Sequence record: NC_041975.1
Reading direction: 5' to 3' (one strand)
Length of the DNA: 64,000 nucleotides
Shown here: piece by piece, positions 1 to 64,000 of the stretch
Numbering within the stretch: the stretch's first letter is position 1
Layout of the letters: every line of letters starts with the position of its first letter
Notes under the pieces: generated by a model
Database searches by the model: none
Seen by the model: the letters and a program-made list of their open reading frames with translations, nothing else
What the model was told of the DNA's origin: nothing
Position numbers and translations under genes: made by a program

Positions 1-1
1 T

Positions 2-460
2 CACATCATCAACAAACTGCGTCGTCGGAACTACACCCCAACACAATGCCTCAAACTGATCCAGGCGGGTATTAAGCAAACCATCCCAGTGATCGATGAG
101 GTGTTAGATGAACTCCTCGCAGAAAGCCCTACAGCGTCGATACGGGTATATGTGCAACGAAACCCAACCCTGCGTTGGTTATCGAACCGCCGGTTCCATT
201 GCCGAACCATCAACCGCGATCCAAATGACATCAGTATCCGTATCAGTACCTTATCTATCAAATCCTCGAATGCGGACTTTGATGGCGATGAACTGAACGT
301 GATGTTACAGCTGGATAACGTCTCAGCGAACTATGCGGAAGCGTTTGGTTCACACAACTGTGTGCTGGACATGAACACCCCGCTGAAGATCTCTGGTGAC
401 GTGGGTCTGCCGGGTACGTTGATCTCGACCATGAACCGTTGGATGTACAGTAACGACTAA
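2..460 (+). CDS. Non-virion RNA polymerase beta' N-half (phiKZ gp55-like), 5'-truncated by the window
   Basis: Frame is open from base 2. It contains RNPTL and the catalytic NADFDGDELN motif of multisubunit RNAP beta', and its position matches the start of the phiKZ core block. Confidence 0.9.
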   Translation, partial: HIINKLRRRNYTPTQCLKLIQAGIKQTIPVIDEVLDELLAESPTASIRVYVQRNPTLRWLSNRRFHCRTINRDPNDISIRISTLSIKSSNADFDGDELNVMLQLDNVSANYAEAFGSHNCVLDMNTPLKISGDVGLPGTLISTMNRWMYSND

Positions 461-466
461 ACTTAT

Positions 467-497
467 GGCCAGGGGTAATTCCCTGGCCTTATTACCG
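467..497 (+). terminator. GC-rich hairpin after the nvRNAP gene
   Basis: GGCCAGGG-gtaatt-CCCTGGCC followed by TTATTACCG. Confidence 0.6.
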
Positions 498-511
498 ACG
501 GGATATTTTTT

Positions 512-1159
512 ATGGATAATTTGCTTGAAAGGGGACGGTTTCTTCTTGAGAATACAGCAGCAGCCATGACCCCATATCCTTACAACATCGTTTTCGTTAC
601 CACCCCAATGGATTGGGATGCGGTAGTCACTACCATGCACGCTAACGATCCTGCAGCCAACATCATTCAACATAAAGGACAGTTCACGACCCGACGTGAT
701 TACCAATATGTCATTTATCGAGATGAACATTGGTATATCGCTGGTGCGAACATGGGAAGTCTACCTTACAACCATTACTACACCGGTGCGATGCTCGGCA
801 TTGCCATGGACCTGGGGCATGAGATTATTATCGATATCAGCAACCGCATCGGGAATGACGCGACTGCGGCCCCAGCGATAACGGCGATCATGCACGATTG
901 GTTTATGGTTAACTGGCGGGAAGCTGTGTGCGTGACCCACGATAACTACCTGGCGTTTATTCCGGACGATGATTACTTGTACTTGAGTAACAACAAAAAG
1001 ATACTCGGGCAGGTGATTCGCGCACAAGAACAACTGGGATCACCTTTAGCATTGACGTCGGCGTTACAGCGTGAGTGTCAACGTCTGATGAACACCCAGG
1101 TGGTGATCGCACCCACAGGCTGGAACGCCACTACGTATTACAGCGGAGGTGAGGTATGA
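512..1159 (+). CDS. Hypothetical protein, paralog 1 of a tandem zincin-like triplet (HExxH degenerate)
   Basis: 215 aa. Shares FVT..DWD.V, GQFT, RE..R.MN and GW..TTYY blocks with the next two ORFs, and has LGHEIII where the others have HExxH. Confidence 0.75.
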   Translation: MDNLLERGRFLLENTAAAMTPYPYNIVFVTTPMDWDAVVTTMHANDPAANIIQHKGQFTTRRDYQYVIYRDEHWYIAGANMGSLPYNHYYTGAMLGIAMDLGHEIIIDISNRIGNDATAAPAITAIMHDWFMVNWREAVCVTHDNYLAFIPDDDYLYLSNNKKILGQVIRAQEQLGSPLALTSALQRECQRLMNTQVVIAPTGWNATTYYSGGEV

Positions 1160-1833
1160 CGTTTGCTGAAGCTGAACAGTATATTTACAGTCTCAGTCAA
1201 GACGGCGGGGTCTATAAACAAGGGTTCATCTTTGTGTTTGATCCCGAGTCGTGGGATAAGGTGAACAGGGCGTTGGATATCCTGGACAATAACCGCGGGA
1301 TCTGGGGGAAGAACGTTGGACAGTTCACAACCGCCGGCATGACGTCCTACGGGCCGGTGTCATCGAGGCTTAAAGGGTATATCGTTATTGCCGTCCATTT
1401 CACGGGTGAGCGTAAGCTGTTCAATCCAGGGTATCTGCAACATGTTTTGAATACAGCGACCCATGAGTTGGTCCATGCTGCTCAGTTCGCTGTTCGGGCG
1501 CAGAGCTACCATGATCCGTTGATGGCTGTAGAGCCACTGGCTTACCTGACCGGCTGGTTAATGGAGAAATGGATTTATGCAGTGTGGGAGAAGTTTAACG
1601 TCACCATCTCAGTAACCCCTGCTACTACCGGTCCACTGTCGTACAACATCCTGTTTGACCTGTTGTATCGGTTCAATGAACAGCGGCTGGCGCACCGGAT
1701 GGGTGATCTCACCATGACACAGATTCAGAGTGCTTTAGTTAGGGAGTCGATTAACAGCTTGAATAACGTGGCAGTGGTAAACGATATCGGTTGGTCATCA
1801 ACGACGTATCTTGATGGAGTTAACAAGAAATGA
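1156..1833 (+). CDS. Putative zinc-metallopeptidase-like protein, paralog 2
   Basis: 225 aa. Has ATHELVHAAQ (HExxH) and downstream VEPLAYLTGW, and overlaps its neighbours in ATGA fashion. Confidence 0.75.
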   Translation: MTFAEAEQYIYSLSQDGGVYKQGFIFVFDPESWDKVNRALDILDNNRGIWGKNVGQFTTAGMTSYGPVSSRLKGYIVIAVHFTGERKLFNPGYLQHVLNTATHELVHAAQFAVRAQSYHDPLMAVEPLAYLTGWLMEKWIYAVWEKFNVTISVTPATTGPLSYNILFDLLYRFNEQRLAHRMGDLTMTQIQSALVRESINSLNNVAVVNDIGWSSTTYLDGVNKK

Positions 1834-2456
1834 AGATGCCGGTCAGTCAGTATGTAGATAAGTTTCTATTAAGACTGTTCCCTTATCCGCGGCAGTTTAT
1901 CTTTGTCACCAGTGTTGCGGATTTTGATGCGGTGGTTACCGAACTGGCACGTCGGCAGACTGCGGCTGGGATTGGTAATAAATGGCTGAGCCACAGAGGG
2001 CATTTCAAAGGGAATGGGATTTGTGCTTCGGGGAATCAGATCTGTGTATTAGGTGCGCTTTATGATACCGGGACGCAGCTCAGCCCAGCTAACATCGCCG
2101 GGACGATCGGTACCATGCAGCATGAAATCCAACACATGTTACTGCATACCTGTGCACAGATTGGTTATAACCCGATGCGCGAGCACGAGCCATTTACGTA
2201 TTTAACGAAGTGGGTGTTTGAGTTGTTCCTGGCGTTTATGCGTAATTACCACGGCGTGATGATCACCGATGTGCAGCGGCAAGATACTGGCATGCTGAGT
2301 CGGTTGCAGAAGGGAGGGGCTTTTGAGTTACTGCACGCCCTGCCCGTTGAAAATGTTCGAGATTCATTAGCAAGAGAATCTCGTGCATTATTAAACAACG
2401 CGGTGGTCGTCAGTCCTATTGGCGCATCCCGTTCCACAACCTATTTCGAATTATAA
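1830..2456 (+). CDS. Putative zinc-metallopeptidase-like protein, paralog 3
   Basis: 208 aa. Has MQHEIQHML (HExxH) and HEPFTYLTKW, and ends in STTYFEL. Confidence 0.75.
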   Translation: MKMPVSQYVDKFLLRLFPYPRQFIFVTSVADFDAVVTELARRQTAAGIGNKWLSHRGHFKGNGICASGNQICVLGALYDTGTQLSPANIAGTIGTMQHEIQHMLLHTCAQIGYNPMREHEPFTYLTKWVFELFLAFMRNYHGVMITDVQRQDTGMLSRLQKGGAFELLHALPVENVRDSLARESRALLNNAVVVSPIGASRSTTYFEL

Positions 2457-2463
2457 TTAACCC

Positions 2464-2489
2464 GGCCAGGGAAACCTGGCCTGTATGTC
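2464..2489 (+). terminator. Hairpin closing the paralog triplet
   Basis: GGCCAGG-gaaa-CCTGGCC then TGTATGTC. The stem is the same as at 467. Confidence 0.55.
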
Positions 2490-2504
2490 AAAAAGGAAAG
2501 TAAC

Positions 2505-3206
2505 ATGGGTATGTATACCGGCGTCTCATTTCGTTTGAAGGTCAGAAAAAATGCACCCTTGCCGGTGTTAGAGTTCATGGATAAGTTCTTCATGGAAGGT
2601 GAAACACTGCAAGCAGTGAAAGACCTACAGAAAGAAACGGGTATCCAGTTCCAATCCACAGCCATTGCATTACCGGGTGATCAGTTTCATTACAGTGAAA
2701 TTGCCGATATGACCATGATGGTTCGCGGGCACTCTTCCAGTTTTGAAAGCTGGTACTGGCGTGTTAAAGAAGATAAGGGCGATTACTGGTTGTATGAAAC
2801 CCGCGCCAATACCAAACGCCCTCACCATGACCTGGCCGCCAACCTTATCCAGGCATTATTACCATGTCTGGTTATCGAAGAAGGTGAGGTGGTGCTGCGC
2901 TCCATTTATGAAGACAGCGCCCAAGAACGCGTTCTGGCATTGGTAAATGGCAAGATTATTGAGGAACGTGGTTATGAGTACGAGGATGAATACAATAGCC
3001 CGTGGAATGAAAAGGCGCCGATAGATTATGTCAAGGGTGATTTTGGTGCAATTGCACATATTCGCATCACGGAAGAAGAAGAGTTCACACCACCTTGGAC
3101 TTTACAGGAACTGCGGGCAGGTGAAGAAAAAGCACGGTTAGAGAAAGAAGCCGAGCACGAACGGATACGGGCAGAGGGTGGTGGTTTCGGTTTCGGTGGC
3201 TGGTAG
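2505..3206 (+). CDS. Hypothetical phage protein (MGMYTG N-terminus)
   Basis: 233 aa with an AAGGA SD. The N-terminus resembles a widespread uncharacterised phage family. Confidence 0.75.
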   Translation: MGMYTGVSFRLKVRKNAPLPVLEFMDKFFMEGETLQAVKDLQKETGIQFQSTAIALPGDQFHYSEIADMTMMVRGHSSSFESWYWRVKEDKGDYWLYETRANTKRPHHDLAANLIQALLPCLVIEEGEVVLRSIYEDSAQERVLALVNGKIIEERGYEYEDEYNSPWNEKAPIDYVKGDFGAIAHIRITEEEEFTPPWTLQELRAGEEKARLEKEAEHERIRAEGGGFGFGGW

Positions 3207-3234
3207 TTTTAATTAATTTAACCTGAGGTGCATT

Positions 3235-4263
3235 ATGAAACGTTTGGACGAACCAGAATTCTTGAAAGGTGAACTTAAGAATATCACCTATGTGGCCGGT
3301 ACTAAAAAGATCGGCTGGCTTGATAAACTTAATCGTGCACTAACTGAAAATAAAGGGAAGGTAACGCCGTATAAGTTTTTGCGGGCTCGCGATCTACACG
3401 ATGCGTTTAAAGACACGAAGTTCAGTACCAAAGAACAGAGTGAATTTCATAAACTGGTCTCTGATCCAGTGCAGGGAGACTTTTGGGTATCAAGTATGTT
3501 GATGCTGTGGTTATGGTCAATCAACCGCGTGGTGTACCGCCTTCCCGTTGAATTGTTTGCAGCCGCTAACCAGAATTATGATGTGGGTAACGTTCCTATC
3601 GAAACCCTTACCCGTATGCCGCAGTGGACTACGTGTATCGCAATGGACTGGGAAGGCATTGCAATAGATAAAGACGGGCATTGTCAGCGCGGTCTCTTTT
3701 ACAGTCTACAAATGCTCAACGGGAAAGAGTATCTGCAGATAGAGTTGTATGTCACGTTCCATCGCAGTGAATCAGGTACTGTTAAGTTTGGGTCGTATAC
3801 CCTGCTTATTGATACTTCCAAGACAAATGTCAGAGAAGGTATGGAGCAGGCACTGATTGATATCCCAAAATATCAAAACATGGGGATGTCTTCAAGTGTT
3901 CGTATCGGGCTTGATGAATCTGAAGATATGCTTAGCGATATTATCACTGCGATCTCGCTGGTTAACGGTGAACACCGAAAATCAGAACTGGGCAAGACGG
4001 ATATCAAATGGCCAGGCTACCAAATTCAAGGTACGTCAGGCTACAAGATCCGCCCGCGTTTGAAAGCAGTAGAGTTCATGGTGGGTGAAGAATACGTTCC
4101 ACAGTTACGTGCGGCTGGCATCTCTAACGAGCGTTCACAACGTAAGAGTCATATTCGTTGTGGTCACTGGCACACGTACTGGTTAGGTCCTCGTAGCGGT
4201 CCACGTACGCAAGAGCGGTACTGGCTAATGCCAATTGTTGTTTCTGGTAAAGCACCAGAATAA
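3235..4263 (+). CDS. acrVA2: AcrVA2/FinQ-family protein
   Basis: 342 aa with a GAGG SD. The C-terminus RKSHIRCGHWHTYWLG..RYWLMPIVVSG matches the AcrVA2 C-terminus as recalled (KRPHIRRGHWHGYWQG..VRWQPAVFVNSG). The central W...VYRL...PIETLTRMPQW block also aligns. Confidence 0.8.
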   Translation: MKRLDEPEFLKGELKNITYVAGTKKIGWLDKLNRALTENKGKVTPYKFLRARDLHDAFKDTKFSTKEQSEFHKLVSDPVQGDFWVSSMLMLWLWSINRVVYRLPVELFAAANQNYDVGNVPIETLTRMPQWTTCIAMDWEGIAIDKDGHCQRGLFYSLQMLNGKEYLQIELYVTFHRSESGTVKFGSYTLLIDTSKTNVREGMEQALIDIPKYQNMGMSSSVRIGLDESEDMLSDIITAISLVNGEHRKSELGKTDIKWPGYQIQGTSGYKIRPRLKAVEFMVGEEYVPQLRAAGISNERSQRKSHIRCGHWHTYWLGPRSGPRTQERYWLMPIVVSGKAPE

Positions 4264-4286
4264 TCCAATTTAAATAAGGGTAGTTT

Positions 4287-4988
4287 ATGAACGGTATGAA
4301 GATGATGATTGGTTCCCTGCCACTGAGCAGCATGATGGGTGGTAGTCGTTCAGACGCGGGGACTTTCAATCCTGCACCGTACGCCGCCCCTTTCCGCGCA
4401 GTTGGTGAGTACATCGCGGATGCGGCATTTGAGGATCGTGGGGTATTGGTTTCTGCAGACGGGATCGTTGCTACTGTGCGCGCCAAAAAGATGACCTTCC
4501 AGGAAGCCGCAGATGCCCGCGGTGCAGCCACCGGACTGTATGCCATTATGTTCCCAGTCACTAACGGGGCGAAAGACGATACTGTCGTGATCACCACTAC
4601 CAGTCAGGCTGTGTTGTTTAACTTACTGGCAGTTGAAGATCTCCCTGATGAACTGTTTGTGCAGTTTGGTCTGGCAACGAATGCCGCGACGGTGAAAGCC
4701 ATGACCAATGACAACAACGACCATATCCGGGTACTGGCCAATGCCGGCGGTATCGCCCCAAGCAATACCTCACCGTCCCATTTGATTGTGGATAAGCAGC
4801 GCAATCTGATTATTGGTCATATTGTAAAAGAAGGTGATGATCAAGCAGACTTCAGTATCTTCGCCACCTCACGTAAATCCAAATCATCACAGGACTACAT
4901 TATCAACGTGAGTACCGATGATAGTGATATCATCAAGCATATCGTCCAGGCTACAGTGGAAGAGATTGCACTGGGAGACGCTGTCTAG
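4287..4988 (+). CDS. Hypothetical protein
   Basis: 233 aa with an AAGGG SD, no recognised motif. Confidence 0.7.
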   Translation: MNGMKMMIGSLPLSSMMGGSRSDAGTFNPAPYAAPFRAVGEYIADAAFEDRGVLVSADGIVATVRAKKMTFQEAADARGAATGLYAIMFPVTNGAKDDTVVITTTSQAVLFNLLAVEDLPDELFVQFGLATNAATVKAMTNDNNDHIRVLANAGGIAPSNTSPSHLIVDKQRNLIIGHIVKEGDDQADFSIFATSRKSKSSQDYIINVSTDDSDIIKHIVQATVEEIALGDAV

Positions 4989-5056
4989 TCTGTAATTGCA
5001 GACAAAACCGGCGGATGATATAGCACCAGAAATTAACCGGAAGTAGGAGTAAAAGA

Positions 5057-5704
5057 ATGTCAGTCATGACAGGTGGTTTTGGCGCAATCAATGCGCTAAT
5101 GTCCAACGGCCGCCCGACTCAGGGTGCCATGGAGTATTTTAACAATCAGTATCAGGGCATGCTGCAAGCAGCGCAGCAAGTGGGTAGTGTAGCGATGCAG
5201 CAGATCTATCAGATCGCAACACACACCTATGAAAACCTGATGCAGACCCGTCCGTGGGAACTGGCAGAAGCAGCGTTGCGTCAAACAGTGCACATGTTTG
5301 ACCCGAACACGGTTCGTCAGCTTCTCAACCTGGCTGATATGCAAACCGCCAAACCGATCATGCAGCGGTGGGTGATGGCGCAACCGGATATCCGTCAGAT
5401 GTATCATCAGCAGCGTATCGATGGTTACAGCGAAACGTATGAAGATGCCCAGCCAGGGATGGTAGGTGCGGACCATTATGATTATCGTCGTGCAGCAAAC
5501 GGCATGTTGCAGTTTGCACACACTGAAGAGGTGCCGATGGCGTCTTGGCAGGCGACGACCTATTATGAGCGTCTGGTAGAAGGTGATAACGAACTGTCGT
5601 TCCATGAGAAGCGTGACATCCATGTAACCTGGGATGCGTGTCTGAATCTGATGAACACACAGGCGTATGATCCGACCTCCATCTTCAACATGAAGCTGGC
5701 GTAA
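5057..5704 (+). CDS. Conserved phiKZ-like core protein (position compatible with gp59/Imp3)
   Basis: 215 aa with an AGGAG SD and a DHYDYRRA.NGM motif. The gene-number match rests on synteny only. Confidence 0.55.
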   Translation: MSVMTGGFGAINALMSNGRPTQGAMEYFNNQYQGMLQAAQQVGSVAMQQIYQIATHTYENLMQTRPWELAEAALRQTVHMFDPNTVRQLLNLADMQTAKPIMQRWVMAQPDIRQMYHQQRIDGYSETYEDAQPGMVGADHYDYRRAANGMLQFAHTEEVPMASWQATTYYERLVEGDNELSFHEKRDIHVTWDACLNLMNTQAYDPTSIFNMKLA

Positions 5705-5712
5705 GTTAATCG

Positions 5713-5740
5713 GAGGAGGGGTGGCCCTCCTCTTATGCCG
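5713..5740 (+). terminator. Hairpin plus TTATGCCG element
   Basis: GAGGAGGG-gtgg-CCCTCCTC-TTATGCCG. Confidence 0.7.
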
Positions 5741-5752
5741 TTTGAGGGTAGC

Positions 5753-5977
5753 ATGGCAAAAAAGGAACTCACGATGAAGCGACTTCAGATAGACATCTCT
5801 GAACAGGGCTTTAGCAAACTCAATGCACTCAAGGTGAAAATGGAAACCACTGCCATGGGTAGCGTTGTCAGCCGCGCCTTATCGATTACCGATCGTTTGT
5901 TCACCGCCAAGGAGAAAGGCAGTAAGATCCTGATCGTGGATAAAGATGGTAATGTCACCGAAATCGAATTACTGTAG
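5753..5977 (+). CDS. Small ribbon-helix-helix-like DNA-binding protein
   Basis: KRLQIDIS strand followed by two helices (FSKLNALK, SVVSRALS), the CopG/Arc-like layout. Start chosen from the GAGG SD. Confidence 0.55.
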   Translation: MAKKELTMKRLQIDISEQGFSKLNALKVKMETTAMGSVVSRALSITDRLFTAKEKGSKILIVDKDGNVTEIELL

Positions 5978-5985
5978 AGGTTAAC

Positions 5986-6213
5986 ATGGCTTGGTCCAAA
6001 CGCCGTGCAAAGAAACGCATCATTCACTTACGTGGTTTTCATTATCGTGTTCAATCACGTAGTATCGCAATCTGGGAACAGTATCGCGAATATCATCAAA
6101 ATCGACCATTTGGATCTGGCGTTGGTTTATTGATGTTACTTGACCCTGAAACTGGTTGTCCAATAGGAGCTCATCGTGGCCTTAAGCAAAACAAAAATAA
6201 AGCGTCGTACTAA
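5986..6213 (+). CDS. Small basic hypothetical protein
   Basis: 75 aa with a GAGG SD. Confidence 0.6.
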   Translation: MAWSKRRAKKRIIHLRGFHYRVQSRSIAIWEQYREYHQNRPFGSGVGLLMLLDPETGCPIGAHRGLKQNKNKASY

Positions 6214-6460
6214 TGCGCTGTATAACTACAAAACGCTGGTTGAACGCATTAGCTATAAATGCATGATAGCCCACATCGATGCTCAGGGTATCAAGCTTGA
6301 ATTGAACCGCACGGGTTCGTCAATTAAAAGTGAAGACATTCCTGCTGCAAAAGAAGCCCGTCTTGCATTGAAACGCGAAATCGTCCGTCTGCGGAATATC
6401 CAGGGGCGTCGTCGTATCGTGAATGCCGGTAAGATCAAAGCGGCAATCAGCCAGTATTAA
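6176..6460 (+). CDS. Basic hypothetical protein
   Basis: 94 aa, followed by a terminator; start uncertain. Confidence 0.6.
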   Translation: MALSKTKIKRRTNALYNYKTLVERISYKCMIAHIDAQGIKLELNRTGSSIKSEDIPAAKEARLALKREIVRLRNIQGRRRIVNAGKIKAAISQY

Positions 6461-6463
6461 TAG

Positions 6464-6492
6464 AAGGGACTTCGGTCCCTTTATTTTTTTTG
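6464..6492 (+). terminator. Intrinsic terminator
   Basis: AAGGGAC-ttcg-GTCCCTT plus a long T tract. Confidence 0.85.
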
Positions 6493-6520
6493 TCTTGAAT
6501 AATGAAATTTTTACGCTGTA

Positions 6521-6553
6521 GAAAATCTTAGACCTATATAACGGCACTGATAG
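6521..6553 (+). promoter_or_regulatory. Conserved 33-bp phage promoter-like element, copy 1
   Basis: GAAAATCTTAGACCTATAT-N8-TGATAG. Recurs at 7127 and 29412 with identical spacing, each time upstream of an SD and ATG. Confidence 0.75.
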
Positions 6554-6582
6554 AGTAATCTAAATTAACTTACGAGGTTATC

Positions 6583-7113
6583 ATGAAAAACACTACTTTT
6601 CTAATTGAGACCCTGAAACGTACCTTGGAAGAGCTGGACCAGGCAACGTTATCAACTGAAGAAAAAATTGAATTAACCACCATGGTTGAGAAAGAACATT
6701 TTGCTAAGCTGTTCGGTGTCCGCGCAGAAGAAACCACTCAGTTAAGTGAGCGCGATTTCTCTAAACTGACCGGTTATCAGTACAACAGTGTTTACGCGGG
6801 GTTAGATTTGGTTGGTAATTTTGACTGGGTGATCACGGCGGATGGCGCAGTCGTAACAAGAGAAATGCCTCATCACGGCAGTAACCATTGGTTGCCACCG
6901 CACAGGCAATTTATATTCAGACTGATCGATGAAGGTCGTGAAATATTTAATGAAGGCACTAGACTGCTTGTTATCAGAATTGAGAACACCATCACCAAAG
7001 AGGTCTTTTCAATTAACTTTGAAGTTGCTGATATTCAAATCGGCAGTGCGGTTGTTAAAATGGTTGAGCGTTATCTGTTCGATTATTACAGGGTCAGCGT
7101 CAAGAAACTGTAA
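6583..7113 (+). CDS. Hypothetical (probably early) protein
   Basis: 176 aa with a GAGG SD, downstream of the element. Confidence 0.75.
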   Translation: MKNTTFLIETLKRTLEELDQATLSTEEKIELTTMVEKEHFAKLFGVRAEETTQLSERDFSKLTGYQYNSVYAGLDLVGNFDWVITADGAVVTREMPHHGSNHWLPPHRQFIFRLIDEGREIFNEGTRLLVIRIENTITKEVFSINFEVADIQIGSAVVKMVERYLFDYYRVSVKKL

Positions 7114-7126
7114 AATATGAGTTGCA

Positions 7127-7159
7127 GAAAATCTCAGACCTATATGACTGGGGTGATAA
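7127..7159 (+). promoter_or_regulatory. Conserved 33-bp element, copy 2
   Basis: GAAAATCTCAGACCTATAT-N8-TGATAA. Confidence 0.75.
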
Positions 7160-7216
7160 AGAGTAGTGAATACTCTTAACCCCTAACCCAATTAACCTTA
7201 AGTATGGAGTAGTATC

Positions 7217-7507
7217 ATGACTGTAACTTTCTCTCAGCAAATGCAGGTTGTCGAATCTATCGCTGTGATGCAGGAAAAAGCAATGGAACTGCAAGTTGCT
7301 ACCAAAGCGTGTTACGACGAAGTCACCCGACTGGCCAACCGACTGGCTGACATCAACGATCCACTCGGCTTTCAGAAAGCCTATGAAGAATATCGTGCCA
7401 AGCTGGCAGAAGCGGATGTATTAGCCGATGCTACTCGCCTGGCTTACAACATGTCAGACGCTGCACTGAAAACCATCCTGGGTGAAGCTAACCCAACCTT
7501 TCATTAA
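7217..7507 (+). CDS. Small coiled-coil hypothetical protein
   Basis: 96 aa, Ala-rich and helical, GGAG SD. Confidence 0.7.
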   Translation: MTVTFSQQMQVVESIAVMQEKAMELQVATKACYDEVTRLANRLADINDPLGFQKAYEEYRAKLAEADVLADATRLAYNMSDAALKTILGEANPTFH

Positions 7508-7546
7508 TAGTTAATTACTCATCGTCATTACGCCTCGGAGAAACTC

Positions 7547-7756
7547 ATGAGCGATTTTATTAGCAACCTGTTCGAAATCGCTATTGCAGTTTCTTCTGTA
7601 GTGGCGATGGTTAAATTGATTAAATCTGATAATGCCTATATTGCAGAAACAGTTCGTATCATCGATGCCTGCGCTTCTTTACAGGAAGGGCAAGTAATTC
7701 AGGGCGAAGTGGTTAACACCAAAGCCCACACAACCAACTTATACATCACCCATTAA
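7547..7756 (+). CDS. Small protein with hydrophobic N-terminus
   Basis: 69 aa with LFEIAIAVSSVVAMV, GGAG SD. Confidence 0.65.
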   Translation: MSDFISNLFEIAIAVSSVVAMVKLIKSDNAYIAETVRIIDACASLQEGQVIQGEVVNTKAHTTNLYITH

Positions 7757-7778
7757 TCTACTTGTAAGGAATACACCT

Positions 7779-8240
7779 ATGTCAAACTCTATGTTCATCT
7801 GCCTGTCACTGTTAGCGGTTATCTCTGTCTCTGGTGGTATCGCCTTTGCCAAGAGCCTGTCACCGACCCATGCCATGATGACCGCCTTTGCTTACTTACG
7901 TGAGCAACTCGGTGATGACGCAGCACAGTACGAATACGATAAACGCTCACACCTTCTTTGCATGACAAACCTGGTGGAAACTAACTATGCCCTGGTCTGC
8001 GGTAAGCACTTTGAACGCGCAGAACAAAAACGTGCATGGTTAGTTAAGGAAGCAGAAGAGATCCAGCTCACCCCGCGTCAACAACTGATGCTACTGGACT
8101 CCTTACTGAACCTGAACACCCGTCCTGAACAAGCAAAGAAAATTGTTAAAGTACGTTCAACCAAAGAGATCGTTGACTTGGCTGCGAAGTATGCGAGCGA
8201 CAACCGTCGTATCGAAGCTCCGCTGGCCTTGTTCCGCTAA
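7779..8240 (+). CDS. Membrane-anchored or secreted hypothetical protein
   Basis: 153 aa with N-terminal hydrophobic segment MFICLSLLAVISVSGGIAFA. Confidence 0.65.
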   Translation: MSNSMFICLSLLAVISVSGGIAFAKSLSPTHAMMTAFAYLREQLGDDAAQYEYDKRSHLLCMTNLVETNYALVCGKHFERAEQKRAWLVKEAEEIQLTPRQQLMLLDSLLNLNTRPEQAKKIVKVRSTKEIVDLAAKYASDNRRIEAPLALFR

Positions 8241-8274
8241 TGTAAGCTGTAGTGTATTGGTCACCTCATGACCG

Positions 8275-8306
8275 GAGCTCACCCTAACCGGTGGGCTCTT
8301 TTTTTT
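8275..8306 (+). terminator. Intrinsic terminator
   Basis: GAGCTCACC-ctaacc-GGTGGGCTC plus T tract. Confidence 0.75.
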
Positions 8307-8362
8307 GTCTTCTTTTTTTTGTTCGGGGATTATATGTAGTCCATATTAGCTAAGAGGACATT

Positions 8363-8767
8363 ATGGCAGAGCGTGTAGTTCCAACCATGTCCGTAACCGG
8401 GTACGTAACCGGCGTGACTGAAACCATTGACCGGATGTTTGCCTACTGGCTGACCGCACAATACTCTCAAACGTATCTTGCGCGCGGTAACATCCACTCC
8501 CTTCAATATTTGATCCAGCAGTATGACGGTAACCCAGAACGTCTGTGTGATGCGGTGGTGAAAGACCTCAAGAACTATTTTACGGGTCCGTTTGATGCCG
8601 CCACGGTTACCTGTAATCCACGTTATGCGACCAGTGAGCGTGATGAGAAGTTCTATATGCTGGAGATCGATATCAAAGTCTCTAATGGCGATATCGGTTA
8701 TGATGTTGGTCGCCGTCTGCTAGAGATTGAAGACGGTATCTTTAAACGCATTGTAGGTACTCTGTAA
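8363..8767 (+). CDS. Conserved phiKZ-like core protein, possibly gp25-like baseplate fold
   Basis: 134 aa with a GAGGA SD. It starts the core block that leads to SbcD; the fold guess is from size and pattern only. Confidence 0.5.
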   Translation: MAERVVPTMSVTGYVTGVTETIDRMFAYWLTAQYSQTYLARGNIHSLQYLIQQYDGNPERLCDAVVKDLKNYFTGPFDAATVTCNPRYATSERDEKFYMLEIDIKVSNGDIGYDVGRRLLEIEDGIFKRIVGTL

Positions 8768-9369
8768 TGGCACAAACCGAACACGATAAAATGATGCACC
8801 AACGGGCAGGGTCGATTGAGCGCCGACTGGCACAGGCCGCCCAGCATGAACGTAATCCCCAGATCCAGGAAGCGGAGTTCACCCGGGTATTCCTGCCGAT
8901 GTTTGTTGGTGGGGGTGAATACATTAATCAGGATGCCTGGGTGGCAGTTGCCGGCTCTGTTAATAATGAAGTCGATGTCTTCCGCGGGCAAGAGTACCTT
9001 TATACCCTGCCAGCCTTAGCCATCCCGATTCGCTCTGAGATCTCCAGTCGTAGCCAAAATGGTCGCATGGGTGATAACTGGATGGGCACAGGCTTAAACG
9101 CCGCAGACGATCCAGGCTCAATTGAGAGCGTGATGTCGATCGATGCCAAGGGTAAGCAGGTTGCGTTAGCCAGTACTGCTGAGGAGCACATGGCACGCTG
9201 GGATGAGGTGTTCAAACGTTACGGGCTGGACTACCGCGTAATCCGTGCTGACCTCCATGAACGTAAAACAGGTCAGAAAGTTAATCCCAACATTATCGAT
9301 CAATCAGATAAGGCATTAGCGACTAAACAGGTTGAGCTCGATGACAACGGTGATTACGAAGACTACTAA
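8767..9369 (+). CDS. Conserved phiKZ-like core hypothetical protein
   Basis: 200 aa, translationally coupled (TAATG), with EAEFTRVFLPMF and W..VAG blocks. Confidence 0.7.
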   Translation: MAQTEHDKMMHQRAGSIERRLAQAAQHERNPQIQEAEFTRVFLPMFVGGGEYINQDAWVAVAGSVNNEVDVFRGQEYLYTLPALAIPIRSEISSRSQNGRMGDNWMGTGLNAADDPGSIESVMSIDAKGKQVALASTAEEHMARWDEVFKRYGLDYRVIRADLHERKTGQKVNPNIIDQSDKALATKQVELDDNGDYEDY

Positions 9370-9379
9370 AAAACCTGGC

Positions 9380-10486
9380 ATGGTACGGATTATTCAGACA
9401 GGCGATATTCACCTCTGTCATAAGCGCACCCCAACGGCGAACATTATCCGTACACTGAACTACATCTTCTATGAAAACGAATCCTTGGCTGAAACCGACC
9501 TTATCATCCTTGCCGGGGATGTTTGGGATACCCTGGTGACCATGCCTAATGACGATGCATTATTAGCTCGTCAATGGATTCGTAAGTTTGTCGAAGATTG
9601 CGCATACCACAATGTAATCTTAGATGTGTTAGAAGGCACTCCTGATCATGATTGGGAGCAGTCTTCTGAGTTCACCCTCTTTGAAACCAATTGTGAAGTG
9701 CGCTACATCAAAACCCTGCAGATTGTCCGTCACGAGCACTTGGATTTAAATATCCTTTATGTGCCCGATGAATGGCGCCCAACCATCGAAGCGATCTGGG
9801 AAGATGTGTGTGTGGCAATGACTGAAGCTGGACTGGACAAAGTGGATGTCGGGGTGGTGCACGGGGGATTCGATTTTAACTTCCCGCCAGAGTACAACAT
9901 CAAAGGCCACAGTGCTGAGCGCTTTAGCAGTATTGTCAAACATGCGGTGTTTGCTAACCACATCCACAAAGCCCAGAGCTTTATGAAAGTGCACGGCCCA
10001 GGTTCACCGGATCGATTAGCACAGGGTGAGGAAGGGGACAAAGGTTACCATCGGGTGGTGATTGATCAGAAGACCGATCAGATGCGTATCCAGTGGATTA
10101 AGAACCCACACGCCTGGACCCATATCGCAATCAACGTTGCAGATATGTCGGTTGAGGAGATCGTCGCCAAAGCCAAAGCGATCGCAGCACCACTAAGAGC
10201 CGGCAGTTATCTGCGTTTTGATAACGGTGATCCCTTAGTGGTGAAAGCGGTACTGTGGGCATTGAAAGCAGAAATCCCGCATGTGATATTGGAATACAAA
10301 AACAAGAAGCAAGCAGGGATCACGCAAACGCACCAAACTTATGCCAAGAAGTTTTCTGGCACCCACATTAACCGCAACAATGCCAAAGAGTCGATCGTCG
10401 GCTGGTTGCAGGGTAAAGGGTTAACGGACGACTCACAGGGTCAGTATTTAAGCGATATCTTACAGCGCGCCATGGCGCTGAAGTAG
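9380..10486 (+). CDS. sbcD: Mre11/SbcD-like metallophosphoesterase nuclease (phiKZ gp65-like)
   Basis: Motifs TGDIHL, LAGDVWD, LEGTPDHD, VVHGGF and ANHIH. Start placed at MVRIIQ. Confidence 0.88.
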   Translation: MVRIIQTGDIHLCHKRTPTANIIRTLNYIFYENESLAETDLIILAGDVWDTLVTMPNDDALLARQWIRKFVEDCAYHNVILDVLEGTPDHDWEQSSEFTLFETNCEVRYIKTLQIVRHEHLDLNILYVPDEWRPTIEAIWEDVCVAMTEAGLDKVDVGVVHGGFDFNFPPEYNIKGHSAERFSSIVKHAVFANHIHKAQSFMKVHGPGSPDRLAQGEEGDKGYHRVVIDQKTDQMRIQWIKNPHAWTHIAINVADMSVEEIVAKAKAIAAPLRAGSYLRFDNGDPLVVKAVLWALKAEIPHVILEYKNKKQAGITQTHQTYAKKFSGTHINRNNAKESIVGWLQGKGLTDDSQGQYLSDILQRAMALK

Positions 10487-10496
10487 TGAGGGTGTT

Positions 10497-11297
10497 ATGG
10501 CTGACAGGACCATGGGGATCTTGCCGATGTCAGTCGGCACCTCCCTTTCATTTGAAGCATTAATGGCAAAACCCATTGAACCGATTGAAACCTTGGTGTT
10601 GAACATCGGGACCATCTTTCGTAATGTCTATCAGGCGTATGATACCGATGACCGCGATCGCTTAGGGATTGATAAGTTGCATGACGATGTGATTGCAGAC
10701 ATGTCAGCGATTTATGACATCTTAAAAGATATCGGGAAAGCGGGGGTGCCAGATTACAAACTGTATCACGGGCGTTATGAACGGTTAGCTTCCGCCTTTC
10801 CACTGGCGAAGATCTGGGAGCCTTCTTCGGATATTCAGAAGACGTACGCACGACTTGAACGCAACGTCCTGGAGAAGGTGATCAAGACAATGCGGGGGTT
10901 AGTGCAAGAGGTGGATCACACCTTACCGATTTCCGTAAAGAATACCTATGTGATGACCCATCACATCGTAGACCTGGTTGTGCCGGCTGGTTACGGTGAG
11001 ATTACGTTGGTGGAATCCCATACAGGCGCCTTGAAGAAGAAACCGTTATGGCACACCAAACTCACCAACGGGCGTTCGCTTGAACGTATTCCGTTTAACC
11101 GACTGACCTTGCAGGTGTTCGGTGATAATTCTGTGAACTTCAAAGCCAACAGCTTTAAATACAAAGCGGCACTGATGAAGCTTGCAGAGGAGAACAAGTG
11201 GACACCCATGGCAACCCGTGATCGTATCAAGCTTGGCATTGAAACGTTAAAGGACGCGCAGCTGAAAGCGGACTTGTCAAAAATGCTCAGTGTATAA
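10497..11297 (+). CDS. Conserved phiKZ-like core protein (gp66 position)
   Basis: 266 aa with a GAGG SD and motifs LNIGTIFRN, LVESHTG.LK and QVFGD. Confidence 0.65.
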   Translation: MADRTMGILPMSVGTSLSFEALMAKPIEPIETLVLNIGTIFRNVYQAYDTDDRDRLGIDKLHDDVIADMSAIYDILKDIGKAGVPDYKLYHGRYERLASAFPLAKIWEPSSDIQKTYARLERNVLEKVIKTMRGLVQEVDHTLPISVKNTYVMTHHIVDLVVPAGYGEITLVESHTGALKKKPLWHTKLTNGRSLERIPFNRLTLQVFGDNSVNFKANSFKYKAALMKLAEENKWTPMATRDRIKLGIETLKDAQLKADLSKMLSV

Positions 11298-11360
11298 ATC
11301 AACATAACTGCTCTAACTTTATAGAGCAGTATAACTAATTAGTCCTAAAAGGAGCAACAC

Positions 11361-12131
11361 ATGGCTGGTCCACAGCGTCAATTTAAAGCTCGTGAAAAAT
11401 CTTACTTGAGCGAGTACTCGATGAACCTTCAGGGCCCGGTGCAAGCTGGCGCTCAGTTCCCTGCTGAATTCCGCATGGCCTTTGCAGCCAACAAAGTGGC
11501 CATTCAGGTTGAAACCAAAAACCGCGATAACAAAAATAACGGTCGCTTTGAAATCGTTGTTCCTTATCTGGGCGCTATCGGTGTGCTGAATACGATCGAC
11601 AAGCTTATTCAGGACAAAGCACGCAGTAAGCTGCAATACAAAGTGAAAGACTTCGTTTACTTCGGTAAAGGTAACAAGTCTGACTCGCCAATGATCAAAG
11701 GCACCCTGACTGTAGGGCGTGATAACGAAGGCTGTCTCTATATCGGCATGTCCGGTAAAGACATCACCCCAATCAAATTCATCTTCACCCTGCCGGCGCA
11801 TGATGAACTGTGCGATGACTCAGGTCAACGTCTGGGTGAAGCTGAGCACTCTGAGTTTGCTGCGAAGAACTTCGTGGTCGGTTACCTGGGCCTGCTGCCA
11901 GTGGTGATGGGTATTCACTATACCCCACCTGAACCGAAGAACCCAGATGGCGGTAATGGCGGTGGCGGTGGTCAAGGCGGTGGCGGCTGGGGCGGTAATG
12001 GCGGCGGGAACCGTGGCGGTGGTAATGGCGGGGGAAACCAGTACAGCCAAGGCGGCAATCAGGGCGGCGGGAACGCCTCTGGTTCTGGTAGCAGCGGCGG
12101 CGGTGACTTCGCAGATGACCTGCCTTTCTAA
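11361..12131 (+). CDS. SSB-like protein with Gly-rich linker and acidic DDLPF tip (gp67 position)
   Basis: A folded N-terminal region, an approximately 60-aa G/N/Q linker, and a C-terminal DFADDLPF like the bacterial SSB tip DFDDDIPF. Confidence 0.6.
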   Translation: MAGPQRQFKAREKSYLSEYSMNLQGPVQAGAQFPAEFRMAFAANKVAIQVETKNRDNKNNGRFEIVVPYLGAIGVLNTIDKLIQDKARSKLQYKVKDFVYFGKGNKSDSPMIKGTLTVGRDNEGCLYIGMSGKDITPIKFIFTLPAHDELCDDSGQRLGEAEHSEFAAKNFVVGYLGLLPVVMGIHYTPPEPKNPDGGNGGGGGQGGGGWGGNGGGNRGGGNGGGNQYSQGGNQGGGNASGSGSSGGGDFADDLPF

Positions 12132-12183
12132 ATAGACAGGACGATGAATTCAGCATAAGTCATTGTCTGGGTTCATCCACAAC

Positions 12184-12214
12184 AGAGGAGGGTGAAAACC
12201 CTCCTCTTGTGCCG
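12184..12214 (+). terminator. Hairpin plus TTGTGCCG variant element
   Basis: AGAGGAGGG-tgaaaa-CCCTCCTCT. The stem is the same as at 5713. Confidence 0.7.
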
Positions 12215-12532
12215 TCCACGGACTGGGCTATAGCTCACGCTTACTCCCCAGGGTATGGGCGATTCAAACGCCGACATTTCAGGAAGAATACGCGCAAGCG
12301 ACCCCCACGGCCATGTAAGAATAAAAGTAAGTTGATGAAGGTGGCTCAGAGTAAGTTGGGTTATGCGATCATGACAGGCAGGGTAATCAGGCAGGCAGTA
12401 TGTGATGAGTGTGAGGCGGATGAACGTATCGAGCCTTTGCAAGTCAATTATGCTAAGCCGTATATCGTGCTGTGGCTTTGTCCACGTTGTCATGCTGACT
12501 GGTACCTGACAAATGAGCCGGCGTACAGCTGA
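12209..12532 (+). CDS. Small HNH-like zinc-finger protein, apparently degenerate
   Basis: CDEC...NYAKPYIVLWLCPRCH resembles the HH.DY.KPL.V.WLC..CH family but lacks the catalytic His. Start uncertain. Confidence 0.5.
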   Translation: MPSTDWAIAHAYSPGYGRFKRRHFRKNTRKRPPRPCKNKSKLMKVAQSKLGYAIMTGRVIRQAVCDECEADERIEPLQVNYAKPYIVLWLCPRCHADWYLTNEPAYS

Positions 12533-12569
12533 GGGTTTCGGCCCTCCTTTATGATACCAAGAGGTGACA

Positions 12570-12962
12570 ATGTTTGAAGAACCGACACATGTTCGTTATG
12601 CATTGGTAACCCGCCCTCAACACGATGAGAAGGTAACACTGACACCCTGTGATAATCTGATCGAAGCGGTACACAAACAAGACCGTTACGATTCGATTGC
12701 TTCCGTGGTGATCTGTGATGACTTCAAAGCGCAGGCGGTGGATGTCCGGTTACACTTTATCACGGGTCCGGATGACTCGGCGTACCGTGCAAAGGAAATG
12801 TTACTGGCTTCTTTTATACGCCAGAACAATGGTTGGATTCCCCGTCATGTTACGGGTTGTATGATAGACGCTTTTGATGACGAGACCCTTACCTTCATCC
12901 AAAGCCTACTATCTTTCTTTGATTCACACAGAACCAATTTTGCTCGTTCGCTTGCTTCGTAA
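12570..12962 (+). CDS. Hypothetical protein
   Basis: GAGG SD before ATG at 12570. Confidence 0.7.
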   Translation: MFEEPTHVRYALVTRPQHDEKVTLTPCDNLIEAVHKQDRYDSIASVVICDDFKAQAVDVRLHFITGPDDSAYRAKEMLLASFIRQNNGWIPRHVTGCMIDAFDDETLTFIQSLLSFFDSHRTNFARSLAS

Positions 12963-12970
12963 TTTTTATT

Positions 12971-13006
12971 GCTGGATGCGGTAAACCCGCTCCAGCCCTT
13001 ATGCCG
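12971..13006 (+). terminator. Hairpin plus TTATGCCG element
   Basis: GCTGGA-tGCGG-taaac-CCGC-TCCAGC-cc-TTATGCCG. Confidence 0.65.
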
Positions 13007-13068
13007 CCTGTAATATCGTACATTATTCTACTATCTATTAGAGGAACAAATAATCTTAAATATTTACA

Positions 13069-13080
13069 AGCCTACATTAT
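13069..13080 (+). promoter_or_regulatory. Probable early promoter core
   Basis: AGCCTACATTAT in an AT-rich intergenic region. Recurs at 18210 and 37080 and resembles the phiKZ early TATATTAC consensus. Confidence 0.55.
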
Positions 13081-13139
13081 CAACATGTCATAGCAGTATG
13101 TGATTTAACCTACCGTGTGATCACCGGGAGCAGCCACCA

Positions 13140-14684
13140 ATGATGTTTAAGTACACCACCAAATCGACCTCTGAGAAGGTATGGTTAAACACAATCATAG
13201 TTGTCAGTCGTCATGGCGAAGAGATTGTGTTTAACGAAAACAACTTCTTCAAGTCGGAAGAGAAGGACCATAAAGGAACCTTCGACGAACTGAATCTCTA
13301 TCTCTTGCGTTGCCTGAGTAACGAGCAACGTGATCGGATGTTTGAGTTCTATAAGCAAATCAGTTATATCCTGAAAACGGAACTGTCGGTCACGAAGGTC
13401 CTTCTGCCAAAGTTGCAGCCTTTGGTTAAAGGGATCTACGACCTGGTTAGCTTAAGCGACCTGAACGTCTTCATGTATGAAAACAAACTGACGCACATCC
13501 CGAACAGCGTACTGGATACCATCCCGTCCTCGAAAGAGTACCCGACGATGACCACGTATGTGAAAGCGGATTACGTCAAGCTGGTTAACCTGTCGGTGTT
13601 GTTGCATCTGATGGCGCCGATCATTGCGGACTATGTCAGCAAGGTCAGTGAGTCAACCGGCAAGCAGTTTAAAGAACACGCCGCCTTACCGTTACTGGAA
13701 TACACCAACATCATGTATTCTGATGAGATGGTCAAGCTGCGTAACTTCGTGACCGCCAACTGCAGTAAAAAGCCAGTGCCGTTATCAGCCACCTTAGAAG
13801 GGATGTCAGAAGAGTCGTTCCCGGATTGGATGCTGGCGTCGGTCATTGCACGTAAGCTGTGTATCAACCATGTACGGCGTGGGGATGAGAACGGGCATCT
13901 GGTTGCTGCGGTGTTTGCCTACATCAACTACAACATCAAACTGGATGGTAAGTTTGGTGGCGGGGTCATGCCAAAGAAAGAGCGTCGGGGTCTGGGAGAA
14001 GATGAACGCGAGAAAGCGGTCATTGATAACTGGAAGATGAAAGAGGATGTGGACAAGATCGATATCTTAGCCTGTGCTGTTGGCTTTGATGATCCGGTTG
14101 CTGCTGCCAAATTCATTGAGCCTGACATCGATCCAAACATGGTGATCCGTTGCCTGAATGCGATTCCACAAGCCTGGAACTTCAGCATGACTCGTCATCA
14201 GAGCATTCTGTTGCAGTGGGTAGTGGGTGAGCTTCTGCCGCATATAGGTGATACGTATGTGCCGCCGTTGACCGTTGAGTATTACGATTACGATGTCTGC
14301 GTGAAGTTGGTCGGGATTGCACAAGCGGTACTGTGGCATCGGGGTTATCCGAAGCTTGCAGTGTTTGCTGCGACTTATCCGTCTGAAGTGGATGCCGGGG
14401 GGATGCCGAATGCCGTGATGCCATTAGAACTGAAAGTGATGGCAGAGCTGGAAGCGTATTACGGTAATGTGCGTCTGGGTAAACGTCAGGACAGCAGCGA
14501 TGGCTTGGTGCATAAAACCATCAACACCATGGTTACCTCATTGTTAGAAGATGATTATCAGGTCGTAGGCCCTGATGAATTGTTAGCGTTATCTGGGGTG
14601 GTAGATTTCGAACGTCGAATCGTCATTCCTGAAAGCCTATATTACGATATTGCTGGCTACATTCGTTTCTTAGCCACTCGTTAA
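13140..14684 (+). CDS. nvRNAP sigma-like subunit (phiKZ gp68-like)
   Basis: 514 aa, helical. Size and position fit, five genes upstream of the beta-C/beta'-C pair. Confidence 0.7.
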   Translation: MMFKYTTKSTSEKVWLNTIIVVSRHGEEIVFNENNFFKSEEKDHKGTFDELNLYLLRCLSNEQRDRMFEFYKQISYILKTELSVTKVLLPKLQPLVKGIYDLVSLSDLNVFMYENKLTHIPNSVLDTIPSSKEYPTMTTYVKADYVKLVNLSVLLHLMAPIIADYVSKVSESTGKQFKEHAALPLLEYTNIMYSDEMVKLRNFVTANCSKKPVPLSATLEGMSEESFPDWMLASVIARKLCINHVRRGDENGHLVAAVFAYINYNIKLDGKFGGGVMPKKERRGLGEDEREKAVIDNWKMKEDVDKIDILACAVGFDDPVAAAKFIEPDIDPNMVIRCLNAIPQAWNFSMTRHQSILLQWVVGELLPHIGDTYVPPLTVEYYDYDVCVKLVGIAQAVLWHRGYPKLAVFAATYPSEVDAGGMPNAVMPLELKVMAELEAYYGNVRLGKRQDSSDGLVHKTINTMVTSLLEDDYQVVGPDELLALSGVVDFERRIVIPESLYYDIAGYIRFLATR

Positions 14685-14719
14685 CTTAATTTAATCTACA
14701 CCGTTAGGAGTCACCCAAG

Positions 14720-16237
14720 ATGTTACCTACCCAAAACATTCAGTTCGAAGGCTATGTTGAGAAAGCTGCTATCTGCCGTACACCAGCTTATCAGGACATG
14801 TACCGTCGACCGTACAGCATGAATATCAGTCAGGACACCGCATCCGTTATTGGTAACATGAGTGCCGGTGTGGATTATTCTCGTGAGCGTTTAGCGCCGA
14901 TTGCCGCATCGGTCATTGCGCCACAGACTTACGTTGAATCGGTTTGTAACGTACCAGAGGGCTGGGGTTCTGAGCGTTGTCTCTTCATTCTGAAGATCGT
15001 TCACGGTCGTCCGGGTGACCAGGGTCTGAACAAACGTGTGCAGTATCTGACCGGCTACACCAGTCACATGGGCATGATGCCAAGTCAGATGCGTGCGAAT
15101 GATGTTGTTGTTGATGACAACATGCGTCTGTTCTTTAACACCAGTATGCTGTTTAACGAAACCAGCCATATCGATGGCTATGGTCGTAAGCTCGTCACCG
15201 CCATGCCGTTGATGGCAAGTCAGTTGGTAATGGGTCAGCACGGTGGGGTGCATGGTCATAACGATCGTACGTTGCGTCCTGAAGATGTTTACTCAGCAAT
15301 CAATGTTGGACAGCTGATTCAGCAGAACAACCAGTATGATCAAAGCCGTGGTACCAATGGTCCGATTGGTCAGCTGTATGATGGTCGTACTGCTTTCCAA
15401 CCTGGTCAGCCGTATAAGCTTTCTCAGCTGAATAACCTGGTGCCTTCAAACTACCTCAGTAAAGTGCTGACCGGCGCAGCCACCGAACAGCTGACCTTAG
15501 GTGGTCAACGTGCAAACCCAGCGGACACCAGCAATCAGATCGCAACTGGCCTGAACGAAGGTTATCTGTCTAACGACCTGACCCTGCAGCACATCCTGGA
15601 TCGCACCGGTCTGCGTGAAAACTGCTCAATCACATTTGGTGAATTGCGTCGTATTCTGCCGAACATTGATGCACCGGGTATTTTGACCAAAGCGGGTATG
15701 GAAGGTGTCGGTACTGGTCAGGTTGCCGGTGCAGTAGGTGGTGCTGGTTCTGAACATCATCAGGGTTCGAACTATGAAACCGTGATTGCCAACATGCTAA
15801 ACAATGTGACCACTGCACTGATGATGGATCTGATGATCGGTGAGATTCATTGTAATGGCGGTAACATGACCGTAGCCGATGTGGCGACTGGTACAATGAG
15901 CGGTCAGTTCCTGTTGAACACACCGTATGCAACTTCCTTCGTGGATGGTCGTGATGCGGTGGCGTTGTGTGAATCGTTTAAGCTGCGTCTGGTGCGTGAG
16001 TTCCTGTCAAGCTTTACCGGCCACAACCATGTGCCAATCGGTTTTGCAATCCATGCAAGTCTGATGGCCGAAACGGTTATTGATGTCTCTTACAATAACC
16101 AACCGAAGATTCGCTTCGTGTTCCCGGTCTTTGCGAACGCGTCGTATACCCCGATTATCACTGGCGATCAGAACACTCTGAACTCCATTGCCGTACACAC
16201 ACGTGAACTGGTCCAGCAGCTGACCAACGTCTTTTAA
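14720..16237 (+). CDS. picA: Probable phage-nucleus import factor PicA/Imp1 (phiKZ gp69-like)
   Basis: 505 aa directly after the gp68-like gene. The QDMYRRPY, GW...RC.F and TGYT blocks are as recalled for the family; mainly synteny. Confidence 0.6.
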   Translation: MLPTQNIQFEGYVEKAAICRTPAYQDMYRRPYSMNISQDTASVIGNMSAGVDYSRERLAPIAASVIAPQTYVESVCNVPEGWGSERCLFILKIVHGRPGDQGLNKRVQYLTGYTSHMGMMPSQMRANDVVVDDNMRLFFNTSMLFNETSHIDGYGRKLVTAMPLMASQLVMGQHGGVHGHNDRTLRPEDVYSAINVGQLIQQNNQYDQSRGTNGPIGQLYDGRTAFQPGQPYKLSQLNNLVPSNYLSKVLTGAATEQLTLGGQRANPADTSNQIATGLNEGYLSNDLTLQHILDRTGLRENCSITFGELRRILPNIDAPGILTKAGMEGVGTGQVAGAVGGAGSEHHQGSNYETVIANMLNNVTTALMMDLMIGEIHCNGGNMTVADVATGTMSGQFLLNTPYATSFVDGRDAVALCESFKLRLVREFLSSFTGHNHVPIGFAIHASLMAETVIDVSYNNQPKIRFVFPVFANASYTPIITGDQNTLNSIAVHTRELVQQLTNVF

Positions 16238-16251
16238 GGAAAAGATAAACC

Positions 16252-17796
16252 ATGACAACTCCACTTATTAACTATTACACGGGCTTCCTGGAATCGACGG
16301 GCGCTGTGATTGATCAGTCCACCGGTGTGGTGAGCTATGAACGTTCCACCGGTTTAAAGCCGGTGTTAATTGATGGCAAAGAGCTGATCCTGCCCATCCG
16401 TGCGTTTCAGGATAAGCCGGACTGGACGCGTTATGTGCCATTCCATCCGCTGTCTGAATCGATTGCTCGTGGTGAATCGGAAGTGCTGCAGAAAGCCAAA
16501 GAGCTTATCAGTCTGAAGCTGTTCCTGAAATATGCGGAACTGTCTGAAGCGCTGCTGATGCTGGCAGTGAACTCTGAATCGCAGGCGAAGCTCACCCCTA
16601 CCCAGATGAAGTTCCTGGAAGGGCTGGGTGATGCGGATGAGAAAACGGTTGAGAACTTCTCAAAGATCCTGGCGAAATCCAAAGCGACCTTTGAAGGTGG
16701 TGAGAACCGTTGTCTGGTGTCGTTGTTCCTGAAACGTGGCGGTACACTCAACGGGCAGAAGTTTGCCCGTCTGTGTGTTGTAGCGTTCCCGTACTACGAA
16801 GCGCTGTGTAAGATCGAAAACGAACCTGCGGATAAGCGCGTGGTGTTTGGTGTGCCATTGCGTGCCAAAGACATCAAAGTGCTGAAGCGTCTGCATGAAG
16901 TGATCGTACCGAACAGCGATGACGGGATCTACTCGATCGGGACTAACGTACAGACTGCGCCGTACTGGGGTGCATTGATGATGACTTACGTCAACATCCT
17001 GAACCAGTTCAACAGCGTAATCAAACCGTTCTCGAAAGTGATCAAATCGCTGAAGGCGGTTGATACCTCGTGGGATGTGGGTGATGAGTTGCAACAGTTC
17101 CGTGCTGAGATTCCACCGATGCCGTATAATGAAGGTGCAGATTCCAGCAAACCAGCTGAAACAACCCAGCCTCTGCAGACCCAACAGCAGCCTGTTGCGA
17201 CGCAGCCACAAACCATCCCACAGCCAACCGGTAATCTGGTACAGCAGCCAGCAACCATCCAGCAGGCGCCGAGCTTTAACGGTAATCAGAACCAGTCCAG
17301 CACAGTCACCCATCCGCCAGCTCACAACGTTAAACCATCTAACGGTGGCGGTGTGAACTTCGCTGATGCGATGAACAAGTCGGGCATGGGTATGATGCCA
17401 CAAATGCAGATGCCGGGTATGATGCCGCAGATGTATCCTCAGCAGGGTTACCCACAGCAGCAGATGCCAATGTATCCGCAACAGCAAATGTATCCTCAGA
17501 TGCAGATGCAAATGCCGATGCAGCAGCTTCCAATGCCACCGGTCTCTCAGCCGCAGGGTCAGCAGCAATTCCCGCAGCAGATGTATTATCAAAATGGTCA
17601 GTTGCCAATGCCGCCGGTTAGCCAGCAGCAACAGCAAGGTTACCCACAGCAGGGCATGTATCCTCAGCAGCAGATGATGCAGCCTCAAATGTACCCGCAG
17701 ATGCAAATGCCTGGCATGATGCCACAAATGCAGATGCCGGGTATGATGCAGCAGGGTTACCCGCAACAGCCACAGATGTTCCAGTTCGGGCGTTAA
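16252..17796 (+). CDS. phiKZ gp70-like protein with long Q/P/M-rich low-complexity tail
   Basis: FHPLSESIARGESEV block, and about 210 C-terminal residues that are Q/P-rich with repeated MPQMQMPGMM and YPQQ. Confidence 0.75.
   Translation: MTTPLINYYTGFLESTGAVIDQSTGVVSYERSTGLKPVLIDGKELILPIRAFQDKPDWTRYVPFHPLSESIARGESEVLQKAKELISLKLFLKYAELSEALLMLAVNSESQAKLTPTQMKFLEGLGDADEKTVENFSKILAKSKATFEGGENRCLVSLFLKRGGTLNGQKFARLCVVAFPYYEALCKIENEPADKRVVFGVPLRAKDIKVLKRLHEVIVPNSDDGIYSIGTNVQTAPYWGALMMTYVNILNQFNSVIKPFSKVIKSLKAVDTSWDVGDELQQFRAEIPPMPYNEGADSSKPAETTQPLQTQQQPVATQPQTIPQPTGNLVQQPATIQQAPSFNGNQNQSSTVTHPPAHNVKPSNGGGVNFADAMNKSGMGMMPQMQMPGMMPQMYPQQGYPQQQMPMYPQQQMYPQMQMQMPMQQLPMPPVSQPQGQQQFPQQMYYQNGQLPMPPVSQQQQQGYPQQGMYPQQQMMQPQMYPQMQMPGMMPQMQMPGMMQQGYPQQPQMFQFGR
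17392..17749 (+). repeat. Intragenic direct repeats encoding Q/M/P repeats
   Basis: ATGATGCCACAAATGCAGATGCCGGGTATGATGC (34 bp) exact at 17392-17425 and 17716-17749. Confidence 0.85.
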
Positions 17797-17810
17797 TCTA
17801 TAAATCTGAT

Positions 17811-17845
17811 CGGCATAAGGAGAGGCTACGGCCTCTCCTCTTTCA
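17811..17845. terminator. Bidirectional hairpin with CGGCATAA at a convergent junction
   Basis: CGGCATAA-GGAGAGG-ctacgg-CCTCTCC-tcttt. Confidence 0.7.
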
Positions 17846-17848
17846 GAG

Positions 17849-18184
17849 TCATTTTTTATTTGAGTTGTAGAGATCTCTAATAGATGACAGAAGTGAACTG
17901 TTTTCATCTATTAGAAGAATGTCCGTTGTAATGACATCCCATTTAAAGGGATTCATGATGTTGTTGATTCGCATAGTTAACCAATGCATGTGATAAGGAA
18001 CGCCGTATTCCAGTAGTAGCATGCGAAAGTCACCACGTTCTTCGTACTGTTCAAGAGGGGTAGGGGGAGTAAACTTAGTTGCATTCGCCCGAAGCAAATC
18101 GAGATGATGCACCAGGACCTGACGAAAGCCGTGATCTTGAAACAGCTTATCGGTCGGGTGTTTGATTTCGTTGCTGACTCGCAT
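17849..18184 (-). CDS. Small conserved protein, possibly LysM/gpX-like
   Basis: 111 aa filling the gap before beta-C. GDF..LL..YG......W.TMRIN....P pattern. Confidence 0.55.
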   Translation of the reverse strand: MRVSNEIKHPTDKLFQDHGFRQVLVHHLDLLRANATKFTPPTPLEQYEERGDFRMLLLEYGVPYHMHWLTMRINNIMNPFKWDVITTDILLIDENSSLLSSIRDLYNSNKK

Positions 18185-18209
18185 ATGCGTAAATACCTAT
18201 ACTTGTTTA

Positions 18210-18221
18210 AGCCTATATTAT
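18210..18221 (+). promoter_or_regulatory. Probable early promoter core
   Basis: AGCCTATATTAT, 34 nt before the beta-C start. Confidence 0.55.
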
Positions 18222-18254
18222 CTCTTGGCAGTTAGGTTGATAAAAGGAATCATA

Positions 18255-20366
18255 ATGAGTCATATTACCGAGGCAAGTGAACTCTCTGCAGAGTTGTTAG
18301 GCAGTGTGTTATGTTTGAACCCAACCGTACATGGCGATAGCAGCCCACGTTCTGCTATGTTCGGAGGTCATGCAGGACAGGCCGTGACAATCGAGGGTAG
18401 CACGCCACGTATGTTAAAAACCGGGATCGAGTATGAGTACGGTCAACGGACCTTCAAGATTGAAGCGCCGTGTCAGATGCTCGTGATCGGTGTGATTAAC
18501 CGTTTCGTCACCAACCACGTTGGTACTGGGGGTGTGAAAGAGAACCCTGAGAAATATGTGATCTATCAGAACTTAAGTGTAAATACGCCTACACCGACGT
18601 TCGGCATTCTGTGTATTCCGACCTATCACACACGTAACCACGCATTAGGGTTTAAGTATGTGATGGACAAGAAAGCAATTAACCGTTTGTACAGTGTTGA
18701 TGGTAAGGCGTATATCGAAAAGGGTGTGATCTTTGCCCGTTCCCCTAACTTGACCGAAGGTGGCGATTATAAGTACGGTCGTGAAACCAACGTAGCATTT
18801 ATGTCATTACCGGAAGTCGAACAGGACGGAATGGTGGTAACAGAAAGCTTCGCACAAGCCATGGCCTGTACCAAGATCGAAAGCCGTATCGCACAGTGGG
18901 GCGATGATCAGGTGTTGTTGAACCTGTATGGCGACGATGAGAACTACAAAGCGTTTCCGGATATCGGCGATAAGATTCGTGAAGATGGGATGTTGTTTGC
19001 GGTACGTAAGATCATACCAGGTACTGGCATTGTCAATCTGACCCCAAAAGCCCTTCGTACTTACGATCCGAACTTCGACTATCCGCAGTATGCTGAAGCC
19101 GGCGCCACGGTGGTGAACGTACAGGTGAACTCGGACCGCATGCGTACAGGACGTACTGATGTGCAGTTCTATGATAAACAAGCTGAACGGTATGAGCGTG
19201 CAGCGCGTGAGTTCTCCAAGTCTCTGCGTAAGATCTACGACGACCTCTATCGTACGTATGGTCATGGCATGATTCTGGAACCTGAGCTCAACCGGATGGT
19301 CACGGATGCCATCTCAGATACCGGCGGTATGGATCGCAAGATGAATAATCAAGGACAGATTATCAGCGTGGACAAAGGCACACAGGTCTATAACAAAGTC
19401 CCGATTGGTGACTGGCGTGTGAAGATCACCTTTGTTAAACGGATTGAAGCCGGCGTGCGCTTTAAGATCACCGATACCCATGGCGGTAAAGGTGTTATCG
19501 TAAACGTGATTCCTGACGCAGATGCCCCGACCGATGATTACGGTAACCGGGCGGATGTGATCATGGATGATGTGTCGATCACCAAACGTATGAACCTGGG
19601 TAAGCCAACCGAGCAGTATATCAACGGTGCATCAGTATATGCAGCGAAGATTGCACGCCAGATGGCAGCCAGCGGGGATCTGGATGGTGCCTGGAATCAC
19701 CTCATGAGCTATTACCATGCAGCCGCGTACGAGCAATGGGAAATGATGCAATCACCAACGTACCTGGATAACAAACCGAATCGCGATCATCATGTGCGTT
19801 GGGTGTGTGATCATGGTATTGAGTTGTTTGCACCAACTGACCGTCGCTACTTCGGGGCCGAGCAGGTACGGCGTATCATGAAGGAGCATGACTTCCCGGT
19901 TACACCCGTGACGTATCGTGCACCCGATGGGCGTATGGTCCGTACTCGTGATCCGGTGGTGATTGCACCGATCTATATCATCCTGCTGGAAAAAATGGGC
20001 GAATACTGGGCGTCGTGTGCGATTCCAAAACTCACACACTTCGGTACACTCTCATCCTTAACACAGGCGGATAAGTTTGCGTTACCGTGGCGTAACACCC
20101 CAACCCGTTTCGGTGAGTCTGAGTTGCGTCTGTTCTTAGCAGCGTGTCGTGGCTATTATGCGAACCGCTTGCAAAGCATGGCGAACACTCCGGCGATGCA
20201 GAAGGAAGCTGCATTGATGTTCTTGCGTCACGATACACCAATGAACATCCCGAACGTGATTGATGAAACGAAGACACCACTGGGGCGTGCACGTCCACTG
20301 CAGATGTATAAGCACAACCAGGGCTGTCGTGGCATTGAGTTTGAAACAACCGTGTTAAATAAATAA
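18255..20366 (+). CDS. nvRNAP beta C-half (phiKZ gp71-73-like), uninterrupted
   Basis: Motifs DSSPRSAMF, EQDGMVV, KITDTHGGKGVI and RFGESELR. Start at MSHITE with an AAGGA SD. Confidence 0.9.
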   Translation: MSHITEASELSAELLGSVLCLNPTVHGDSSPRSAMFGGHAGQAVTIEGSTPRMLKTGIEYEYGQRTFKIEAPCQMLVIGVINRFVTNHVGTGGVKENPEKYVIYQNLSVNTPTPTFGILCIPTYHTRNHALGFKYVMDKKAINRLYSVDGKAYIEKGVIFARSPNLTEGGDYKYGRETNVAFMSLPEVEQDGMVVTESFAQAMACTKIESRIAQWGDDQVLLNLYGDDENYKAFPDIGDKIREDGMLFAVRKIIPGTGIVNLTPKALRTYDPNFDYPQYAEAGATVVNVQVNSDRMRTGRTDVQFYDKQAERYERAAREFSKSLRKIYDDLYRTYGHGMILEPELNRMVTDAISDTGGMDRKMNNQGQIISVDKGTQVYNKVPIGDWRVKITFVKRIEAGVRFKITDTHGGKGVIVNVIPDADAPTDDYGNRADVIMDDVSITKRMNLGKPTEQYINGASVYAAKIARQMAASGDLDGAWNHLMSYYHAAAYEQWEMMQSPTYLDNKPNRDHHVRWVCDHGIELFAPTDRRYFGAEQVRRIMKEHDFPVTPVTYRAPDGRMVRTRDPVVIAPIYIILLEKMGEYWASCAIPKLTHFGTLSSLTQADKFALPWRNTPTRFGESELRLFLAACRGYYANRLQSMANTPAMQKEAALMFLRHDTPMNIPNVIDETKTPLGRARPLQMYKHNQGCRGIEFETTVLNK

Positions 20367-20373
20367 GGGGTAT

Positions 20374-22344
20374 GTGATGCAAAGCTATCATTGGCGTGAT
20401 CTGTTGTCGATGTCTGAGGAGCAGATTTGGCAACTTGATCCTGCAATCAACAACCCAATCATTGAAGTGGTGGCAGAGGATGCCACCTTCAAGATTCCTG
20501 CCCGGCAGGTTATCGGTAGCTGGTATTGCTGGCCGTTTCAAAAGCTCTATCGCAACATGGTGTTGTGTAAGCGTCATTTCATCACGGCGTTTCGTCTGTC
20601 GAACAAAACCATCCTGGGGATCATGACCAACGGTTATCGTGATTATGATGCGATGATGAACGGCACTATCTTAGATGTCGTGGCATTAAACAGCTTGATT
20701 GCGAAAACGGCGAACCGCATTAACAATGCGTTTGTCACCAAGATCCCGGAGTATGTCACGACCTCGGGCATGAAGCAGTATATTGAAATCGTGGATGACC
20801 CTGAGTTTAAAGCGATTCGTGATGCAATGGAACCTAACCAGAACTCGATTCGTGATGGTTATGATGCGTCACTCAAACTGCTGATGGACCCGAAGAAGTA
20901 TGTCGGTAATCAGGTGGCGGAGTATGTGAAGCAGGGATCAGCATCAGCAGGTCAGGCATTACAATGTCTGGTGGTGCGTGGTTATCTGACTGACCATAAC
21001 TCGCGTATCTTTGTTAAGCCGGTCATGGGTAACTATGTCGAAGGGTTGGGTAAGTTCTACGACTCGTTCGTGGAATCACGCTCAGCAACCAAAGCGGCGT
21101 TGTTTACCAAGAAACCCCTGGAAGACTCCGAATGGTTTAACCGTAAAATGCAGCTGGTTGCACAAGCGGTGCAGAAGATCCATCTGGGGGAAGATTGTGG
21201 GTCGACGATAACAGTGCCTATTGTTATGCGTCGTGGCTGGGCAAGTGCGATGGCCGGTACGTATTATCTGGATGATGATGGATCGTACAAAATGATCACG
21301 GAAGAGGACAAGCATCTGGAGAACCGGTTACTCAATATCCGCTCTCCGATGTATTGTAATCATCCTGACCGTACCGGTATCTGTGAGCGGTGTTATGGGA
21401 AGTTAGCGGTATCCATTCCGTACTTCAATGTCGAAGGGAAAGTTGGGGATAACCAGGTGATCGTGGGGCACGTCAGTGCAACAGAAATCGGTGAGGATCT
21501 CTCACAGAAGATGCTGTCAACCAAACACTTGGATACGTCCTCGACGGTAGATCCGTTTGCTATTCGTCGTGCCGATGCACTGTATGTGAAACCAGGCTTG
21601 CGTGAAAACGCCATTCGCCTGAATCCACGTCTGCGTAATGAAAAGGTCACGATGAAGGTATCTTTCGACAAAACTACCGCATTATCTGATATCGCAGTTG
21701 CCGAAAACTTAGATGAAGTAGCAACGCGTGTTTCCGGTTTCAATGAGATCGTGCTGGAGTTTGAGCGTGAAGATGGGGGTAAAGAGTCTATCCCAATCAA
21801 CACCACCCAGGGTTCTCGTCAGGGTCAATTCACTGTCGACTTCCTGCGTTACTTGCAGCGCGTAAGCTGGACGAGTGCGGACAAAGATTATATCTCTATC
21901 CGTCTGGATCAATTTGAATATGATTGCGATGTGGTTGAATTGCCGTTAGTGCATGAAGACATGATGGCGTATCAGAAGCAGATTGAATCCTACATCCGTT
22001 TCAGTAAGGAATCAGCGAACTGGAAAAACAAGTTTGTCACGCCGGATGAAGTGGGTGTGGTACTGGATGAGTTCTTCTCGTTACTGCGTCAGCGTTTGGG
22101 TGTGAACATTGTTCATGCACAAATCATGCTGTATTCAGTGATGACCATGGACCCAGCCAAAGGCGACTATCGTCTTCCGCGGGCGTATGAACCACGGCAG
22201 TTCTCTTCCTATCACGAATGTATCGAGTACCGTTCTCTCTCGGTCCAGCTCGTGTATCAGGAACAGGCAGCTGTGATGCTGAAGCCGTCCACTTTCCTCA
22301 ATGACAAACGACAACCGCACCCGATGGATGAAATCTTCAAATAA
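20374..22344 (+). CDS. nvRNAP beta' C-half (phiKZ gp74-like)
   Basis: Motifs VRGYLTD, ESRSATKA, EDCGS, RSPMYC...C..CYG and QKMLSTKH. Confidence 0.9.
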   Translation: MMQSYHWRDLLSMSEEQIWQLDPAINNPIIEVVAEDATFKIPARQVIGSWYCWPFQKLYRNMVLCKRHFITAFRLSNKTILGIMTNGYRDYDAMMNGTILDVVALNSLIAKTANRINNAFVTKIPEYVTTSGMKQYIEIVDDPEFKAIRDAMEPNQNSIRDGYDASLKLLMDPKKYVGNQVAEYVKQGSASAGQALQCLVVRGYLTDHNSRIFVKPVMGNYVEGLGKFYDSFVESRSATKAALFTKKPLEDSEWFNRKMQLVAQAVQKIHLGEDCGSTITVPIVMRRGWASAMAGTYYLDDDGSYKMITEEDKHLENRLLNIRSPMYCNHPDRTGICERCYGKLAVSIPYFNVEGKVGDNQVIVGHVSATEIGEDLSQKMLSTKHLDTSSTVDPFAIRRADALYVKPGLRENAIRLNPRLRNEKVTMKVSFDKTTALSDIAVAENLDEVATRVSGFNEIVLEFEREDGGKESIPINTTQGSRQGQFTVDFLRYLQRVSWTSADKDYISIRLDQFEYDCDVVELPLVHEDMMAYQKQIESYIRFSKESANWKNKFVTPDEVGVVLDEFFSLLRQRLGVNIVHAQIMLYSVMTMDPAKGDYRLPRAYEPRQFSSYHECIEYRSLSVQLVYQEQAAVMLKPSTFLNDKRQPHPMDEIFK

Positions 22345-22358
22345 GTAAGAGGTTGGCG

Positions 22359-23906
22359 ATGCGCAATACTGCGACAATCACTATCAATAGTCACGGCTTT
22401 ACAGTCTCTGATTATAATAGTGAGTTCTACGAGAAGTTGAAGTTGTATTGCGCTCGTTTTGTCAAAACAAAAATGGTCTCTAAGGTCGTCCATGGACGGA
22501 GGATCTTGGCTAAAGAAAATGACCGTGTTTTTGCGAGCGCTCTAAGCAACCGTCGAGAGATCCGCTTTCACATCAACTGCTATGAAGAGTTCAAACGTCA
22601 TATGCAGCAGTGGGGATATAATGTCTCCCGCTTTAAGGAAGTGCGAACACCAATTCCAGAAGGCAAAGATGCTAACTTCGAATTCAAGTTCGAAGGTGTG
22701 CAGCCCCGTGAGCATCAAGTGGAATGGTTGGAGTACCAGTTAAATAAAGACCAGGGTGAAGTCACCACGAAGATCAATACCTTGCAAACCGGTAAGGGAA
22801 AGAGCTTCTGCGGTATTTACAACATGGTCAAGCTGGGAAAAGTAACGGTCATTGTCATCATGCCAAAATACATCAATACGTGGATTGTGGCGCTGAATGA
22901 CTTTGTCAAGTTAGGTGAGAAAGATATCATGGTGGTGCAGGGTTCGGGTGAACTCAACGGCTGCATGAAGTTGGCTGAAGAAGGTAAACTTGAATCCCGT
23001 ATCATTATCATCAGTCTCCCCACCTTCCAATATTACATGTCGGAGTATGAAGATAACAACGGCGTGATGACGCATTACAACTACACACCTGATCAATTCT
23101 GGGCGATGATCCAACCCGGGTTTCTCATTGTCGATGAAGGCCATGAGTCAATCCACGCGCTGTTCAAGTTCGACCTTTACACCCATGTCAAAAATAAACT
23201 GGTGTTATCGGCCACCCTTGAGGCGGATGACCAGTTTATTAACGACATGTACTTTGTCATCTACCCGAATAAAATCAGGTTCCGTGGTGGTGAGTATGAT
23301 AAGTACATCGAAGCGATTGCCTTGATGTATGGACTGGTGAGTAATAAGAAGGTCAAGACCAAAGGCTTCGGCGGGACGTATAACCACGTCAAGTTTGAGC
23401 AGAGCATCATGAAAGACAAGCAGCTGTTGAAGACGTACCTTACGCTCATCAACAAGGTGTTCTCCTTCTTCTTTATTAAAGTGAAGGAACCCGAACAACG
23501 CTGCCTCATTTATTGTGCCACGGTCGAGATGTGTTTGTACGTGACGGATTATCTGAGCAGTATTCATGATACCCTGATCGTGCGTAAATATACCCAGGAA
23601 GACCCGAAAGAATCGTTGTATGAATCTGACGTGAGTGTTTCGACACTGAAGTCAGCCGGCACCGGTGTGGATATCCCAGGACTCCGCACTTGCATCATGA
23701 CGATCGCGATTGGGTCACGGCAAGCCAGTGATCAGGCATTGGGACGACTGCGGCGGTTGAAAGACTACCCGGACACTATCCCGACGTTTGTTTACTTCGC
23801 CTGCACGGGTATCGAAGCACACATGAAATACCACAGCAAGAAACTCGAACTCTTCCCAGTGAAGACGTTGAGTCTGCGTGAGGTGAACAGCGGCTTCTCG
23901 TTATAA
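22359..23906 (+). CDS. Superfamily 2 DNA/RNA helicase (phiKZ gp75-like)
   Basis: Walker A LQTGKGKS, Walker B IVDEGHE, LSAT, GTGVDIPGL and QALGRLRR. Confidence 0.9.
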   Translation: MRNTATITINSHGFTVSDYNSEFYEKLKLYCARFVKTKMVSKVVHGRRILAKENDRVFASALSNRREIRFHINCYEEFKRHMQQWGYNVSRFKEVRTPIPEGKDANFEFKFEGVQPREHQVEWLEYQLNKDQGEVTTKINTLQTGKGKSFCGIYNMVKLGKVTVIVIMPKYINTWIVALNDFVKLGEKDIMVVQGSGELNGCMKLAEEGKLESRIIIISLPTFQYYMSEYEDNNGVMTHYNYTPDQFWAMIQPGFLIVDEGHESIHALFKFDLYTHVKNKLVLSATLEADDQFINDMYFVIYPNKIRFRGGEYDKYIEAIALMYGLVSNKKVKTKGFGGTYNHVKFEQSIMKDKQLLKTYLTLINKVFSFFFIKVKEPEQRCLIYCATVEMCLYVTDYLSSIHDTLIVRKYTQEDPKESLYESDVSVSTLKSAGTGVDIPGLRTCIMTIAIGSRQASDQALGRLRRLKDYPDTIPTFVYFACTGIEAHMKYHSKKLELFPVKTLSLREVNSGFSL

Positions 23907-23990
23907 ACTGACTGTGTAAAAGACCAGGGGGCTTACTCCTTGGTCTTTTATGCTTTCTTTCCTTTTCTTTTTGTTAAGGATACACAGCTT

Positions 23991-24317
23991 ATGAATGGTA
24001 ACCGGCCAGTAATGGTGATTGGCGGCATGGGGTTGAGTCCTGCATTGATTGAGCGCTTACGACAGTTAGACGACCTGGAGATCAAGTTGGTGGCCGATGT
24101 GGCAATCAGTGATATCCTGGAGTTTGAACCGGGTTATGCTCGCGGCTTGGTTCAGGCGATTCAGCATCAGCAACAACGTGAGTGGAATCCCTTCCGGGAA
24201 AGCTACTGGGATAACTTCATTACCCTGCGACGTAAAGAAGTCAACGGACATACCCGCATTCCTCCCAAGAAAGCCACCTGCAGCACCCGTCGTAAGGGAC
24301 GGAGGTTCAAGGGATGA
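23991..24317 (+). CDS. Hypothetical protein with basic tail
   Basis: AAGGA SD before ATG at 23991; ends RRKGRRFKG. Confidence 0.65.
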   Translation: MNGNRPVMVIGGMGLSPALIERLRQLDDLEIKLVADVAISDILEFEPGYARGLVQAIQHQQQREWNPFRESYWDNFITLRRKEVNGHTRIPPKKATCSTRRKGRRFKG

Positions 24318-24637
24318 GTGAGATCGATTATCGTGCATTGAAGTATTGTGTCACCAAGGTTAGTCGACGTATCCGCGACGGAGATTCCCGTAACGCGTCA
24401 CGTTGCCTCTTCCAGTATGTTGAGACGCACGCCGCATTACAAGACATGGCCGCCATTGATCGTCTCTTAGCACAGTGCCGAGAAAATAAGGTACCCCTAA
24501 AAGAGATCAACAAAGTCTCGTTACTGCGTGCATGCTCATGTTTACGCCCCCACCTTACAGAGTATCAGTCGTGTATGGACCTGTGGCGCCAGGACATTAA
24601 AGCGGCGGGTATGGAAAACTTATTAATAGGATTGTGA
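24314..24637 (+). CDS. Hypothetical protein
   Basis: 107 aa, ATGA overlap. Confidence 0.7.
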   Translation: MSEIDYRALKYCVTKVSRRIRDGDSRNASRCLFQYVETHAALQDMAAIDRLLAQCRENKVPLKEINKVSLLRACSCLRPHLTEYQSCMDLWRQDIKAAGMENLLIGL

Positions 24638-24638
24638 T

Positions 24639-25001
24639 ATGTCTGATTATTGTGCGGATATCTTTAAAGCGATCAGTTGCAAAACCCCCACCAAAGGCAG
24701 TGAACTCTACATCGATGATTTCGGTGATCTGTGGATGTTGATTCCCAAGCTTAACCGCTTCGGTGAGCAGTCAGTGTTTCGTCAGTATGCCGGTAACCTT
24801 GCGTTGATGGCTGACCGCGGGCAGATGTATCAGGGTCAGTTATATGTGTGTGAGTTGATCCCGGGATATCACTTGGTGTTAACCAACCAAGCCGTGATGG
24901 TCAACCAATACAGCCTGGTGCAGTATGTGAAGACCCGTGCTGCGAAAGTAGAAGCGCGCTACCGTAAGAAACCCAAGCCGATGAGCCGAGCTTACGCGTA
25001 A
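24639..25001 (+). CDS. Hypothetical protein
   Basis: 120 aa in an operon-like run. Confidence 0.7.
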   Translation: MSDYCADIFKAISCKTPTKGSELYIDDFGDLWMLIPKLNRFGEQSVFRQYAGNLALMADRGQMYQGQLYVCELIPGYHLVLTNQAVMVNQYSLVQYVKTRAAKVEARYRKKPKPMSRAYA

Positions 25002-25031
25002 GCAACCTGACTGACAAGAAAGGATAGACCT

Positions 25032-25541
25032 ATGTTCGAATGGTTCTCTGTGTTATTGATGAAGTGGTTGACTCGAAAGGAAAAGAAACACAACAGGACA
25101 GTGCGGGTAGAACCGGTGGTGTTTGAACCGCAACTCAAACCCACCCCGCAGCCGTTGAGTAACGCGTTAAAAGAAGAAGCGCAGCAGATTCGGGACACCC
25201 TGCTGTTTGAGTCGCCGTTGAATAAATCCCGACCGATCCCGACCAAACCCACCTTACGGGTGGTAAGGTCCAGTACAAGCTCCTCACGCCCACACGGTAA
25301 GGCGAACGATGACAGTATGCTAACACATGCCTTATTGATGCAGCAGGTGTTAGCAGACGATACAGCGGCGTCTGATCGTCATCATCGTACCCATGCCCCT
25401 CAGGATAACCACCGCCATGAAGACCGACCCTCGTACCATTCCACGCCCACTCATCATAGCAGCTCTGGTAGTAGTCGCGATGATGATAACGGGAGTAATG
25501 ATTACAGTAGCGGACCTAGTGACAGCGGTTCGTCTGATTAA
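25032..25541 (+). CDS. Hypothetical protein with disordered Ser/Asp/His-rich tail
   Basis: 169 aa with an AAGGA SD; ends DDDNGSNDYSSGPSDSGSSD. Confidence 0.7.
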   Translation: MFEWFSVLLMKWLTRKEKKHNRTVRVEPVVFEPQLKPTPQPLSNALKEEAQQIRDTLLFESPLNKSRPIPTKPTLRVVRSSTSSSRPHGKANDDSMLTHALLMQQVLADDTAASDRHHRTHAPQDNHRHEDRPSYHSTPTHHSSSGSSRDDDNGSNDYSSGPSDSGSSD

Positions 25542-25580
25542 CACCCTCGATTAACCTTACGTAATAAGGAACGCCTCACC

Positions 25581-26489
25581 ATGACAGATCCCCGCCCCAT
25601 TCTCGCCGCAGCCATCGGAGAGCCCCAGGATGACGATTGCTGGGATTTTCCGGGCGAGACTGTTGTTGGTCACGGTGACTTGATGTACACCAACGTCCAT
25701 AAGCCTCAGGCGTTATGGAATGGTGTTATCCGGTCACTGCGAAAACGTTTCCTTACTGAACCATCAATTAACCAAAAGGATACTTGTATGACCGAGCAAT
25801 ACAAGCCATTGCCTGACACCGGATACCAAAGCCATGTCTGTGAGCCCGATGTTCTCAACACAAACGACCGGATTTATCCCCGCAAGAGTCTGGTAGCCTT
25901 GCTGGAGAAATTCCCCTCCTATAATTTTCGTGGAACAACCGTAAAACGCTATCCTTTTATGCGCCGTCTGGCGGTGTTGTTTAAGATAGCGTTCTTACAG
26001 ACCAGCCTTGACCAGAAGGCTTTATCTTTGAATACACGCCAGACCGGTAAGCCACGGATCACGCAACATTCATTAACTGGTATCTGTAATTTAATGCACC
26101 AGCTGCATTATGAGCTCAGAGAGCTTCAGTATCAAAACCCTAATCCGATTGACCTGACCCGTTACCTGAAACTCTTAACCGGTAAGGATGTCTGGGAGAA
26201 GCCAAGTGTGGGTGCGTGGGGTAGTGAATTTACCATGCTCTATTTTCATCATCATCAGGCAGGTGTCGGTAAATCAATGTTCTACAACATGTTGCCAAAG
26301 ATTAAACTGCACCTGGCGGGTATTCATGCGACGTTCGGTGGTCAACCATGGATCTATGACAGTAATTGCAGGGGTCCTGCTGGCTTCTGGCCTGCCACGA
26401 TTGAATACGGCATGGCGCATAATGGACCGGCCATCACTGCTCAGTTAAATCGCGAGCGTCTGGTGAAACCTAAGAAAGGAAAAGCATAA
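25581..26489 (+). CDS. Hypothetical protein (alternative start at 25788)
   Basis: 302 aa; both ATGs have AAGGA SDs. Confidence 0.65.
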   Translation: MTDPRPILAAAIGEPQDDDCWDFPGETVVGHGDLMYTNVHKPQALWNGVIRSLRKRFLTEPSINQKDTCMTEQYKPLPDTGYQSHVCEPDVLNTNDRIYPRKSLVALLEKFPSYNFRGTTVKRYPFMRRLAVLFKIAFLQTSLDQKALSLNTRQTGKPRITQHSLTGICNLMHQLHYELRELQYQNPNPIDLTRYLKLLTGKDVWEKPSVGAWGSEFTMLYFHHHQAGVGKSMFYNMLPKIKLHLAGIHATFGGQPWIYDSNCRGPAGFWPATIEYGMAHNGPAITAQLNRERLVKPKKGKA

Positions 26490-27598
26490 TGGCACTGGAT
26501 CAAGAGTATTATGAAAAGGCATTGGGCGTCCTACTGACCAAAGGTTTCTCTAACCAAGAAGCTGACCAGATCGCCACCACGCTTTCGGTATATCTCCCGA
26601 TGCGTTTCATCAAAGCTGGTGTATGGACACTCATGCCTTACGACCAGCATCCGGCTGATCCTCTGGCATTTAAACACATGCGGCTACTTGACCGTATCCC
26701 TGAGTTAAAGAAACCAGTGATCCTTCAAATGCCGACTGACTTTACTTACACCACGTATGGCCAGGAGTATTGCCCTGGCGCTGACGCGCCGGTATACACC
26801 ACAGGGCCTGATGGTTATACACATCATCCGGTTGGTTGGGAAAGTGGCATTACTGGCATGCCGGGTGTAATGGGTCCGGCTGGGGATGACAATATTGAAG
26901 TCAGTGATCTAACCGGTGATCAACCCCAAAACGATATCAGTCAGTTCACCGTTGTCATGCGGGTTGGTGGCAAAGCTATTAAAATGACGTTGGAAGAACT
27001 CATCCAGGAAATTGGAGGTTATGACAAACTTCCTGCTTCGGCACGTGCCGCGATTGATCGTGTCATGGAAGAGCATCGCAATGCCCCTGTAACTACTATA
27101 TCTGTGCGTACACCCTTACCAGGCGGAGTATCTCAGGAGCAAGCTGACTATCTGAAACTGGGCGACCTCAGCGACATCGAAGGGATCAAACGGGCTTACC
27201 CGATCATCGACGAGAAAACAGCTGAACGGATGTCTAAGTTGCATTGTCAGCTTAATCAGCATATCGCGCGGGTTCATCGTGAGCCGAGAGACGTTGAGGT
27301 ATTTGATCTGCTTGCGGGCGATCACTCTCAGCGGATATTCCAATCTCGTCATGCTAAACGTCAGTACCCAAACAGTTTGTTTGAGAAGTTCCTGCCGGAT
27401 CAAGCCGACATCGATGAACCCGAGGGCATGACTGTTAAAATCAAAACCCACAGCGTACGTCACTTCGGGCACGGTCTTGAAATTAGCACGCCTTTGTTTG
27501 GCCAATCCCACAAAAACCCTACGGGACCACAAACCATGCCGGGGCTTGAGAAAGGCCGTGATGGTAAACGTAAACGTAATAAGAAGGGCAGACGATGA
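26489..27598 (+). CDS. Hypothetical protein with basic C-terminus
   Basis: 369 aa, coupled by TAATG; ends KRKRNKKGRR. Confidence 0.7.
   Translation: MALDQEYYEKALGVLLTKGFSNQEADQIATTLSVYLPMRFIKAGVWTLMPYDQHPADPLAFKHMRLLDRIPELKKPVILQMPTDFTYTTYGQEYCPGADAPVYTTGPDGYTHHPVGWESGITGMPGVMGPAGDDNIEVSDLTGDQPQNDISQFTVVMRVGGKAIKMTLEELIQEIGGYDKLPASARAAIDRVMEEHRNAPVTTISVRTPLPGGVSQEQADYLKLGDLSDIEGIKRAYPIIDEKTAERMSKLHCQLNQHIARVHREPRDVEVFDLLAGDHSQRIFQSRHAKRQYPNSLFEKFLPDQADIDEPEGMTVKIKTHSVRHFGHGLEISTPLFGQSHKNPTGPQTMPGLEKGRDGKRKRNKKGRR
26925..26952 (+). repeat. 28-bp dispersed exact repeat, copy 1
   Basis: CCCAAAACGATATCAGTCAGTTCACCGT, identical at 41202-41229. Confidence 0.9.
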
Positions 27599-28368
27599 TC
27601 GATCGCAGTTTTGAAGGTGGCTGGGAGTCTATACTGCAATGGCATGGGTTTGCTGATCGTGCTAAACAGGGGCTGTCTGAGCACTTTGTTATCGTGGATT
27701 ACGGAACCCAGGCAGAGGCCGCCGCTTTTGAGCAATTGACAGCGTTGGCGGAGAAAGTGAAGTATGTCTCAGTCGAGCGGGTTAAAGCCGTTGATTTTAC
27801 CCCGACGCTTGTACGTACGCTACATGAACGTGAACATGGCTGGCATTACTGTCATGTCATGGGGCGATGTGGTTACGGCGGCCACGGGATAATGATTGGT
27901 GCCAATGGCGGCTGGACAGGCGCGCACGGCGGTGCAGGTGATGCAGGTTCGCCCTCAACACCTGATGATGGCTCGATACTATACCAGACAGATTACAGTA
28001 GTCCCTGCATCCAGGGCCGAGGATTTACTACGCTGCAAGACATGATGGAAAACGCCAGCCCTTACGATTACCCTCGGGAGATTCGTATAGTAGGGGATCG
28101 GCATGACCCGGATGTCAAAGCGTTAACGCAGGCAGTGATAAAGCTTGTTGGGCGTCGAGCCATCAAAGTAGTTAGCATACCGCATCCCGACATGATGTAT
28201 AGACCCGGCCCGCACCGAACGTATAACCTCGCGCTGGAGAAATACCGAGAGCGATTTGACATTGCTTATAAACAAGCATTAGAAAATGTCAACAAGGCGG
28301 CTACCCTGCCGTATGCCCGTGGGCCATTGCAGTCTGTTCTGGCGACTCAACGCAAGAAACACTTTTAA
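27595..28368 (+). CDS. Hypothetical protein
   Basis: 257 aa, ATGA overlap, Gly-rich middle. Confidence 0.7.
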   Translation: MIDRSFEGGWESILQWHGFADRAKQGLSEHFVIVDYGTQAEAAAFEQLTALAEKVKYVSVERVKAVDFTPTLVRTLHEREHGWHYCHVMGRCGYGGHGIMIGANGGWTGAHGGAGDAGSPSTPDDGSILYQTDYSSPCIQGRGFTTLQDMMENASPYDYPREIRIVGDRHDPDVKALTQAVIKLVGRRAIKVVSIPHPDMMYRPGPHRTYNLALEKYRERFDIAYKQALENVNKAATLPYARGPLQSVLATQRKKHF

Positions 28369-28395
28369 TCAGTTCCCCTCAACAGGAGAGTAACC

Positions 28396-28701
28396 ATGTG
28401 TAACATGCGATCGGATTGGTTTGTAGAAGACGAACCGTCCATGAAGGAAAGTGATCCGCATTTCGACAATAAAGCAATGGATGGCTTGATGGCAAAGATC
28501 CGTGACTTTGTTAAAGAGAGTGATGCGGCGACCTATGTCCCGCAAGCCCTGTTTGGCGAAGCCGGTAAAGTTAACCTGTCCAAAGTGGCAGCAGTAACCC
28601 GTCCGGTCGATCACCTCATTACCCTGAACCCAGTGGCCAATGACGGTGATGTGTATCTGGACTTCGCGCGAGGGAAGCGACGTGGATACAAACCCCACTG
28701 A
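28396..28701 (+). CDS. Hypothetical protein
   Basis: 101 aa with an AGGAG SD. Confidence 0.65.
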   Translation: MCNMRSDWFVEDEPSMKESDPHFDNKAMDGLMAKIRDFVKESDAATYVPQALFGEAGKVNLSKVAAVTRPVDHLITLNPVANDGDVYLDFARGKRRGYKPH

Positions 28702-28912
28702 AGTTAACATCGAGCAGACCAATCGTTATGAGGGGTCTACCGATGATTTGGTCCAGCAAGCTAATGATCGTGGTTTTCTCCAGGGGATTCGTATCACTTC
28801 TGGCGAGGACATCGATCCAAGCATTTGGACACCTGAGAAGATCGAAAAGTTGAAAGCTGCACTTCGACATATTCGTGACTCAGAACAACGCATCAAAGGT
28901 AGCCAGGGGTAA
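28682..28912 (+). CDS. Small hypothetical protein
   Basis: GTG start with a GAGGGA SD, followed by a hairpin element. Confidence 0.55.
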   Translation: MDTNPTEVNIEQTNRYEGSTDDLVQQANDRGFLQGIRITSGEDIDPSIWTPEKIEKLKAALRHIRDSEQRIKGSQG

Positions 28913-28930
28913 CACCCTGGCTTTATGCCG
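28902..28930 (+). terminator. Hairpin plus TTATGCCG element
   Basis: AGCCAGGG-gtaaca-CCCTGGCT-TTATGCCG. Confidence 0.7.
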
Positions 28931-28950
28931 GTTTAACGAGGACGTGTAAC

Positions 28951-29406
28951 ATGGAATCGAGCGGTTTGATTACGCTGGCAATGGTCTTTTTAACCTTCGT
29001 CATTGGGTTATGTTGTTGGCTGACGCGTTTCATACGCTATCACACCAACCGCTACACCGTTGACACCAAGAAGGCGTTAAAGCAATTTGCCTGCAAGCTT
29101 GAACGAGTACTGGATGTCCCGCAGCCGTATTCGCTGGCACAAAGCGAAATGACAAGGCTGGATAATGAACTGAACGCTTCTCTCTTCCTCTTTGAAGAGA
29201 TCACAGGGAAGATCCACGATGAAACCAGTCGACTGTACCTGGAGTCAAGTTTCATGGTGGTGCGCGGCACTCAACACGATACCCCGATTCGTATCTGTGT
29301 GGCGAACACAATCTTCAGCCTGTCAACGACTAACCACAATCACCACAGCGTCATGAAGGTCATCAACGACTTTAATAACCGCTTGGCTAAAATTGTAGAA
29401 AGTTAA
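28951..29406 (+). CDS. Membrane-anchored hypothetical protein
   Basis: N-terminal hydrophobic helix LITLAMVFLTFVIGLCCWL, GAGGA SD. Confidence 0.7.
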   Translation: MESSGLITLAMVFLTFVIGLCCWLTRFIRYHTNRYTVDTKKALKQFACKLERVLDVPQPYSLAQSEMTRLDNELNASLFLFEEITGKIHDETSRLYLESSFMVVRGTQHDTPIRICVANTIFSLSTTNHNHHSVMKVINDFNNRLAKIVES

Positions 29407-29411
29407 GCACA

Positions 29412-29444
29412 GAAAAACTCAGACCTATATCACGCCCGTGATAG
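29412..29444 (+). promoter_or_regulatory. Conserved 33-bp element, copy 3
   Basis: GAAAAACTCAGACCTATAT-N8-TGATAG. Confidence 0.75.
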
Positions 29445-29481
29445 ACCCCTCATCCCCCATTAATCTTAAGTGAGTTCAATC

Positions 29482-29922
29482 ATGAAATACGTTTACGCTA
29501 TTATCGCTGTTCTTGGTTTCTCTTTTGTGTCTGTTGCATTTGCTGCAGATCAAACCAAAGTGGTGAAAGGCTGGTACGCCGAATACAACACGGCTTCGGT
29601 CCTGTATTCTGCTGGGCCAAAGAAAGGACAAGAATTGACCATGGAATGTGTATTAGGTGGTTGGACGTTTGCGTATGCAGACAAGATGGGCGAGGAAGTA
29701 AACTCGGTCGATGATGACATGACAATCCTGGTCGACGGTGCAGCGTTTGCTGTGCCGAAGACTCAGGGTCAACGTGAGAAGTTATACGCAGCCATTCAGC
29801 ATGCTAAGAGTGGTATTCAATACAAAACCCACGCCTATGGTGCGTCGGTAGTATTCCCAGTGGATGGCTTGGCCGAGATGTTTCGTGACCTGCCGTTTGA
29901 AGTCAGCCCGTGCATGAGCTAA
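29482..29922 (+). CDS. Secreted/periplasmic protein with Sec signal peptide
   Basis: MKYVYAIIAVLGFSFVSVAFA-A is a classic signal peptide with an AFA cleavage site. Confidence 0.7.
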   Translation: MKYVYAIIAVLGFSFVSVAFAADQTKVVKGWYAEYNTASVLYSAGPKKGQELTMECVLGGWTFAYADKMGEEVNSVDDDMTILVDGAAFAVPKTQGQREKLYAAIQHAKSGIQYKTHAYGASVVFPVDGLAEMFRDLPFEVSPCMS

Positions 29923-29938
29923 AAGGAAAACAATTGTG

Positions 29939-30637
29939 ATGACTCCTACCAAACAAATTAAACGCAGCTACCGTCTGATCAAAGTGACTGCCGATGTAAC
30001 ACGGGATAACTGGGTCGGGAAAGACATCGACTTCATTGTTCAGTCCAATAAAGACATGATCGGTGACACCACACGTGGTGGACCTAATCGCATGCTCGCG
30101 ACATACATCGTGCTGGGTAACCGCATACCTGTAACCGTTAACAGCCATGCGACCATTACCCGGGAAGAAGGCTTGCAGGATCTGCAGGTTAGTATTGTCG
30201 ATGGTCAGTCAAACTACATTGACATCAGTAATGTGCGTTACGTTGTGTCGTGTGAGTTAGAAGAGCACTTCACCTACACCCCACCAAAAGAACCTTCGCT
30301 ACTTGATCAGCTGGTTGGCGGACCAATGGGTGACCCAACCCATATGTTCATTATCGATGAAAACTATAACGTCTTTGTCGGTACAGCGAACGATTCACAG
30401 GAAGATTATGCCTTGGCTGGTCGTCTGATCAGTAACCTCGGTTCTCATGATGCTGAAGCTAATGATTTGGAGATTATCGGCAGTTATCCTGATGACCAAG
30501 GTGACCACTACTACGTCTCCATTGATTGGAACAAGTCATTCATTTCCGGGATTTCCAACAACGAGAAATGCGAATGGTTTAACCAACTCGATGCACTGGT
30601 AGCAATGTTGCTGGAAAAGATTAAAGTTACAGTGTAA
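29939..30637 (+). CDS. Hypothetical protein
   Basis: About 232 aa with an AAGGA SD. Confidence 0.7.
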   Translation: MTPTKQIKRSYRLIKVTADVTRDNWVGKDIDFIVQSNKDMIGDTTRGGPNRMLATYIVLGNRIPVTVNSHATITREEGLQDLQVSIVDGQSNYIDISNVRYVVSCELEEHFTYTPPKEPSLLDQLVGGPMGDPTHMFIIDENYNVFVGTANDSQEDYALAGRLISNLGSHDAEANDLEIIGSYPDDQGDHYYVSIDWNKSFISGISNNEKCEWFNQLDALVAMLLEKIKVTV

Positions 30638-30645
30638 GTAATATC

Positions 30646-30678
30646 AGGCAGGGGGACTACTCTCTGCCTTTATTTTTT
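30646..30678 (+). terminator. Intrinsic terminator
   Basis: AGGCAGGG...CTCTGCCT plus TTTATTTTTT. Confidence 0.7.
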
Positions 30679-30749
30679 GTGGTATTCTGCCACAGAAAAC
30701 TACTGGCCATACTGTCAGTAGTATTCACTCAATAGACTGCGAGGAATAA

Positions 30750-31310
30750 ATGATGTTTGATAAAATTGAAGGATTGGCTGATGTGATTGAGCTGAAGTAC
30801 GGCTTGCTTGATATCACCTATCACCGCGATAACGACAAAGACCTCTATGTCGATGTCTTTTATAAAGACACACGCTTGTCAAGCCGGCGTGACATGACCG
30901 ATGCCCTGGACTACGCTTATATCGGTGTGCGGTTGTGTAACCCTCAGTTCGGTGCCTGGTGTTATGGTGCTGAGCGTGAGTTGGTCATGTCGCATTTAAT
31001 GGACGCATTGAGAATGGTGGGTAAGCCTGCACCCAGGGCGGTTGAAGACTCACGGTTAAAGACAGGGATTCATCGTACCATTCAGCTACTTGCCGAGAAC
31101 GGTAACCTGCATCCGAAAGAAGATGATATCCGCATCACGATCCATCGTGCAGCACGAGTGGACTACGGTTCATCAGATACCATCGAAACAACCATCAGCA
31201 TGACCAACCACGATATTACTATTAGTAAGCGACGGATTGAGTGTGTCAGTGGTGAGATGCGGGATTTACAAGCATGGGCGCGTAAGTTATATGCGAGACA
31301 CTTTGAATAA
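30750..31310 (+). CDS. Hypothetical protein
   Basis: 186 aa with a GAGGA SD. Confidence 0.7.
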   Translation: MMFDKIEGLADVIELKYGLLDITYHRDNDKDLYVDVFYKDTRLSSRRDMTDALDYAYIGVRLCNPQFGAWCYGAERELVMSHLMDALRMVGKPAPRAVEDSRLKTGIHRTIQLLAENGNLHPKEDDIRITIHRAARVDYGSSDTIETTISMTNHDITISKRRIECVSGEMRDLQAWARKLYARHFE

Positions 31311-31320
31311 CGAGGTAGCT

Positions 31321-31722
31321 ATGGGTAGTGCGTACTGTAAGGTTGTGGCAATCCACAGCATCTATGTACACAGTGCAGCGATGGAAGCGGTATCCGCTAA
31401 ATACAGGAGCTGTTTTCGTTTGGCGTATAACTTCGTGAATGCCACGCAGTTAGCCCAACAGCTACGGCTTGCCGTGAAGAACAGCGAAATCCTGATTGTT
31501 GATACCAGTGACTTTACTCGCCGGGCACTTAACAATCTTAATGAGCAGTTCTACTGCATCTATCCGGGTGAGGAACAACATTCCGATATGTCAATCAAGC
31601 ATCAGCGTAACTGTCGCATGACGCCTGACTGTATTCATATCGAAATTCAAAACCTCAGCGACTTTGAGCGCTTAAACTGGGAAATTCGACCCGATGCAGG
31701 GTTAAGGATATCACGCCGTTAG
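31321..31722 (+). CDS. Hypothetical protein
   Basis: GAGG SD before ATG at 31321. Confidence 0.65.
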   Translation: MGSAYCKVVAIHSIYVHSAAMEAVSAKYRSCFRLAYNFVNATQLAQQLRLAVKNSEILIVDTSDFTRRALNNLNEQFYCIYPGEEQHSDMSIKHQRNCRMTPDCIHIEIQNLSDFERLNWEIRPDAGLRISRR

Positions 31723-31724
31723 AA

Positions 31725-31770
31725 CGGCATATAGGCCCTCCATTACGGAGGGCCTTTTATGACATCTTTT
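31725..31770. terminator. Bidirectional hairpin with octamer variants at a convergent junction
   Basis: CGGCATAT-AGGCCCTCC-attac-GGAGGGCCT-TTTATGAC plus T tract. Confidence 0.75.
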
Positions 31771-31787
31771 TTTTTTGGTTTACAGCG

Positions 31788-32165
31788 TTATACCAGGCGC
31801 TGAGTTAGCTGCGAACTATATTGAATAGCGTGATAGGTCGCAGGTTTCTCAAGCTGCTCGGTGCAGCGGTAGACCGGGGTCTTCATAAAAGGACAACCGG
31901 CATTCATTAATGCCTCACGGTTGCTGGGCGACTCATCCACGCGAATCACCACATCCGTGGACTGGAAGCCAAAGACTTCCCGCTTCGTTGCAGTATATTC
32001 TGCATCCAGCACCACGATCTTACGGTTGATCACCAGCTTCACGGCCACCGGGTATTTGATTACCAGGTCTGACCCTAAGCCCGCCAAGACAAACTTAATG
32101 ACAAACTTCTTAAGTCCATTTAGCAACTGACTCTCACTGGCCCAACTTTTAACAATCTGCAGCAT
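31788..32165 (-). CDS. Hypothetical protein (probably morphogenesis operon)
   Basis: About 125 aa from MLQIVK, co-oriented downstream of the chaperone-like genes. Confidence 0.6.
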   Translation of the reverse strand: MLQIVKSWASESQLLNGLKKFVIKFVLAGLGSDLVIKYPVAVKLVINRKIVVLDAEYTATKREVFGFQSTDVVIRVDESPSNREALMNAGCPFMKTPVYRCTEQLEKPATYHAIQYSSQLTQRLV

Positions 32166-32240
32166 GTGTGTATTTCCACTCATATAAGGGGAAGTTAAGA
32201 AAAGCAACCTGAGGGTCCGTCCGTGATCCCTCATAATGTA

Positions 32241-32705
32241 TTACTTCATACCGTCCAACTGCTTTTGAAGTTCCTTTAACTGACGGCTTGCATCCGGCGT
32301 CTCGGCGTCATGGTCTCTGATCGCTTCAATAAACGACTTCCGTTTGCAATAAGGATACTTCATCCATTTATCAAATGACAAACCAAATTTGCCCAAGATA
32401 TCCGCACGCAGATATTCGAGCTCATACTTTCGATACCCAACTAACGCCAGCGAGTCTTCCTGCTCGACCTGTAAGATTAACGAGAGCGGCGAGGTTTCCA
32501 CGTTATGGTCAATAATCCCAAACGTGTCATCGTAAAGCTCTGTTAATCGAATTAGTGGATACTCCCAGTTCTCGGTAAGAAACGTGGGGTTTTCTAACGC
32601 GACATCCCAGGCATCGGACCGATCACTTTCGGACAGACCGAAATCCCAATGGATTAGATGTCGGCTTGATCGAACGTCTGATTCAGTGTATTCGTCATTA
32701 GGGTA
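32241..32705 (-). CDS. -1-frame ORF, T4 gp51-like or T-domain-like, probably made as a frameshift fusion
   Basis: Open from the T8 run to 32241 with no ATG/GTG/TTG for about 68 codons before GTG 32501. The C-terminal GLSFDKWMKYPYCKRKSFIEAI resembles the small helical tail-chaperone T/gp51 pattern. Confidence 0.7.
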   Translation of the reverse strand, partial: YPNDEYTESDVRSSRHLIHWDFGLSESDRSDAWDVALENPTFLTENWEYPLIRLTELYDDTFGIIDHNVETSPLSLILQVEQEDSLALVGYRKYELEYLRADILGKFGLSFDKWMKYPYCKRKSFIEAIRDHDAETPDASRQLKELQKQLDGMK

Positions 32706-34273
32706 AAAAAAACCCGTGCTACGTTCAGCGGGGTGTACGCAGGGAAGGTGTTGCTAACCAGCGGTTGACGCGCCTGGCAGTTCGGGCATTTCCAACGCGG
32801 TACTGCGACCACACCGACCGTTACCCGGTTGATGAACTTGTTCAGCTCTTCAAAGAACGGTTTACGCATATCCGGGGTTGCACTGAATTGCTTCAGCAGC
32901 AATGCCACGTCATCGGCCGACTCAACATAGTTGCCATCGTTGAACTCGATCTTGGTCACCCAGTGGGCGTAACCACGCATGGAGGACAGCGCTGCCTGTT
33001 TGTTGATGTGCTGCTCACGCTGCTCACGCGTCATGCTGTCGTTGAAGCTGTCGGTGATCGCTTGTTGAATGCCGTTGATCCAGGCATAACCCGCTGCATT
33101 CTTATCTTCGAGTGATGGCACCCGCAGATAGAACTTCACATCTTTCACAGTGATGACATTGTCTTTCATCACTTCAAAGCCGGTCTGATAGGCAATGACC
33201 TGCTCGACGGTACGGCCGCTGAAGTGAGACATGTGCGCACGCTGGGTTGGTGACAGGCGATTGTTGTCAATGATCGACAGACGAGAGACGTTAACTTTCG
33301 CTGCTTCAACATGCACACACTTCTTCGGATCGGCGGCACAGGCAGTAACCATGTGGTAGCCAGACTTAAAGCGTGCACCCAGGTAGGCGTTAGCGATCAG
33401 ATCGAGATCCTGCTCTTTGATTAACGGCAGCAGGGTTTTCTTATCGGAGACACCGATGCTGCTGTCGGTGACCATACCCAGCAGGAAGTCAGTCATGTGT
33501 TTACGCACCACGACATCCAGGTTGTTAAACACCAGACCGTTGGTACGACGACCGAGGATCGCTTTCTCAGCCATGATGGCGGTTTGCATATCCACAAACT
33601 CATCATCACCGGCAATCAGCAACGTAACCCAGATACCAGAATGTGGCAGCGGCAGATGGACATAGTCACCCATGTTCATCACACCACGTGCCCGCATCAC
33701 TGCCTGTGGACCGGTCAGCAGTTTAGTACCTTCGGTACTGCGCTTCACTGGCGGGCGAGAAACACCCTGCACTTTGTTGCTGTCAAGCAGAATACCCTGC
33801 AGCCACTGCGCGCCATCTTGACGAATGGTCAGGTTCAGACCAGAACGGTACGACAGGTTGGTGATGGCGTTACTGGCCAGGGATAGCCAGATCATCGCTT
33901 TATCAGCACCGTACAGACTGACGATCTCTTTTAAGATCTTCTTGTCTTCGGTGTTGGTGTCGATCTCATTGATCAGCGCCGTCGCTGCATCGTAATCCTG
34001 ATGCATAATAGACAGCACACCTTCCGTGCCGACATCCTCCATGGAATTCAGCTTTTCAATGATCGGGTTCTGATAGAGCGGATCGAACGCCTGCTCAACG
34101 GCTTCAACTTCAGGTGCTTCAGCTTCGCCCTGTTGGCCGGTTTCTGCTGGCTCGGGATCGGTGCCAATAGTACCAGTAGTCGCCGGACGGCCTGGATCAA
34201 CTTCAGGAATACCAGAATGGTTTTCTTCAACAGGCTCTTGCTGTGACAGAATGGATGGGTTATCACCGGACAT
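32654..34273 (-). CDS. T4 gp26-like baseplate hub or tail assembly chaperone (phiKZ gp77 position)
   Basis: 539 aa with an acidic N-terminus, D.DL......G......C....C.H and CPNC; ends ...ARVFFTLM... Confidence 0.6.
   Translation of the reverse strand: MSGDNPSILSQQEPVEENHSGIPEVDPGRPATTGTIGTDPEPAETGQQGEAEAPEVEAVEQAFDPLYQNPIIEKLNSMEDVGTEGVLSIMHQDYDAATALINEIDTNTEDKKILKEIVSLYGADKAMIWLSLASNAITNLSYRSGLNLTIRQDGAQWLQGILLDSNKVQGVSRPPVKRSTEGTKLLTGPQAVMRARGVMNMGDYVHLPLPHSGIWVTLLIAGDDEFVDMQTAIMAEKAILGRRTNGLVFNNLDVVVRKHMTDFLLGMVTDSSIGVSDKKTLLPLIKEQDLDLIANAYLGARFKSGYHMVTACAADPKKCVHVEAAKVNVSRLSIIDNNRLSPTQRAHMSHFSGRTVEQVIAYQTGFEVMKDNVITVKDVKFYLRVPSLEDKNAAGYAWINGIQQAITDSFNDSMTREQREQHINKQAALSSMRGYAHWVTKIEFNDGNYVESADDVALLLKQFSATPDMRKPFFEELNKFINRVTVGVVAVPRWKCPNCQARQPLVSNTFPAYTPLNVARVFFTLMTNTLNQTFDQADI
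32705..32715 (-). other. Candidate -1 ribosomal slippery site
   Basis: The minus strand reads CGG GTT TTT TTT ACC, giving an in-frame T TTT TTT heptamer 16 sense codons before the upstream ORF stop. Confidence 0.7.
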
Positions 34274-34290
34274 TATGCTTATCCTTACCT

Positions 34291-34758
34291 TTACTTTTTA
34301 GTGGGGTCGACCTGAACCGGGTCATTGAGTTTGCTTGCTGCGCCAGCGGCAACCGCGTTAGCATGGGCGCTGTCTGACATGGTCAGAATGGCAGCACCGT
34401 GACGTTGCATCGCATCCAGCAATTTACTCTGCAGGACGATGTATTGTTCGTGCACACTGAGGAAGTCAGCGATGGTGCTGTCATGCAAGGCATAGCCGGT
34501 TTTGCCTTGATGCTGCTGCTTGATCATCGGCAGTGTTTCATCGATCTCTTTGACTACAGCCAGCGCCGCTTCGATGTGCGAGCTTAACGCAGAGGGGTTT
34601 GGCTGAAAGCGAATGATGTTGGTGTTGACGGCCATGAGGCAAGTGTTGCTCAGCTCATTGCGCAAATTAATCGTATAAGTTGCCGCAGAATCCAGGTACT
34701 CCCAGAACTGATCGGGCTGATGGACCTCTGGTGCGAGAGGCGGTTCATTGGTTGACAT
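34291..34758 (-). CDS. Conserved helical hypothetical protein
   Basis: 155 aa with an AAGGA SD, first gene of the minus-strand operon. Confidence 0.7.
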   Translation of the reverse strand: MSTNEPPLAPEVHQPDQFWEYLDSAATYTINLRNELSNTCLMAVNTNIIRFQPNPSALSSHIEAALAVVKEIDETLPMIKQQHQGKTGYALHDSTIADFLSVHEQYIVLQSKLLDAMQRHGAAILTMSDSAHANAVAAGAASKLNDPVQVDPTKK

Positions 34759-34850
34759 AACGGGTCCTTGAGGTGATTTATCTTGTGGCTTACATATATT
34801 GACACTACTAATGTCAACAATTACAACGTTTATACGGAAAAGGCACGGTC

Positions 34851-35762
34851 ATGAGTGATTTTACTGACTTAACGAAATTGAAGACCGAATTACCACAAAA
34901 CATCCAAAAGATTGATGAGCAGGATGATGTGGGTGACTTCAGCGATCTTAACGACTACCTCATGACCATCATTCCGGATGAACGGCGTGAGCGCTTGATC
35001 GCGATCTGTCAAAACTTGAGCACCCTGCAGTATCATCAAGTCCAGCCCGATGTGGATCGGTTACTGATGATGGCTAACGACGGTGAAGCACCTTCGGTAC
35101 TCGATGACTTGACCCGGTTGTTATTTGAACACGCTTATGACTTAACGAAAAACATGGGCTTTAACTGGGCTGATGAGATTGAGTTTGATCAGCTGTTCCT
35201 GCTCGGCGATGTAATCGAAGGCGCCATGTTGATTGATGGCATGGAAGACTACGGCGACCTCTCAGCGATCCTGGATGGTGATGACTCAGTTGAAGAGAAG
35301 GTGGTGGATATCTGGGGCCTGGTGCTCGACAAAGACATGCACCATCTCTTTGAACAGATCCAATCCATCGAACCGGCGGTGATCAGCGGGATCAAACAAG
35401 TCACGACCCGACCGTATGCCGAAGACGATTATGCGGATGTACAGCGCCCACTTGAGTTCGTGGTTGAGCGCTTGGTGAAAGTCCGTGAAATGATGAAGAC
35501 CGATGGCATCGCTTACCAGCACGTGGCCAAGGGTGGTGCCTTAGGCGTTGAGCTCGATTCACTGATCACGCTCTACACCCCTGAGTTGAATGCCGTGACC
35601 GATCCGATCGAACTGACGGACCTGCTGGTTGCCTTTACCCTGATCAGCAACACCCCAGATGGTTTGGTGAAATCCACCGCATCCCGGCTGGCAGAAAAAT
35701 GGATTGATGATATCGAAGTCATCAATGTGGTAGGTAAACATATCGACAGGTATCCCGTGTGA
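34851..35762 (+). CDS. Acidic virion-associated protein (phiKZ gp79 position)
   Basis: 303 aa, directly upstream of and overlapping vRNAP beta'-C. Confidence 0.6.
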   Translation: MSDFTDLTKLKTELPQNIQKIDEQDDVGDFSDLNDYLMTIIPDERRERLIAICQNLSTLQYHQVQPDVDRLLMMANDGEAPSVLDDLTRLLFEHAYDLTKNMGFNWADEIEFDQLFLLGDVIEGAMLIDGMEDYGDLSAILDGDDSVEEKVVDIWGLVLDKDMHHLFEQIQSIEPAVISGIKQVTTRPYAEDDYADVQRPLEFVVERLVKVREMMKTDGIAYQHVAKGGALGVELDSLITLYTPELNAVTDPIELTDLLVAFTLISNTPDGLVKSTASRLAEKWIDDIEVINVVGKHIDRYPV

Positions 35763-37069
35763 ATATTCGCGACTATTTAATCATGGCCTTTCGGGCAGGG
35801 GCTTACAAGCAACGCCAGTGGGTGTTGAGTGTCATGAGTATCACCCAGACCCCGGATGGTAAATCCGTAGCAGACAGTATGATCCCGTATCAGGCACACC
35901 GCATCAACATCGGCGCGACCCTTGATTGGGCCTACTGGGACGACTTCAACAAAACCTTTGTGCCGATTGAGGGAGTGGATGTTAACTTCCCGTTGTTTCG
36001 ACCCGAGGATCAATACACACTACAACCTGGGGATTTCGCCAATGTCACTGAAGAAGTTACTACTACTTTCGGCCGTATTCTGGCTAACCATTATTATTTT
36101 ATCGATGTGGTCGGTGAACGTGTCCCCTTTCAGAACGTAGAATTCAACCGCGGGATGCTGGAGAAGATCTACAAGGCCCGGGTATTAGAAGATGCCCAGG
36201 ACTTGCGGCGCTCTGATCCGTTCTACCTGACCGTTGATGAATTCAAACGCTCAGTGGATAATGGCTTTGCCTTGGGTGGGTTGTCGAAACTTTGTGTGCC
36301 GACTGCTTGTCCGGAAACCATGTATCCGCCGAAGTTCATCATCGAGATGCGTGACCGTCTGTTTGAAGAACACAAGGATGAGCTCAACAACCCGGTCGTC
36401 ATGGGACGTATTCAGGATGAGCTGTTAAAGCACTACCGTGAGTTCCTAATGTCCACCCCGTCAGCCAAGTTCTTTGTGATCAAGAAGACCATCGACCAGG
36501 CCTTCAACAACATGTTCTTGACCGGTGGTATTGCGGGGGCTTTTGGTGGCAACACGGTTATTACCAACTCGCTGTACGAAGGCTGGAACCTGAAGAACTT
36601 CCCAGCGTTAGTGAATGGCTCTATCGAAGCTTCCTTTGACCGTGGTGCAGCTACAGCTGATGGCGGCGAGAAAGTGAAGATGTTGATCCGTGCCACGCAG
36701 AACATCCGTATCACCGATGATGATTGCGGAACCCAGCTCGGGGTGCCGTGGGTGATTGAAGATGCCGGCAAGGCACGCTTCATTAACTCTTACATACTGG
36801 ATAAGGGTGTGACGATCCTGTTAACCCCGGAGAACATCGATAAGTTCGTCGGCAAGCCAGTCATGACCCGGTCACCTAGCTTCTGTAAGAAATCCCATGG
36901 CGACTCCTGTAAGTTCTGTGTCGGTGCGCATAACGCCACCAACCCACGCGGGATGTCTTCCGGTACCTCGAAGATCGGTTCTACCCTGATGCTCTTGAGC
37001 ATGAAAGCGATGCATAAAGGCAGTAAGATCGATCTGATCGAGTATAACCTTGATGAGGTATTTAACTGA
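35759..37069 (+). CDS. Virion RNA polymerase beta' C-half (phiKZ gp80-like)
   Basis: Motifs SFDRGAATADGG, DDCGT, RSPSFC...C..CVG and LSMKAMH. Confidence 0.85.
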   Translation: MNIRDYLIMAFRAGAYKQRQWVLSVMSITQTPDGKSVADSMIPYQAHRINIGATLDWAYWDDFNKTFVPIEGVDVNFPLFRPEDQYTLQPGDFANVTEEVTTTFGRILANHYYFIDVVGERVPFQNVEFNRGMLEKIYKARVLEDAQDLRRSDPFYLTVDEFKRSVDNGFALGGLSKLCVPTACPETMYPPKFIIEMRDRLFEEHKDELNNPVVMGRIQDELLKHYREFLMSTPSAKFFVIKKTIDQAFNNMFLTGGIAGAFGGNTVITNSLYEGWNLKNFPALVNGSIEASFDRGAATADGGEKVKMLIRATQNIRITDDDCGTQLGVPWVIEDAGKARFINSYILDKGVTILLTPENIDKFVGKPVMTRSPSFCKKSHGDSCKFCVGAHNATNPRGMSSGTSKIGSTLMLLSMKAMHKGSKIDLIEYNLDEVFN

Positions 37070-37079
37070 GGATATCTGA

Positions 37080-37091
37080 AACCTACATTAT
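37080..37091 (+). promoter_or_regulatory. Probable early promoter core
   Basis: AACCTACATTAT, 32 nt before the ATG at 37124. Confidence 0.5.
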
Positions 37092-37123
37092 AAGAGGGAG
37101 ATAACTTTTATAAGGAACGTACC

Positions 37124-37840
37124 ATGTATGGTTTATTAATCCTCGCCTTGCCTCAGTCACCGTACGTCCACATGAGTGCGATGACTGCGGACAGGTTTAC
37201 TGAACTGCTCCCACAACTCCAGAAAGAGCTCGATGCAGATATCTTTCCTAATGTGTGTTTCCAGGGTGCATTCAATGTCAGTAATACCCGTACGGTCACT
37301 CAGCTGTTTATTCCGTGTAGCGGATTGGTGGCGGCACGGGAGTTGGGGTATGAACAGATCCGCAATATTCTCGCCAACCCAGAGAAGGAAGTCCAGCATG
37401 TCACCAACATCGGTGATTGGCTGGGTATTCCTGGTAAGGTGATGTTTGATAATGCGGATGGATCTGTGGATGAGGTCGTTGTGACTGACATGTACAAATA
37501 TCTGGTACATGAAAGAAGAGAGCGCTCTGTCTTTCGGTTCAGTCCTATTGATCTTAGTATAACCGATACCGAACCATTACCAACTCACCTCTACCCACGT
37601 GATCATTTCTACGACCAGGTCTACCTCGATAAAGACGGTGAGCGTGCTTTCCTGTCTTACGGGTCGTGCGGTGAGGAAGGTTGTGTCATAGAACCCAGAG
37701 AAGAGAAACCCGTGCAAGTGTACGGCGTTACCTACTCGTCACTGGATGAAGTGGCCCGATGCTATAACCTGCCTGAGCAGTACGTGAAAGAACGCGTTGA
37801 GTCTGACAGCCTTGAATGGCTGGAGTGGTCATACTTGTAA
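37124..37840 (+). CDS. Protein with C-terminal NUMOD1/IENR1-like DNA-binding module; paralog of 41389
   Basis: C-terminal VYGVTYSSLDEVARCYNLPEQYVKERVES...W, and TNIGDWL shared with 41389. Confidence 0.6.
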   Translation: MYGLLILALPQSPYVHMSAMTADRFTELLPQLQKELDADIFPNVCFQGAFNVSNTRTVTQLFIPCSGLVAARELGYEQIRNILANPEKEVQHVTNIGDWLGIPGKVMFDNADGSVDEVVVTDMYKYLVHERRERSVFRFSPIDLSITDTEPLPTHLYPRDHFYDQVYLDKDGERAFLSYGSCGEEGCVIEPREEKPVQVYGVTYSSLDEVARCYNLPEQYVKERVESDSLEWLEWSYL

Positions 37841-37968
37841 AAGTATTTGGGGATGAGACGCAGAGCTGATTCCCATCTACGGTAAGTTGTTCAAGGAAGC
37901 AGCAAACCGGTTATAAAAAATGAAAGGGTTTTCGTAAGATAGTCAGTGCTCCGTACCCGAGACAATAC

Positions 37969-38166
37969 ATGACCACAAACCCGCAGTTTATTTTCGTGGC
38001 TCAGAATTCTGATGCTACACACAGCGTAGAGAAACTGGAAGTAGGACGCGATACCGATACCCAGAAGAACCTCACGGAACTTCGTAAAGGTTTGCCGTTC
38101 GACTTCTCGTTTATCATGTCTGAAGAGGCGATCTATCAACTTCGACAGGCAGGGCACATCAACTAA
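37969..38166 (+). CDS. Small hypothetical protein
   Basis: 65 aa directly upstream of the Tad2-like gene. Confidence 0.55.
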   Translation: MTTNPQFIFVAQNSDATHSVEKLEVGRDTDTQKNLTELRKGLPFDFSFIMSEEAIYQLRQAGHIN

Positions 38167-38181
38167 ACTGCTGAGGTAGTC

Positions 38182-38634
38182 ATGACGAACAAATCGGAGA
38201 TCTCACACGGTGGTGGTGATCAGCCTATGGAAAAAGAGCAAAGCAACTTATCCGTACTGGTGAACTACTCCACAGGTGTGATGGAAGGTGACCGTTTTAA
38301 TTACTCGGTTGCATTGGCGCTGTTGAAAGACGGCATCAAAGTGAAACGCGAAGACTGGAAGAACGCTTTCCTGGTGTTCGTCCCGGGTAGTCAGAATGTT
38401 GAACTGCCAAAAGGGTCGCCGTATGAAGTCGCACTCCACGGTAAGAAGTCCGTTGCCAATATTCGTCCGCACATCGATCTGTACACGGAGTACGGTGAAT
38501 TCGAAGTCGGTTGGACAGCCAACCAGGAAGACACCAACGCCGATGACTGGATGATTGTCTTAGACAAGAACACCAATCAAGACGACAGTGCCGACGAAGA
38601 GAAAGAGTCCTCAAACGACGACTCGAAGTCATAA
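38182..38634 (+). CDS. tad2: Tad2/DUF2829-family nucleotide-sponge anti-defence protein
   Basis: FNYSVALALLKDGIKVKREDW...LYT...GWTANQEDTNADDW matches the F.EAL..LK.G..V.R.GW...T...W.PSQ.D.LA.DW family pattern. Confidence 0.75.
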   Translation: MTNKSEISHGGGDQPMEKEQSNLSVLVNYSTGVMEGDRFNYSVALALLKDGIKVKREDWKNAFLVFVPGSQNVELPKGSPYEVALHGKKSVANIRPHIDLYTEYGEFEVGWTANQEDTNADDWMIVLDKNTNQDDSADEEKESSNDDSKS

Positions 38635-38639
38635 ACTCC

Positions 38640-38668
38640 AGGAGAGCTTCGGCTCTCCTTTTATGCCC
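38640..38668 (+). terminator. Hairpin plus TTATGCCC variant
   Basis: AGGAGAGC-ttcg-GCTCTCCT-TTTATGCCC. Confidence 0.75.
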
Positions 38669-38683
38669 ATTAAGGAACATGTC

Positions 38684-39043
38684 ATGAGTGAAAAGAAAGC
38701 GTTCGAAGTGGTATTAGACAGTCGTCATGAACCGTACGAGGCTTACCAGTTATTAGTGGCGCGTATCAATACGTTATTACGCACCGGTCAAAGCTACCAT
38801 GAAGTGAAACTCACGAAATGGCAGCTTTACGATAACGGTCTTCTTATCAAAGGAGATGATGATGTGCATATCTCCTTGTTGCGTCATTTCTATTACGATA
38901 AGCAACGCAATACGTTTGGTGGTGGCTTCATGGCCTTTGAAATCCTGGAAGATCTGGGCCGGTATTACAAAGTGTCCGATATCACAGAAGGGATGAGCGA
39001 GAACGTTGGCCTCGTCTTCACGGTCACGGTAACCACACCATAA
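38684..39043 (+). CDS. Tandem small-protein family member 1
   Basis: AAGGA SD; EVKLTKW...GDDDVHISLLRHFYYD...GG. Confidence 0.7.
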   Translation: MSEKKAFEVVLDSRHEPYEAYQLLVARINTLLRTGQSYHEVKLTKWQLYDNGLLIKGDDDVHISLLRHFYYDKQRNTFGGGFMAFEILEDLGRYYKVSDITEGMSENVGLVFTVTVTTP

Positions 39044-39049
39044 GAGGTT

Positions 39050-39418
39050 GTGATGAAACCACTCTTCGCCATGAAGTTTGATACCCGGGATGCGGGATTA
39101 GGGGATCAGCTCGATCTCTTGCAATCACGGGTTAAGGCTTACTCTAAACACGGCACCATGATCAAGGATGTGGCGGTGACGGCCTGGGTGGTCTGTTCGG
39201 ATAACATGCCGGTTGCCGGTGATGACCCTGCTCATGTCAGCATTATTCACCGTTACCGTTACGACATCGAACAGCAATGTGTGGTCGGTGGGGTCAGTGC
39301 CATGGATGCTCTGCGTGAGATCTGGTCGGCGTATGGTCCTGACTCTACCCTCCCGCCGTTCAGCCGGATACCCGGTGCTGTCGATATGCAATTTACCTTA
39401 ACTGTATTCACTATTTAA
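39050..39418 (+). CDS. Tandem small-protein family member 2
   Basis: DVAVTAW...GDDPAHVSIIHRYRYD...GG. Confidence 0.7.
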   Translation: MMKPLFAMKFDTRDAGLGDQLDLLQSRVKAYSKHGTMIKDVAVTAWVVCSDNMPVAGDDPAHVSIIHRYRYDIEQQCVVGGVSAMDALREIWSAYGPDSTLPPFSRIPGAVDMQFTLTVFTI

Positions 39419-39431
39419 AGGAGATACCCGT

Positions 39432-39824
39432 ATGGGAGTTTCTACTGCTGCTGCTCGTCGTTCTAAAGAAGGGGTGTTTACCCGGAGTATTGAAGTGCGT
39501 CATGATCACTGGAAACGCGATATCACTGATCTAGGATTGGATGTCCATAACCTGGTGTTGTGCAAGCAGGAGATCGTGTCAGTGACCATCACCGCCTGGC
39601 GGGCGTATGATGAGTGCGGTGTACTGCGCGGCAGTGCCAAAGAGTTGAAGTTAGACATTACGGAATGGTTCCTCGGTGACAAAGGCCCGGTCATTAATGA
39701 TGCGATCAAACCCCTCACGCTTGCCTTCATCATTAATCAACAACGCAGCCAACGCACGCCCTGGGTAAAAGATGTCCGCTTAGGGCTTAACCTGTCCATT
39801 GTCTACAAGAGGATTCAGCAATAA
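39432..39824 (+). CDS. Tandem small-protein family member 3
   Basis: SVTITAW...GS.KE.KLDIT..F. Confidence 0.7.
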   Translation: MGVSTAAARRSKEGVFTRSIEVRHDHWKRDITDLGLDVHNLVLCKQEIVSVTITAWRAYDECGVLRGSAKELKLDITEWFLGDKGPVINDAIKPLTLAFIINQQRSQRTPWVKDVRLGLNLSIVYKRIQQ

Positions 39825-40168
39825 TGGAAATTGTCCACCAACTCGATCTTAGCCACGGCTGGGAACCCTTCAACCGCCTGAAAGCCGCCTTTGCCAAGAA
39901 ACCCCCGGAGGCGATCTACATCACTGCCTGGGTCGCTCATGGCTATAAAGGAAACCTCATCGGTGATGAGCAAGTGGTGAAAGGGTCGTGTCAGGAGTGC
40001 CGGATTGATGTGACCCACATCTTCTTTCCCAGTCGGCCTGAGATCTTGATTGGTTTGTCGAGCTTCATTAACACCATTAATCGTGACGGGTCGGTGAAGA
40101 TCCCGGCCTGGACCGGATCGATTACTCTTTGTCTTGAATTAGCAATAAGTTATACGGATAGAATTTAA
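39824..40168 (+). CDS. Tandem small-protein family member 4
   Basis: AIYITAW...GS.QE.RIDVT..F. Confidence 0.7.
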   Translation: MEIVHQLDLSHGWEPFNRLKAAFAKKPPEAIYITAWVAHGYKGNLIGDEQVVKGSCQECRIDVTHIFFPSRPEILIGLSSFINTINRDGSVKIPAWTGSITLCLELAISYTDRI

Positions 40169-40275
40169 TCGGCATATATTCTGTCTCGTTAGCGTAAGCT
40201 CGCTAAAAACCCTTTTAAAGTTTTGTATAACAAACTATCAACTTTGTAGAAAGAAACAAATAGGAAATTAATCTC

Positions 40276-40986
40276 ATGTTGCATGAAAACTTTGAAGCCT
40301 TAGTGGCGAACATCGCCAACCAAATCAATCAGCTGGAACCAGAGGATCTACCGTCACTGATCCTGACCAAGAGCGGGGTCTACATCAACGACAAGCGACA
40401 CGATCGCACTCGTCTACTGCTGAACCTGTTTACCCCACAGCCCGGGCACACGCATGACGTGACCTTCGATCAAGAGCTGCAGGATGCTTTCGCTCACAAC
40501 AACCTGGAGTTTATCAAAGTCGGTGAGGGGATCGCCTACGGACTACTGCGTACCAGTATCGTTAACAACGAACCCGCGGTGTTCTGGATTCACGCTGATG
40601 TCTCCGATGATGCATCGTTACTGAAGCAGGCCTGGGATATCATCACCGACCTGAAGAAGAATGCGGGCTACCCTCTGGCGTTCAATATCGATGTGCTTGA
40701 CGTAAGCTGGGATGCGTTGAGCTGGGTACAACTGCTGGGGACTTTGCTTGATCGCACTGACCCGACACGCCGGTTTCGTTTGGCAACTAACACCGACTAC
40801 GATTTTGTGTTATCCCAGAAAGCCATCACGTACTATCAGGAGACGTTGAGTAAACGTCCGATGGCACCGGTTGCTTACCTCGATGACACTAACTTGTTTA
40901 ACGGTGGCGACTTTAACGACAGTGATCGCAACTGGGCAATCGCCCCGAACGACAGCACCCGCCCTATCGTGAAGGTGTATGTTTAA
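40276..40986 (+). CDS. Hypothetical protein
   Basis: 236 aa with an AGGA SD after an AT-rich intergenic region. Confidence 0.7.
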   Translation: MLHENFEALVANIANQINQLEPEDLPSLILTKSGVYINDKRHDRTRLLLNLFTPQPGHTHDVTFDQELQDAFAHNNLEFIKVGEGIAYGLLRTSIVNNEPAVFWIHADVSDDASLLKQAWDIITDLKKNAGYPLAFNIDVLDVSWDALSWVQLLGTLLDRTDPTRRFRLATNTDYDFVLSQKAITYYQETLSKRPMAPVAYLDDTNLFNGGDFNDSDRNWAIAPNDSTRPIVKVYV

Positions 40987-41044
40987 ATAAACACAAGCTC
41001 CAGATGGTATACTTGGAAACATTTATTGATCTGGAGCCCCAGCC

Positions 41045-41344
41045 ATGCAAAACAATGACGATGTGGTGCCGATGCACTATAACCACAACGTGGACATGAA
41101 CAACCCGCTCGACGTGGATGAAGAGGCGTTAAAGGTTCGCTTCGCCGCACGCCTGTGCAGCTTCCTTGATCTTGCCGAGCAACTGAATAAGGATGACTTA
41201 ACCCAAAACGATATCAGTCAGTTCACCGTCGGTATCGTAAACTTAGTGTGTGACTCAATGGGCAGTAGTCCCAAACGAGACCTTTACAGGAGACAGATGG
41301 TTGACAAACTTGAACCTGTTCTGTCGAGGCATCTGATTAAATAG
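41045..41344 (+). CDS. Hypothetical protein
   Basis: 99 aa; carries copy 2 of the 28-bp repeat. Confidence 0.65.
   Translation: MQNNDDVVPMHYNHNVDMNNPLDVDEEALKVRFAARLCSFLDLAEQLNKDDLTQNDISQFTVGIVNLVCDSMGSSPKRDLYRRQMVDKLEPVLSRHLIK
41202..41229 (+). repeat. 28-bp dispersed exact repeat, copy 2
   Basis: Identical to 26925-26952. Confidence 0.9.
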
Positions 41345-41388
41345 TCGGAGGCGTGACGGAACGCGACTACATTGCAGTATAAAAGGAT

Positions 41389-42171
41389 ATGGCTATGACG
41401 TTCGAAAAAGAAGGGGACACGTTGCACATTGTGCGACTGAGAACCAAAGGCTGGTACCACATGACGGTAACCAGCGATCCTGATGCGAGTATGGATATCG
41501 TTAACACGAACTTACGTCAGGGCACTTTTACTGATCCACTTTTACAACACCAGTACGACATCTGTAAAAAAGAGATGGGGCAAGACCCCAATCCAAATGA
41601 CATCGTTTTCCACCAGTTCGTGACCACACCAGACCAGACCGGGTATCAGTCTGGCCACTGGATGATTCGTGATCACATTCGCCACGGCTATTCACTGAAG
41701 TGTTTGACTAACATCGGTGACTGGCTTTCGACCGCAGCCTATCTTTATATCCCAGACCCTGATGATAAAGAGGGTGGTGAGAGAAAATACAAAGTAACTG
41801 ACTTAGGTAAGTATCTCGACAAGGAAGAGTTGTTGGGTCACTCCGACCACCTGCCGATGTATTTCTTGCCTGATGAGGAACCGGGTGACAGCTATGATGA
41901 GTTGATTGAAACCCATCGTCTTCCGCAACCTGACAAAGGTTACTCTTGTGTGGCCATCAAGAACGGTATGTCGTTTAGTTTGCTGACGTACAACAACTCC
42001 AAGCGGGTGCTTTCAGAAGAGGAAGAACTGCAAACCACAACCGTCCCAGTCAGGGCAGATGGTTTGCTGTACAGCTCCGTCTTAGAGTTGGCTATGGCTA
42101 AGAACGCCCCAGTCTGGTTTGTCTTGGAGATGCTAACCTCCGAAACCGACCCAAACTGGCATTTCGTCTAA
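41389..42171 (+). CDS. Paralog of 37124 with C-terminal NUMOD1-like module
   Basis: TNIGDWL, VTDLGKYL and C-terminal ADGLLYSSVLELA...W. Confidence 0.6.
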   Translation: MAMTFEKEGDTLHIVRLRTKGWYHMTVTSDPDASMDIVNTNLRQGTFTDPLLQHQYDICKKEMGQDPNPNDIVFHQFVTTPDQTGYQSGHWMIRDHIRHGYSLKCLTNIGDWLSTAAYLYIPDPDDKEGGERKYKVTDLGKYLDKEELLGHSDHLPMYFLPDEEPGDSYDELIETHRLPQPDKGYSCVAIKNGMSFSLLTYNNSKRVLSEEEELQTTTVPVRADGLLYSSVLELAMAKNAPVWFVLEMLTSETDPNWHFV

Positions 42172-42259
42172 CCGAGATTGGCTGTGGGGAATCCTATGCA
42201 ATTGCAAAGTGTAGAGAGAACCACGGCCAATCGTAAGCTGTATCATAAGGAGAGAGATT

Positions 42260-43840
42260 GTGAGTGAAGCTAACCAGAACATCGTAGAAAGCTACGACGA
42301 CCTGCCGAAGAACGCGCAGAAAGGTGATCGCTATACCGTGCGTGAAGACGCGATCGTTTATGAACTCCAGGAAGATGGTTCTTGGAAAGACGTAGACATC
42401 AACGAACAGGTTGATCAGGAAAACGAAGAGCAGGCGCAGACCGAAGATGGTCAGCAGTCTGACACCGGCGCAACTGACCAGCCAGCCTCTGATGAAGAGA
42501 GCGATGCTGATTCGTCTGAAACGACAGCTACCGATGAAGAAGACCAGGTAGATGACAACGGCGATGACAAGCAGACTCCGGCTGAAGAGAAGCAGGAAGA
42601 AGCAGCGCAGGCGGTTGATGAAACCCAGCCACGTGATGACCCTTACGTACGAGGAGCGAACAGCGATGCCAATCCGGCACAACCTGAAGATGCGAATCAA
42701 ACGCAAGATCAGACTGACGAAGCAGGACAAACTCCTGATTCTTCTGACGATACCAACGCGCAGCAGGAAAGCACTGATGGCGTTGCGACGCAGGATGCGA
42801 AAGAGCAGGCTAACATCCCGGAAGGGGTAGATCCTGAAGAAGCGCAACCTGACAACCAGCCACTGGCAGTAGCACCGGTTGAGCAACCCCCTGTTCAGCA
42901 CGAAGCGGTCGCAGTTGATCCTAACGCTGACCAGCCATCACCTGAAGCGCGTCCAGACAGCAAGATCGAAGAAGCGGCTGAACTGAACGCACAGAAAGAA
43001 GATGCGGCTCGTGATGAGATCGCTGAAGCCGGTGCTGATGCACAAGCTGCGACCTCTGCTGAACAGACTGACGCAGGCAAAGCCAAAGAAGACGCACAGG
43101 CTGAAGGCCAGTTGCCGAACGATGGTGCCGCTGATGATGTCGCCGCCGGTAAACCACGTAATGACCAGACCTACACCGAAGATCAGAAAGCGGCGAACAC
43201 GCCAGCGCCTGAAATCGTGCAGGCTCAGGAAAACCATACGTCCGAGCCCGACCCGGTAGTCAGCCAGGAAGAGACCCATGTGCAGAACGCCACGGACCCT
43301 GACCAGCCGACTATTATCCCGCAGGAAGCGAAGTCTGAATCACTGGCGCATCAAGCTGCTGATCCAACGCAGGAAACTGTGTTTGTTAAGCAGGATGAAA
43401 ACCTGGACCCGGAAGTGCGCGTGCTGCAACAGCGCATTGAAGAGTACATCGGCAACATGGGTGTGAACGGCAAGCACGATCGCCGTGACGGTCCGAAGTA
43501 TCAGGCTCGCCTGTACAAAGACCTGCACTCCATCATGGCGCTGGAGCCAGTGAAGTTCAAGCAAGTGATGGACTACCTGCTGAACCGTGTGTATGAAGAA
43601 CGTGCCGGTGCTTTCTCCGACACCTATACACGCCGTTACTTCGACCAGCTGTCACCGATGCACATGCAGACCGATCGCGTGCGTGAGTTTGACAACATCC
43701 TGTCGCTGGTAACCACTGTGGGTCATTCCAAAAACCGCAGTCGTGCCCTGCAGCAGGTTGATCTGCAACGCGCCCTGAAGAACATTCAGGATGCCGGTAA
43801 GCAGCAGCGTATGGCAGCGTACTTTGATGCTCTGCGTTAA
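42260..43840 (+). CDS. Large acidic protein with long disordered D/E/Q/A region and folded C-terminal domain
   Basis: 526 aa; about 330 aa of acidic low complexity, then a helical C-terminus YIGNMG...YQARLY. Confidence 0.75.
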   Translation: MSEANQNIVESYDDLPKNAQKGDRYTVREDAIVYELQEDGSWKDVDINEQVDQENEEQAQTEDGQQSDTGATDQPASDEESDADSSETTATDEEDQVDDNGDDKQTPAEEKQEEAAQAVDETQPRDDPYVRGANSDANPAQPEDANQTQDQTDEAGQTPDSSDDTNAQQESTDGVATQDAKEQANIPEGVDPEEAQPDNQPLAVAPVEQPPVQHEAVAVDPNADQPSPEARPDSKIEEAAELNAQKEDAARDEIAEAGADAQAATSAEQTDAGKAKEDAQAEGQLPNDGAADDVAAGKPRNDQTYTEDQKAANTPAPEIVQAQENHTSEPDPVVSQEETHVQNATDPDQPTIIPQEAKSESLAHQAADPTQETVFVKQDENLDPEVRVLQQRIEEYIGNMGVNGKHDRRDGPKYQARLYKDLHSIMALEPVKFKQVMDYLLNRVYEERAGAFSDTYTRRYFDQLSPMHMQTDRVREFDNILSLVTTVGHSKNRSRALQQVDLQRALKNIQDAGKQQRMAAYFDALR

Positions 43841-43853
43841 TTGATCATTTGAT

Positions 43854-43900
43854 CAGCATAAGGAGAGGCCTCGCGCCTCTCCTGTTTATGCCGTCTTTTT
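43854..43900. terminator. Bidirectional hairpin with octamers on both sides
   Basis: CAGCATAA-GGAGAGG-cctcgcg-CCTCTCC-tgt-TTATGCCG-tcttttt. Confidence 0.75.
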
Positions 43901-43902
43901 TT

Positions 43903-44406
43903 TTACACTAAAATACCGTTAAAAGCCACCGGGTCATTACCCAGGAACGGGTTGTACCGAACCACAGACCCTAATGTGTAATCGTAGTAGATAAAGTCCA
44001 AGCATTGTGCGCCCTGGTAGGTAGTCCATGACTTTGATAGATAACCATTGCGGTCTAACGCAACGTAAGCTGGACGGCTCGCCAACGGAGTAAACTTCAT
44101 CAACACTTGTGGTTGGTTGTTGAGGTTGTTTGTAAATACAGGCAAGGAAGGATGCGCATGCCTTGCAATGGAACACAACCAAGAGTCGTAGGTAAACCAC
44201 TCTTTATACGACGTACCGTACATGTTGTTGGATGTGTTCAATGTAGTATTAACATATTTACCGGCAGTAGCAGACATGCTGGTACTTGCGTTCGCTACCT
44301 TCGTATATTTGGCTGTATTGGCCGCAAGCCACGCCTCGAATTGCGCATAGGACATCTTGGTGCCTATCTGCGGCTGTGACTTACTACCCATTAACATCTC
44401 TAACAT
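43903..44406 (-). CDS. Putative virion/tail-accessory protein, paralog B
   Basis: MLEMLM start. Shares MSYA.F..WL..NT.KY, N.YGT.Y, W..IARHA.P, L.RNGY and LDFIYYD...G.V.R with 44419. Confidence 0.7.
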   Translation of the reverse strand: MLEMLMGSKSQPQIGTKMSYAQFEAWLAANTAKYTKVANASTSMSATAGKYVNTTLNTSNNMYGTSYKEWFTYDSWLCSIARHAHPSLPVFTNNLNNQPQVLMKFTPLASRPAYVALDRNGYLSKSWTTYQGAQCLDFIYYDYTLGSVVRYNPFLGNDPVAFNGILV

Positions 44407-44418
44407 GATAACTCCTGA

Positions 44419-44928
44419 TTAGATCAACACCCCGTTAAACGGTACCGGTGTGCCGCCATTTAACGGAGTCCACCGCATCACAACACCCTGGGTATTGTCG
44501 TAGTAAATAAAGTCAAGCACAGTACGACCGTTAAATGATCCGTAAGACAAGCTGGTGTAACCGTTACGATTGAGGCCTGAATAGGCACTTTTGGTAACAT
44601 AAGGTCCAAGCTTCATTAAACAAAACTGTTTATTCGCCAACATGTAATCAAACATCGTTTGTGCCGGACACGCATGTCGTGCGATCCTTGCCCAAGTTGA
44701 ATCGTGAGTACAGGAGTTTAAATAGGGAGTGCCCCACATGTTACCGCCATCAGCCGTCATGGAGATCCTGGCATAGCCGTTCGTAAACGTGGTGGACGAA
44801 GGGGTGCCTGTATTCGACGCTGCACTGACCGCACTGTACTTAGTGGTATTGGTATTTAACCAGGTAACAAAATCCGCATAGCTCATCTTCACAGTTTTCT
44901 TGCCAGCGTACATTAATAACTCGAGCAT
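44419..44928 (-). CDS. Putative virion/tail-accessory protein, paralog A
   Basis: MLELLM start with a GAGGTGGAG SD; clear paralog of 43903. Confidence 0.7.
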   Translation of the reverse strand: MLELLMYAGKKTVKMSYADFVTWLNTNTTKYSAVSAASNTGTPSSTTFTNGYARISMTADGGNMWGTPYLNSCTHDSTWARIARHACPAQTMFDYMLANKQFCLMKLGPYVTKSAYSGLNRNGYTSLSYGSFNGRTVLDFIYYDNTQGVVMRWTPLNGGTPVPFNGVLI

Positions 44929-45069
44929 AACTCCACCTCAAAATAAAATCCCGTTAGCAAGGGTTCTGGTTCTCTAATACATGACTTATAGGATTTAGCC
45001 GGCATAACGGAGCAGGCAACGCCCACTCCTGAATCCTGGTGTGAATAACGGTTGGTCGATTGGGGTGTT

Positions 45070-46047
45070 TTAACCCGCTGTAGTTTGATCTGGGTAACCT
45101 CGACCTGTCCCCCAGACAATACGAACAATACCATCAGCACCACTACCTAACAAACTGGTGCCGTCACTCTTGTACTGACTTGCCCCGCCACCTCCTGCAC
45201 CCCCGCCTGGAATCGCGGTTGGCATCCCCGCTCCTGATCCCGGCATATCCTTGATACGTCCTGTGGGTTTAATTCCCCCGCCGCCTCGACCGGTATAGAT
45301 CTTAGTGGTACCTTGGGTTGTCAGGGTGACATTTCCACCATAACCCGCTCCTGTATCCGCAGGGTTAGTGGGGGTTGCACCATAAGCACAACCCGCACCA
45401 CCGTCACCCATGTAGCCACCCGCACCACCACCCCCGACTGCACGTGTCGTTAATGACCCGGCACCACCCTTTCCACCTGTACCACCCCCAACAATAGGTT
45501 TGGTAGCAGGGTTCTGGATAGGGTTGTTCGCGATCCCGGCTAACACACCGCCGACAACATTTAATAACCCACCGACCAAACCCCCTACTAACCCCCCTAC
45601 TATATCCACCAATACCAGATCCAGGAGATTACCGGAAAGTCCATTCGATTGCGGCATGACGGTAACTGCCGTGTTACCGGATGCATCCTCCCCACCACCC
45701 ACTGCTTTTAACAGATAGGTGCCATTACGCACTATCCCCGAGAAAGACCCTTTATTCGCTGCGAAGGCGGTTTTAACGGGCGTTGGTGTACCAACCCCAC
45801 CTTGCCCTACCACAACCGTCATCTTCTCACCAGGGGTCACAGGGATCGCATTACGGTAACGTAACGTTCCGCCATTCCCGCCGGTATGCACAAGGGTGGT
45901 ACTACTGGCTGATTGCCCGCCCCCTACTGCGACGGCACTCATACTTGTTGCCCCTTCTGGCACAATCAGTTCATACACCCCCGCCTTTGTGAAGAGCGTT
46001 TCTAGGGGTAACTTAATGTGTGTCTTGTTTAACAATAACCCAATCAT
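45070..46047 (-). CDS. Glycine-rich-domain protein, tail fibre or accessory-like
   Basis: VAVGGG..., GGNGG, IVVGQGG, GGAGGG and G.DG.VRIVWG blocks typical of phage glycine-rich domains. Confidence 0.7.
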   Translation of the reverse strand: MIGLLLNKTHIKLPLETLFTKAGVYELIVPEGATSMSAVAVGGGQSASSTTLVHTGGNGGTLRYRNAIPVTPGEKMTVVVGQGGVGTPTPVKTAFAANKGSFSGIVRNGTYLLKAVGGGEDASGNTAVTVMPQSNGLSGNLLDLVLVDIVGGLVGGLVGGLLNVVGGVLAGIANNPIQNPATKPIVGGGTGGKGGAGSLTTRAVGGGGAGGYMGDGGAGCAYGATPTNPADTGAGYGGNVTLTTQGTTKIYTGRGGGGIKPTGRIKDMPGSGAGMPTAIPGGGAGGGGASQYKSDGTSLLGSGADGIVRIVWGTGRGYPDQTTAG

Positions 46048-46156
46048 GCATCATCCTTCTAGAATGAGTACCTTGACGACCTACTCGCGTCATAGCATTC
46101 CAGCCGGCATAAGGGAGTGGATACCCTGACCGTAGCCAAGGCATCCACGTGGTGCG

Positions 46157-47878
46157 TCAAGCCGCAGCCATGAAATCGATCTCGATATGTTTTTCTACCA
46201 TGAAGTCTTTCAGTAACGTAATGGTCTCAGGTGCTTTGTACAACTTACGTGCAAGTTCACCGGCATTGTTCATACCACCGGCTGCCAGGTTAACTGCTAC
46301 CTGACGATACTCCGTATCATCCAATCCTTCGATCTGGGTCATCTCAATCCAGGTGGTTTGTTTCCCCACATTCATGATGACCGTACCGGTCGGATATGCC
46401 CCTTCTACGTCGATGTCGTTCGTACCTGTACGGACATAGGACTTGACGTTCGGCAGTTCTTTAAACATCGCTTTGCCGTTTAAGGCAACCAGCTCTGTTG
46501 GGAGCATAACGATCCAACCACCCAATCCCTGAATGTGATCATCCAGTTCGGTACGCATCTGATCCGATGTAGTACCCCAGATATACCCTTCTTTCATTAC
46601 ATCGTAATGCATCGCCTCAGCGATACGTGTCGGCTGCGATATAAAGTTACGGTAGTCTGACGCCCCGCAGAACGTTGGAACCGCTACAGAGAGATCTGAG
46701 GTCTTCTCGTCCATCATTTCAACCACGATGCAGTCGAAGATGTTATACATCACATATTCGTACTTGTAGTTGCTCTGCATGAACTCATGCCAGTCCGCCC
46801 CGTGGTACCCTTCAGCTTCACTGAACTTCATCTTGGTCACGCCGAGTACTTTCTCAGCGATATTATCCAGTTTGTAGTTCAGCTCTTTACCGTTCATGGT
46901 ACGCAGGTAGTAATAGGCTGACATCGATTCAGCCCAACGGAACGACGCAGGGGCATTGACGTAAGGCCACTTCTCATAGTTAGCTAATGATGTCTTGGTG
47001 ACTTCTTTGCCATCATTTTTTACTTTGTGGGTTTTGCCCTCGTAGTAATAAACGTTACGGTACTCTTGTGGTACCGAGGGATCGCAAATAACGTCAGCAG
47101 GGTTGATGCCGGCATTAGTTAATGTTTGGGTAAGGACCTTGTAGTCGAACTCGAGTACGTTCCAACCAGTGATAAAATCAGGCATCCACTCATGTGCGCG
47201 TTCAAACAGTTTGACAAAGCCATCTGCAGCACTGTCAACCAACACGAACTCCGGATTGGTGATGCTGCGTTTGGTTGCCCACTCGCCCAGGTATTTATCC
47301 CAGGCCAGTTTCAGCTTCTGATGAATACGTTCATCCGCTTCCCCGCCAAAGTAGCGACGGATCACAAAGGTAAAGGTGCGTTCTTTAAAGGTTAAGGACG
47401 CCATGATCGGCTCACCCTTATACCGCTCGTCTACCATTTCGGTTTCGATATCGAACACGCTGATTTTGTACGGAGTAAAGGTATCAGGAAACTTCGCTTC
47501 ATACATCGCTTTGACGATCGAGGAGGGTTCAATGTCAGCACCATACACGTACGGACTGCGACACACCCGACGCAACTGCTGATCGGTGGCACCTTTTCCC
47601 AACATCTTTGAGATGTGGTTAGGAAGATCCCACTGCGGGCAACTGAACTTCTGCAGCTTGGACAGCTCTTCGTAATCTTTCTTATCCTGGTGATTGCGGT
47701 ACGCTGGTTTGGTGAGGTAGTAATCACGCTTCATGTCTTTAATGATGCGGGTGTGGGGTTTGCTGTTCCCGTTCTCGTCAATCACATTCTCTTTCACGAA
47801 GATGATGTCTGATTTGCCGCGCAGAGAAAGGGTATAGATCGCGTGCTTGCATTCGAAACGAAGGTTATTGCTGCTCAT
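46157..47878 (-). CDS. Split family-B DNA polymerase, exonuclease/motif-A subunit (phiKZ gp82-like)
   Basis: ExoI VFDIET, ExoII GWNVLEFD, ExoIII YNIFDC and motif A DIDVEGAYPT. The protein ends before motifs B and C. Confidence 0.88.
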   Translation of the reverse strand: MSSNNLRFECKHAIYTLSLRGKSDIIFVKENVIDENGNSKPHTRIIKDMKRDYYLTKPAYRNHQDKKDYEELSKLQKFSCPQWDLPNHISKMLGKGATDQQLRRVCRSPYVYGADIEPSSIVKAMYEAKFPDTFTPYKISVFDIETEMVDERYKGEPIMASLTFKERTFTFVIRRYFGGEADERIHQKLKLAWDKYLGEWATKRSITNPEFVLVDSAADGFVKLFERAHEWMPDFITGWNVLEFDYKVLTQTLTNAGINPADVICDPSVPQEYRNVYYYEGKTHKVKNDGKEVTKTSLANYEKWPYVNAPASFRWAESMSAYYYLRTMNGKELNYKLDNIAEKVLGVTKMKFSEAEGYHGADWHEFMQSNYKYEYVMYNIFDCIVVEMMDEKTSDLSVAVPTFCGASDYRNFISQPTRIAEAMHYDVMKEGYIWGTTSDQMRTELDDHIQGLGGWIVMLPTELVALNGKAMFKELPNVKSYVRTGTNDIDVEGAYPTGTVIMNVGKQTTWIEMTQIEGLDDTEYRQVAVNLAAGGMNNAGELARKLYKAPETITLLKDFMVEKHIEIDFMAAA

Positions 47879-47978
47879 GATGAATGATAATCCTATGTCA
47901 AAACACTACAAAGTGCACCAGTGTTTAATACGCGTTATAACATCAGGCGTGCAACTACATTTATACAAAGGAGATCAC

Positions 47979-49241
47979 ATGATCCTATCTAGCGGTCTGG
48001 AAGCGATTAGCTTTCAAAAGAATCCGCTCTTTTACAAACAGCTGGTTGTCGAATTCGGCCGTCTGATGGAACTTGCTAAAGCCAACGGTAAGAAGCGCCT
48101 GACCGAAGAGATGATGACGCAGTCTAACCTGGCGAAGATCACCATGGCGAACACCGGCATCAAAGTCTCGCCTGGGGTGGATACCCGCATGCAGTGTAAT
48201 GCGTACGTTATGATCCCAAGCATCAACTCCTATCACGTCTTCAATGATCGCATGCGTCAGATCTTCTCAGGGTATGCCGAATCGTTTGAGCAGTTTCGTA
48301 AAGCCAATGATGTGTTGATTGGGTTGGTTGATCTGCAGAACTCCAAAGTGGGCGGGGTCTTCTCGACTATTGATCACCGCATCTGTCTGTCGTACGATAT
48401 GATGACCGACTATGACATGACTCCGGGTGAAGTCGCCGCCATCTACATGCATGAAGTCGGCCATGCTTTTACCTTCCTGGAGATGCTGCATTATACCGCT
48501 ACCACTAACCTGGTACTGACGGCCGGCATTGAAGCGATCATCAAATCAGAAACTTCTCGTAAGCATGTCATCTTAAGTGATATCGAAAACTCCTTAGGGA
48601 TTAAGATTGATAATAAAGATGAACTGGTCGCTTACGACAAGTATGAAGATTATGCTGTCACGATCCTGTCGAAGTACAACCGCACCTTAGCAACAGCCCT
48701 GGGTTCACCGGCGCACGATGAATCGATGTCTGAGCAGATGGCGGATATGTTTGCCACCCGACATGGCGCGGGATTGGATCTGGCGCGGGGATTGTCCCGT
48801 ATTCACAAATATTACAATTCACCGAAGTTTAAGTTTGCCCGCTATCTGGAGATCTTTGTCGGCATCCTGCAGACCATGGGCTTGTCCCTGGTGTTCGATG
48901 TGCTGGGAGTAATCGTTGTCCTGACTGTCGGTAACTTCTTTGGTGGGACGTATGACCGGGCGAAAGACCGTTTCATCCGCATGCGTAATGAGATCGTGGT
49001 CGGCCTGAAAGATGAAGAGATCAGTGCAGCTGACCGCAAACTCTTGATCAGTCATATCGCCGAGCTGGACAAGATCATTGCCCAGGCCAAAAACGAAAGC
49101 TCCTTTGTCGAGCAGTTGTCCCTGGTGGTGCGCGCCAGCCAGCGTGAGCGTTATGCCAGCAAGTACCTGCAAAAGGATCTTGAAGCCCTTCTTAATAATC
49201 CGCTCTATGTCAGTGCGGCCAAACTGAAAACATTGCAATAA
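47979..49241 (+). CDS. Virion protein with HExxH metallopeptidase motif
   Basis: AGGAG SD before MILSSGLE; YMHEVGHAF and E..AD.FA...G; N-terminal GLE processing-type site. Confidence 0.7.
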   Translation: MILSSGLEAISFQKNPLFYKQLVVEFGRLMELAKANGKKRLTEEMMTQSNLAKITMANTGIKVSPGVDTRMQCNAYVMIPSINSYHVFNDRMRQIFSGYAESFEQFRKANDVLIGLVDLQNSKVGGVFSTIDHRICLSYDMMTDYDMTPGEVAAIYMHEVGHAFTFLEMLHYTATTNLVLTAGIEAIIKSETSRKHVILSDIENSLGIKIDNKDELVAYDKYEDYAVTILSKYNRTLATALGSPAHDESMSEQMADMFATRHGAGLDLARGLSRIHKYYNSPKFKFARYLEIFVGILQTMGLSLVFDVLGVIVVLTVGNFFGGTYDRAKDRFIRMRNEIVVGLKDEEISAADRKLLISHIAELDKIIAQAKNESSFVEQLSLVVRASQRERYASKYLQKDLEALLNNPLYVSAAKLKTLQ

Positions 49242-49254
49242 GGATTCATCAGAA

Positions 49255-49761
49255 ATGATTATTGACGTAGCAGAATTAAAGAAACAGATCGTGTCGGTGC
49301 GTTCTATTGCAGAGATCCCAACTACCCTGCGTACTAAACTGATTGAAACCGGTCTGGCCCGTGCGGTAGCGTATGGTGTTGATCTGCCAAAAGAGCTGGT
49401 CGGCAACCCGGTCTCCTATTTCGCCAGCAACGCCACTGATGCTAAGCAGGCACTGGCGGTGATCAACGAAACCAACGTGATCAACATCTCCCGTATCCTG
49501 TCACTCGCCACCATCATCTGGCAGGCACGCTACAACATGGTTTATCTGCCAGCCACTCGCGAGTCCATGGAGTTGACTCATCAGGTATTGTCCGATCAAC
49601 GCGAATGGTTGTTCGATGCAGAGCAGCAGGATTTCCTGTCGGCGACCATTGGCGACGGTACGGTGCAAGACAGCCTAAAGCTGGCTCTGTTAACCTTCAC
49701 CTGCCCGGCTGTGATCAACCCTAACCAGGTAGCACCAGTCACCACCGCTGACGAGGAGTAA
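49255..49761 (+). CDS. Probable virion head protein
   Basis: 168 aa in the head-protein operon. Confidence 0.6.
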   Translation: MIIDVAELKKQIVSVRSIAEIPTTLRTKLIETGLARAVAYGVDLPKELVGNPVSYFASNATDAKQALAVINETNVINISRILSLATIIWQARYNMVYLPATRESMELTHQVLSDQREWLFDAEQQDFLSATIGDGTVQDSLKLALLTFTCPAVINPNQVAPVTTADEE

Positions 49762-49763
49762 TC

Positions 49764-51230
49764 ATGTCTATTGATCTGATCGCTTCCTTTATCGACGATT
49801 CGGGTAATGTCCCGATGACGGCGTTGACCGTGGTAAAGAAAGAGAACGACGAAGCCAACGCACAACTACCGAAACAGGTAGCGATGCTGAAAGCCTCTAA
49901 CGAACGTATCGTTGAACTTCAGTCTGTGATTGAACGTGTGCGCCGTGAAGGCATGAGCCGTGAAGTCGCCGCGATTGTTGCCTCGATTGCACCCGAAGCG
50001 CTGCCGGTTGGCTACGGTGCTGAAGGTTTCACTGAGCAACCCTCAAAGCTCGGGATGGCTGCTGGTCTGGAATCGATCACCGCCTATGTGATTGATGGTA
50101 TCAAACGTCTGATCGCCTTCCTGATTGATAAGGCCAAGAAAGCCGCTGCCTTTATTGTGGATCAGTATCGTCGTCTGACGGGCATTGCTCCCACTGCGTA
50201 CAAGATCGATCGTCGTGCTGCTTATCTTACGGCGATGTCTGCCCGGTTCGCTCAGCATTTCGGTACGGATCTGGCGACCCTGTTAGAGCAGGATATCAAT
50301 GCCGGCTTTACCAGTATCGAAAGTACTCGCATGGTATTGAGCGGTATGTTTGCTGATGCGGAAGTGCTGCAGGCGGATCTGTCTAAATATGGCAAGCACA
50401 TCAATGTCATGTCCAAACAGATCGAAGCGTTACTGGCAGACGCGCCAGCGCGTGTGGTGCGGGTCAATGCGATTGTTAATGATGTCACGGTATCGCGCAA
50501 TGGCAGCAACGATCGCAGTGCAGAGATCCTGCGTCTGATCGACACCCGTAACCTCGATGCCCTGGTCAGTACCTTGCGCAGCGTCAGTAAGTTACTGGTC
50601 AGCAGCCCGATGTACAAATCCACTGGCACTGGTAAAGACGGCAAAATCAAACAGACTATCCTTGAGCAGTTAAACAGCGATGGTTTCCGTGAGATGATGT
50701 CCGGCCTTTCCATGGCTGCTAATGCTGGCATGACCCACACCATGGACATGACGGATGCCTCGGCGATCATTCGTTCACGTAATCTGGCTGAGGCTGTTAA
50801 AGAGCTCACCAATTACGAAGAAGTGAAGAAGCGTTCACTGGATGACCTCAAGTCTGCTACTGGTTCGATCAACAGCAACAAATATGTGCAGGCCGCTGAA
50901 CAGTCACCGGGTGATGACCCGACCATGGCAGCTGTGGTGCAGTTTAACCAATACTGGGATGATGTCACGACCGCCGTAAAAGTGGCACAGGACATCACCA
51001 CCGCCTACGCGGAGACAGTATTCAAACTGCAGCTGTTCTCGGTGCGTTGTCAGGATCTGGCGCTGGTACAGTGGTCCGCTAACCCAGCCAATGCCGGCCT
51101 GGCAGAAGCCAATGCCGCGACTGAACGTCTGCAGGCGGTGGTCAAGCAGTATCTGGATAAGGTCGTGAAGAACACCACGGGCTTGAAAGGTGCGCTGGAT
51201 GACCTCGGCAAACTGGTCAATCAACTGTAA
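49764..51230 (+). CDS. Processed head/ejection protein
   Basis: 488 aa; propeptide ends GFT...AGLESI, a prohead-protease S/A/G-x-E site. Confidence 0.7.
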   Translation: MSIDLIASFIDDSGNVPMTALTVVKKENDEANAQLPKQVAMLKASNERIVELQSVIERVRREGMSREVAAIVASIAPEALPVGYGAEGFTEQPSKLGMAAGLESITAYVIDGIKRLIAFLIDKAKKAAAFIVDQYRRLTGIAPTAYKIDRRAAYLTAMSARFAQHFGTDLATLLEQDINAGFTSIESTRMVLSGMFADAEVLQADLSKYGKHINVMSKQIEALLADAPARVVRVNAIVNDVTVSRNGSNDRSAEILRLIDTRNLDALVSTLRSVSKLLVSSPMYKSTGTGKDGKIKQTILEQLNSDGFREMMSGLSMAANAGMTHTMDMTDASAIIRSRNLAEAVKELTNYEEVKKRSLDDLKSATGSINSNKYVQAAEQSPGDDPTMAAVVQFNQYWDDVTTAVKVAQDITTAYAETVFKLQLFSVRCQDLALVQWSANPANAGLAEANAATERLQAVVKQYLDKVVKNTTGLKGALDDLGKLVNQL

Positions 51231-51239
51231 GGAAATCGC

Positions 51240-52496
51240 ATGGAATCCACATTACTTCAAACGATCAATGAAACCACGGAGTTGTGTGACTCTTTGATTT
51301 CGTTGTCACAACGTCTTGAGATGTTGGGTCCCATTGCTGCTGAATCCGTTAACTTCGCAAAGATCCATGAATCGATTAACCTGAAGGTGGCGAAGATTGC
51401 CGCTTCGATGGAGTCGATTGAAGCTAACGGCATCAACCAGGAGGCAGTGTTAGAAATCAATACTGCCATGCCTGGTATCATTCCCAACACCATCCCTCTT
51501 AATGGATACACCAAAGCCCGCAGTCAGATGAATGTGGGGTTTGCCTTAGAGTCGTTGGAGTCAGGTAAAGCAGCAATGATCTCCGGTTCAGTAACAGGGA
51601 TCGTGGCCGTGATCGTCAAACTGTTTCGTTGGGTTGTCATGACCATCAAGCAGTATGTCAAATCACGCCGTGATGCGAACCGTCTCGGTGTCTCTGTGAC
51701 ACAAGCACTGCAACGTGCGGGAACGATCAACGAATACCTGTTAGAACAGTTGGCAAAAACCCCAGAAGCCAAAGCCGCCCGTCCGGGCTTTGAATGGCTG
51801 GTATCGATCTGGCGTCCGCAGGCTGGGATCTTTAAGTTCAATGAAGATGCACTGGTGCAGTGGTGGCCAGAACTCGTCAATGAACTGGAGTACGAATACA
51901 ACCAGATCAGCAAGGCGTTTGACATGCTGCGTAGCGGTGGGTCGTTTGTCCCTAACATTGCGAAAGCGCACCAGTCTCCCTCCATGAAGCGTTTCTTTGA
52001 AGCCTTACCGCAAGGGACGGATCGTCAAGGGAATATCGTTGAGGTAGAGCTGGCGAAGAAGCAGTTTCAGGAGAACCCACAGCGTGCGTTGTTCCAGCTG
52101 GCTGAACGTCTGCGTTACATGATCATGCGTGAGCCTAAATCAAAAGGTACTGACTTTGGGCAAGAGCTGATCTCAGTAGGTCGCAGTATTGAAGCCTACA
52201 CCAATGTGGATCGTCTGGTGTTTGATCAGCTGAATACTTACGACACCAACAATCGATTAGGGAAACTGGAAGAGGCGTTTGGCGCGTTGTATAAGCAAGT
52301 CCAAGCCACACGCTACACTGCAGACAAAGCCCTGGTTGATGAGTTCGTGGGTTACCTGAACCGTTATTCAGAAAAGCTTAACTGTTTCGTGCAACTGATC
52401 ACCATTGTGAGTTACCTGGATAGCTGTAGTTTCCAGATCCTTGACAATGTCTCCAAAGCCACCATGAAGTACGTTGATATTGCTGCCAGTAATTAA
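51240..52496 (+). CDS. Processed head/ejection protein, N-terminally related to 49764
   Basis: GYT...ALESL followed by a hydrophobic IVAVIVKLFRW helix. Confidence 0.7.
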   Translation: MESTLLQTINETTELCDSLISLSQRLEMLGPIAAESVNFAKIHESINLKVAKIAASMESIEANGINQEAVLEINTAMPGIIPNTIPLNGYTKARSQMNVGFALESLESGKAAMISGSVTGIVAVIVKLFRWVVMTIKQYVKSRRDANRLGVSVTQALQRAGTINEYLLEQLAKTPEAKAARPGFEWLVSIWRPQAGIFKFNEDALVQWWPELVNELEYEYNQISKAFDMLRSGGSFVPNIAKAHQSPSMKRFFEALPQGTDRQGNIVEVELAKKQFQENPQRALFQLAERLRYMIMREPKSKGTDFGQELISVGRSIEAYTNVDRLVFDQLNTYDTNNRLGKLEEAFGALYKQVQATRYTADKALVDEFVGYLNRYSEKLNCFVQLITIVSYLDSCSFQILDNVSKATMKYVDIAASN

Positions 52497-52498
52497 AT

Positions 52499-52550
52499 CG
52501 GCATAAAGGCCTGGCCTTCCTTGCGGAGGGCCAGAGCCTTGCTTATGCCG
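52499..52550. terminator. Long symmetric hairpin bounded by CGGCATAA and TTATGCCG
   Basis: CGGCATAA-AGGC-CTGGCCTTCC-ttgc-GGAGGGCCAG-aGCCTT-gc-TTATGCCG between convergent genes. Confidence 0.8.
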
Positions 52551-55500
52551 TTAAGCTTGACTTCGCTGAGGTATGCTTCAGGAAGGTGATGGAGATGTCT
52601 TCTTTCACCGTTAAGGTTTCATCCGACGCCACGTCTACCCGTTTCTTGATGGCACACCGCATGGTGTCATCTAATGCGGTCATGACTTTGATGTCACCGT
52701 TCACCCCGAGTGCTTTAAACTCGATGTCAACCACATCAGACGTTCGATACGGTTTCAGCGCATCAACCAGGTCTGTCAGACCAAAGGTCGCCCGGGCAAT
52801 CACTGCAGCAATCGCTGGACTCACTTTCGCTGACAGGTTGTCACGCAACGAGGTGTTCTTGTAACCGTTGTCGGTCATGTAGAAGGTTACGTCAAAACCA
52901 ATCGCGGCGGAGATCTGACGAGACTCTCGTGCATTGGCAATCACATCGATCAAGCCCAGGGTTTGTTTCGGTCGTAACGACACCGTGGTCTTCTCAAGCA
53001 ACTGTCGCTTCACCGTGACCATGTCTTCTGTCACCCAGTCAACCAGATCAGAGATCACATCAGTGATGTATGTCTTATCCAGCGGGTTACCGGTAAAGTA
53101 ATAGACACCATCCAGACCCACCACATCGATCTCACGCACCACCACACGTTCATTAAGCGGGATAGGGTTACCTTGCTCGTCCGACTTAATGTCACCCACC
53201 CGATAACGATAGATGATGTTGTTATCAGCGTCATACATGATGTCGCCTTTGGCATGCAGGATGATCGGTTGGTTGTTGCTGTCAAACACCAATTGGTTAG
53301 TGACCGCATCACGCTGATACACCGTCTCTGCATAACGCCATGGTACATCGACATCGTACTTCTGATACTCGATGTCAGACACCACTGAACGCGACCGCTG
53401 GTACAGGTAGGTCAGGGCTTTGCCCATCACCACATCGTAGGACTGCTCCGTCACCACCACGAACTGCTGATCCAGGTAGAAACTCCCCAGCTTCTTATCA
53501 CTGTCGCTGTACACCACATCGTTCGGTGATTTGGCCACCGCAATACAGTTCAGCAGGATGAAGTTCTTTTCCAGTACCGAGCGCAACTTAGACGATGCAT
53601 TACCAAACTGACCAAAGGACGTCAGGATGATCTCGTCCTCGTTGGTGATGTCAAGATTACTATCAATGTCGAACTGCCAGACACGTTCGCGGGTTGCTGT
53701 CCGACCGATCATCACGCCATTGAGGTAGCCGTAGTTGCTTTCCCCTTCCGGCATGAACAGTAACTGACACGCCACATCGCCGTCTGCCAGGTCTTTGTAG
53801 TAATCACCTGAACTTGTCACCACGGTTGCTCTAAAGCCATTGGCGGTTTTGGTAAAGGTAAAACTGTCCGCCACAAGTTCAACACCGATGGAGTTGTTCT
53901 CATAGCTGAATACCCGACCTGCTACAGAAGGACGATCCAGATCATAGACCCGAGTGGTAAACGCATCGTTATTCGCATCCAACACCATGTAGAAAGGTGA
54001 GAACATGAACACGTTGTTGTTGACCGTCAAGGCACGACTGTCTAATCCCGCGCCGTTGATCGTGGCCAGCTCCGCATCTGATACCATGTTGTAGATGCCG
54101 TTGACCAAGCGGTATAAGGCTGTCGGGGTGATGGTGATGCGATTGCCGTTATCACGCACTGCGGTATTACTGACCAACTGCAACATCGATGACTGCAGGG
54201 TAATGATCCCGGTACCGGCCGGCGTATTGATGCCAGACTTGTTGGTCTGCGGATTCAGTGACCGGGTTGCATGGTAAATACGTTGCGTCACTGTGTCTTC
54301 TGATTTCAATGCCCCGTAGCCTAAATCGACCAGGGTTTGCGAGACCTGCGCTTCAGTAATCGGTAAGACCGTTTTGTTGGCCGAATAGATCACCGCTTCA
54401 CGCAACGCTTCAACACTGAGACCATTCACCCCACCGCTGACACCGCTGCTGATCGACATGGTCTTTTCATTAAAGACGGTCAATGGCGTAGAGTACTTAT
54501 CCAACACCCGATCTTCGTAATTGAAGTCACGGTAGACCGCACTGATTGAAGAAGACTGCAGCGCCAGTGTTTCGATAACCAGGTTACCTTTACTGGTGTA
54601 GACATCTGCCCGCACCTGACGACCCACTGCCAGATTGTTGGAGATGTAGATTTCCGGTAACACAACCTTCACTGAGTCTTCTAACACCTGGGCGACGAAG
54701 GTCAGCTTGGTGTTGTCATAGACCAGGTCATCATGGGTGACGTACGCCTCTTCCCACTCATCGGCCACATTCGCCCGCGTAAAGACGCGCAGGTAATAGA
54801 ACTGATCACCTTTTAATGGATAGGTATTGCGATACCCACTCATGCTGGTAATCTGACCGTAATAAGGCTGGGCTTTGAACTGACGTAAAGGTACCGTGAT
54901 GTAGAGCAGTTCAACCCCGTTGAAGATCGCAGTCCGCCAGGTTAACTGGTTGGTTTCAACCGTCAGGAGTGGGCTGGGTTGCGACACATCGTACACCACC
55001 ACAAAGCCGCCATGTTTCATCACCCGGATTTCAATCGGATACTCCAGACTGAAGGTGACATCCATCACCGTGATTTCCGTGTTGCGTGGAATCACCATCT
55101 TCGAGTAGATGCTGTCGATGTCATCGCTGCCACTGCTGTCGAGTTGCACTGCACGCGCCCGAATCTCATCGGCATTGAAGATAAAGTTGGTGGTGATGCG
55201 TGACGGGGTACAGAAACGGTTCTTGTAATCCTCATCACTCATGTTGCGATACAGATCTTCATACGTCCGCGCCATCTTCGGGTAGTACGCCGTATAAAGG
55301 TCTTCATGGTTTTGCATCACCGCTGAACCGGTCAGGGCAACCAGCTCAAAAGCAAACATCGCAGGGTTGGTGGCATTCATGATATCAATCGTGCCATCCA
55401 TGTTTTGGTCTAACAGATCGAGTGTGTAGTCCATCATCAACGATGGATCATTACGCAGGTCGATCATTTTCTGTTTACGTACGTCGATGCTGTCGCTCAT
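52543..55500 (-). CDS. Baseplate wedge-like structural protein (phiKZ gp87 position; gp6/gpJ-like)
   Basis: 985 aa; SGGVNGLSVEALRE resembles the GG.D.E..E.LR motif of gpJ/gp6. Confidence 0.65.
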   Translation of the reverse strand: MSDSIDVRKQKMIDLRNDPSLMMDYTLDLLDQNMDGTIDIMNATNPAMFAFELVALTGSAVMQNHEDLYTAYYPKMARTYEDLYRNMSDEDYKNRFCTPSRITTNFIFNADEIRARAVQLDSSGSDDIDSIYSKMVIPRNTEITVMDVTFSLEYPIEIRVMKHGGFVVVYDVSQPSPLLTVETNQLTWRTAIFNGVELLYITVPLRQFKAQPYYGQITSMSGYRNTYPLKGDQFYYLRVFTRANVADEWEEAYVTHDDLVYDNTKLTFVAQVLEDSVKVVLPEIYISNNLAVGRQVRADVYTSKGNLVIETLALQSSSISAVYRDFNYEDRVLDKYSTPLTVFNEKTMSISSGVSGGVNGLSVEALREAVIYSANKTVLPITEAQVSQTLVDLGYGALKSEDTVTQRIYHATRSLNPQTNKSGINTPAGTGIITLQSSMLQLVSNTAVRDNGNRITITPTALYRLVNGIYNMVSDAELATINGAGLDSRALTVNNNVFMFSPFYMVLDANNDAFTTRVYDLDRPSVAGRVFSYENNSIGVELVADSFTFTKTANGFRATVVTSSGDYYKDLADGDVACQLLFMPEGESNYGYLNGVMIGRTATRERVWQFDIDSNLDITNEDEIILTSFGQFGNASSKLRSVLEKNFILLNCIAVAKSPNDVVYSDSDKKLGSFYLDQQFVVVTEQSYDVVMGKALTYLYQRSRSVVSDIEYQKYDVDVPWRYAETVYQRDAVTNQLVFDSNNQPIILHAKGDIMYDADNNIIYRYRVGDIKSDEQGNPIPLNERVVVREIDVVGLDGVYYFTGNPLDKTYITDVISDLVDWVTEDMVTVKRQLLEKTTVSLRPKQTLGLIDVIANARESRQISAAIGFDVTFYMTDNGYKNTSLRDNLSAKVSPAIAAVIARATFGLTDLVDALKPYRTSDVVDIEFKALGVNGDIKVMTALDDTMRCAIKKRVDVASDETLTVKEDISITFLKHTSAKSSLTA

Positions 55501-55509
55501 CGTAGCCTC

Positions 55510-56535
55510 TTATTTTTGATCCTTCGGAACCCACCACTGGAATTCGTTCGTCATCACGTCGATATAAGGATAACCAATAAAGTTGTAGCGTTGCATTTCA
55601 CCCGGGGAGATTTTGCGGAAGAACGTGTTACGGTTCGCGGCTTTCATCTGCGGGTTAAATAACTCGACACAACTGTTGAAATCCAGGATCAGGGATTGCG
55701 TGTTATAGCGCCAGCCCACACACTGCCAGTTACAACTGATTTGGTTATTGTTCTTGATCAGTGGGGTGTCTTTGGTGGTGCCAAAGTCAAACGCATTACC
55801 AATCGGGTTGGTGGTGCAGATTGCTGCGTAGGGTGCACCGATCTTCGTCACATAGCGTGAAGTCTGATCCAGGATGATGCGATAGAAGCGCATGGTGTAA
55901 TCAATATAGTTGTTAACAATGGCGTCCCAATAGGGAACCATGTCACCAAGGTATACCGATGAGCTGTACGTTTGCAGCAGATCCAGGATCATGGTGATCG
56001 GGTCACCTGAGATGTTGGTGTGCGTTGATGTCACCTGATAGGCTTCATTAAACTCCGACTGACCATCAACCATCGACCAGGTTTCTTTACGTGAGCCCGG
56101 TGGTGCAGTAAAGGTATCGATCACGATATCGGGAAAACCGGTCATCGATTCCAGGGTGTTTGATAAAATGGACACGAAGGCCTGTTGGTTATCAAACAGT
56201 CTGGAGTAGCTTTTTCGATCAATTGTGCCGGTCGCATCAAACATCGAACGGATCGCACCTGGGATCGTATCGGCGTTGTTTGAAGCAAGCGAAAGCAGCT
56301 TTTCTTGTCGATTCAGATTATCGTATGACAGGTTAAGGATTGGGCGTGTGAAAAAGGTATACCCCATGACGTCTTTGTTGATGGGTAGAAAGGCGCTACG
56401 GTTACTGAATTTGTTCAAACCCCAATAGTTATGCGCAAGCGATGAGGTTACACTACCATACCCGGACTCCCTTGCAGCCGAGTCAATACTCTCGGTCCAC
56501 AACCCAGGATTGTAGTCGTCATTGTCATTGGCCAT
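55510..56535 (-). CDS. Virion structural protein (phiKZ gp88 position; tail-tube or initiator-like)
   Basis: 341 aa with GYTFFTRP.LNLS and a GAGG SD. Confidence 0.6.
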   Translation of the reverse strand: MANDNDDYNPGLWTESIDSAARESGYGSVTSSLAHNYWGLNKFSNRSAFLPINKDVMGYTFFTRPILNLSYDNLNRQEKLLSLASNNADTIPGAIRSMFDATGTIDRKSYSRLFDNQQAFVSILSNTLESMTGFPDIVIDTFTAPPGSRKETWSMVDGQSEFNEAYQVTSTHTNISGDPITMILDLLQTYSSSVYLGDMVPYWDAIVNNYIDYTMRFYRIILDQTSRYVTKIGAPYAAICTTNPIGNAFDFGTTKDTPLIKNNNQISCNWQCVGWRYNTQSLILDFNSCVELFNPQMKAANRNTFFRKISPGEMQRYNFIGYPYIDVMTNEFQWWVPKDQK

Positions 56536-56588
56536 TACTCATCACCTCTTTGAAATAGAATATCCGTTGAATCCATAGGAGTACTTTT

Positions 56589-57755
56589 ATGTTACCATTA
56601 GTTACGGGGGCGATTACACTGGCCAGTTCGCTTGCGCTTGTCGCCGAACGTATTCTGGCAGCCAAGAAAGCTGCTGGTGAAGTCGCTGGTACTGTTGACA
56701 ATACGTTGGCCACGTTAGGCCAGATGGGCACACGTGATTTGGTAACCTTTACCAAAGTGACCCGCATGGAACCTCTGGTGTTGTTAGATGATCGTTTGAA
56801 GTTTGATCCTTCGACCCCGGAGATCCTGCAAGTACTGACCAGTTTGATTGCCGGCTACTATACCCAGGCGTTTGCCCTGCTGGGCCAGGTCGACGGTATT
56901 GACGTCATTGGCACCCTGGATAAGCTGAACCCGTCACGTACTGGTATTGGCCTGAACAACTTTGAAGGTGATCTTGAGAAAGACGGCCTCCATAAATTTA
57001 GTAACCAGTCAAATACCCCTCTCTATAGTATCGGGCTGGAAGCACTGACTGAAGTGCAGAGCGCCGAGAACAAGCCGGTTAAAATCCAGACCGATAAAAA
57101 TGTCGTGGCTGATATTTCGGCACCGACTAACCTGGCGCTGGGTAAGATGATCAAGGTGACCTTGTCAGCTAATGGCAACACCATTGAGATCCCAATCACC
57201 ATCCGTGTGAAACCTGTCACCACCGGTAGCGATGCCGTTACGGCGATTCTGGCTATTGGTACCACGAAGAACACCGTGGCTGAGCGCTGGAACCGTTTCA
57301 AAGCTGGTGAGCTGACCTTCACTAACCTGGCTACTGGTGATGACGTGATTCGTCAACACAAGAAGATCCTGGTGCAGGACACCTCTGGCTTCTATGCCGA
57401 GATCACCCGTCGTGCCCGTGGTAATGCGAAGAAAGGTGCCCTGTCCGGTAACCTGTCGCTGGCTACGGATTCTAACGTGGTAATGATCTCTTCAGCCACG
57501 GCGCTGGATGTGGGTCGCGAGCTCGGTGGTGAACTGTCCAACTTCCGTATCCGTGAAGCGATGTTTGCCAAGGTGTACTCTAACATGCTGATCATCGTGG
57601 ATGACCTGCGTGGCATGGTCTCCTTCTACTACCGCGGTGAGTCATTACCAAACGTGCTGTCGCTGCAGGATATCAAACTGTATAACAAAGGCAGCGGTCC
57701 AGACATCATGTCGATCTTCAGTGCGTTTGCTGAAAACAAAATCCCTTCCCTTTAA
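56589..57755 (+). CDS. Inner-body/head protein (phiKZ gp89-like)
   Basis: 388 aa with RMEPLVL.D and GLEA processing site; divergent start of the head cluster. Confidence 0.7.
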   Translation: MLPLVTGAITLASSLALVAERILAAKKAAGEVAGTVDNTLATLGQMGTRDLVTFTKVTRMEPLVLLDDRLKFDPSTPEILQVLTSLIAGYYTQAFALLGQVDGIDVIGTLDKLNPSRTGIGLNNFEGDLEKDGLHKFSNQSNTPLYSIGLEALTEVQSAENKPVKIQTDKNVVADISAPTNLALGKMIKVTLSANGNTIEIPITIRVKPVTTGSDAVTAILAIGTTKNTVAERWNRFKAGELTFTNLATGDDVIRQHKKILVQDTSGFYAEITRRARGNAKKGALSGNLSLATDSNVVMISSATALDVGRELGGELSNFRIREAMFAKVYSNMLIIVDDLRGMVSFYYRGESLPNVLSLQDIKLYNKGSGPDIMSIFSAFAENKIPSL

Positions 57756-57767
57756 GGATCTCGTTCG

Positions 57768-58661
57768 ATGAACATTTTTAACTACGTCAAAGGCCTGATT
57801 GGTACGGTTGACAAACGCGATGTCCTAAGCGAGATCGATGCCCTGCGTGATGAGCTCACCCGGTTCACCATTAACAACTATGCGAAAGCCATGGATGTTA
57901 ATGTCAACACCGACGGCAGTAATTACTACGTAAAACAGATCAGCCGTGAATTCGCGAAAGTGAAACAGGTTGAAGGTTTACGTGGTCAGAACCTGATCGC
58001 TCAGACGTACATCTCCTTAAAGCAGCTGACCCTGACCCTAGAGTGGATGCGCAAACAGGTTGAGCGTGAGTACGGCGGTCGTATCGCCCGTGAAGCCGTT
58101 GACTTTAAACAAGCCAACTTCCTGCGCTATATCGACTCGATCGACTTCTACCTGCGTTACGCTCGCTCCATGCTGCTCGTGGTGACGTCCCTGAATGCTA
58201 ACCCATCAGCGGATATCACCAAAGGCTTCACGGTGCACGAGATCCGTTTCCTGACCGATACTGCTGTGCACTTCATCTACCTGACCTCGCTGTTCTCGCA
58301 GCCGGTGAGCGTGACTGAGAAAGTGTTCGATGCGGTGCCATCGGTTGTGGTCTCCGATGCCGATCAGCAAGCGATCGAAGCGGTACTGGGTAATAAGACC
58401 GATGTGGCGAGGTCTAACTTCATCCCACTGGGTTACAACCCGTTCTTCCTGATTGGTCGTCTGCGTGCTGAACGTCGTGTGAAACGCCTGCGGGCAGCTG
58501 AAGCGGCAGCGATTGCCACTGAGCTGACCTTGAGCAAGCTCATGGACAAACAAGCAGGCGGGACAGAAGACCCCACCATTCAGAAACAAATTGATCATTA
58601 TCAGAATCAGTTGAACCGACTGAACTTTGAGATCGATCAGATCAAATCCGAAGTCGAGTAA
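57768..58661 (+). CDS. Inner-body/head protein (phiKZ gp90-like)
   Basis: 297 aa with NPFFLIG and C-terminal DPTIQKQI.HYQ; synteny. Confidence 0.65.
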   Translation: MNIFNYVKGLIGTVDKRDVLSEIDALRDELTRFTINNYAKAMDVNVNTDGSNYYVKQISREFAKVKQVEGLRGQNLIAQTYISLKQLTLTLEWMRKQVEREYGGRIAREAVDFKQANFLRYIDSIDFYLRYARSMLLVVTSLNANPSADITKGFTVHEIRFLTDTAVHFIYLTSLFSQPVSVTEKVFDAVPSVVVSDADQQAIEAVLGNKTDVARSNFIPLGYNPFFLIGRLRAERRVKRLRAAEAAAIATELTLSKLMDKQAGGTEDPTIQKQIDHYQNQLNRLNFEIDQIKSEVE

Positions 58662-58671
58662 GGAGTCCGTC

Positions 58672-59211
58672 ATGGCAGATCGTGTTAGTACTGGTGCAGA
58701 GATTATCTACGGCACCGGCTTTACCTCCCATGGCGGCCCAGGACAGCAAGGTGTAAAGATCAACGTCGACAACAACGTCATTGATCTTTACCAGCGTTTG
58801 GCAGGCAACATCACGCTCGCCGGTAACTTTAACTTCCGAAAAGAAGTGTGTGTTACTGCTGCACGTCTGTTACTGCCATTGCCAAACTGGCTCCTGGCCA
58901 CCCGTAGCAATTACCTGCACTCCAAACACGCGCTGTTGTTCGCCCGTGACCTGGGGTTGATTGCGATGGGTAAGAGTCCGGACATGAGTGTGATGACGCG
59001 CATGCGTCTGTTTTCACCCAGTTCTGTGAAGTCCAACCCGGGTGAGCTGAATGCGTCGAATTACGATGCACTCTCGTTGATCCCTAATAAGTTCATTGAT
59101 GAGCTGCGTACCTATTCCAATGGTGCACAGCTGGCTAACCTGACCCGCGACGCACAGCATGTGAAAGACCTGGTCACGTCATTATATGTCATGTTTGGTT
59201 CTGTTGAATAA
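58672..59211 (+). CDS. Probable virion protein
   Basis: AAGGAG SD before MADRVS. Confidence 0.65.
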   Translation: MADRVSTGAEIIYGTGFTSHGGPGQQGVKINVDNNVIDLYQRLAGNITLAGNFNFRKEVCVTAARLLLPLPNWLLATRSNYLHSKHALLFARDLGLIAMGKSPDMSVMTRMRLFSPSSVKSNPGELNASNYDALSLIPNKFIDELRTYSNGAQLANLTRDAQHVKDLVTSLYVMFGSVE

Positions 59212-59248
59212 CAGGCCTCAAAATCGGAATGTAGAGGATACGTAAAAA

Positions 59249-60838
59249 ATGAGTAAAGCATACCTCCATACCCTGCTGACTGCAGGTAATGAAGCGTTTG
59301 ATGCAGCCGGCGAACCAGTGGGTGTGACTGTGGTTGATGCCCCGATCGAAGTGCCTGTTGTTGCAGACCCAGCAGTTGAGCCAGAAGCCCCAGCGGTAAC
59401 TGACGCGCCGGTGGTTACGCAGGACCCGGTTGAGCCTGATCCAGAACCAGCAGCGGTCGTCGTTGCCATCAACGAAGATGAGAAAGAGCTGGTCATTGCG
59501 TCTACTGAAGCGGCTGCGGCCGAAGTGGTTGTGATCGAATCTGATTGCGCGCTGGAAGAAGTCGAAGACCTGCTGGACGACCAGATCCAGGTTGTGGCGG
59601 AAACTGAAAACATCGTCGCCTCTATGGAATCGTTCGTCGGTTCTGCGATGACCATGCAGGATGCGCAAGCCCTGCAGCAGTGGGTGCATAACGCCACCCG
59701 TGGTCAGTATGACCAAGCTAAAGTTGTCGGCTCTCTGGAAGCGTTCGGTAACGACGTCTCTACCGATGATGCGCTGAACGCTGGCCTGGAAGGGATCGGT
59801 GAGTTCCTGAAAGCTGCCCGTAACAAAGCAGCTGATCTGCGTAAAGTCATGGTTGCGCGCTGGAACGCTTTCTTCAAAGATGTGTTCGTGGGCTTTGATA
59901 AAGTCGCACGTCGTGCTGATGCACTGGGTAAACTGGCGAAAGGTACTTCAGGCGAATCCAACTCCTCTACTATTCAGCTGCCGCTGGATACTGCCTGGCG
60001 TCTGGTGAAAGATGGTAAGGTTTCTCAGAACCTGCCGAAAGATCTGGGTGACCTGGGTAAATTTGCCAAGGCCGTCTTTAAAGACAACCCGGAAGCGCTG
60101 CTGGTTCATCGTAAGAAACTGGTTGACATCGCTGTTCGTCTGTCTACTGCTGACTATGACGACGCGCTGAAGATCGGCAAAGAGCTGGTGAACTTCGAAC
60201 TGCCAAGCGTTGGCGTGTGCAAAACCAAAGTGGTCAACAACTCCAACACGGTTGATGTGTATCGCTCTGATGAGTTCCTGGGTGCGCTGTCTATTTTCTA
60301 TTGCAAACCTGTTGACAAAATCAATGCGCAGTTACCACTGCCGCGTCAGCTGTCGGACAAGTTCAACTCCATCATTGCGATCGATGTGAGCGTGTCTGAA
60401 ACCGGTAAGAAAACACCGAAGCTGGATGTCTCTATTGATACCCTGCAGCCGGCTGAAATCGCCAAAGTGGCTGATGATGTTAACGCTATCCTGGGTGACA
60501 TCCGTCAGTACCGCACCAACTACGGCGAGTGGTATGCGGCCAACAGCGATCTGGATCGTGTGATCGGTATCCTGGCGAACGTACCATGGTCTGGCGATGC
60601 TGGCACCACTACTGTCGACAGCACCACTGATGCCGAGGGTAATACCTCAACCACCGTAAACATCATCGGTCTGAACCGCGACCTGGCGGATGTGATTGAA
60701 GGCATGCATGACATGTATAGCTACCTGTCTGTAAGCCCGATCCGTGTCCTGTCTGCTGAACTGCTGCCAATCCTGAACCGTGCACTGGAAGTGGGTGAAC
60801 GTTCTCTGGCAACCTACAGCGACAACAACCTGGCGTAA
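59249..60838 (+). CDS. phiKZ gp93-family inner head protein 1
   Basis: Acidic P/V/A/E propeptide with several x-x-E sites (AGNEAF, SMESF, SLEAF, AGLEGI). Confidence 0.75.
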   Translation: MSKAYLHTLLTAGNEAFDAAGEPVGVTVVDAPIEVPVVADPAVEPEAPAVTDAPVVTQDPVEPDPEPAAVVVAINEDEKELVIASTEAAAAEVVVIESDCALEEVEDLLDDQIQVVAETENIVASMESFVGSAMTMQDAQALQQWVHNATRGQYDQAKVVGSLEAFGNDVSTDDALNAGLEGIGEFLKAARNKAADLRKVMVARWNAFFKDVFVGFDKVARRADALGKLAKGTSGESNSSTIQLPLDTAWRLVKDGKVSQNLPKDLGDLGKFAKAVFKDNPEALLVHRKKLVDIAVRLSTADYDDALKIGKELVNFELPSVGVCKTKVVNNSNTVDVYRSDEFLGALSIFYCKPVDKINAQLPLPRQLSDKFNSIIAIDVSVSETGKKTPKLDVSIDTLQPAEIAKVADDVNAILGDIRQYRTNYGEWYAANSDLDRVIGILANVPWSGDAGTTTVDSTTDAEGNTSTTVNIIGLNRDLADVIEGMHDMYSYLSVSPIRVLSAELLPILNRALEVGERSLATYSDNNLA

Positions 60839-60856
60839 CCGTCATAAGGCAAAGAG

Positions 60857-62242
60857 ATGTCTTTACATCAAAAGCTCCTCTCTGCCGGGCTGGAGGCGTT
60901 TGACGCGCCTCCGGCTGCTCCGGTAGTAGCGGCAGTAGTACCTGCTCCATTTGATAACAACGCCCCGGTTAGCGAAGACCCGGAACTGCTTCGTGAAGAG
61001 ACCGCTGCCCGTTTAGCGCTCGTGTCGATCATCGAAGCGGAGCGTGACGAAGAAGACTCGCGGTCTGCGGTTTATGAACTGCGTCGTCTGTCTGATGGTT
61101 TGGAAGGGTTGATGGTTGAGATTCAAAACGTCAACAACCCAGAAGAACCGACTGAAGACGAAATGGCGATGTTGAAAGCCACCGCCCAGCAAGTACGTAA
61201 AGAGCTGCTGGAAGATGGTGAGCAAGAACTCGTCATCAATGTCGAAAACGGCATTCTGGTTGGTTCACAGGAAGGTCTGGCTGATGCCCTCAGTAATGTG
61301 GCGAAGAAGATCGGTTTTGCATTAGGTAATGCAGCGAAAGGTTTACTGAGCAAAGGCGAGCAGGCGAAAGCGCCGTTGTCTTATAACCGTAAACTGGCAG
61401 CTGAACTGAAAGCGAAAATCGATAAGCTCGGCACGACTGAATTTGACTTTACCATGCCAGCTGATCTGGTCCGTCAGATTCGTGTGAGCGATACCGGTCC
61501 GGTTGATGCACTCAAAGCAGTAGCAGACTTCCCGGCAGCACTTGATGCCTGGTATCTGACCCCTGCTGATGCAGCAATGAACCTGTTTGAAAAACACGCC
61601 AACATCGTGCAGGCGATTGCCGGTAGCAAGACTCTCGAAGAGTTCAATACGAATTATGCGAAACTGAGCTCACTGGCGCCACCGCTGCCTGCAGGCGCTA
61701 AACGCCTTGATCCGATTAACACGCGGGATTATATCTTCGACGTTAATGAACATCACCCAAGTATGGGTCGTGTGGCTCGCTACTATTATGTTGCGCGTCC
61801 GGATGTGGGTAAAACGCCTGAAGATAAAGCGCTGGATAATGTCATTGCTTTGGCGCAGTATTCGACCGGGATCTATCCGTTCGATAAGATCTCTAAACGT
61901 AAAGCAACTGATGAGCAGGTGAAGTTCAGTGCGGCTGAAGTCAAAGGCTTGCTGGATGACATGCTGAAAGCGTGTGACGTGGTTGATAAGTACCTTTCAC
62001 GTCTTGCAGTCGCCAGCACAATGGATAAGCGCTACAACGCTCTGGTTGATTTACTCAATAGCGACTTGCGTAAACAAGAGTGGTGTTCCACAGAAGTCAA
62101 CCGCATGGCACGCGTTGCGTTGATCTCAATGGATGCGTATTATTCATACGGGTTTGCTTATACCAGTCGTGCTTACGAACTGATGGACGTGATCGTCAAG
62201 TTGGTGAAGAAAGCCGTGTATAAATCTGACCTCAGTAAGTAA
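60857..62242 (+). CDS. gp93-family inner head protein 2
   Basis: LLSAGLEAFD start and GSQEGL site. Confidence 0.7.
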   Translation: MSLHQKLLSAGLEAFDAPPAAPVVAAVVPAPFDNNAPVSEDPELLREETAARLALVSIIEAERDEEDSRSAVYELRRLSDGLEGLMVEIQNVNNPEEPTEDEMAMLKATAQQVRKELLEDGEQELVINVENGILVGSQEGLADALSNVAKKIGFALGNAAKGLLSKGEQAKAPLSYNRKLAAELKAKIDKLGTTEFDFTMPADLVRQIRVSDTGPVDALKAVADFPAALDAWYLTPADAAMNLFEKHANIVQAIAGSKTLEEFNTNYAKLSSLAPPLPAGAKRLDPINTRDYIFDVNEHHPSMGRVARYYYVARPDVGKTPEDKALDNVIALAQYSTGIYPFDKISKRKATDEQVKFSAAEVKGLLDDMLKACDVVDKYLSRLAVASTMDKRYNALVDLLNSDLRKQEWCSTEVNRMARVALISMDAYYSYGFAYTSRAYELMDVIVKLVKKAVYKSDLSK

Positions 62243-62253
62243 ACGGAGAAAAC

Positions 62254-63624
62254 ATGTCCGCGATTAATGACTTTCTATTTACTGCGGGCATGGAGGGGTT
62301 TAACGACCCCTCCTCTATACCGCCCGTTGGTATAGTTGTGCCCTTTTTTGGTGTTGAAGAGTTCGCTGAAGCGGATGCTGAACAATCTGTACGTATGACA
62401 GAGATGAACCAGCAAGCTGAAGCAATTCAACGTCTGCAACAAACGCTGGTCTACATCAACGCTCACCGCCCAACCTTTGACCGTGAGAACGCCGCTGTCG
62501 TGCAGCAAGCGCTGGGTGAAGTACAGGTACTGATGCCTGACATGGAAGACCCGGTCACCATCATGGGGTCGCTGGAGCATTATACCCCGGCTTACACCAA
62601 CCACTTGCTTGCGCACGGTATTGAAGGCATTGGTGATAAGATCCTGAGCGTGGTCAAGAAGATCATCGAACTCTTGAAGAAAGGTTATGCCTTCTTGAGT
62701 AAAGCCATCCAGGCAAAGGGTGTGGTCTTCGGTAAACAGAAGCGCGAACTCGATGAGCTCAATGCATGGTTTAAAGATCAACGCAAAAGCAACGATAAAC
62801 CCGCTACCACCACCGGTAATGAACCTAAGGTTGTTACGGTCACTGCCCCGACCTATCTGTACACCGTCGACAGTAACAAACCGTTAGCGGCGGATCGCTT
62901 AGCAAGCGAAGTGGCGAAGTACAACAAATTCCTGCAGGCCTTCTCGGTTGATTTCATCCGGGCGCATATTACCCTGGGTGATCTCTATATTCGCGCGCTG
63001 GGCACGCTGGATATTGCCAGTACCAGTAACGAAGAGTTGTTCACCAAGATGTTTAAGGGTCAGTTTAAATACCAGGCCTCGGGTGCAACGCTGTACACCA
63101 AACGCAATGGCGAAATGTGCGATATCGAAACAGTCGGGTTGATTGGTGGGATTGGCTTTAAAGCCTCCATCGCGAATATCCTGGTCGCACCGCTTGAGAT
63201 GACCGCAGACGGCTCTAACCAGCGTAAGTTCTTTAAGCAGATGAACGGGCTGTATAACTACAGTTTTGTCTCCAAAATAAAAATGGATGGCAGTACGGTG
63301 GGTAATACCCCAATCTATGCTTGCAGTCTCGCTGACGCTGAGCGGTTGGTGAATCAACTTGATATGCTGACCAACTGGATGATTAACAGTCAGCACGACG
63401 AAGAGATCCGTGACTTTAATAAACGGGTGACTGAGTGTGTGGATAAGCTGGCTGATCGTGCTGGTCGTCTGGGTAATGACCGCCGTGATTTTATCACTAC
63501 TGTGATCAATGCCTTGTCTGGTATCTCCAGTGGTCTGGAAAATGTGTCTCGTGGCATGAATCAGCAAACGAACACATTGATCAACAACTTGCGTGAGTAC
63601 GTTACCAAATCCACGAAAGCGTAA
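62254..63624 (+). CDS. gp93-family inner head protein 3
   Basis: FTAGMEGFND start, GSLEHY and GIEGIG sites. Confidence 0.7.
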   Translation: MSAINDFLFTAGMEGFNDPSSIPPVGIVVPFFGVEEFAEADAEQSVRMTEMNQQAEAIQRLQQTLVYINAHRPTFDRENAAVVQQALGEVQVLMPDMEDPVTIMGSLEHYTPAYTNHLLAHGIEGIGDKILSVVKKIIELLKKGYAFLSKAIQAKGVVFGKQKRELDELNAWFKDQRKSNDKPATTTGNEPKVVTVTAPTYLYTVDSNKPLAADRLASEVAKYNKFLQAFSVDFIRAHITLGDLYIRALGTLDIASTSNEELFTKMFKGQFKYQASGATLYTKRNGEMCDIETVGLIGGIGFKASIANILVAPLEMTADGSNQRKFFKQMNGLYNYSFVSKIKMDGSTVGNTPIYACSLADAERLVNQLDMLTNWMINSQHDEEIRDFNKRVTECVDKLADRAGRLGNDRRDFITTVINALSGISSGLENVSRGMNQQTNTLINNLREYVTKSTKA

Positions 63625-63642
63625 ATTATTATATGTGTTAAT

Positions 63643-63672
63643 GGCCCTGCAGGAAACGCGGGGCCTTATCAC
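63643..63672 (+). terminator. Hairpin between head genes
   Basis: GGCCCTGC-aggaaac-GCGGGGCC-TTATCAC. Confidence 0.5.
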
Positions 63673-63717
63673 AATACGATCGTATTTAATTTCATGAAAT
63701 TAAGGTAGAGACTCACT

Positions 63718-64000
63718 ATGTCTATTCAAGCATTTTTAAACCTCGGCGCCGAGGCTTTCGAAGACGCACCGGTAGTTGAAGAAGCACCGGTTGTGGTTGT
63801 TGCACCAGTGCCAGAAGAAGTGATCGAGCTGATTGCCGAGCGTGATGATTCGAACATCGCCCTGGCCATTGCTCAGGATGCGGCGGCAATGTCTGCTGCC
63901 GAGCGTCAGGTGGAAGAGTTTGCTTCCGCAATCGAGCGCGTTGAAAATGTCCAGGCATCAATGGAACACTTTATCGAAGCGGGCCTGTCACAGAAATCAG
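63718..64000 (+). CDS. gp93-family inner head protein 4, 3'-truncated by the window
   Basis: MSIQAFLNLGAEAFED start with an AAGG SD and ASMEHF site; open to the window end (missing from the ORF track). Confidence 0.75.
   Translation, partial: MSIQAFLNLGAEAFEDAPVVEEAPVVVVAPVPEEVIELIAERDDSNIALAIAQDAAAMSAAERQVEEFASAIERVENVQASMEHFIEAGLSQKS

What the first reader, a model, noticed from the sequence alone, without database searches (positions are those of the whole stretch)
3235..4263. AcrVA2/FinQ-like protein in a nucleus-forming jumbo phage
Seen: the C-terminus reads GEEYVPQLR...RKSHIRCGHWHTYWLGPR...RYWLMPIVVSG and the middle reads WSINRVVYRL...VPIETLTRMPQWTTCIAM. Known: both blocks match the Moraxella AcrVA2 sequence as I recall it. 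AcrVA2 binds the nascent Cas12a chain and triggers co-translational decay of its mRNA, and plasmid FinQ is a relative. Inference: phiKZ-like phages already shield their DNA from Cas9/Cas12 inside the nucleus, so Cas12a may not be the target here. The protein may instead silence another host protein by nascent-chain-guided mRNA destruction, for example an RNA-targeting CRISPR, an abortive-infection protein, an anti-jumbo-phage defence or conjugation. It sits in an accessory island between core genes.
Basis: partly seen in the sequence, partly recalled or inferred. Interest (0 to 1): 0.85.

Follow-up and report, generated by a model that had tools for sequence, protein, structure and literature searches.

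The report
AcrVA2/FinQ-family gene in Erwinia jumbo phage
This gene of the nucleus-forming Erwinia phage Special G is a real but already annotated member of the AcrVA2/FinQ family, which lowers the mRNA of one chosen target, and what it targets here is unknown because the host has no Cas12a.

Summary
The ORF at 3235-4263 (+, 342 aa) is real and carries the quoted blocks. The window is Erwinia phage vB_EamM_Special G (Agricanvirus, Chimalliviridae). The gene is gp231, labelled 'putative protein FinQ' in GenBank, and its relatives carry the Pfam hit PF26125 'AcrVA2-like'.

Homology to AcrVA2 is firm. Profiles hit PDB 7ci1 at E 3.8e-49 over the full length. A confident AlphaFold model matches only AcrVA2 in the PDB. 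The residues that AcrVA2 needs (H286/R288/H291) are conserved as H306/R308/H311. gp231 is nearer to IncI1 FinQ, with a full-length pairwise E of 3e-12.

The gene is under purifying selection. It sits in the same slot in four Agricanvirus lineages and is missing as a whole from eight E. amylovora isolates, RAY included.

The most likely function is AcrVA2-like silencing of one non-Cas12a target at the mRNA level. The target is unknown. Published work already reports family members in huge phages and proposes non-Cas12a targets, so this is a new member of a known kind and of moderate interest. Its best asset is the set of natural carrier and non-carrier phages, about 98-99% identical in this region.

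The parts
3225..3230 (+). Ribosome-binding site (GAGGTG) 4 nt upstream of the gp231 start codon
   Evidence: Read directly from the sequence. The same element precedes the AH06 and MadMel orthologs.
3235..4263 (+). gp231 (SPECIALG_231), 342 aa, AcrVA2/FinQ-family protein (Pfam PF26125 'AcrVA2-like')
   Evidence: ORF. GenBank label 'putative protein FinQ'. Profile hit to PDB 7ci1 at E 3.8e-49. Foldseek finds only AcrVA2. PHROG 6160 at E 1e-88. PF26125 precomputed for it and its relatives.
3235..3489 (+). Residues 1-85: helical N-terminal region, poorly conserved across the family, shared with FinQ at the extreme N-terminus; candidate specificity region
   Evidence: The mean share of the commonest residue across the family is 0.20-0.23. 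dN is 0.17-0.45 between Agricanvirus orthologs. BLASTP against IncI1 FinQ aligns from residue 1. Most distant relatives align only from about residue 83 onward.
3490..3645 (+).
   Evidence: W94, P121 and P129 are at least 94% conserved in 65 sequences. W94 aligns with AcrVA2 W79, whose mutation partly impairs AcrVA2.
3646..3921 (+). Residues 138-229: beta-sheet middle region, the most variable part within the gp231 clade; second candidate specificity region
   Evidence: Strands 149-193 in the model. Within-clade identity 0.61-0.68 and family share 0.20-0.24. dN up to 0.51.
4126..4245 (+).
   Evidence: This is the highest conservation in both the clade (0.95) and the family (0.57), with dN of 0.05-0.11. 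It aligns to AcrVA2 residues 279-316.
4150..4173 (+). Codons for H306-I-R308-C-G-H311-W-H313, the H-x-R-x2-H-x-H motif
   Evidence: H306 and R308 are invariant, H311 is 98% and H313 is 94% conserved in 65 sequences. They align with AcrVA2 H286, R288 and H291, whose alanine substitutions abolish cas12a mRNA down-regulation.
2505..3206 (+). gp230, upstream neighbour (233 aa, hypothetical); directly adjacent to the gp232 homolog in phages that lack gp231
4287..4988 (+). gp232, downstream neighbour (233 aa, hypothetical)

Best explanation
gp231 is a functional member of the AcrVA2/FinQ protein family (Pfam PF26125) carried as an accessory gene by a nucleus-forming Erwinia jumbo phage. By analogy with the two studied members, it most likely acts in the cytoplasm, the only compartment with ribosomes during chimallivirus infection. 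There it would lower the mRNA and protein level of one particular target gene. The variable N-terminal and middle regions (residues 1-85 and 138-229) would recognise the target, in AcrVA2 the nascent N-terminal polypeptide. The invariant C-terminal H306-x-R308-x2-H311 block would carry out or trigger loss of the mRNA. The target is very probably not Cas12a. A host-encoded or co-resident-element protein made during infection is most likely, because agricanviruses leave the host chromosome intact. Shown here: family membership, fold, conservation of the functionally required residues, purifying selection, and the presence/absence pattern. Inferred: the mechanism, the compartment, the domain roles and the class of target. 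I put identity at about 0.97 and the mechanism as stated at about 0.5.
For: Family membership rests on profile hits to AcrVA2 over the full length (E 3.8e-49), a drift-controlled chain of homology, and a fold match to AcrVA2 only. gp231 also aligns over its full length with IncI1 FinQ (BLASTP E 3e-12, HHalign 97.7%). H286, R288 and H291 are required for AcrVA2 to lower cas12a mRNA, and W79 contributes. All four equivalents (H306, R308, H311, W94) are conserved in gp231 and nearly invariant in 65 family members. FinQ lowers F tra transcripts, so both studied members reduce specific mRNAs. dN/dS between Agricanvirus orthologs is 0.06-0.12. Change is concentrated in residues 1-85 and 138-229, and the C-terminal block is nearly fixed. 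That is the pattern expected for a variable recognition part joined to a constant effector part. E. amylovora has type I-E cas genes and a remnant I-F array, with no Cas12a reported. Marino et al. found most of about 1,800 orthologs in genomes without Cas12a. RAY, from the same genus, forms a nucleus and does not degrade host DNA, so host genes can still be expressed during infection. The gene has an RBS, a composition like its neighbours, and sits in a co-directional array with no terminator before gp235.
Against: There are no functional data for gp231 or for any phage-borne homolog other than AcrVA2 itself. gp231 shares only 14-16% identity with AcrVA2 in the structural alignment, and the overall TM is only about 0.5. 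Domain arrangement or the N-terminal part therefore differs. The equivalent of AcrVA2 D89 (moderate effect when mutated) is P104 in gp231 and is also not Asp in FinQ. How AcrVA2 destroys mRNA is itself unknown. FinQ has classically been described as causing transcription termination rather than co-translational decay. Eight of eleven sequenced agricanviruses infect E. amylovora without the gene, so it is dispensable on common hosts.
Confidence: 0.5

Rival explanations
1. gp231 has a FinQ-type role in conflict between mobile elements. It would silence genes of a co-resident plasmid, prophage or co-infecting phage, for example transfer or exclusion genes, rather than a chromosomal host defence. 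This uses the same biochemical family with a different class of target.
For: gp231 is closer to plasmid FinQ than to AcrVA2, with a full-length alignment that includes the N-terminus (E 3e-12), against a C-terminal-only direct match to AcrVA2. FinQ inhibits F transfer by lowering tra transcripts. FinQ-like genes sit on 545 conjugative plasmids of enterobacteria. Marino et al. suggest the family mediates conflict between mobile elements.
Against: Identity to FinQ is only 21%. Conjugation is unlikely to matter during a lytic infection. No target element is known in Erwinia. The regions presumed to give specificity are not conserved between gp231 and FinQ beyond the first ~15 residues.
Confidence: 0.2
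2. The family fold is kept but the mode of action is not guided by a nascent chain. gp231 would act directly on nucleic acid, as a sequence- or structure-specific RNase or as a factor causing premature transcription termination, which is the classical FinQ model.
For: FinQ was described as terminating tra transcription at multiple sites. The invariant His/Arg/His cluster could be a metal-independent phosphodiester-cleaving site. AcrVA2's own decay step has not been assigned to any host nuclease.
Against: For AcrVA2, codon-scrambled targets are still silenced and amino-acid changes abolish silencing, which argues against nucleic-acid recognition in the one member tested rigorously. No nuclease or nucleic-acid-binding fold is found by Foldseek, Pfam or NCBIfam. 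The R308-x4-H313 spacing resembles the HEPN Rx4-6H motif only superficially, because it lies in beta-strands.
Confidence: 0.15
3. gp231 is a true anti-CRISPR against Cas12a, useful in natural hosts that carry a type V-A system.
For: It belongs to the same family as AcrVA2, with all three essential C-terminal residues conserved.
Against: The known host has type I-E only. The phage nucleus already excludes DNA-targeting nucleases (background). The regions outside the two conserved blocks are unrelated in sequence to AcrVA2. Most family members occur without Cas12a.
Confidence: 0.05
4. gp231 is a dispensable passenger with no current function in this phage.
For: The gene is absent as a whole from eight of eleven sequenced agricanviruses that infect the same host species.
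Against: The ORF is intact. dN/dS is 0.06-0.12 across four lineages. All family-invariant residues are kept. The gene holds the same syntenic position in Special G/MadMel, AH06 and two metagenomic lineages, with divergence like that of its neighbours.
Confidence: 0.05

Closest known systems
AcrVA2 (Moraxella bovoculi prophage; PDB 7CI1/7CI2)
   Same: It has the same family and fold: profile E 3.8e-49 over the full length and Foldseek probability 1.00. The size is similar (323 vs 342 aa). The two conserved blocks are the same. W79, H286, R288 and H291 are conserved as W94, H306, R308 and H311. Both are encoded on a mobile element.
   Different: Identity is only 14-16%, and TM is about 0.5 with rmsd 7.5-7.8 A. 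The direct pairwise match is limited to the C-terminal 38 residues. The D89 equivalent is Pro. gp231's host lacks Cas12a. gp231 is not next to an AcrVA1-like partner and sits in a lytic jumbo phage rather than a prophage. No activity has been tested.
FinQ (fertility inhibition protein of IncI1 plasmids such as R820a and R621a)
   Same: This is the closest characterised relative. The BLASTP alignment runs the full length, 1-337 against 3-347, at E 3e-12, with HHalign 97.7% over 302 columns. The length matches (R820a FinQ is 342 aa). The extreme N-terminus is similar and the C-terminal H-x-R-x2-H-W-H-x-Y-W block is the same. GenBank already uses this name for gp231.
   Different: Identity is 21%. 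FinQ is plasmid-borne and acts on F tra transcripts, a target with no evident counterpart in a lytic phage infection of Erwinia.
AcrVA2-like proteins of other huge or jumbo phages (megaphage ORFs in Marino et al. Extended Data Fig. 11; homologs in Salmonella SA002, Erwinia RisingSun, Yoloswag, Y3 and SNUABM phages, Dickeya JA13, and Klebsiella/Serratia ~300-kb phages)
   Same: They belong to the same family: tblastn hits in 68 phage records, and Foldseek BFVD TM of 0.82 for the top viral hit (UniProt A0A7D3QKX0, unnamed; 334 aa, 36% identity, which fits the SA002 homolog) and 0.66 for RisingSun. All are uncharacterised, and mostly in hosts without known Cas12a.
   Different: These are separate clades at 23-36% identity, located in unrelated genome positions. 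Some of these phages are chimalliviruses (Risingsunvirus). Others belong to genera not listed in that family, so the gene is not tied to the nucleus-forming lifestyle.

Membership tests
AcrVA2/FinQ family (Pfam PF26125 'AcrVA2-like') | Significant full-length sequence-profile similarity to AcrVA2 | tested here: met
   Profile A2 hits 7ci1_A at E 3.8e-49 over residues 7-319 of 323. The clade-only profile matches the clade-free family at 99.9% and E 7.8e-36. The clade-free family hits 7ci1 at E 7.8e-46. PF26125 is precomputed for gp231 and its relatives. The local Pfam-A scan gave no hit, apparently because that model was not matched or not held there.
AcrVA2/FinQ family (Pfam PF26125 'AcrVA2-like') | AcrVA2 three-domain fold | tested here: met
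   The AF2 model (pLDDT 87.6) finds only 7ci2_A, 7ci1_B and 7ci1_A, at E 2.6e-11 to 6e-10, probability 1.00 and TM 0.49-0.56. The moderate TM indicates a different domain arrangement or N-terminal part.
AcrVA2/FinQ family (Pfam PF26125 'AcrVA2-like') | C-terminal H-x-R-x2-H motif (AcrVA2 H286/R288/H291), required for mRNA down-regulation | tested here: met
   H306, R308 and H311 align with these residues (the PDB chain numbering is offset by one from the paper). H306 and R308 are invariant and H311 is 98% conserved in 65 sequences.
AcrVA2/FinQ family (Pfam PF26125 'AcrVA2-like') | Conserved Trp of the first block (AcrVA2 W79) and nearby Asp (D89), both of moderate effect in AcrVA2 | tested here: inconclusive
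   W94 matches W79 and is 97% conserved. The D89 position is P104 in gp231 and Ser in FinQ, so the Asp is not a family-wide feature.
AcrVA2/FinQ family (Pfam PF26125 'AcrVA2-like') | Translation-dependent, polypeptide-guided loss of a specific mRNA | not testable with these tools
   This needs expression data. None exist for gp231 or for any phage carrying it.
Anti-CRISPR type V-A (functional class) | Inhibits Cas12a immunity, with Cas12a present in the host | not testable with these tools
   Activity could not be tested here. The literature describes only type I-E cas genes and a remnant I-F array in E. amylovora. I did not scan Erwinia genomes for cas12a.
FinQ fertility inhibition (functional class) | Encoded on a conjugative plasmid and inhibits F-like transfer by lowering tra transcripts | tested here: not met
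   gp231 is on a lytic jumbo phage genome, not a plasmid. Sequence relatedness to FinQ is met, but the biological setting is not. Inhibition of transfer was not tested.
HEPN RNases (considered because R308-x4-H313 fits Rx4-6H) | All-helical HEPN fold with the motif at a helix start | tested here: not met
   In the model the motif lies in beta-strands 306-308 and 311-317. Foldseek finds no HEPN structure and there is no Pfam hit.

The most novel reading that the evidence does not exclude
In agricanviruses, phage DNA is shielded and transcribed inside the nucleus, while the host chromosome stays intact and expressible in the cytoplasm. There, gp231 would be a protein-sequence-guided silencer that removes the mRNA of one host or resident-element protein as it is being translated. 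Candidates include a defence that the nucleus cannot block, such as an RNA-targeting, translation-targeting or abortive-infection system. This would make the AcrVA2 family a general counter-defence module whose target specificity differs between members, and whose presence or absence in otherwise near-identical phages tracks the defence repertoire of particular host strains.
Probability: 0.3. Interest if true: 0.7.

Novelty: new member of a known kind. Interest (0 to 1): 0.38.

Why it matters
AcrVA2 is so far the only bacterial example of gene silencing guided by the amino-acid sequence of a nascent protein. The field's open question is what the ~1,800 relatives in genomes without Cas12a target. 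This locus does not answer that. It does offer an unusually clean natural comparison: Special G and MadMel carry the gene, while RAY, Simmy50 and six others lack exactly this one gene and are about 98-99% identical around it. All infect the same host, whose chromosome survives infection. Descriptive expression data on these existing isolates could reveal a non-Cas12a target. The practical corrections are small. The GenBank 'FinQ' label is reasonable. The 'mycothiosynthase' label on the RisingSun homolog is probably wrong.

Tried and rejected
- **Family libraries.** The local Pfam-A scan of gp231 and of 65 relatives found nothing relevant. NCBIfam gave only a chance RNase HII hit at E 0.12. PHROGs gave an unnamed family.
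- **Direct PDB search.** Single-sequence and close-clade profile searches of the PDB were only marginal (E 0.013 and 0.009, C-terminus only). A wider profile was needed.
- **First AlphaFold model.** The model from 21 sequences was poor (pLDDT 54), although it already found AcrVA2.
- **HEPN-like reading of R308-x4-H313.** Rejected: the motif lies in beta-strands and there is no HEPN fold hit.
- **Recent horizontal insertion of gp231 into Special G.** Rejected: four lineages share the slot, divergence matches the neighbours (64% against 37-86%), and composition is not unusual.
- **A remnant of the gene's 3' end in Simmy50.** Not significant: 45 of 500 shuffles score as well.
- **A second paralog.** None in the window and only one place in the Special G record.
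- **Paralogy of neighbours.** gp230 and gp232 show none, and neither do gp247-249.
- **Prior listing of this protein.** I looked for Special G in the ortholog table of Marino et al. and in the supplement of Prichard et al. It was not found, but the first file is truncated in the library, so this is inconclusive.
- **Sigma-70 promoter and terminator scan.** It gave no more sites than shuffled sequence, and it is not informative for a phage with its own RNA polymerases.

Full report
**What is there.** The window is Erwinia phage vB_EamM_Special G (KU886222.1), about positions 186,001-250,000, matched at 100% identity. The ORF at 3235-4263 (+) is intact, 342 aa, and preceded by a GAGGTG ribosome-binding site. 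It is gene 231 of the record and is already annotated 'putative protein FinQ'.

**Is it AcrVA2/FinQ-like?** Yes.
- gp231 alone gives 7ci1_A (AcrVA2) as the top PDB hit, but only at E 0.013 and only over the C-terminal block. A profile of its six close relatives does no better.
- A profile search of 1.8 billion representative proteins found 324 relatives, mostly 310-350 aa. A 65-sequence alignment seeded on gp231 then hit AcrVA2 at E 3.8e-49 over residues 7-319 of 323.
- To exclude profile drift, I compared the gp231 clade alone with 51 distant members that exclude the clade. HHalign gave 99.9%, E 7.8e-36, over 283 columns. The clade-free set alone hits AcrVA2 at E 7.8e-46.
- A template-free AlphaFold2 model built on the 65-sequence alignment is confident (pLDDT 87.6, pTM 0.88). 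In the PDB it matches only the three AcrVA2 chains (E 2.6e-11 to 6e-10, TM 0.49-0.56), with nothing else below E 0.07.
- All relatives carry the precomputed Pfam hit PF26125, which the tools name 'AcrVA2-like'. The local Pfam copy did not report it.

**Functional residues.** Marino et al. (bioRxiv 10.1101/2022.11.29.518452) showed that H286A, R288A and H291A abolish AcrVA2's down-regulation of cas12a mRNA, and that W79A and D89A weaken it.
- In the alignments these residues correspond to H306, R308, H311, W94 and P104 of gp231 (the PDB chain is numbered one higher than the paper).
- H306 and R308 are invariant. H311, H313, W94, W316 and W330 are at least 94% conserved across 65 members.
- The Asp is not conserved in gp231 or in FinQ.

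**Closer to FinQ than to AcrVA2.** I used the Salmonella phage SA002 homolog (36% identical to gp231) as a bridge. This found 604 plasmid records, 545 of them conjugative, including an IncI1 plasmid with an annotated finQ. gp231 aligns with that FinQ ORF over its full length, from residue 1 (BLASTP E 3e-12, 21% identity; HHalign 97.7%, 302 columns). FinQ itself hits AcrVA2 at E 4.6e-17. The GenBank label was therefore reasonable.

**Genomic and evolutionary setting.**
- Agricanvirus is classified in Chimalliviridae. Its member RAY forms a phage nucleus and, unusually, does not degrade host DNA (Prichard et al.). The window carries the split RNA-polymerase genes typical of phiKZ-like phages.
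- gp231 lies in a co-directional array of small genes between the RNAP beta-prime gene gp226 and the SbcD-like gp242. Gene content in this array varies among relatives.
- Among sequenced agricanviruses, Special G, MadMel (99.7% identical protein) and AH06 (64%) carry the gene. Eight others lack it: Simmy50, RAY, Rebecca, Ea35-70, Mortimer, Bosolaphorus, Desertfox and Deimos-Minion. It is missing as a whole, with the two neighbouring genes left adjacent; I read that junction directly only in Simmy50.
- AH06 and two long metagenomic Agricanvirus-like contigs (283 kb and 225 kb) have the ortholog in the same slot. Its divergence (64%) falls inside the range of its neighbours (37-86%), and its composition is unremarkable. 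The gene is therefore ancestral at this position and was lost once as a whole gene in the RAY-like lineage. It is not a recent insertion.
- dN/dS is 0.06-0.12 (dS is saturated, so this is approximate). Non-synonymous change is concentrated in residues 1-85 and 138-229, and the C-terminal block is almost fixed.

**Wider distribution.** tblastn finds relatives in 68 phage records. Nearly all of the 40 listed are 235-307 kb jumbo phages of Erwinia, Klebsiella, Serratia, Salmonella and Dickeya. Foldseek confirms several of them. RisingSun is a chimallivirus. Others, such as the Yoloswag, Y3 and SNUABM phages, belong to genera not listed in that family. The gene is therefore a recurrent jumbo-phage accessory and not specific to the nucleus-forming lifestyle.

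**Mechanism.**
- Shown: family, fold, essential residues, selection and accessory status.
- Inferred: gp231 lowers the mRNA of one target in the cytoplasm, using variable regions for recognition and the His/Arg/His block as the effector.
- Cas12a is an unlikely target. E. amylovora has type I-E cas genes only (PMC9004355), the nucleus excludes DNA-targeting nucleases, and most family members occur without Cas12a.
- Because the host chromosome survives agricanvirus infection, selective silencing of a host or resident-element gene is plausible.
- The biochemical step that removes the mRNA is unknown even for AcrVA2. FinQ was classically described as causing transcription termination (PMC8744291). 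A direct action on nucleic acid therefore remains a rival.

**Novelty.** Family membership is in the public annotation and in Pfam. AcrVA2-like proteins in huge phages were noted in 2019 and in 2022-23. The idea of non-Cas12a targets was stated in that paper's abstract. New here are the placement nearer to FinQ, the chimallivirus context, the ancestral-slot and whole-gene-loss pattern, and the mapping of variable against constant regions. This is a new member of a known kind, and of moderate interest.

**Transparency.** One notebook entry and two script outputs record the approximate ends of the presence/absence polymorphism. These coincide with the gene's own bounds.

Noticed in passing
Erwinia phage RisingSun MF459646.1 128440-129135 (hit H45): The RisingSun homolog of gp231 is annotated 'putative mycothiosynthase'. 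By sequence (E 5e-12) and predicted fold (Foldseek TM 0.66, E 9e-20) it is an AcrVA2-like protein, so the label is probably wrong.
   Followed up: partly
L007 328-1419 (E. coli IncI1 plasmid NZ_CP145638.1): finQ is annotated as 780 nt (259 aa), but the open frame is 363 aa and gp231 aligns from residue 3 of the long frame. The annotated start is probably too far downstream. R820a FinQ is 342 aa.
   Followed up: partly
window 512-2456 (+): gp227, gp228 and gp229 are three consecutive weak paralogs, at 25-28% identity and E 1e-6 to 7e-13. Their function is unknown. They are conserved in AH06 and in the metagenomic relatives.
   Followed up: partly
window 1-10500; L003, L005, L008: The stretch between the RNAP beta-prime gene gp226 and the SbcD-like gp242 varies in gene content. 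MadMel has one extra 813-nt gene, Deimos-Minion has an HNH endonuclease, and AH06 and a 283-kb contig have several extra small ORFs.
   Followed up: no
window 13140-17796 (+): Three consecutive ORFs of 514, 505 and 514 aa (gp247-249) have nearly equal lengths but no detectable BLASTP similarity to one another. Nothing is known about their function.
   Followed up: partly
window 16660-17907 (-): A 415-aa open frame lies on the minus strand, mostly inside gp249 on the plus strand. It is not annotated in the record and is probably a chance antisense frame.
   Followed up: no
plasmid collection: About 85 Acinetobacter plasmids carry an AcrVA2/FinQ-like gene annotated only as hypothetical; most of those listed are ~38-47 kb. 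The family is thus common on small plasmids of a genus where its role has not been examined.
   Followed up: no

Follow-up and report, generated by a model that had tools for sequence, protein, structure and literature searches.

The terminator motif of phiKZ, BCCYCCCCHWWDGGGRRGGBYTTATKYYGT, was obtained from RNA 3' ends mapped by ONT-cappable-seq (Putzeys et al. 2024, microLife, PMC10914365). The terminator 'motif A' of 201phi2-1 resembles the phiKZ motif, and the terminators of this phage work in vivo (Microb Biotechnol 2024, PMC11512511). Eight 201phi2-1 terminators of the motif A kind are active with the host RNAP as well, since they stop transcription in uninfected P. chlororaphis, and in such cells members of motif A lower the expression of a downstream reporter to the same degree as lambda T0 (PMC11512511). 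For Agricanvirus, the genome paper found no significant motif. The window analysed here is a stretch of 64,000 nucleotides and corresponds to genome positions 186001-250000 of Erwinia phage vB_EamM_Special G (Agricanvirus; NC_041975.1). Special G is a phiKZ-like jumbo phage and shares with phiKZ and 201phi2-1 the possession of two multisubunit RNAPs; several RNAP beta/beta' fragment genes are annotated in its record, and its capsid protein is 28% identical to those of phiKZ-like phages. A hairpin followed by TTATGCCG recurs at its gene ends. The arrangement is of a kind already described in phiKZ and 201phi2-1, so that Special G is a further case, and its elements are very probably intrinsic transcription terminators of the phiKZ type.

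The likeness to the two described systems is close. In all three phages TTAT and then K-Y-Y-G come immediately after a GC-rich stem-loop, and TTATGCCG fits the TTATKYYG part of the phiKZ motif. The element also lies 3' of genes, is bidirectional at convergent pairs and is dominant over U-tract terminators in each of them. On the other hand, the tail is sharper in Special G (TTATGCCG) than in phiKZ (TTATGTYG/TTATGCYG), and the T at position 9 of the phiKZ motif is not conserved. The stem has the opposite polarity, with a purine-rich 5' arm in Special G and a pyrimidine-rich one in phiKZ and 201phi2-1. At least 75% purine was found in the 5' arm at 43 of 58 Special G sites and at none of the phiKZ and 201phi2-1 sites. 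The pyrimidine-rich 5' arm (CCYCCCC...GGGRRGG) is a feature of the published logo that the structure does not need, and Special G does not have it.

The octamer TTATGCCG is strongly enriched. Nine exact copies are present in the window against 1.63 ± 1.24 expected, and none of 100 shuffles reaches nine. Genome-wide counts refer to the 273-kb Special G genome, joined from six annotated stretches, which contains 41 exact copies; shuffles gave 7.3 ± 2.8 and never more than 14. The scan of the whole genome against shuffles, which the sequence-only reading had proposed, was thereby answered in favour of enrichment, and the nine copies that it had placed at 5733, 12999, 28923, 43886 and 52543 on one strand and at 17811, 45000, 46105 and 52499 on the other were all recovered. 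Its near-copies are also present, at 12207 (TTGTGCCG), 31725 (CGGCATAT), 38661 (TTATGCCC), 40170 (CGGCATAT) and 43854 (CAGCATAA). With near-variants included, the family comprises about 55-70 genome sites, nearly all of them 10-80 nt past a co-directional stop codon.

For the counts of tails after hairpins, a GC-closed stem finder was used, in which the stem ends in a GC pair and the TT of the tail is kept outside the stem. Across the genome, 37 of the 41 exact octamers start 0-2 nt after a hairpin with an energy of -11 kcal/mol or lower, compared with 4.4% of random positions; the suggested link between octamer and hairpin is therefore well above chance. In the window, a GC-rich hairpin precedes each exact copy at a distance of 0-4 nt, always in the order hairpin and then TTATGCCG, with fold z-scores from -2.4 to -5.7. 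The claim of a GC-rich hairpin beside the octamers thus stands for all nine exact copies and fails for the near-copy at 40170, which is a doubtful member and was not counted. Two other sites were also left out of the count: 45652-45679 is an in-gene site, and 11300-11329 is weak and AT-rich. An unbiased count of the 5-mers that follow GC-closed hairpins gave TATGC at the top (56 observed, 2.6 expected), together with TTATG, ATGCC and TGCCG. A tail with at most one mismatch from the octamer at an offset of -1 to 4 was found for 58 hairpin orientations; a control displaced by 30 nt gave 3. The unbiased tail logo reads T1, TAT, G5, C6, Y7, G8; its information lies entirely within octamer positions 1-8, and the background level is reached at position 9. 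T-runs are rare in this place, as TTTTT follows 8 of 477 strong hairpins (1.8 expected), and a classical scan for a hairpin plus a T-run over 28000-47999 missed every octamer terminator. A search of the 64-kb window against Rfam gave zero matches, and none of the sequence was flagged as resembling human DNA.

The stems are far more variable than the tail, since 55 distinct hairpin sequences occur among the 58 sites and only the tail is conserved. This bears on the proposal that the octamer is a dispersed repeat serving as a recombination handle that bounds accessory gene cassettes. Several near-identical copies do exist, such as AGAGGAGGAGC..GCTCCTCCTCTTATGCCG, which is present at four places in the genome, and gp287, which lies directly downstream of a terminator, is absent from the related phage AH06. 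However, the diversity of the stems speaks against this proposal, as does the orientation of the octamer, which is locked to the upstream gene, and neither of the two Special G/AH06 indels examined (gp287 and gp266-267) is flanked by paired octamers. The recombination idea, raised in the sequence-only reading, found no support in these indels and is extremely improbable. Assignment to REP-like dispersed palindromes was rejected on the same three observations. The recurrent stem families described in the sequence-only reading are real, though three of their coordinates (12184, 467 and 2464) were given one base too early.

All 14 sites in the window lie 11-76 nt downstream of a co-directional annotated stop codon. 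On the plus strand, the predicted terminator after gp233 (5713..5740) consists of the hairpin GAGGAGGG-GTGG-CCCTCCTC and then TTATGCCG, with a folding energy of -17.7 kcal/mol, and is placed 29 nt past the stop at 5704. The one after gp244 (12185..12214) carries the variant tail TTGTGCCG, and that after gp246 (12971..13006) has a hairpin, CC and TTATGCCG (-16.8 kcal/mol, z -4.1). Variant tails are also seen after gp254 (23919..23955; TTATGCTT and then a T-rich stretch) and after gp277 (38641..38668; TTATGCCC). The putative terminator at 28902..28930 overlaps the end of gp263, is composed of the hairpin GCCAGGGG..CCCTGGC, a T and TTATGCCG, and is kept in Rebecca and AH06 (TTATGCCA). On the minus strand, a 14-bp stem, TCCC and TTATGCCG follow the DNA polymerase gene gp289 (46105..46148; -25.3 kcal/mol, z -5.7), and the site after gp288 (45000..45029) has a different stem and the same octamer in AH06. 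Looser relatives on the plus strand are the terminator-like hairpins after gp226 (467..497, tail TTATTACCG), after gp229 (2464..2490, tail TGTATGTCA, with a phiKZ-like TATGTC) and after gp301 (63643..63673, tail TTATCACA), and the likely terminator after gp266 (30646..30679), whose tail TTATTTTTTG combines TTAT with a U-tract.

The element is present at 17 of the 18 convergent junctions in the genome, and on both sides at 13. In the window, the site after gp250 (17811..17838, minus strand), which is convergent with gp249, has the octamer on the minus side only. Three others appear to be bidirectional. Between gp268 and gp269 (31725..31776) the order is CGGCATAT, hairpin, TTATGACA and a T10 run; between gp285 and gp286 (43854..43904) it is CAGCATAA, hairpin, TGT, TTATGCCG and a T9 run. 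At the latter, the outer stem is formed by the two octamers (-22.2 kcal/mol), in agreement with the earlier suggestion that paired octamers could extend the stem. Between gp293 and gp294 (52499..52550), a long hairpin is enclosed by CGGCATAA and TTATGCCG as a perfect inverted pair (-37.7 kcal/mol), and the stop codon of gp294 lies inside the octamer.

The octamer contains TATG, the four-letter word that it shares with the late promoters of phiKZ. The late promoters of the phiKZ nvRNAP require TATG, with transcription starting at its G, although TATG alone does not suffice, and the beta-like subunit of this enzyme binds the non-template TATG directly (PMC4666361, PMC12809450). The requirement and the binding would suit a module that terminates and restarts, in which the TATG of the octamer doubles as a phiKZ-type late promoter and the nvRNAP re-initiates at G5; where genes are co-directional, the next start codon is also often 18-130 nt downstream. 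Nevertheless, the full octamer is equally conserved at the 17 convergent junctions, where it faces the opposing gene from its 3' side and a start would give antisense RNA only. The sequence-only reading was accordingly right to argue against a plain promoter. The late promoters of phiKZ are AT-rich and free of hairpins upstream, unlike the Special G octamer with its GC-hairpin context, and the conserved CCG extension of the octamer has no counterpart in them, as nothing is conserved downstream of their TATG. Moreover, several octamers are followed, at a distance of 17-25 nt, by a distinct promoter-like motif (..CAGA-CCTAYAT..GTGATA), and therefore the octamer need not be a promoter. Membership in the phiKZ late-promoter class was rejected because the counted sites are all hairpin-bound and many face a convergent gene from its 3' side, and the restart reading is very unlikely.

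Comparison with AH06 shows which part of the element is held constant. The octamers are identical at 63 of 64 bases between the two phages, whereas their flanks are 72-85% identical and the stems have changed by compensatory substitution, replacement or inversion. The stem pair 31736/31752 in the element between gp268 and gp269, for instance, is C-G in Special G and T-A in AH06, a compensatory change, and AH06 carries the inner hairpin at 52515-52530 in inverted form. Hairpins with the same tail are also present in phiKZ, 201phi2-1, pEa_SNUABM_48, Xoo-sp14 and pEt-SU.

The RNA end within the element was approached through 201phi2-1, with the eight termination-site coordinates that are printed in the text of the paper (PMC11512511). 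The published ends that could be placed fall on octamer position 7 (7/8) or 6 (1/8), with G as the next base in each, at the precision of about ±2 nt given by ONT-cappable-seq, a method that does not separate termination from processing. By homology with 201phi2-1, a relative with about 28% capsid identity, the Special G transcripts are inferred to end at octamer position 7 (..stem-UUAUGCC-3'), about 8 nt past the stem and before G8. Such an end would make the octamer the last RNA:DNA hybrid segment, in the place of the U-tract. Each element has a GC-rich stem of 7-15 bp, in most cases with a tetraloop, and TTATGCCG within 0-4 nt of it. UUAU may provide a weak upstream hybrid, and the pyrimidine at position 7 and the G at position 8 are similar to the universal Y-1/G+1 pause signal; at Y7/G8 the polymerase might dwell while the hairpin forms and the RNA is freed. 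At convergent pairs, the mirrored CGGCATAA-hairpin-TTATGCCG would stop transcription in both directions, and its octamers can pair to lengthen the stem.

A different origin of the ends is that the octamer is a site of RNA processing, stability or protein binding, the ends arising by cleavage or trimming, or through a phage or host protein on the single-stranded tail, without release of the polymerase there. The blindness of long-read end mapping to this distinction leaves room for it, and the tail is conserved beyond the needs of a weak hybrid. However, the ends in 201phi2-1 are fixed 7-8 nt past the stem, the classical termination distance, and exonuclease trimming would halt nearer to the stem. 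The lambda T0-like reduction of reporter expression in uninfected cells also opposes processing, and nothing points to a particular binding protein or nuclease. Processing is thus a quite improbable origin.

As a probable intrinsic terminator, the Special G element can be set beside the canonical Rho-independent type. The GC-rich hairpin is shared, and so is release about 7-8 nt past the stem, the distance in Special G being taken from 201phi2-1. The relatives of the element function with the host RNAP, as canonical terminators do. Therefore, the idea of a phage-RNAP-specific termination signal survives as to termination, for motif and geometry match the mapped terminators of phiKZ and 201phi2-1, and is not supported as to specificity for the phage enzyme. 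The tail is where the two types differ, being UUAU and then GCCG without a U-tract, and the GCC would form a strong rather than a weak hybrid, against classical U-tract logic. The elemental pause consensus of multisubunit RNAPs is G-10 Y-1 G+1 (PMC6062546, PMC6336406). The mapped 201phi2-1 transcripts likewise end in a pyrimidine, with G as the next base; the fit of Special G is limited to Y-1/G+1, and the rest of the extended consensus is unmatched. Beyond replacing the U-tract, the octamer could be recognised through its sequence, as a stop word, by the polymerase itself. The TATG pocket of the nvRNAP beta-like subunit would capture TATG during elongation and, together with the Y7/G8 pause, hold the enzyme for release by the hairpin. 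We regard this extension as speculative and rather unlikely.

For specialists the surprise is modest, as the type of element is known from phiKZ and 201phi2-1. Nevertheless, the elements give a usable map of about 55-70 predicted transcription-unit ends for Agricanvirus, which standard terminator predictors miss. Agricanvirus phages are biocontrol candidates against fire blight and an Erwinia model for nucleus-forming phages. A tail that is not a U-tract is conserved across distant chimalliviruses, and with the RNA probably ending at tail position 7 and an invariant G next, non-canonical termination by RNAP would become accessible to a simple mutational experiment. If the stop-word reading is true, TATG would be a 'start' where there is no hairpin and a 'stop' where there is one. 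It would also explain why the tail has been kept across Pseudomonas, Erwinia and Xanthomonas phages despite the drift and the polarity reversal of the stem.

Nine copies of the octamer TTATGCCG are present in the window against 1.63 expected, and none of 100 shuffles reached nine. All nine exact copies were found on the strands and at the positions given by the sequence-only reading (5733, 12999, 28923, 43886, and 52543 on the plus strand; 17811, 45000, 46105, and 52499 on the minus strand). As that reading held, each copy lies at a gene boundary. The distance past a same-strand stop codon is 11–76 nt, and a GC-rich hairpin lies 0–4 nt 5' of the word in all nine. The near-copies (12207, 31725, 38661, 40170, and 43854) and the recurring stem families are likewise present in the sequence. 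Three of the stem-family coordinates were one base off, and the near-copy at 40170, which has no adjacent GC hairpin, is doubtful.

The window belongs to Erwinia phage vB_EamM_Special G, an Agricanvirus and phiKZ-like jumbo phage in which several split RNA polymerase beta/beta' genes are annotated. Its genome was pieced together by joining six annotated stretches, and the result contains the exact window sequence. Window position 1 corresponds to genome position 186001 of KU886222.1 (273,224 bp; 100% megablast match for window 13000–20000). Gene context beyond the window was obtained with a simple longest-ORF caller and compared with the annotation. The enrichment and the hairpin association hold genome-wide: 41 copies were counted against 7.3 ± 2.8 in dinucleotide shuffles, and 37 of them follow a hairpin (–11 kcal/mol or better, gap of at most 2 nt), compared with 4.4% of random positions. 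A word-free 5-mer count in the 12 nt 3' of GC-closed hairpins was headed by TATGC, TTATG, ATGCC, and TGCCG. TATGC was observed 56 times against 2.6 expected, and TTTTT was rare in the same span (8 observed, 1.8 expected). Allowing at most one mismatch, 58 hairpin orientations carry the octamer, whereas a control with a 30-nt shift gave 3; frequent variants are TTATGCTG, TTATGCCA/C/T, CTATGCCG, and TTATACCG. With only the hairpin and TAT as anchor, information was restricted to positions 1–8, position 9 being at background.

The RNA 3' ends of the related phage phiKZ were mapped via ONT-cappable-seq by Putzeys et al. (PMC10914365). Most of its predicted intrinsic terminators share BCCYCCCCHWWDGGGRRGGBYTTATKYYGT, a stem-loop and then TTAT (PMC10914365), and TTATGCCG of Special G exactly fits TTATKYYG. 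In another relative, 201phi2-1, 'motif A' strongly resembles the phiKZ motif, and eight terminators are active in uninfected P. chlororaphis, several equalling or surpassing lambda T0 (PMC11512511). The eight termination-site coordinates printed in that paper were located on the 201phi2-1 DNA. With the RNA end bracketed, four of the sites are TTATGA[C]G, (A)TATG[C]CG, TTATGC[C]G, and TTATAC[C]G, and the other four are TTATGT[T]G, TTATGC[T]G, TTATGC[C]G, and ATATGT[T]G. The ends fall on octamer position 7 in seven of the eight and on position 6 in one, a G being reported next in all (mapping approximately ±2 nt). MEME was run for the Agricanvirus genome paper, whose authors set aside the resulting motifs as not significant; therefore, the element appears to be undescribed for this genus.

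In the best-supported reading, the element would be an intrinsic terminator and the octamer would comprise the final 7 nt of the transcript and the G templated next, the position of the 3' end being transferred from 201phi2-1. UUAU would form a weak upstream hybrid. The 3'-end pyrimidine followed by G would be the Y-1/G+1 pause step; the consensus elemental pause of multisubunit RNAPs includes Y-1/G+1 (PMC6062546; PMC6336406), and the octamer fits this part of it. The GCC stretch would strengthen the hybrid rather than weaken it, which argues that the enzyme reads the sequence. The proposal of a phage-RNAP-specific signal is unsupported in its specificity, given that related elements also halt host RNAP. 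Judged from sequence, the octamer may instead, though improbably, be an RNA processing or protein-binding site.

Strong hairpins within 90 nt past a co-directional stop number 122. The octamer accompanies 43 of these at no more than one mismatch and about 12 others under looser criteria; TTAT has another continuation in nine, and a plain T-run is found in about seven. The element is borne by 17 of the 18 annotated convergent junctions, 13 being two-sided as CGGCATAA-hairpin-TTATGCCG. Folds of windows 43850–43905 and 52490–52560 agree with the earlier suggestion that paired octamers can lengthen the stem. A run of 9–10 T often lies 3' of the plus-side octamer at these junctions (window 31765–31776 and 43894–43904; genome 6051, 96566, 110947, 119774, 143834, and 172171). 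Together, paired octamers and T run would make a long outer stem plus U-tract, a two-tier terminator similar to the combined motifs A and B described in 201phi2-1. At window 52543–52545, the TTA in the plus-strand octamer doubles as the TAA stop of gp294 (minus), and the end of this gene thus overlaps the tail of the opposing terminator.

The embedded TATG could suggest a promoter. This is unlikely, as the sequence-only reading had argued, since copies that point at the end of an opposing gene are just as well conserved and a separate promoter-like motif exists, TGCAGAAAATCTCAGA-CCTAYAT-NAC-N4-GTGATA. The latter has about 25 intergenic copies genome-wide, always aimed at the next gene and 37–85 nt before start codons, several being 17–25 nt 3' of a terminator octamer (CCTAYAT cores at window 6533, 7139, 13071, 29424, and 37082). 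It is probably a phage promoter. Sigma-70-like promoter matches are depleted in 28000–47999 (10 versus 22.7 ± 4.4 in shuffles), which fits a phage not using host RNAP. A classical hairpin-plus-T-run scan of 28000–47999 recovered none of the octamer terminators, and Rfam gave no match in the window. One of the few classical terminators lies after gp239 (window 8275–8325), a hairpin and then two T8 runs without the TTAT tail.

Relatives were compared in 22–50-kb samples. The hairpin-borne tail is TTATGTYG/TTATGCYG in phiKZ, TTATGCCG in pEa_SNUABM_48, and TATGCC in Xoo-sp14, and the tail also follows hairpins in 201phi2-1 and pEt-SU. In contrast, SPN3US, Machina, and RSL2 have TTATTT or T-rich tails in its place. 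The 5' stem arm of Special G is purine-rich (at least 75% purine at 43 of 58 sites), whereas that of phiKZ and 201phi2-1 is pyrimidine-rich. The Erwinia billingiae phage AH06 also has a purine-rich 5' arm. This reversal of stem polarity between lineages is unexpected, and the tail is nonetheless conserved.

A recombination handle bounding accessory cassettes had also been suggested. The two Special G/AH06 indels examined, gp287 (window 44419–44928) and gp266–gp267 (29939–31310), neither with a counterpart in AH06, give it no support; their neighbouring terminators remain attached to the upstream genes. As for the terminators themselves, 63 of 64 bases are kept across eight orthologous octamers of Special G and AH06, flanks are 72–85% identical, and stems are altered. 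A compensatory change (C-G to T-A) is present at 31736/31752, stem and loop are replaced at 43862–43882, and at the gp288 terminator an identical octamer follows an entirely different stem. The inner hairpin of the gp293/gp294 terminator (52515–52530) is the exact reverse complement in AH06, with no change in the outer stem or in either octamer; an inversion centred on the palindrome has therefore taken place. Since octamers are kept while stems change, selection acts on structure and tail and not on stem sequence, 55 distinct hairpins being found among the 58 sites.
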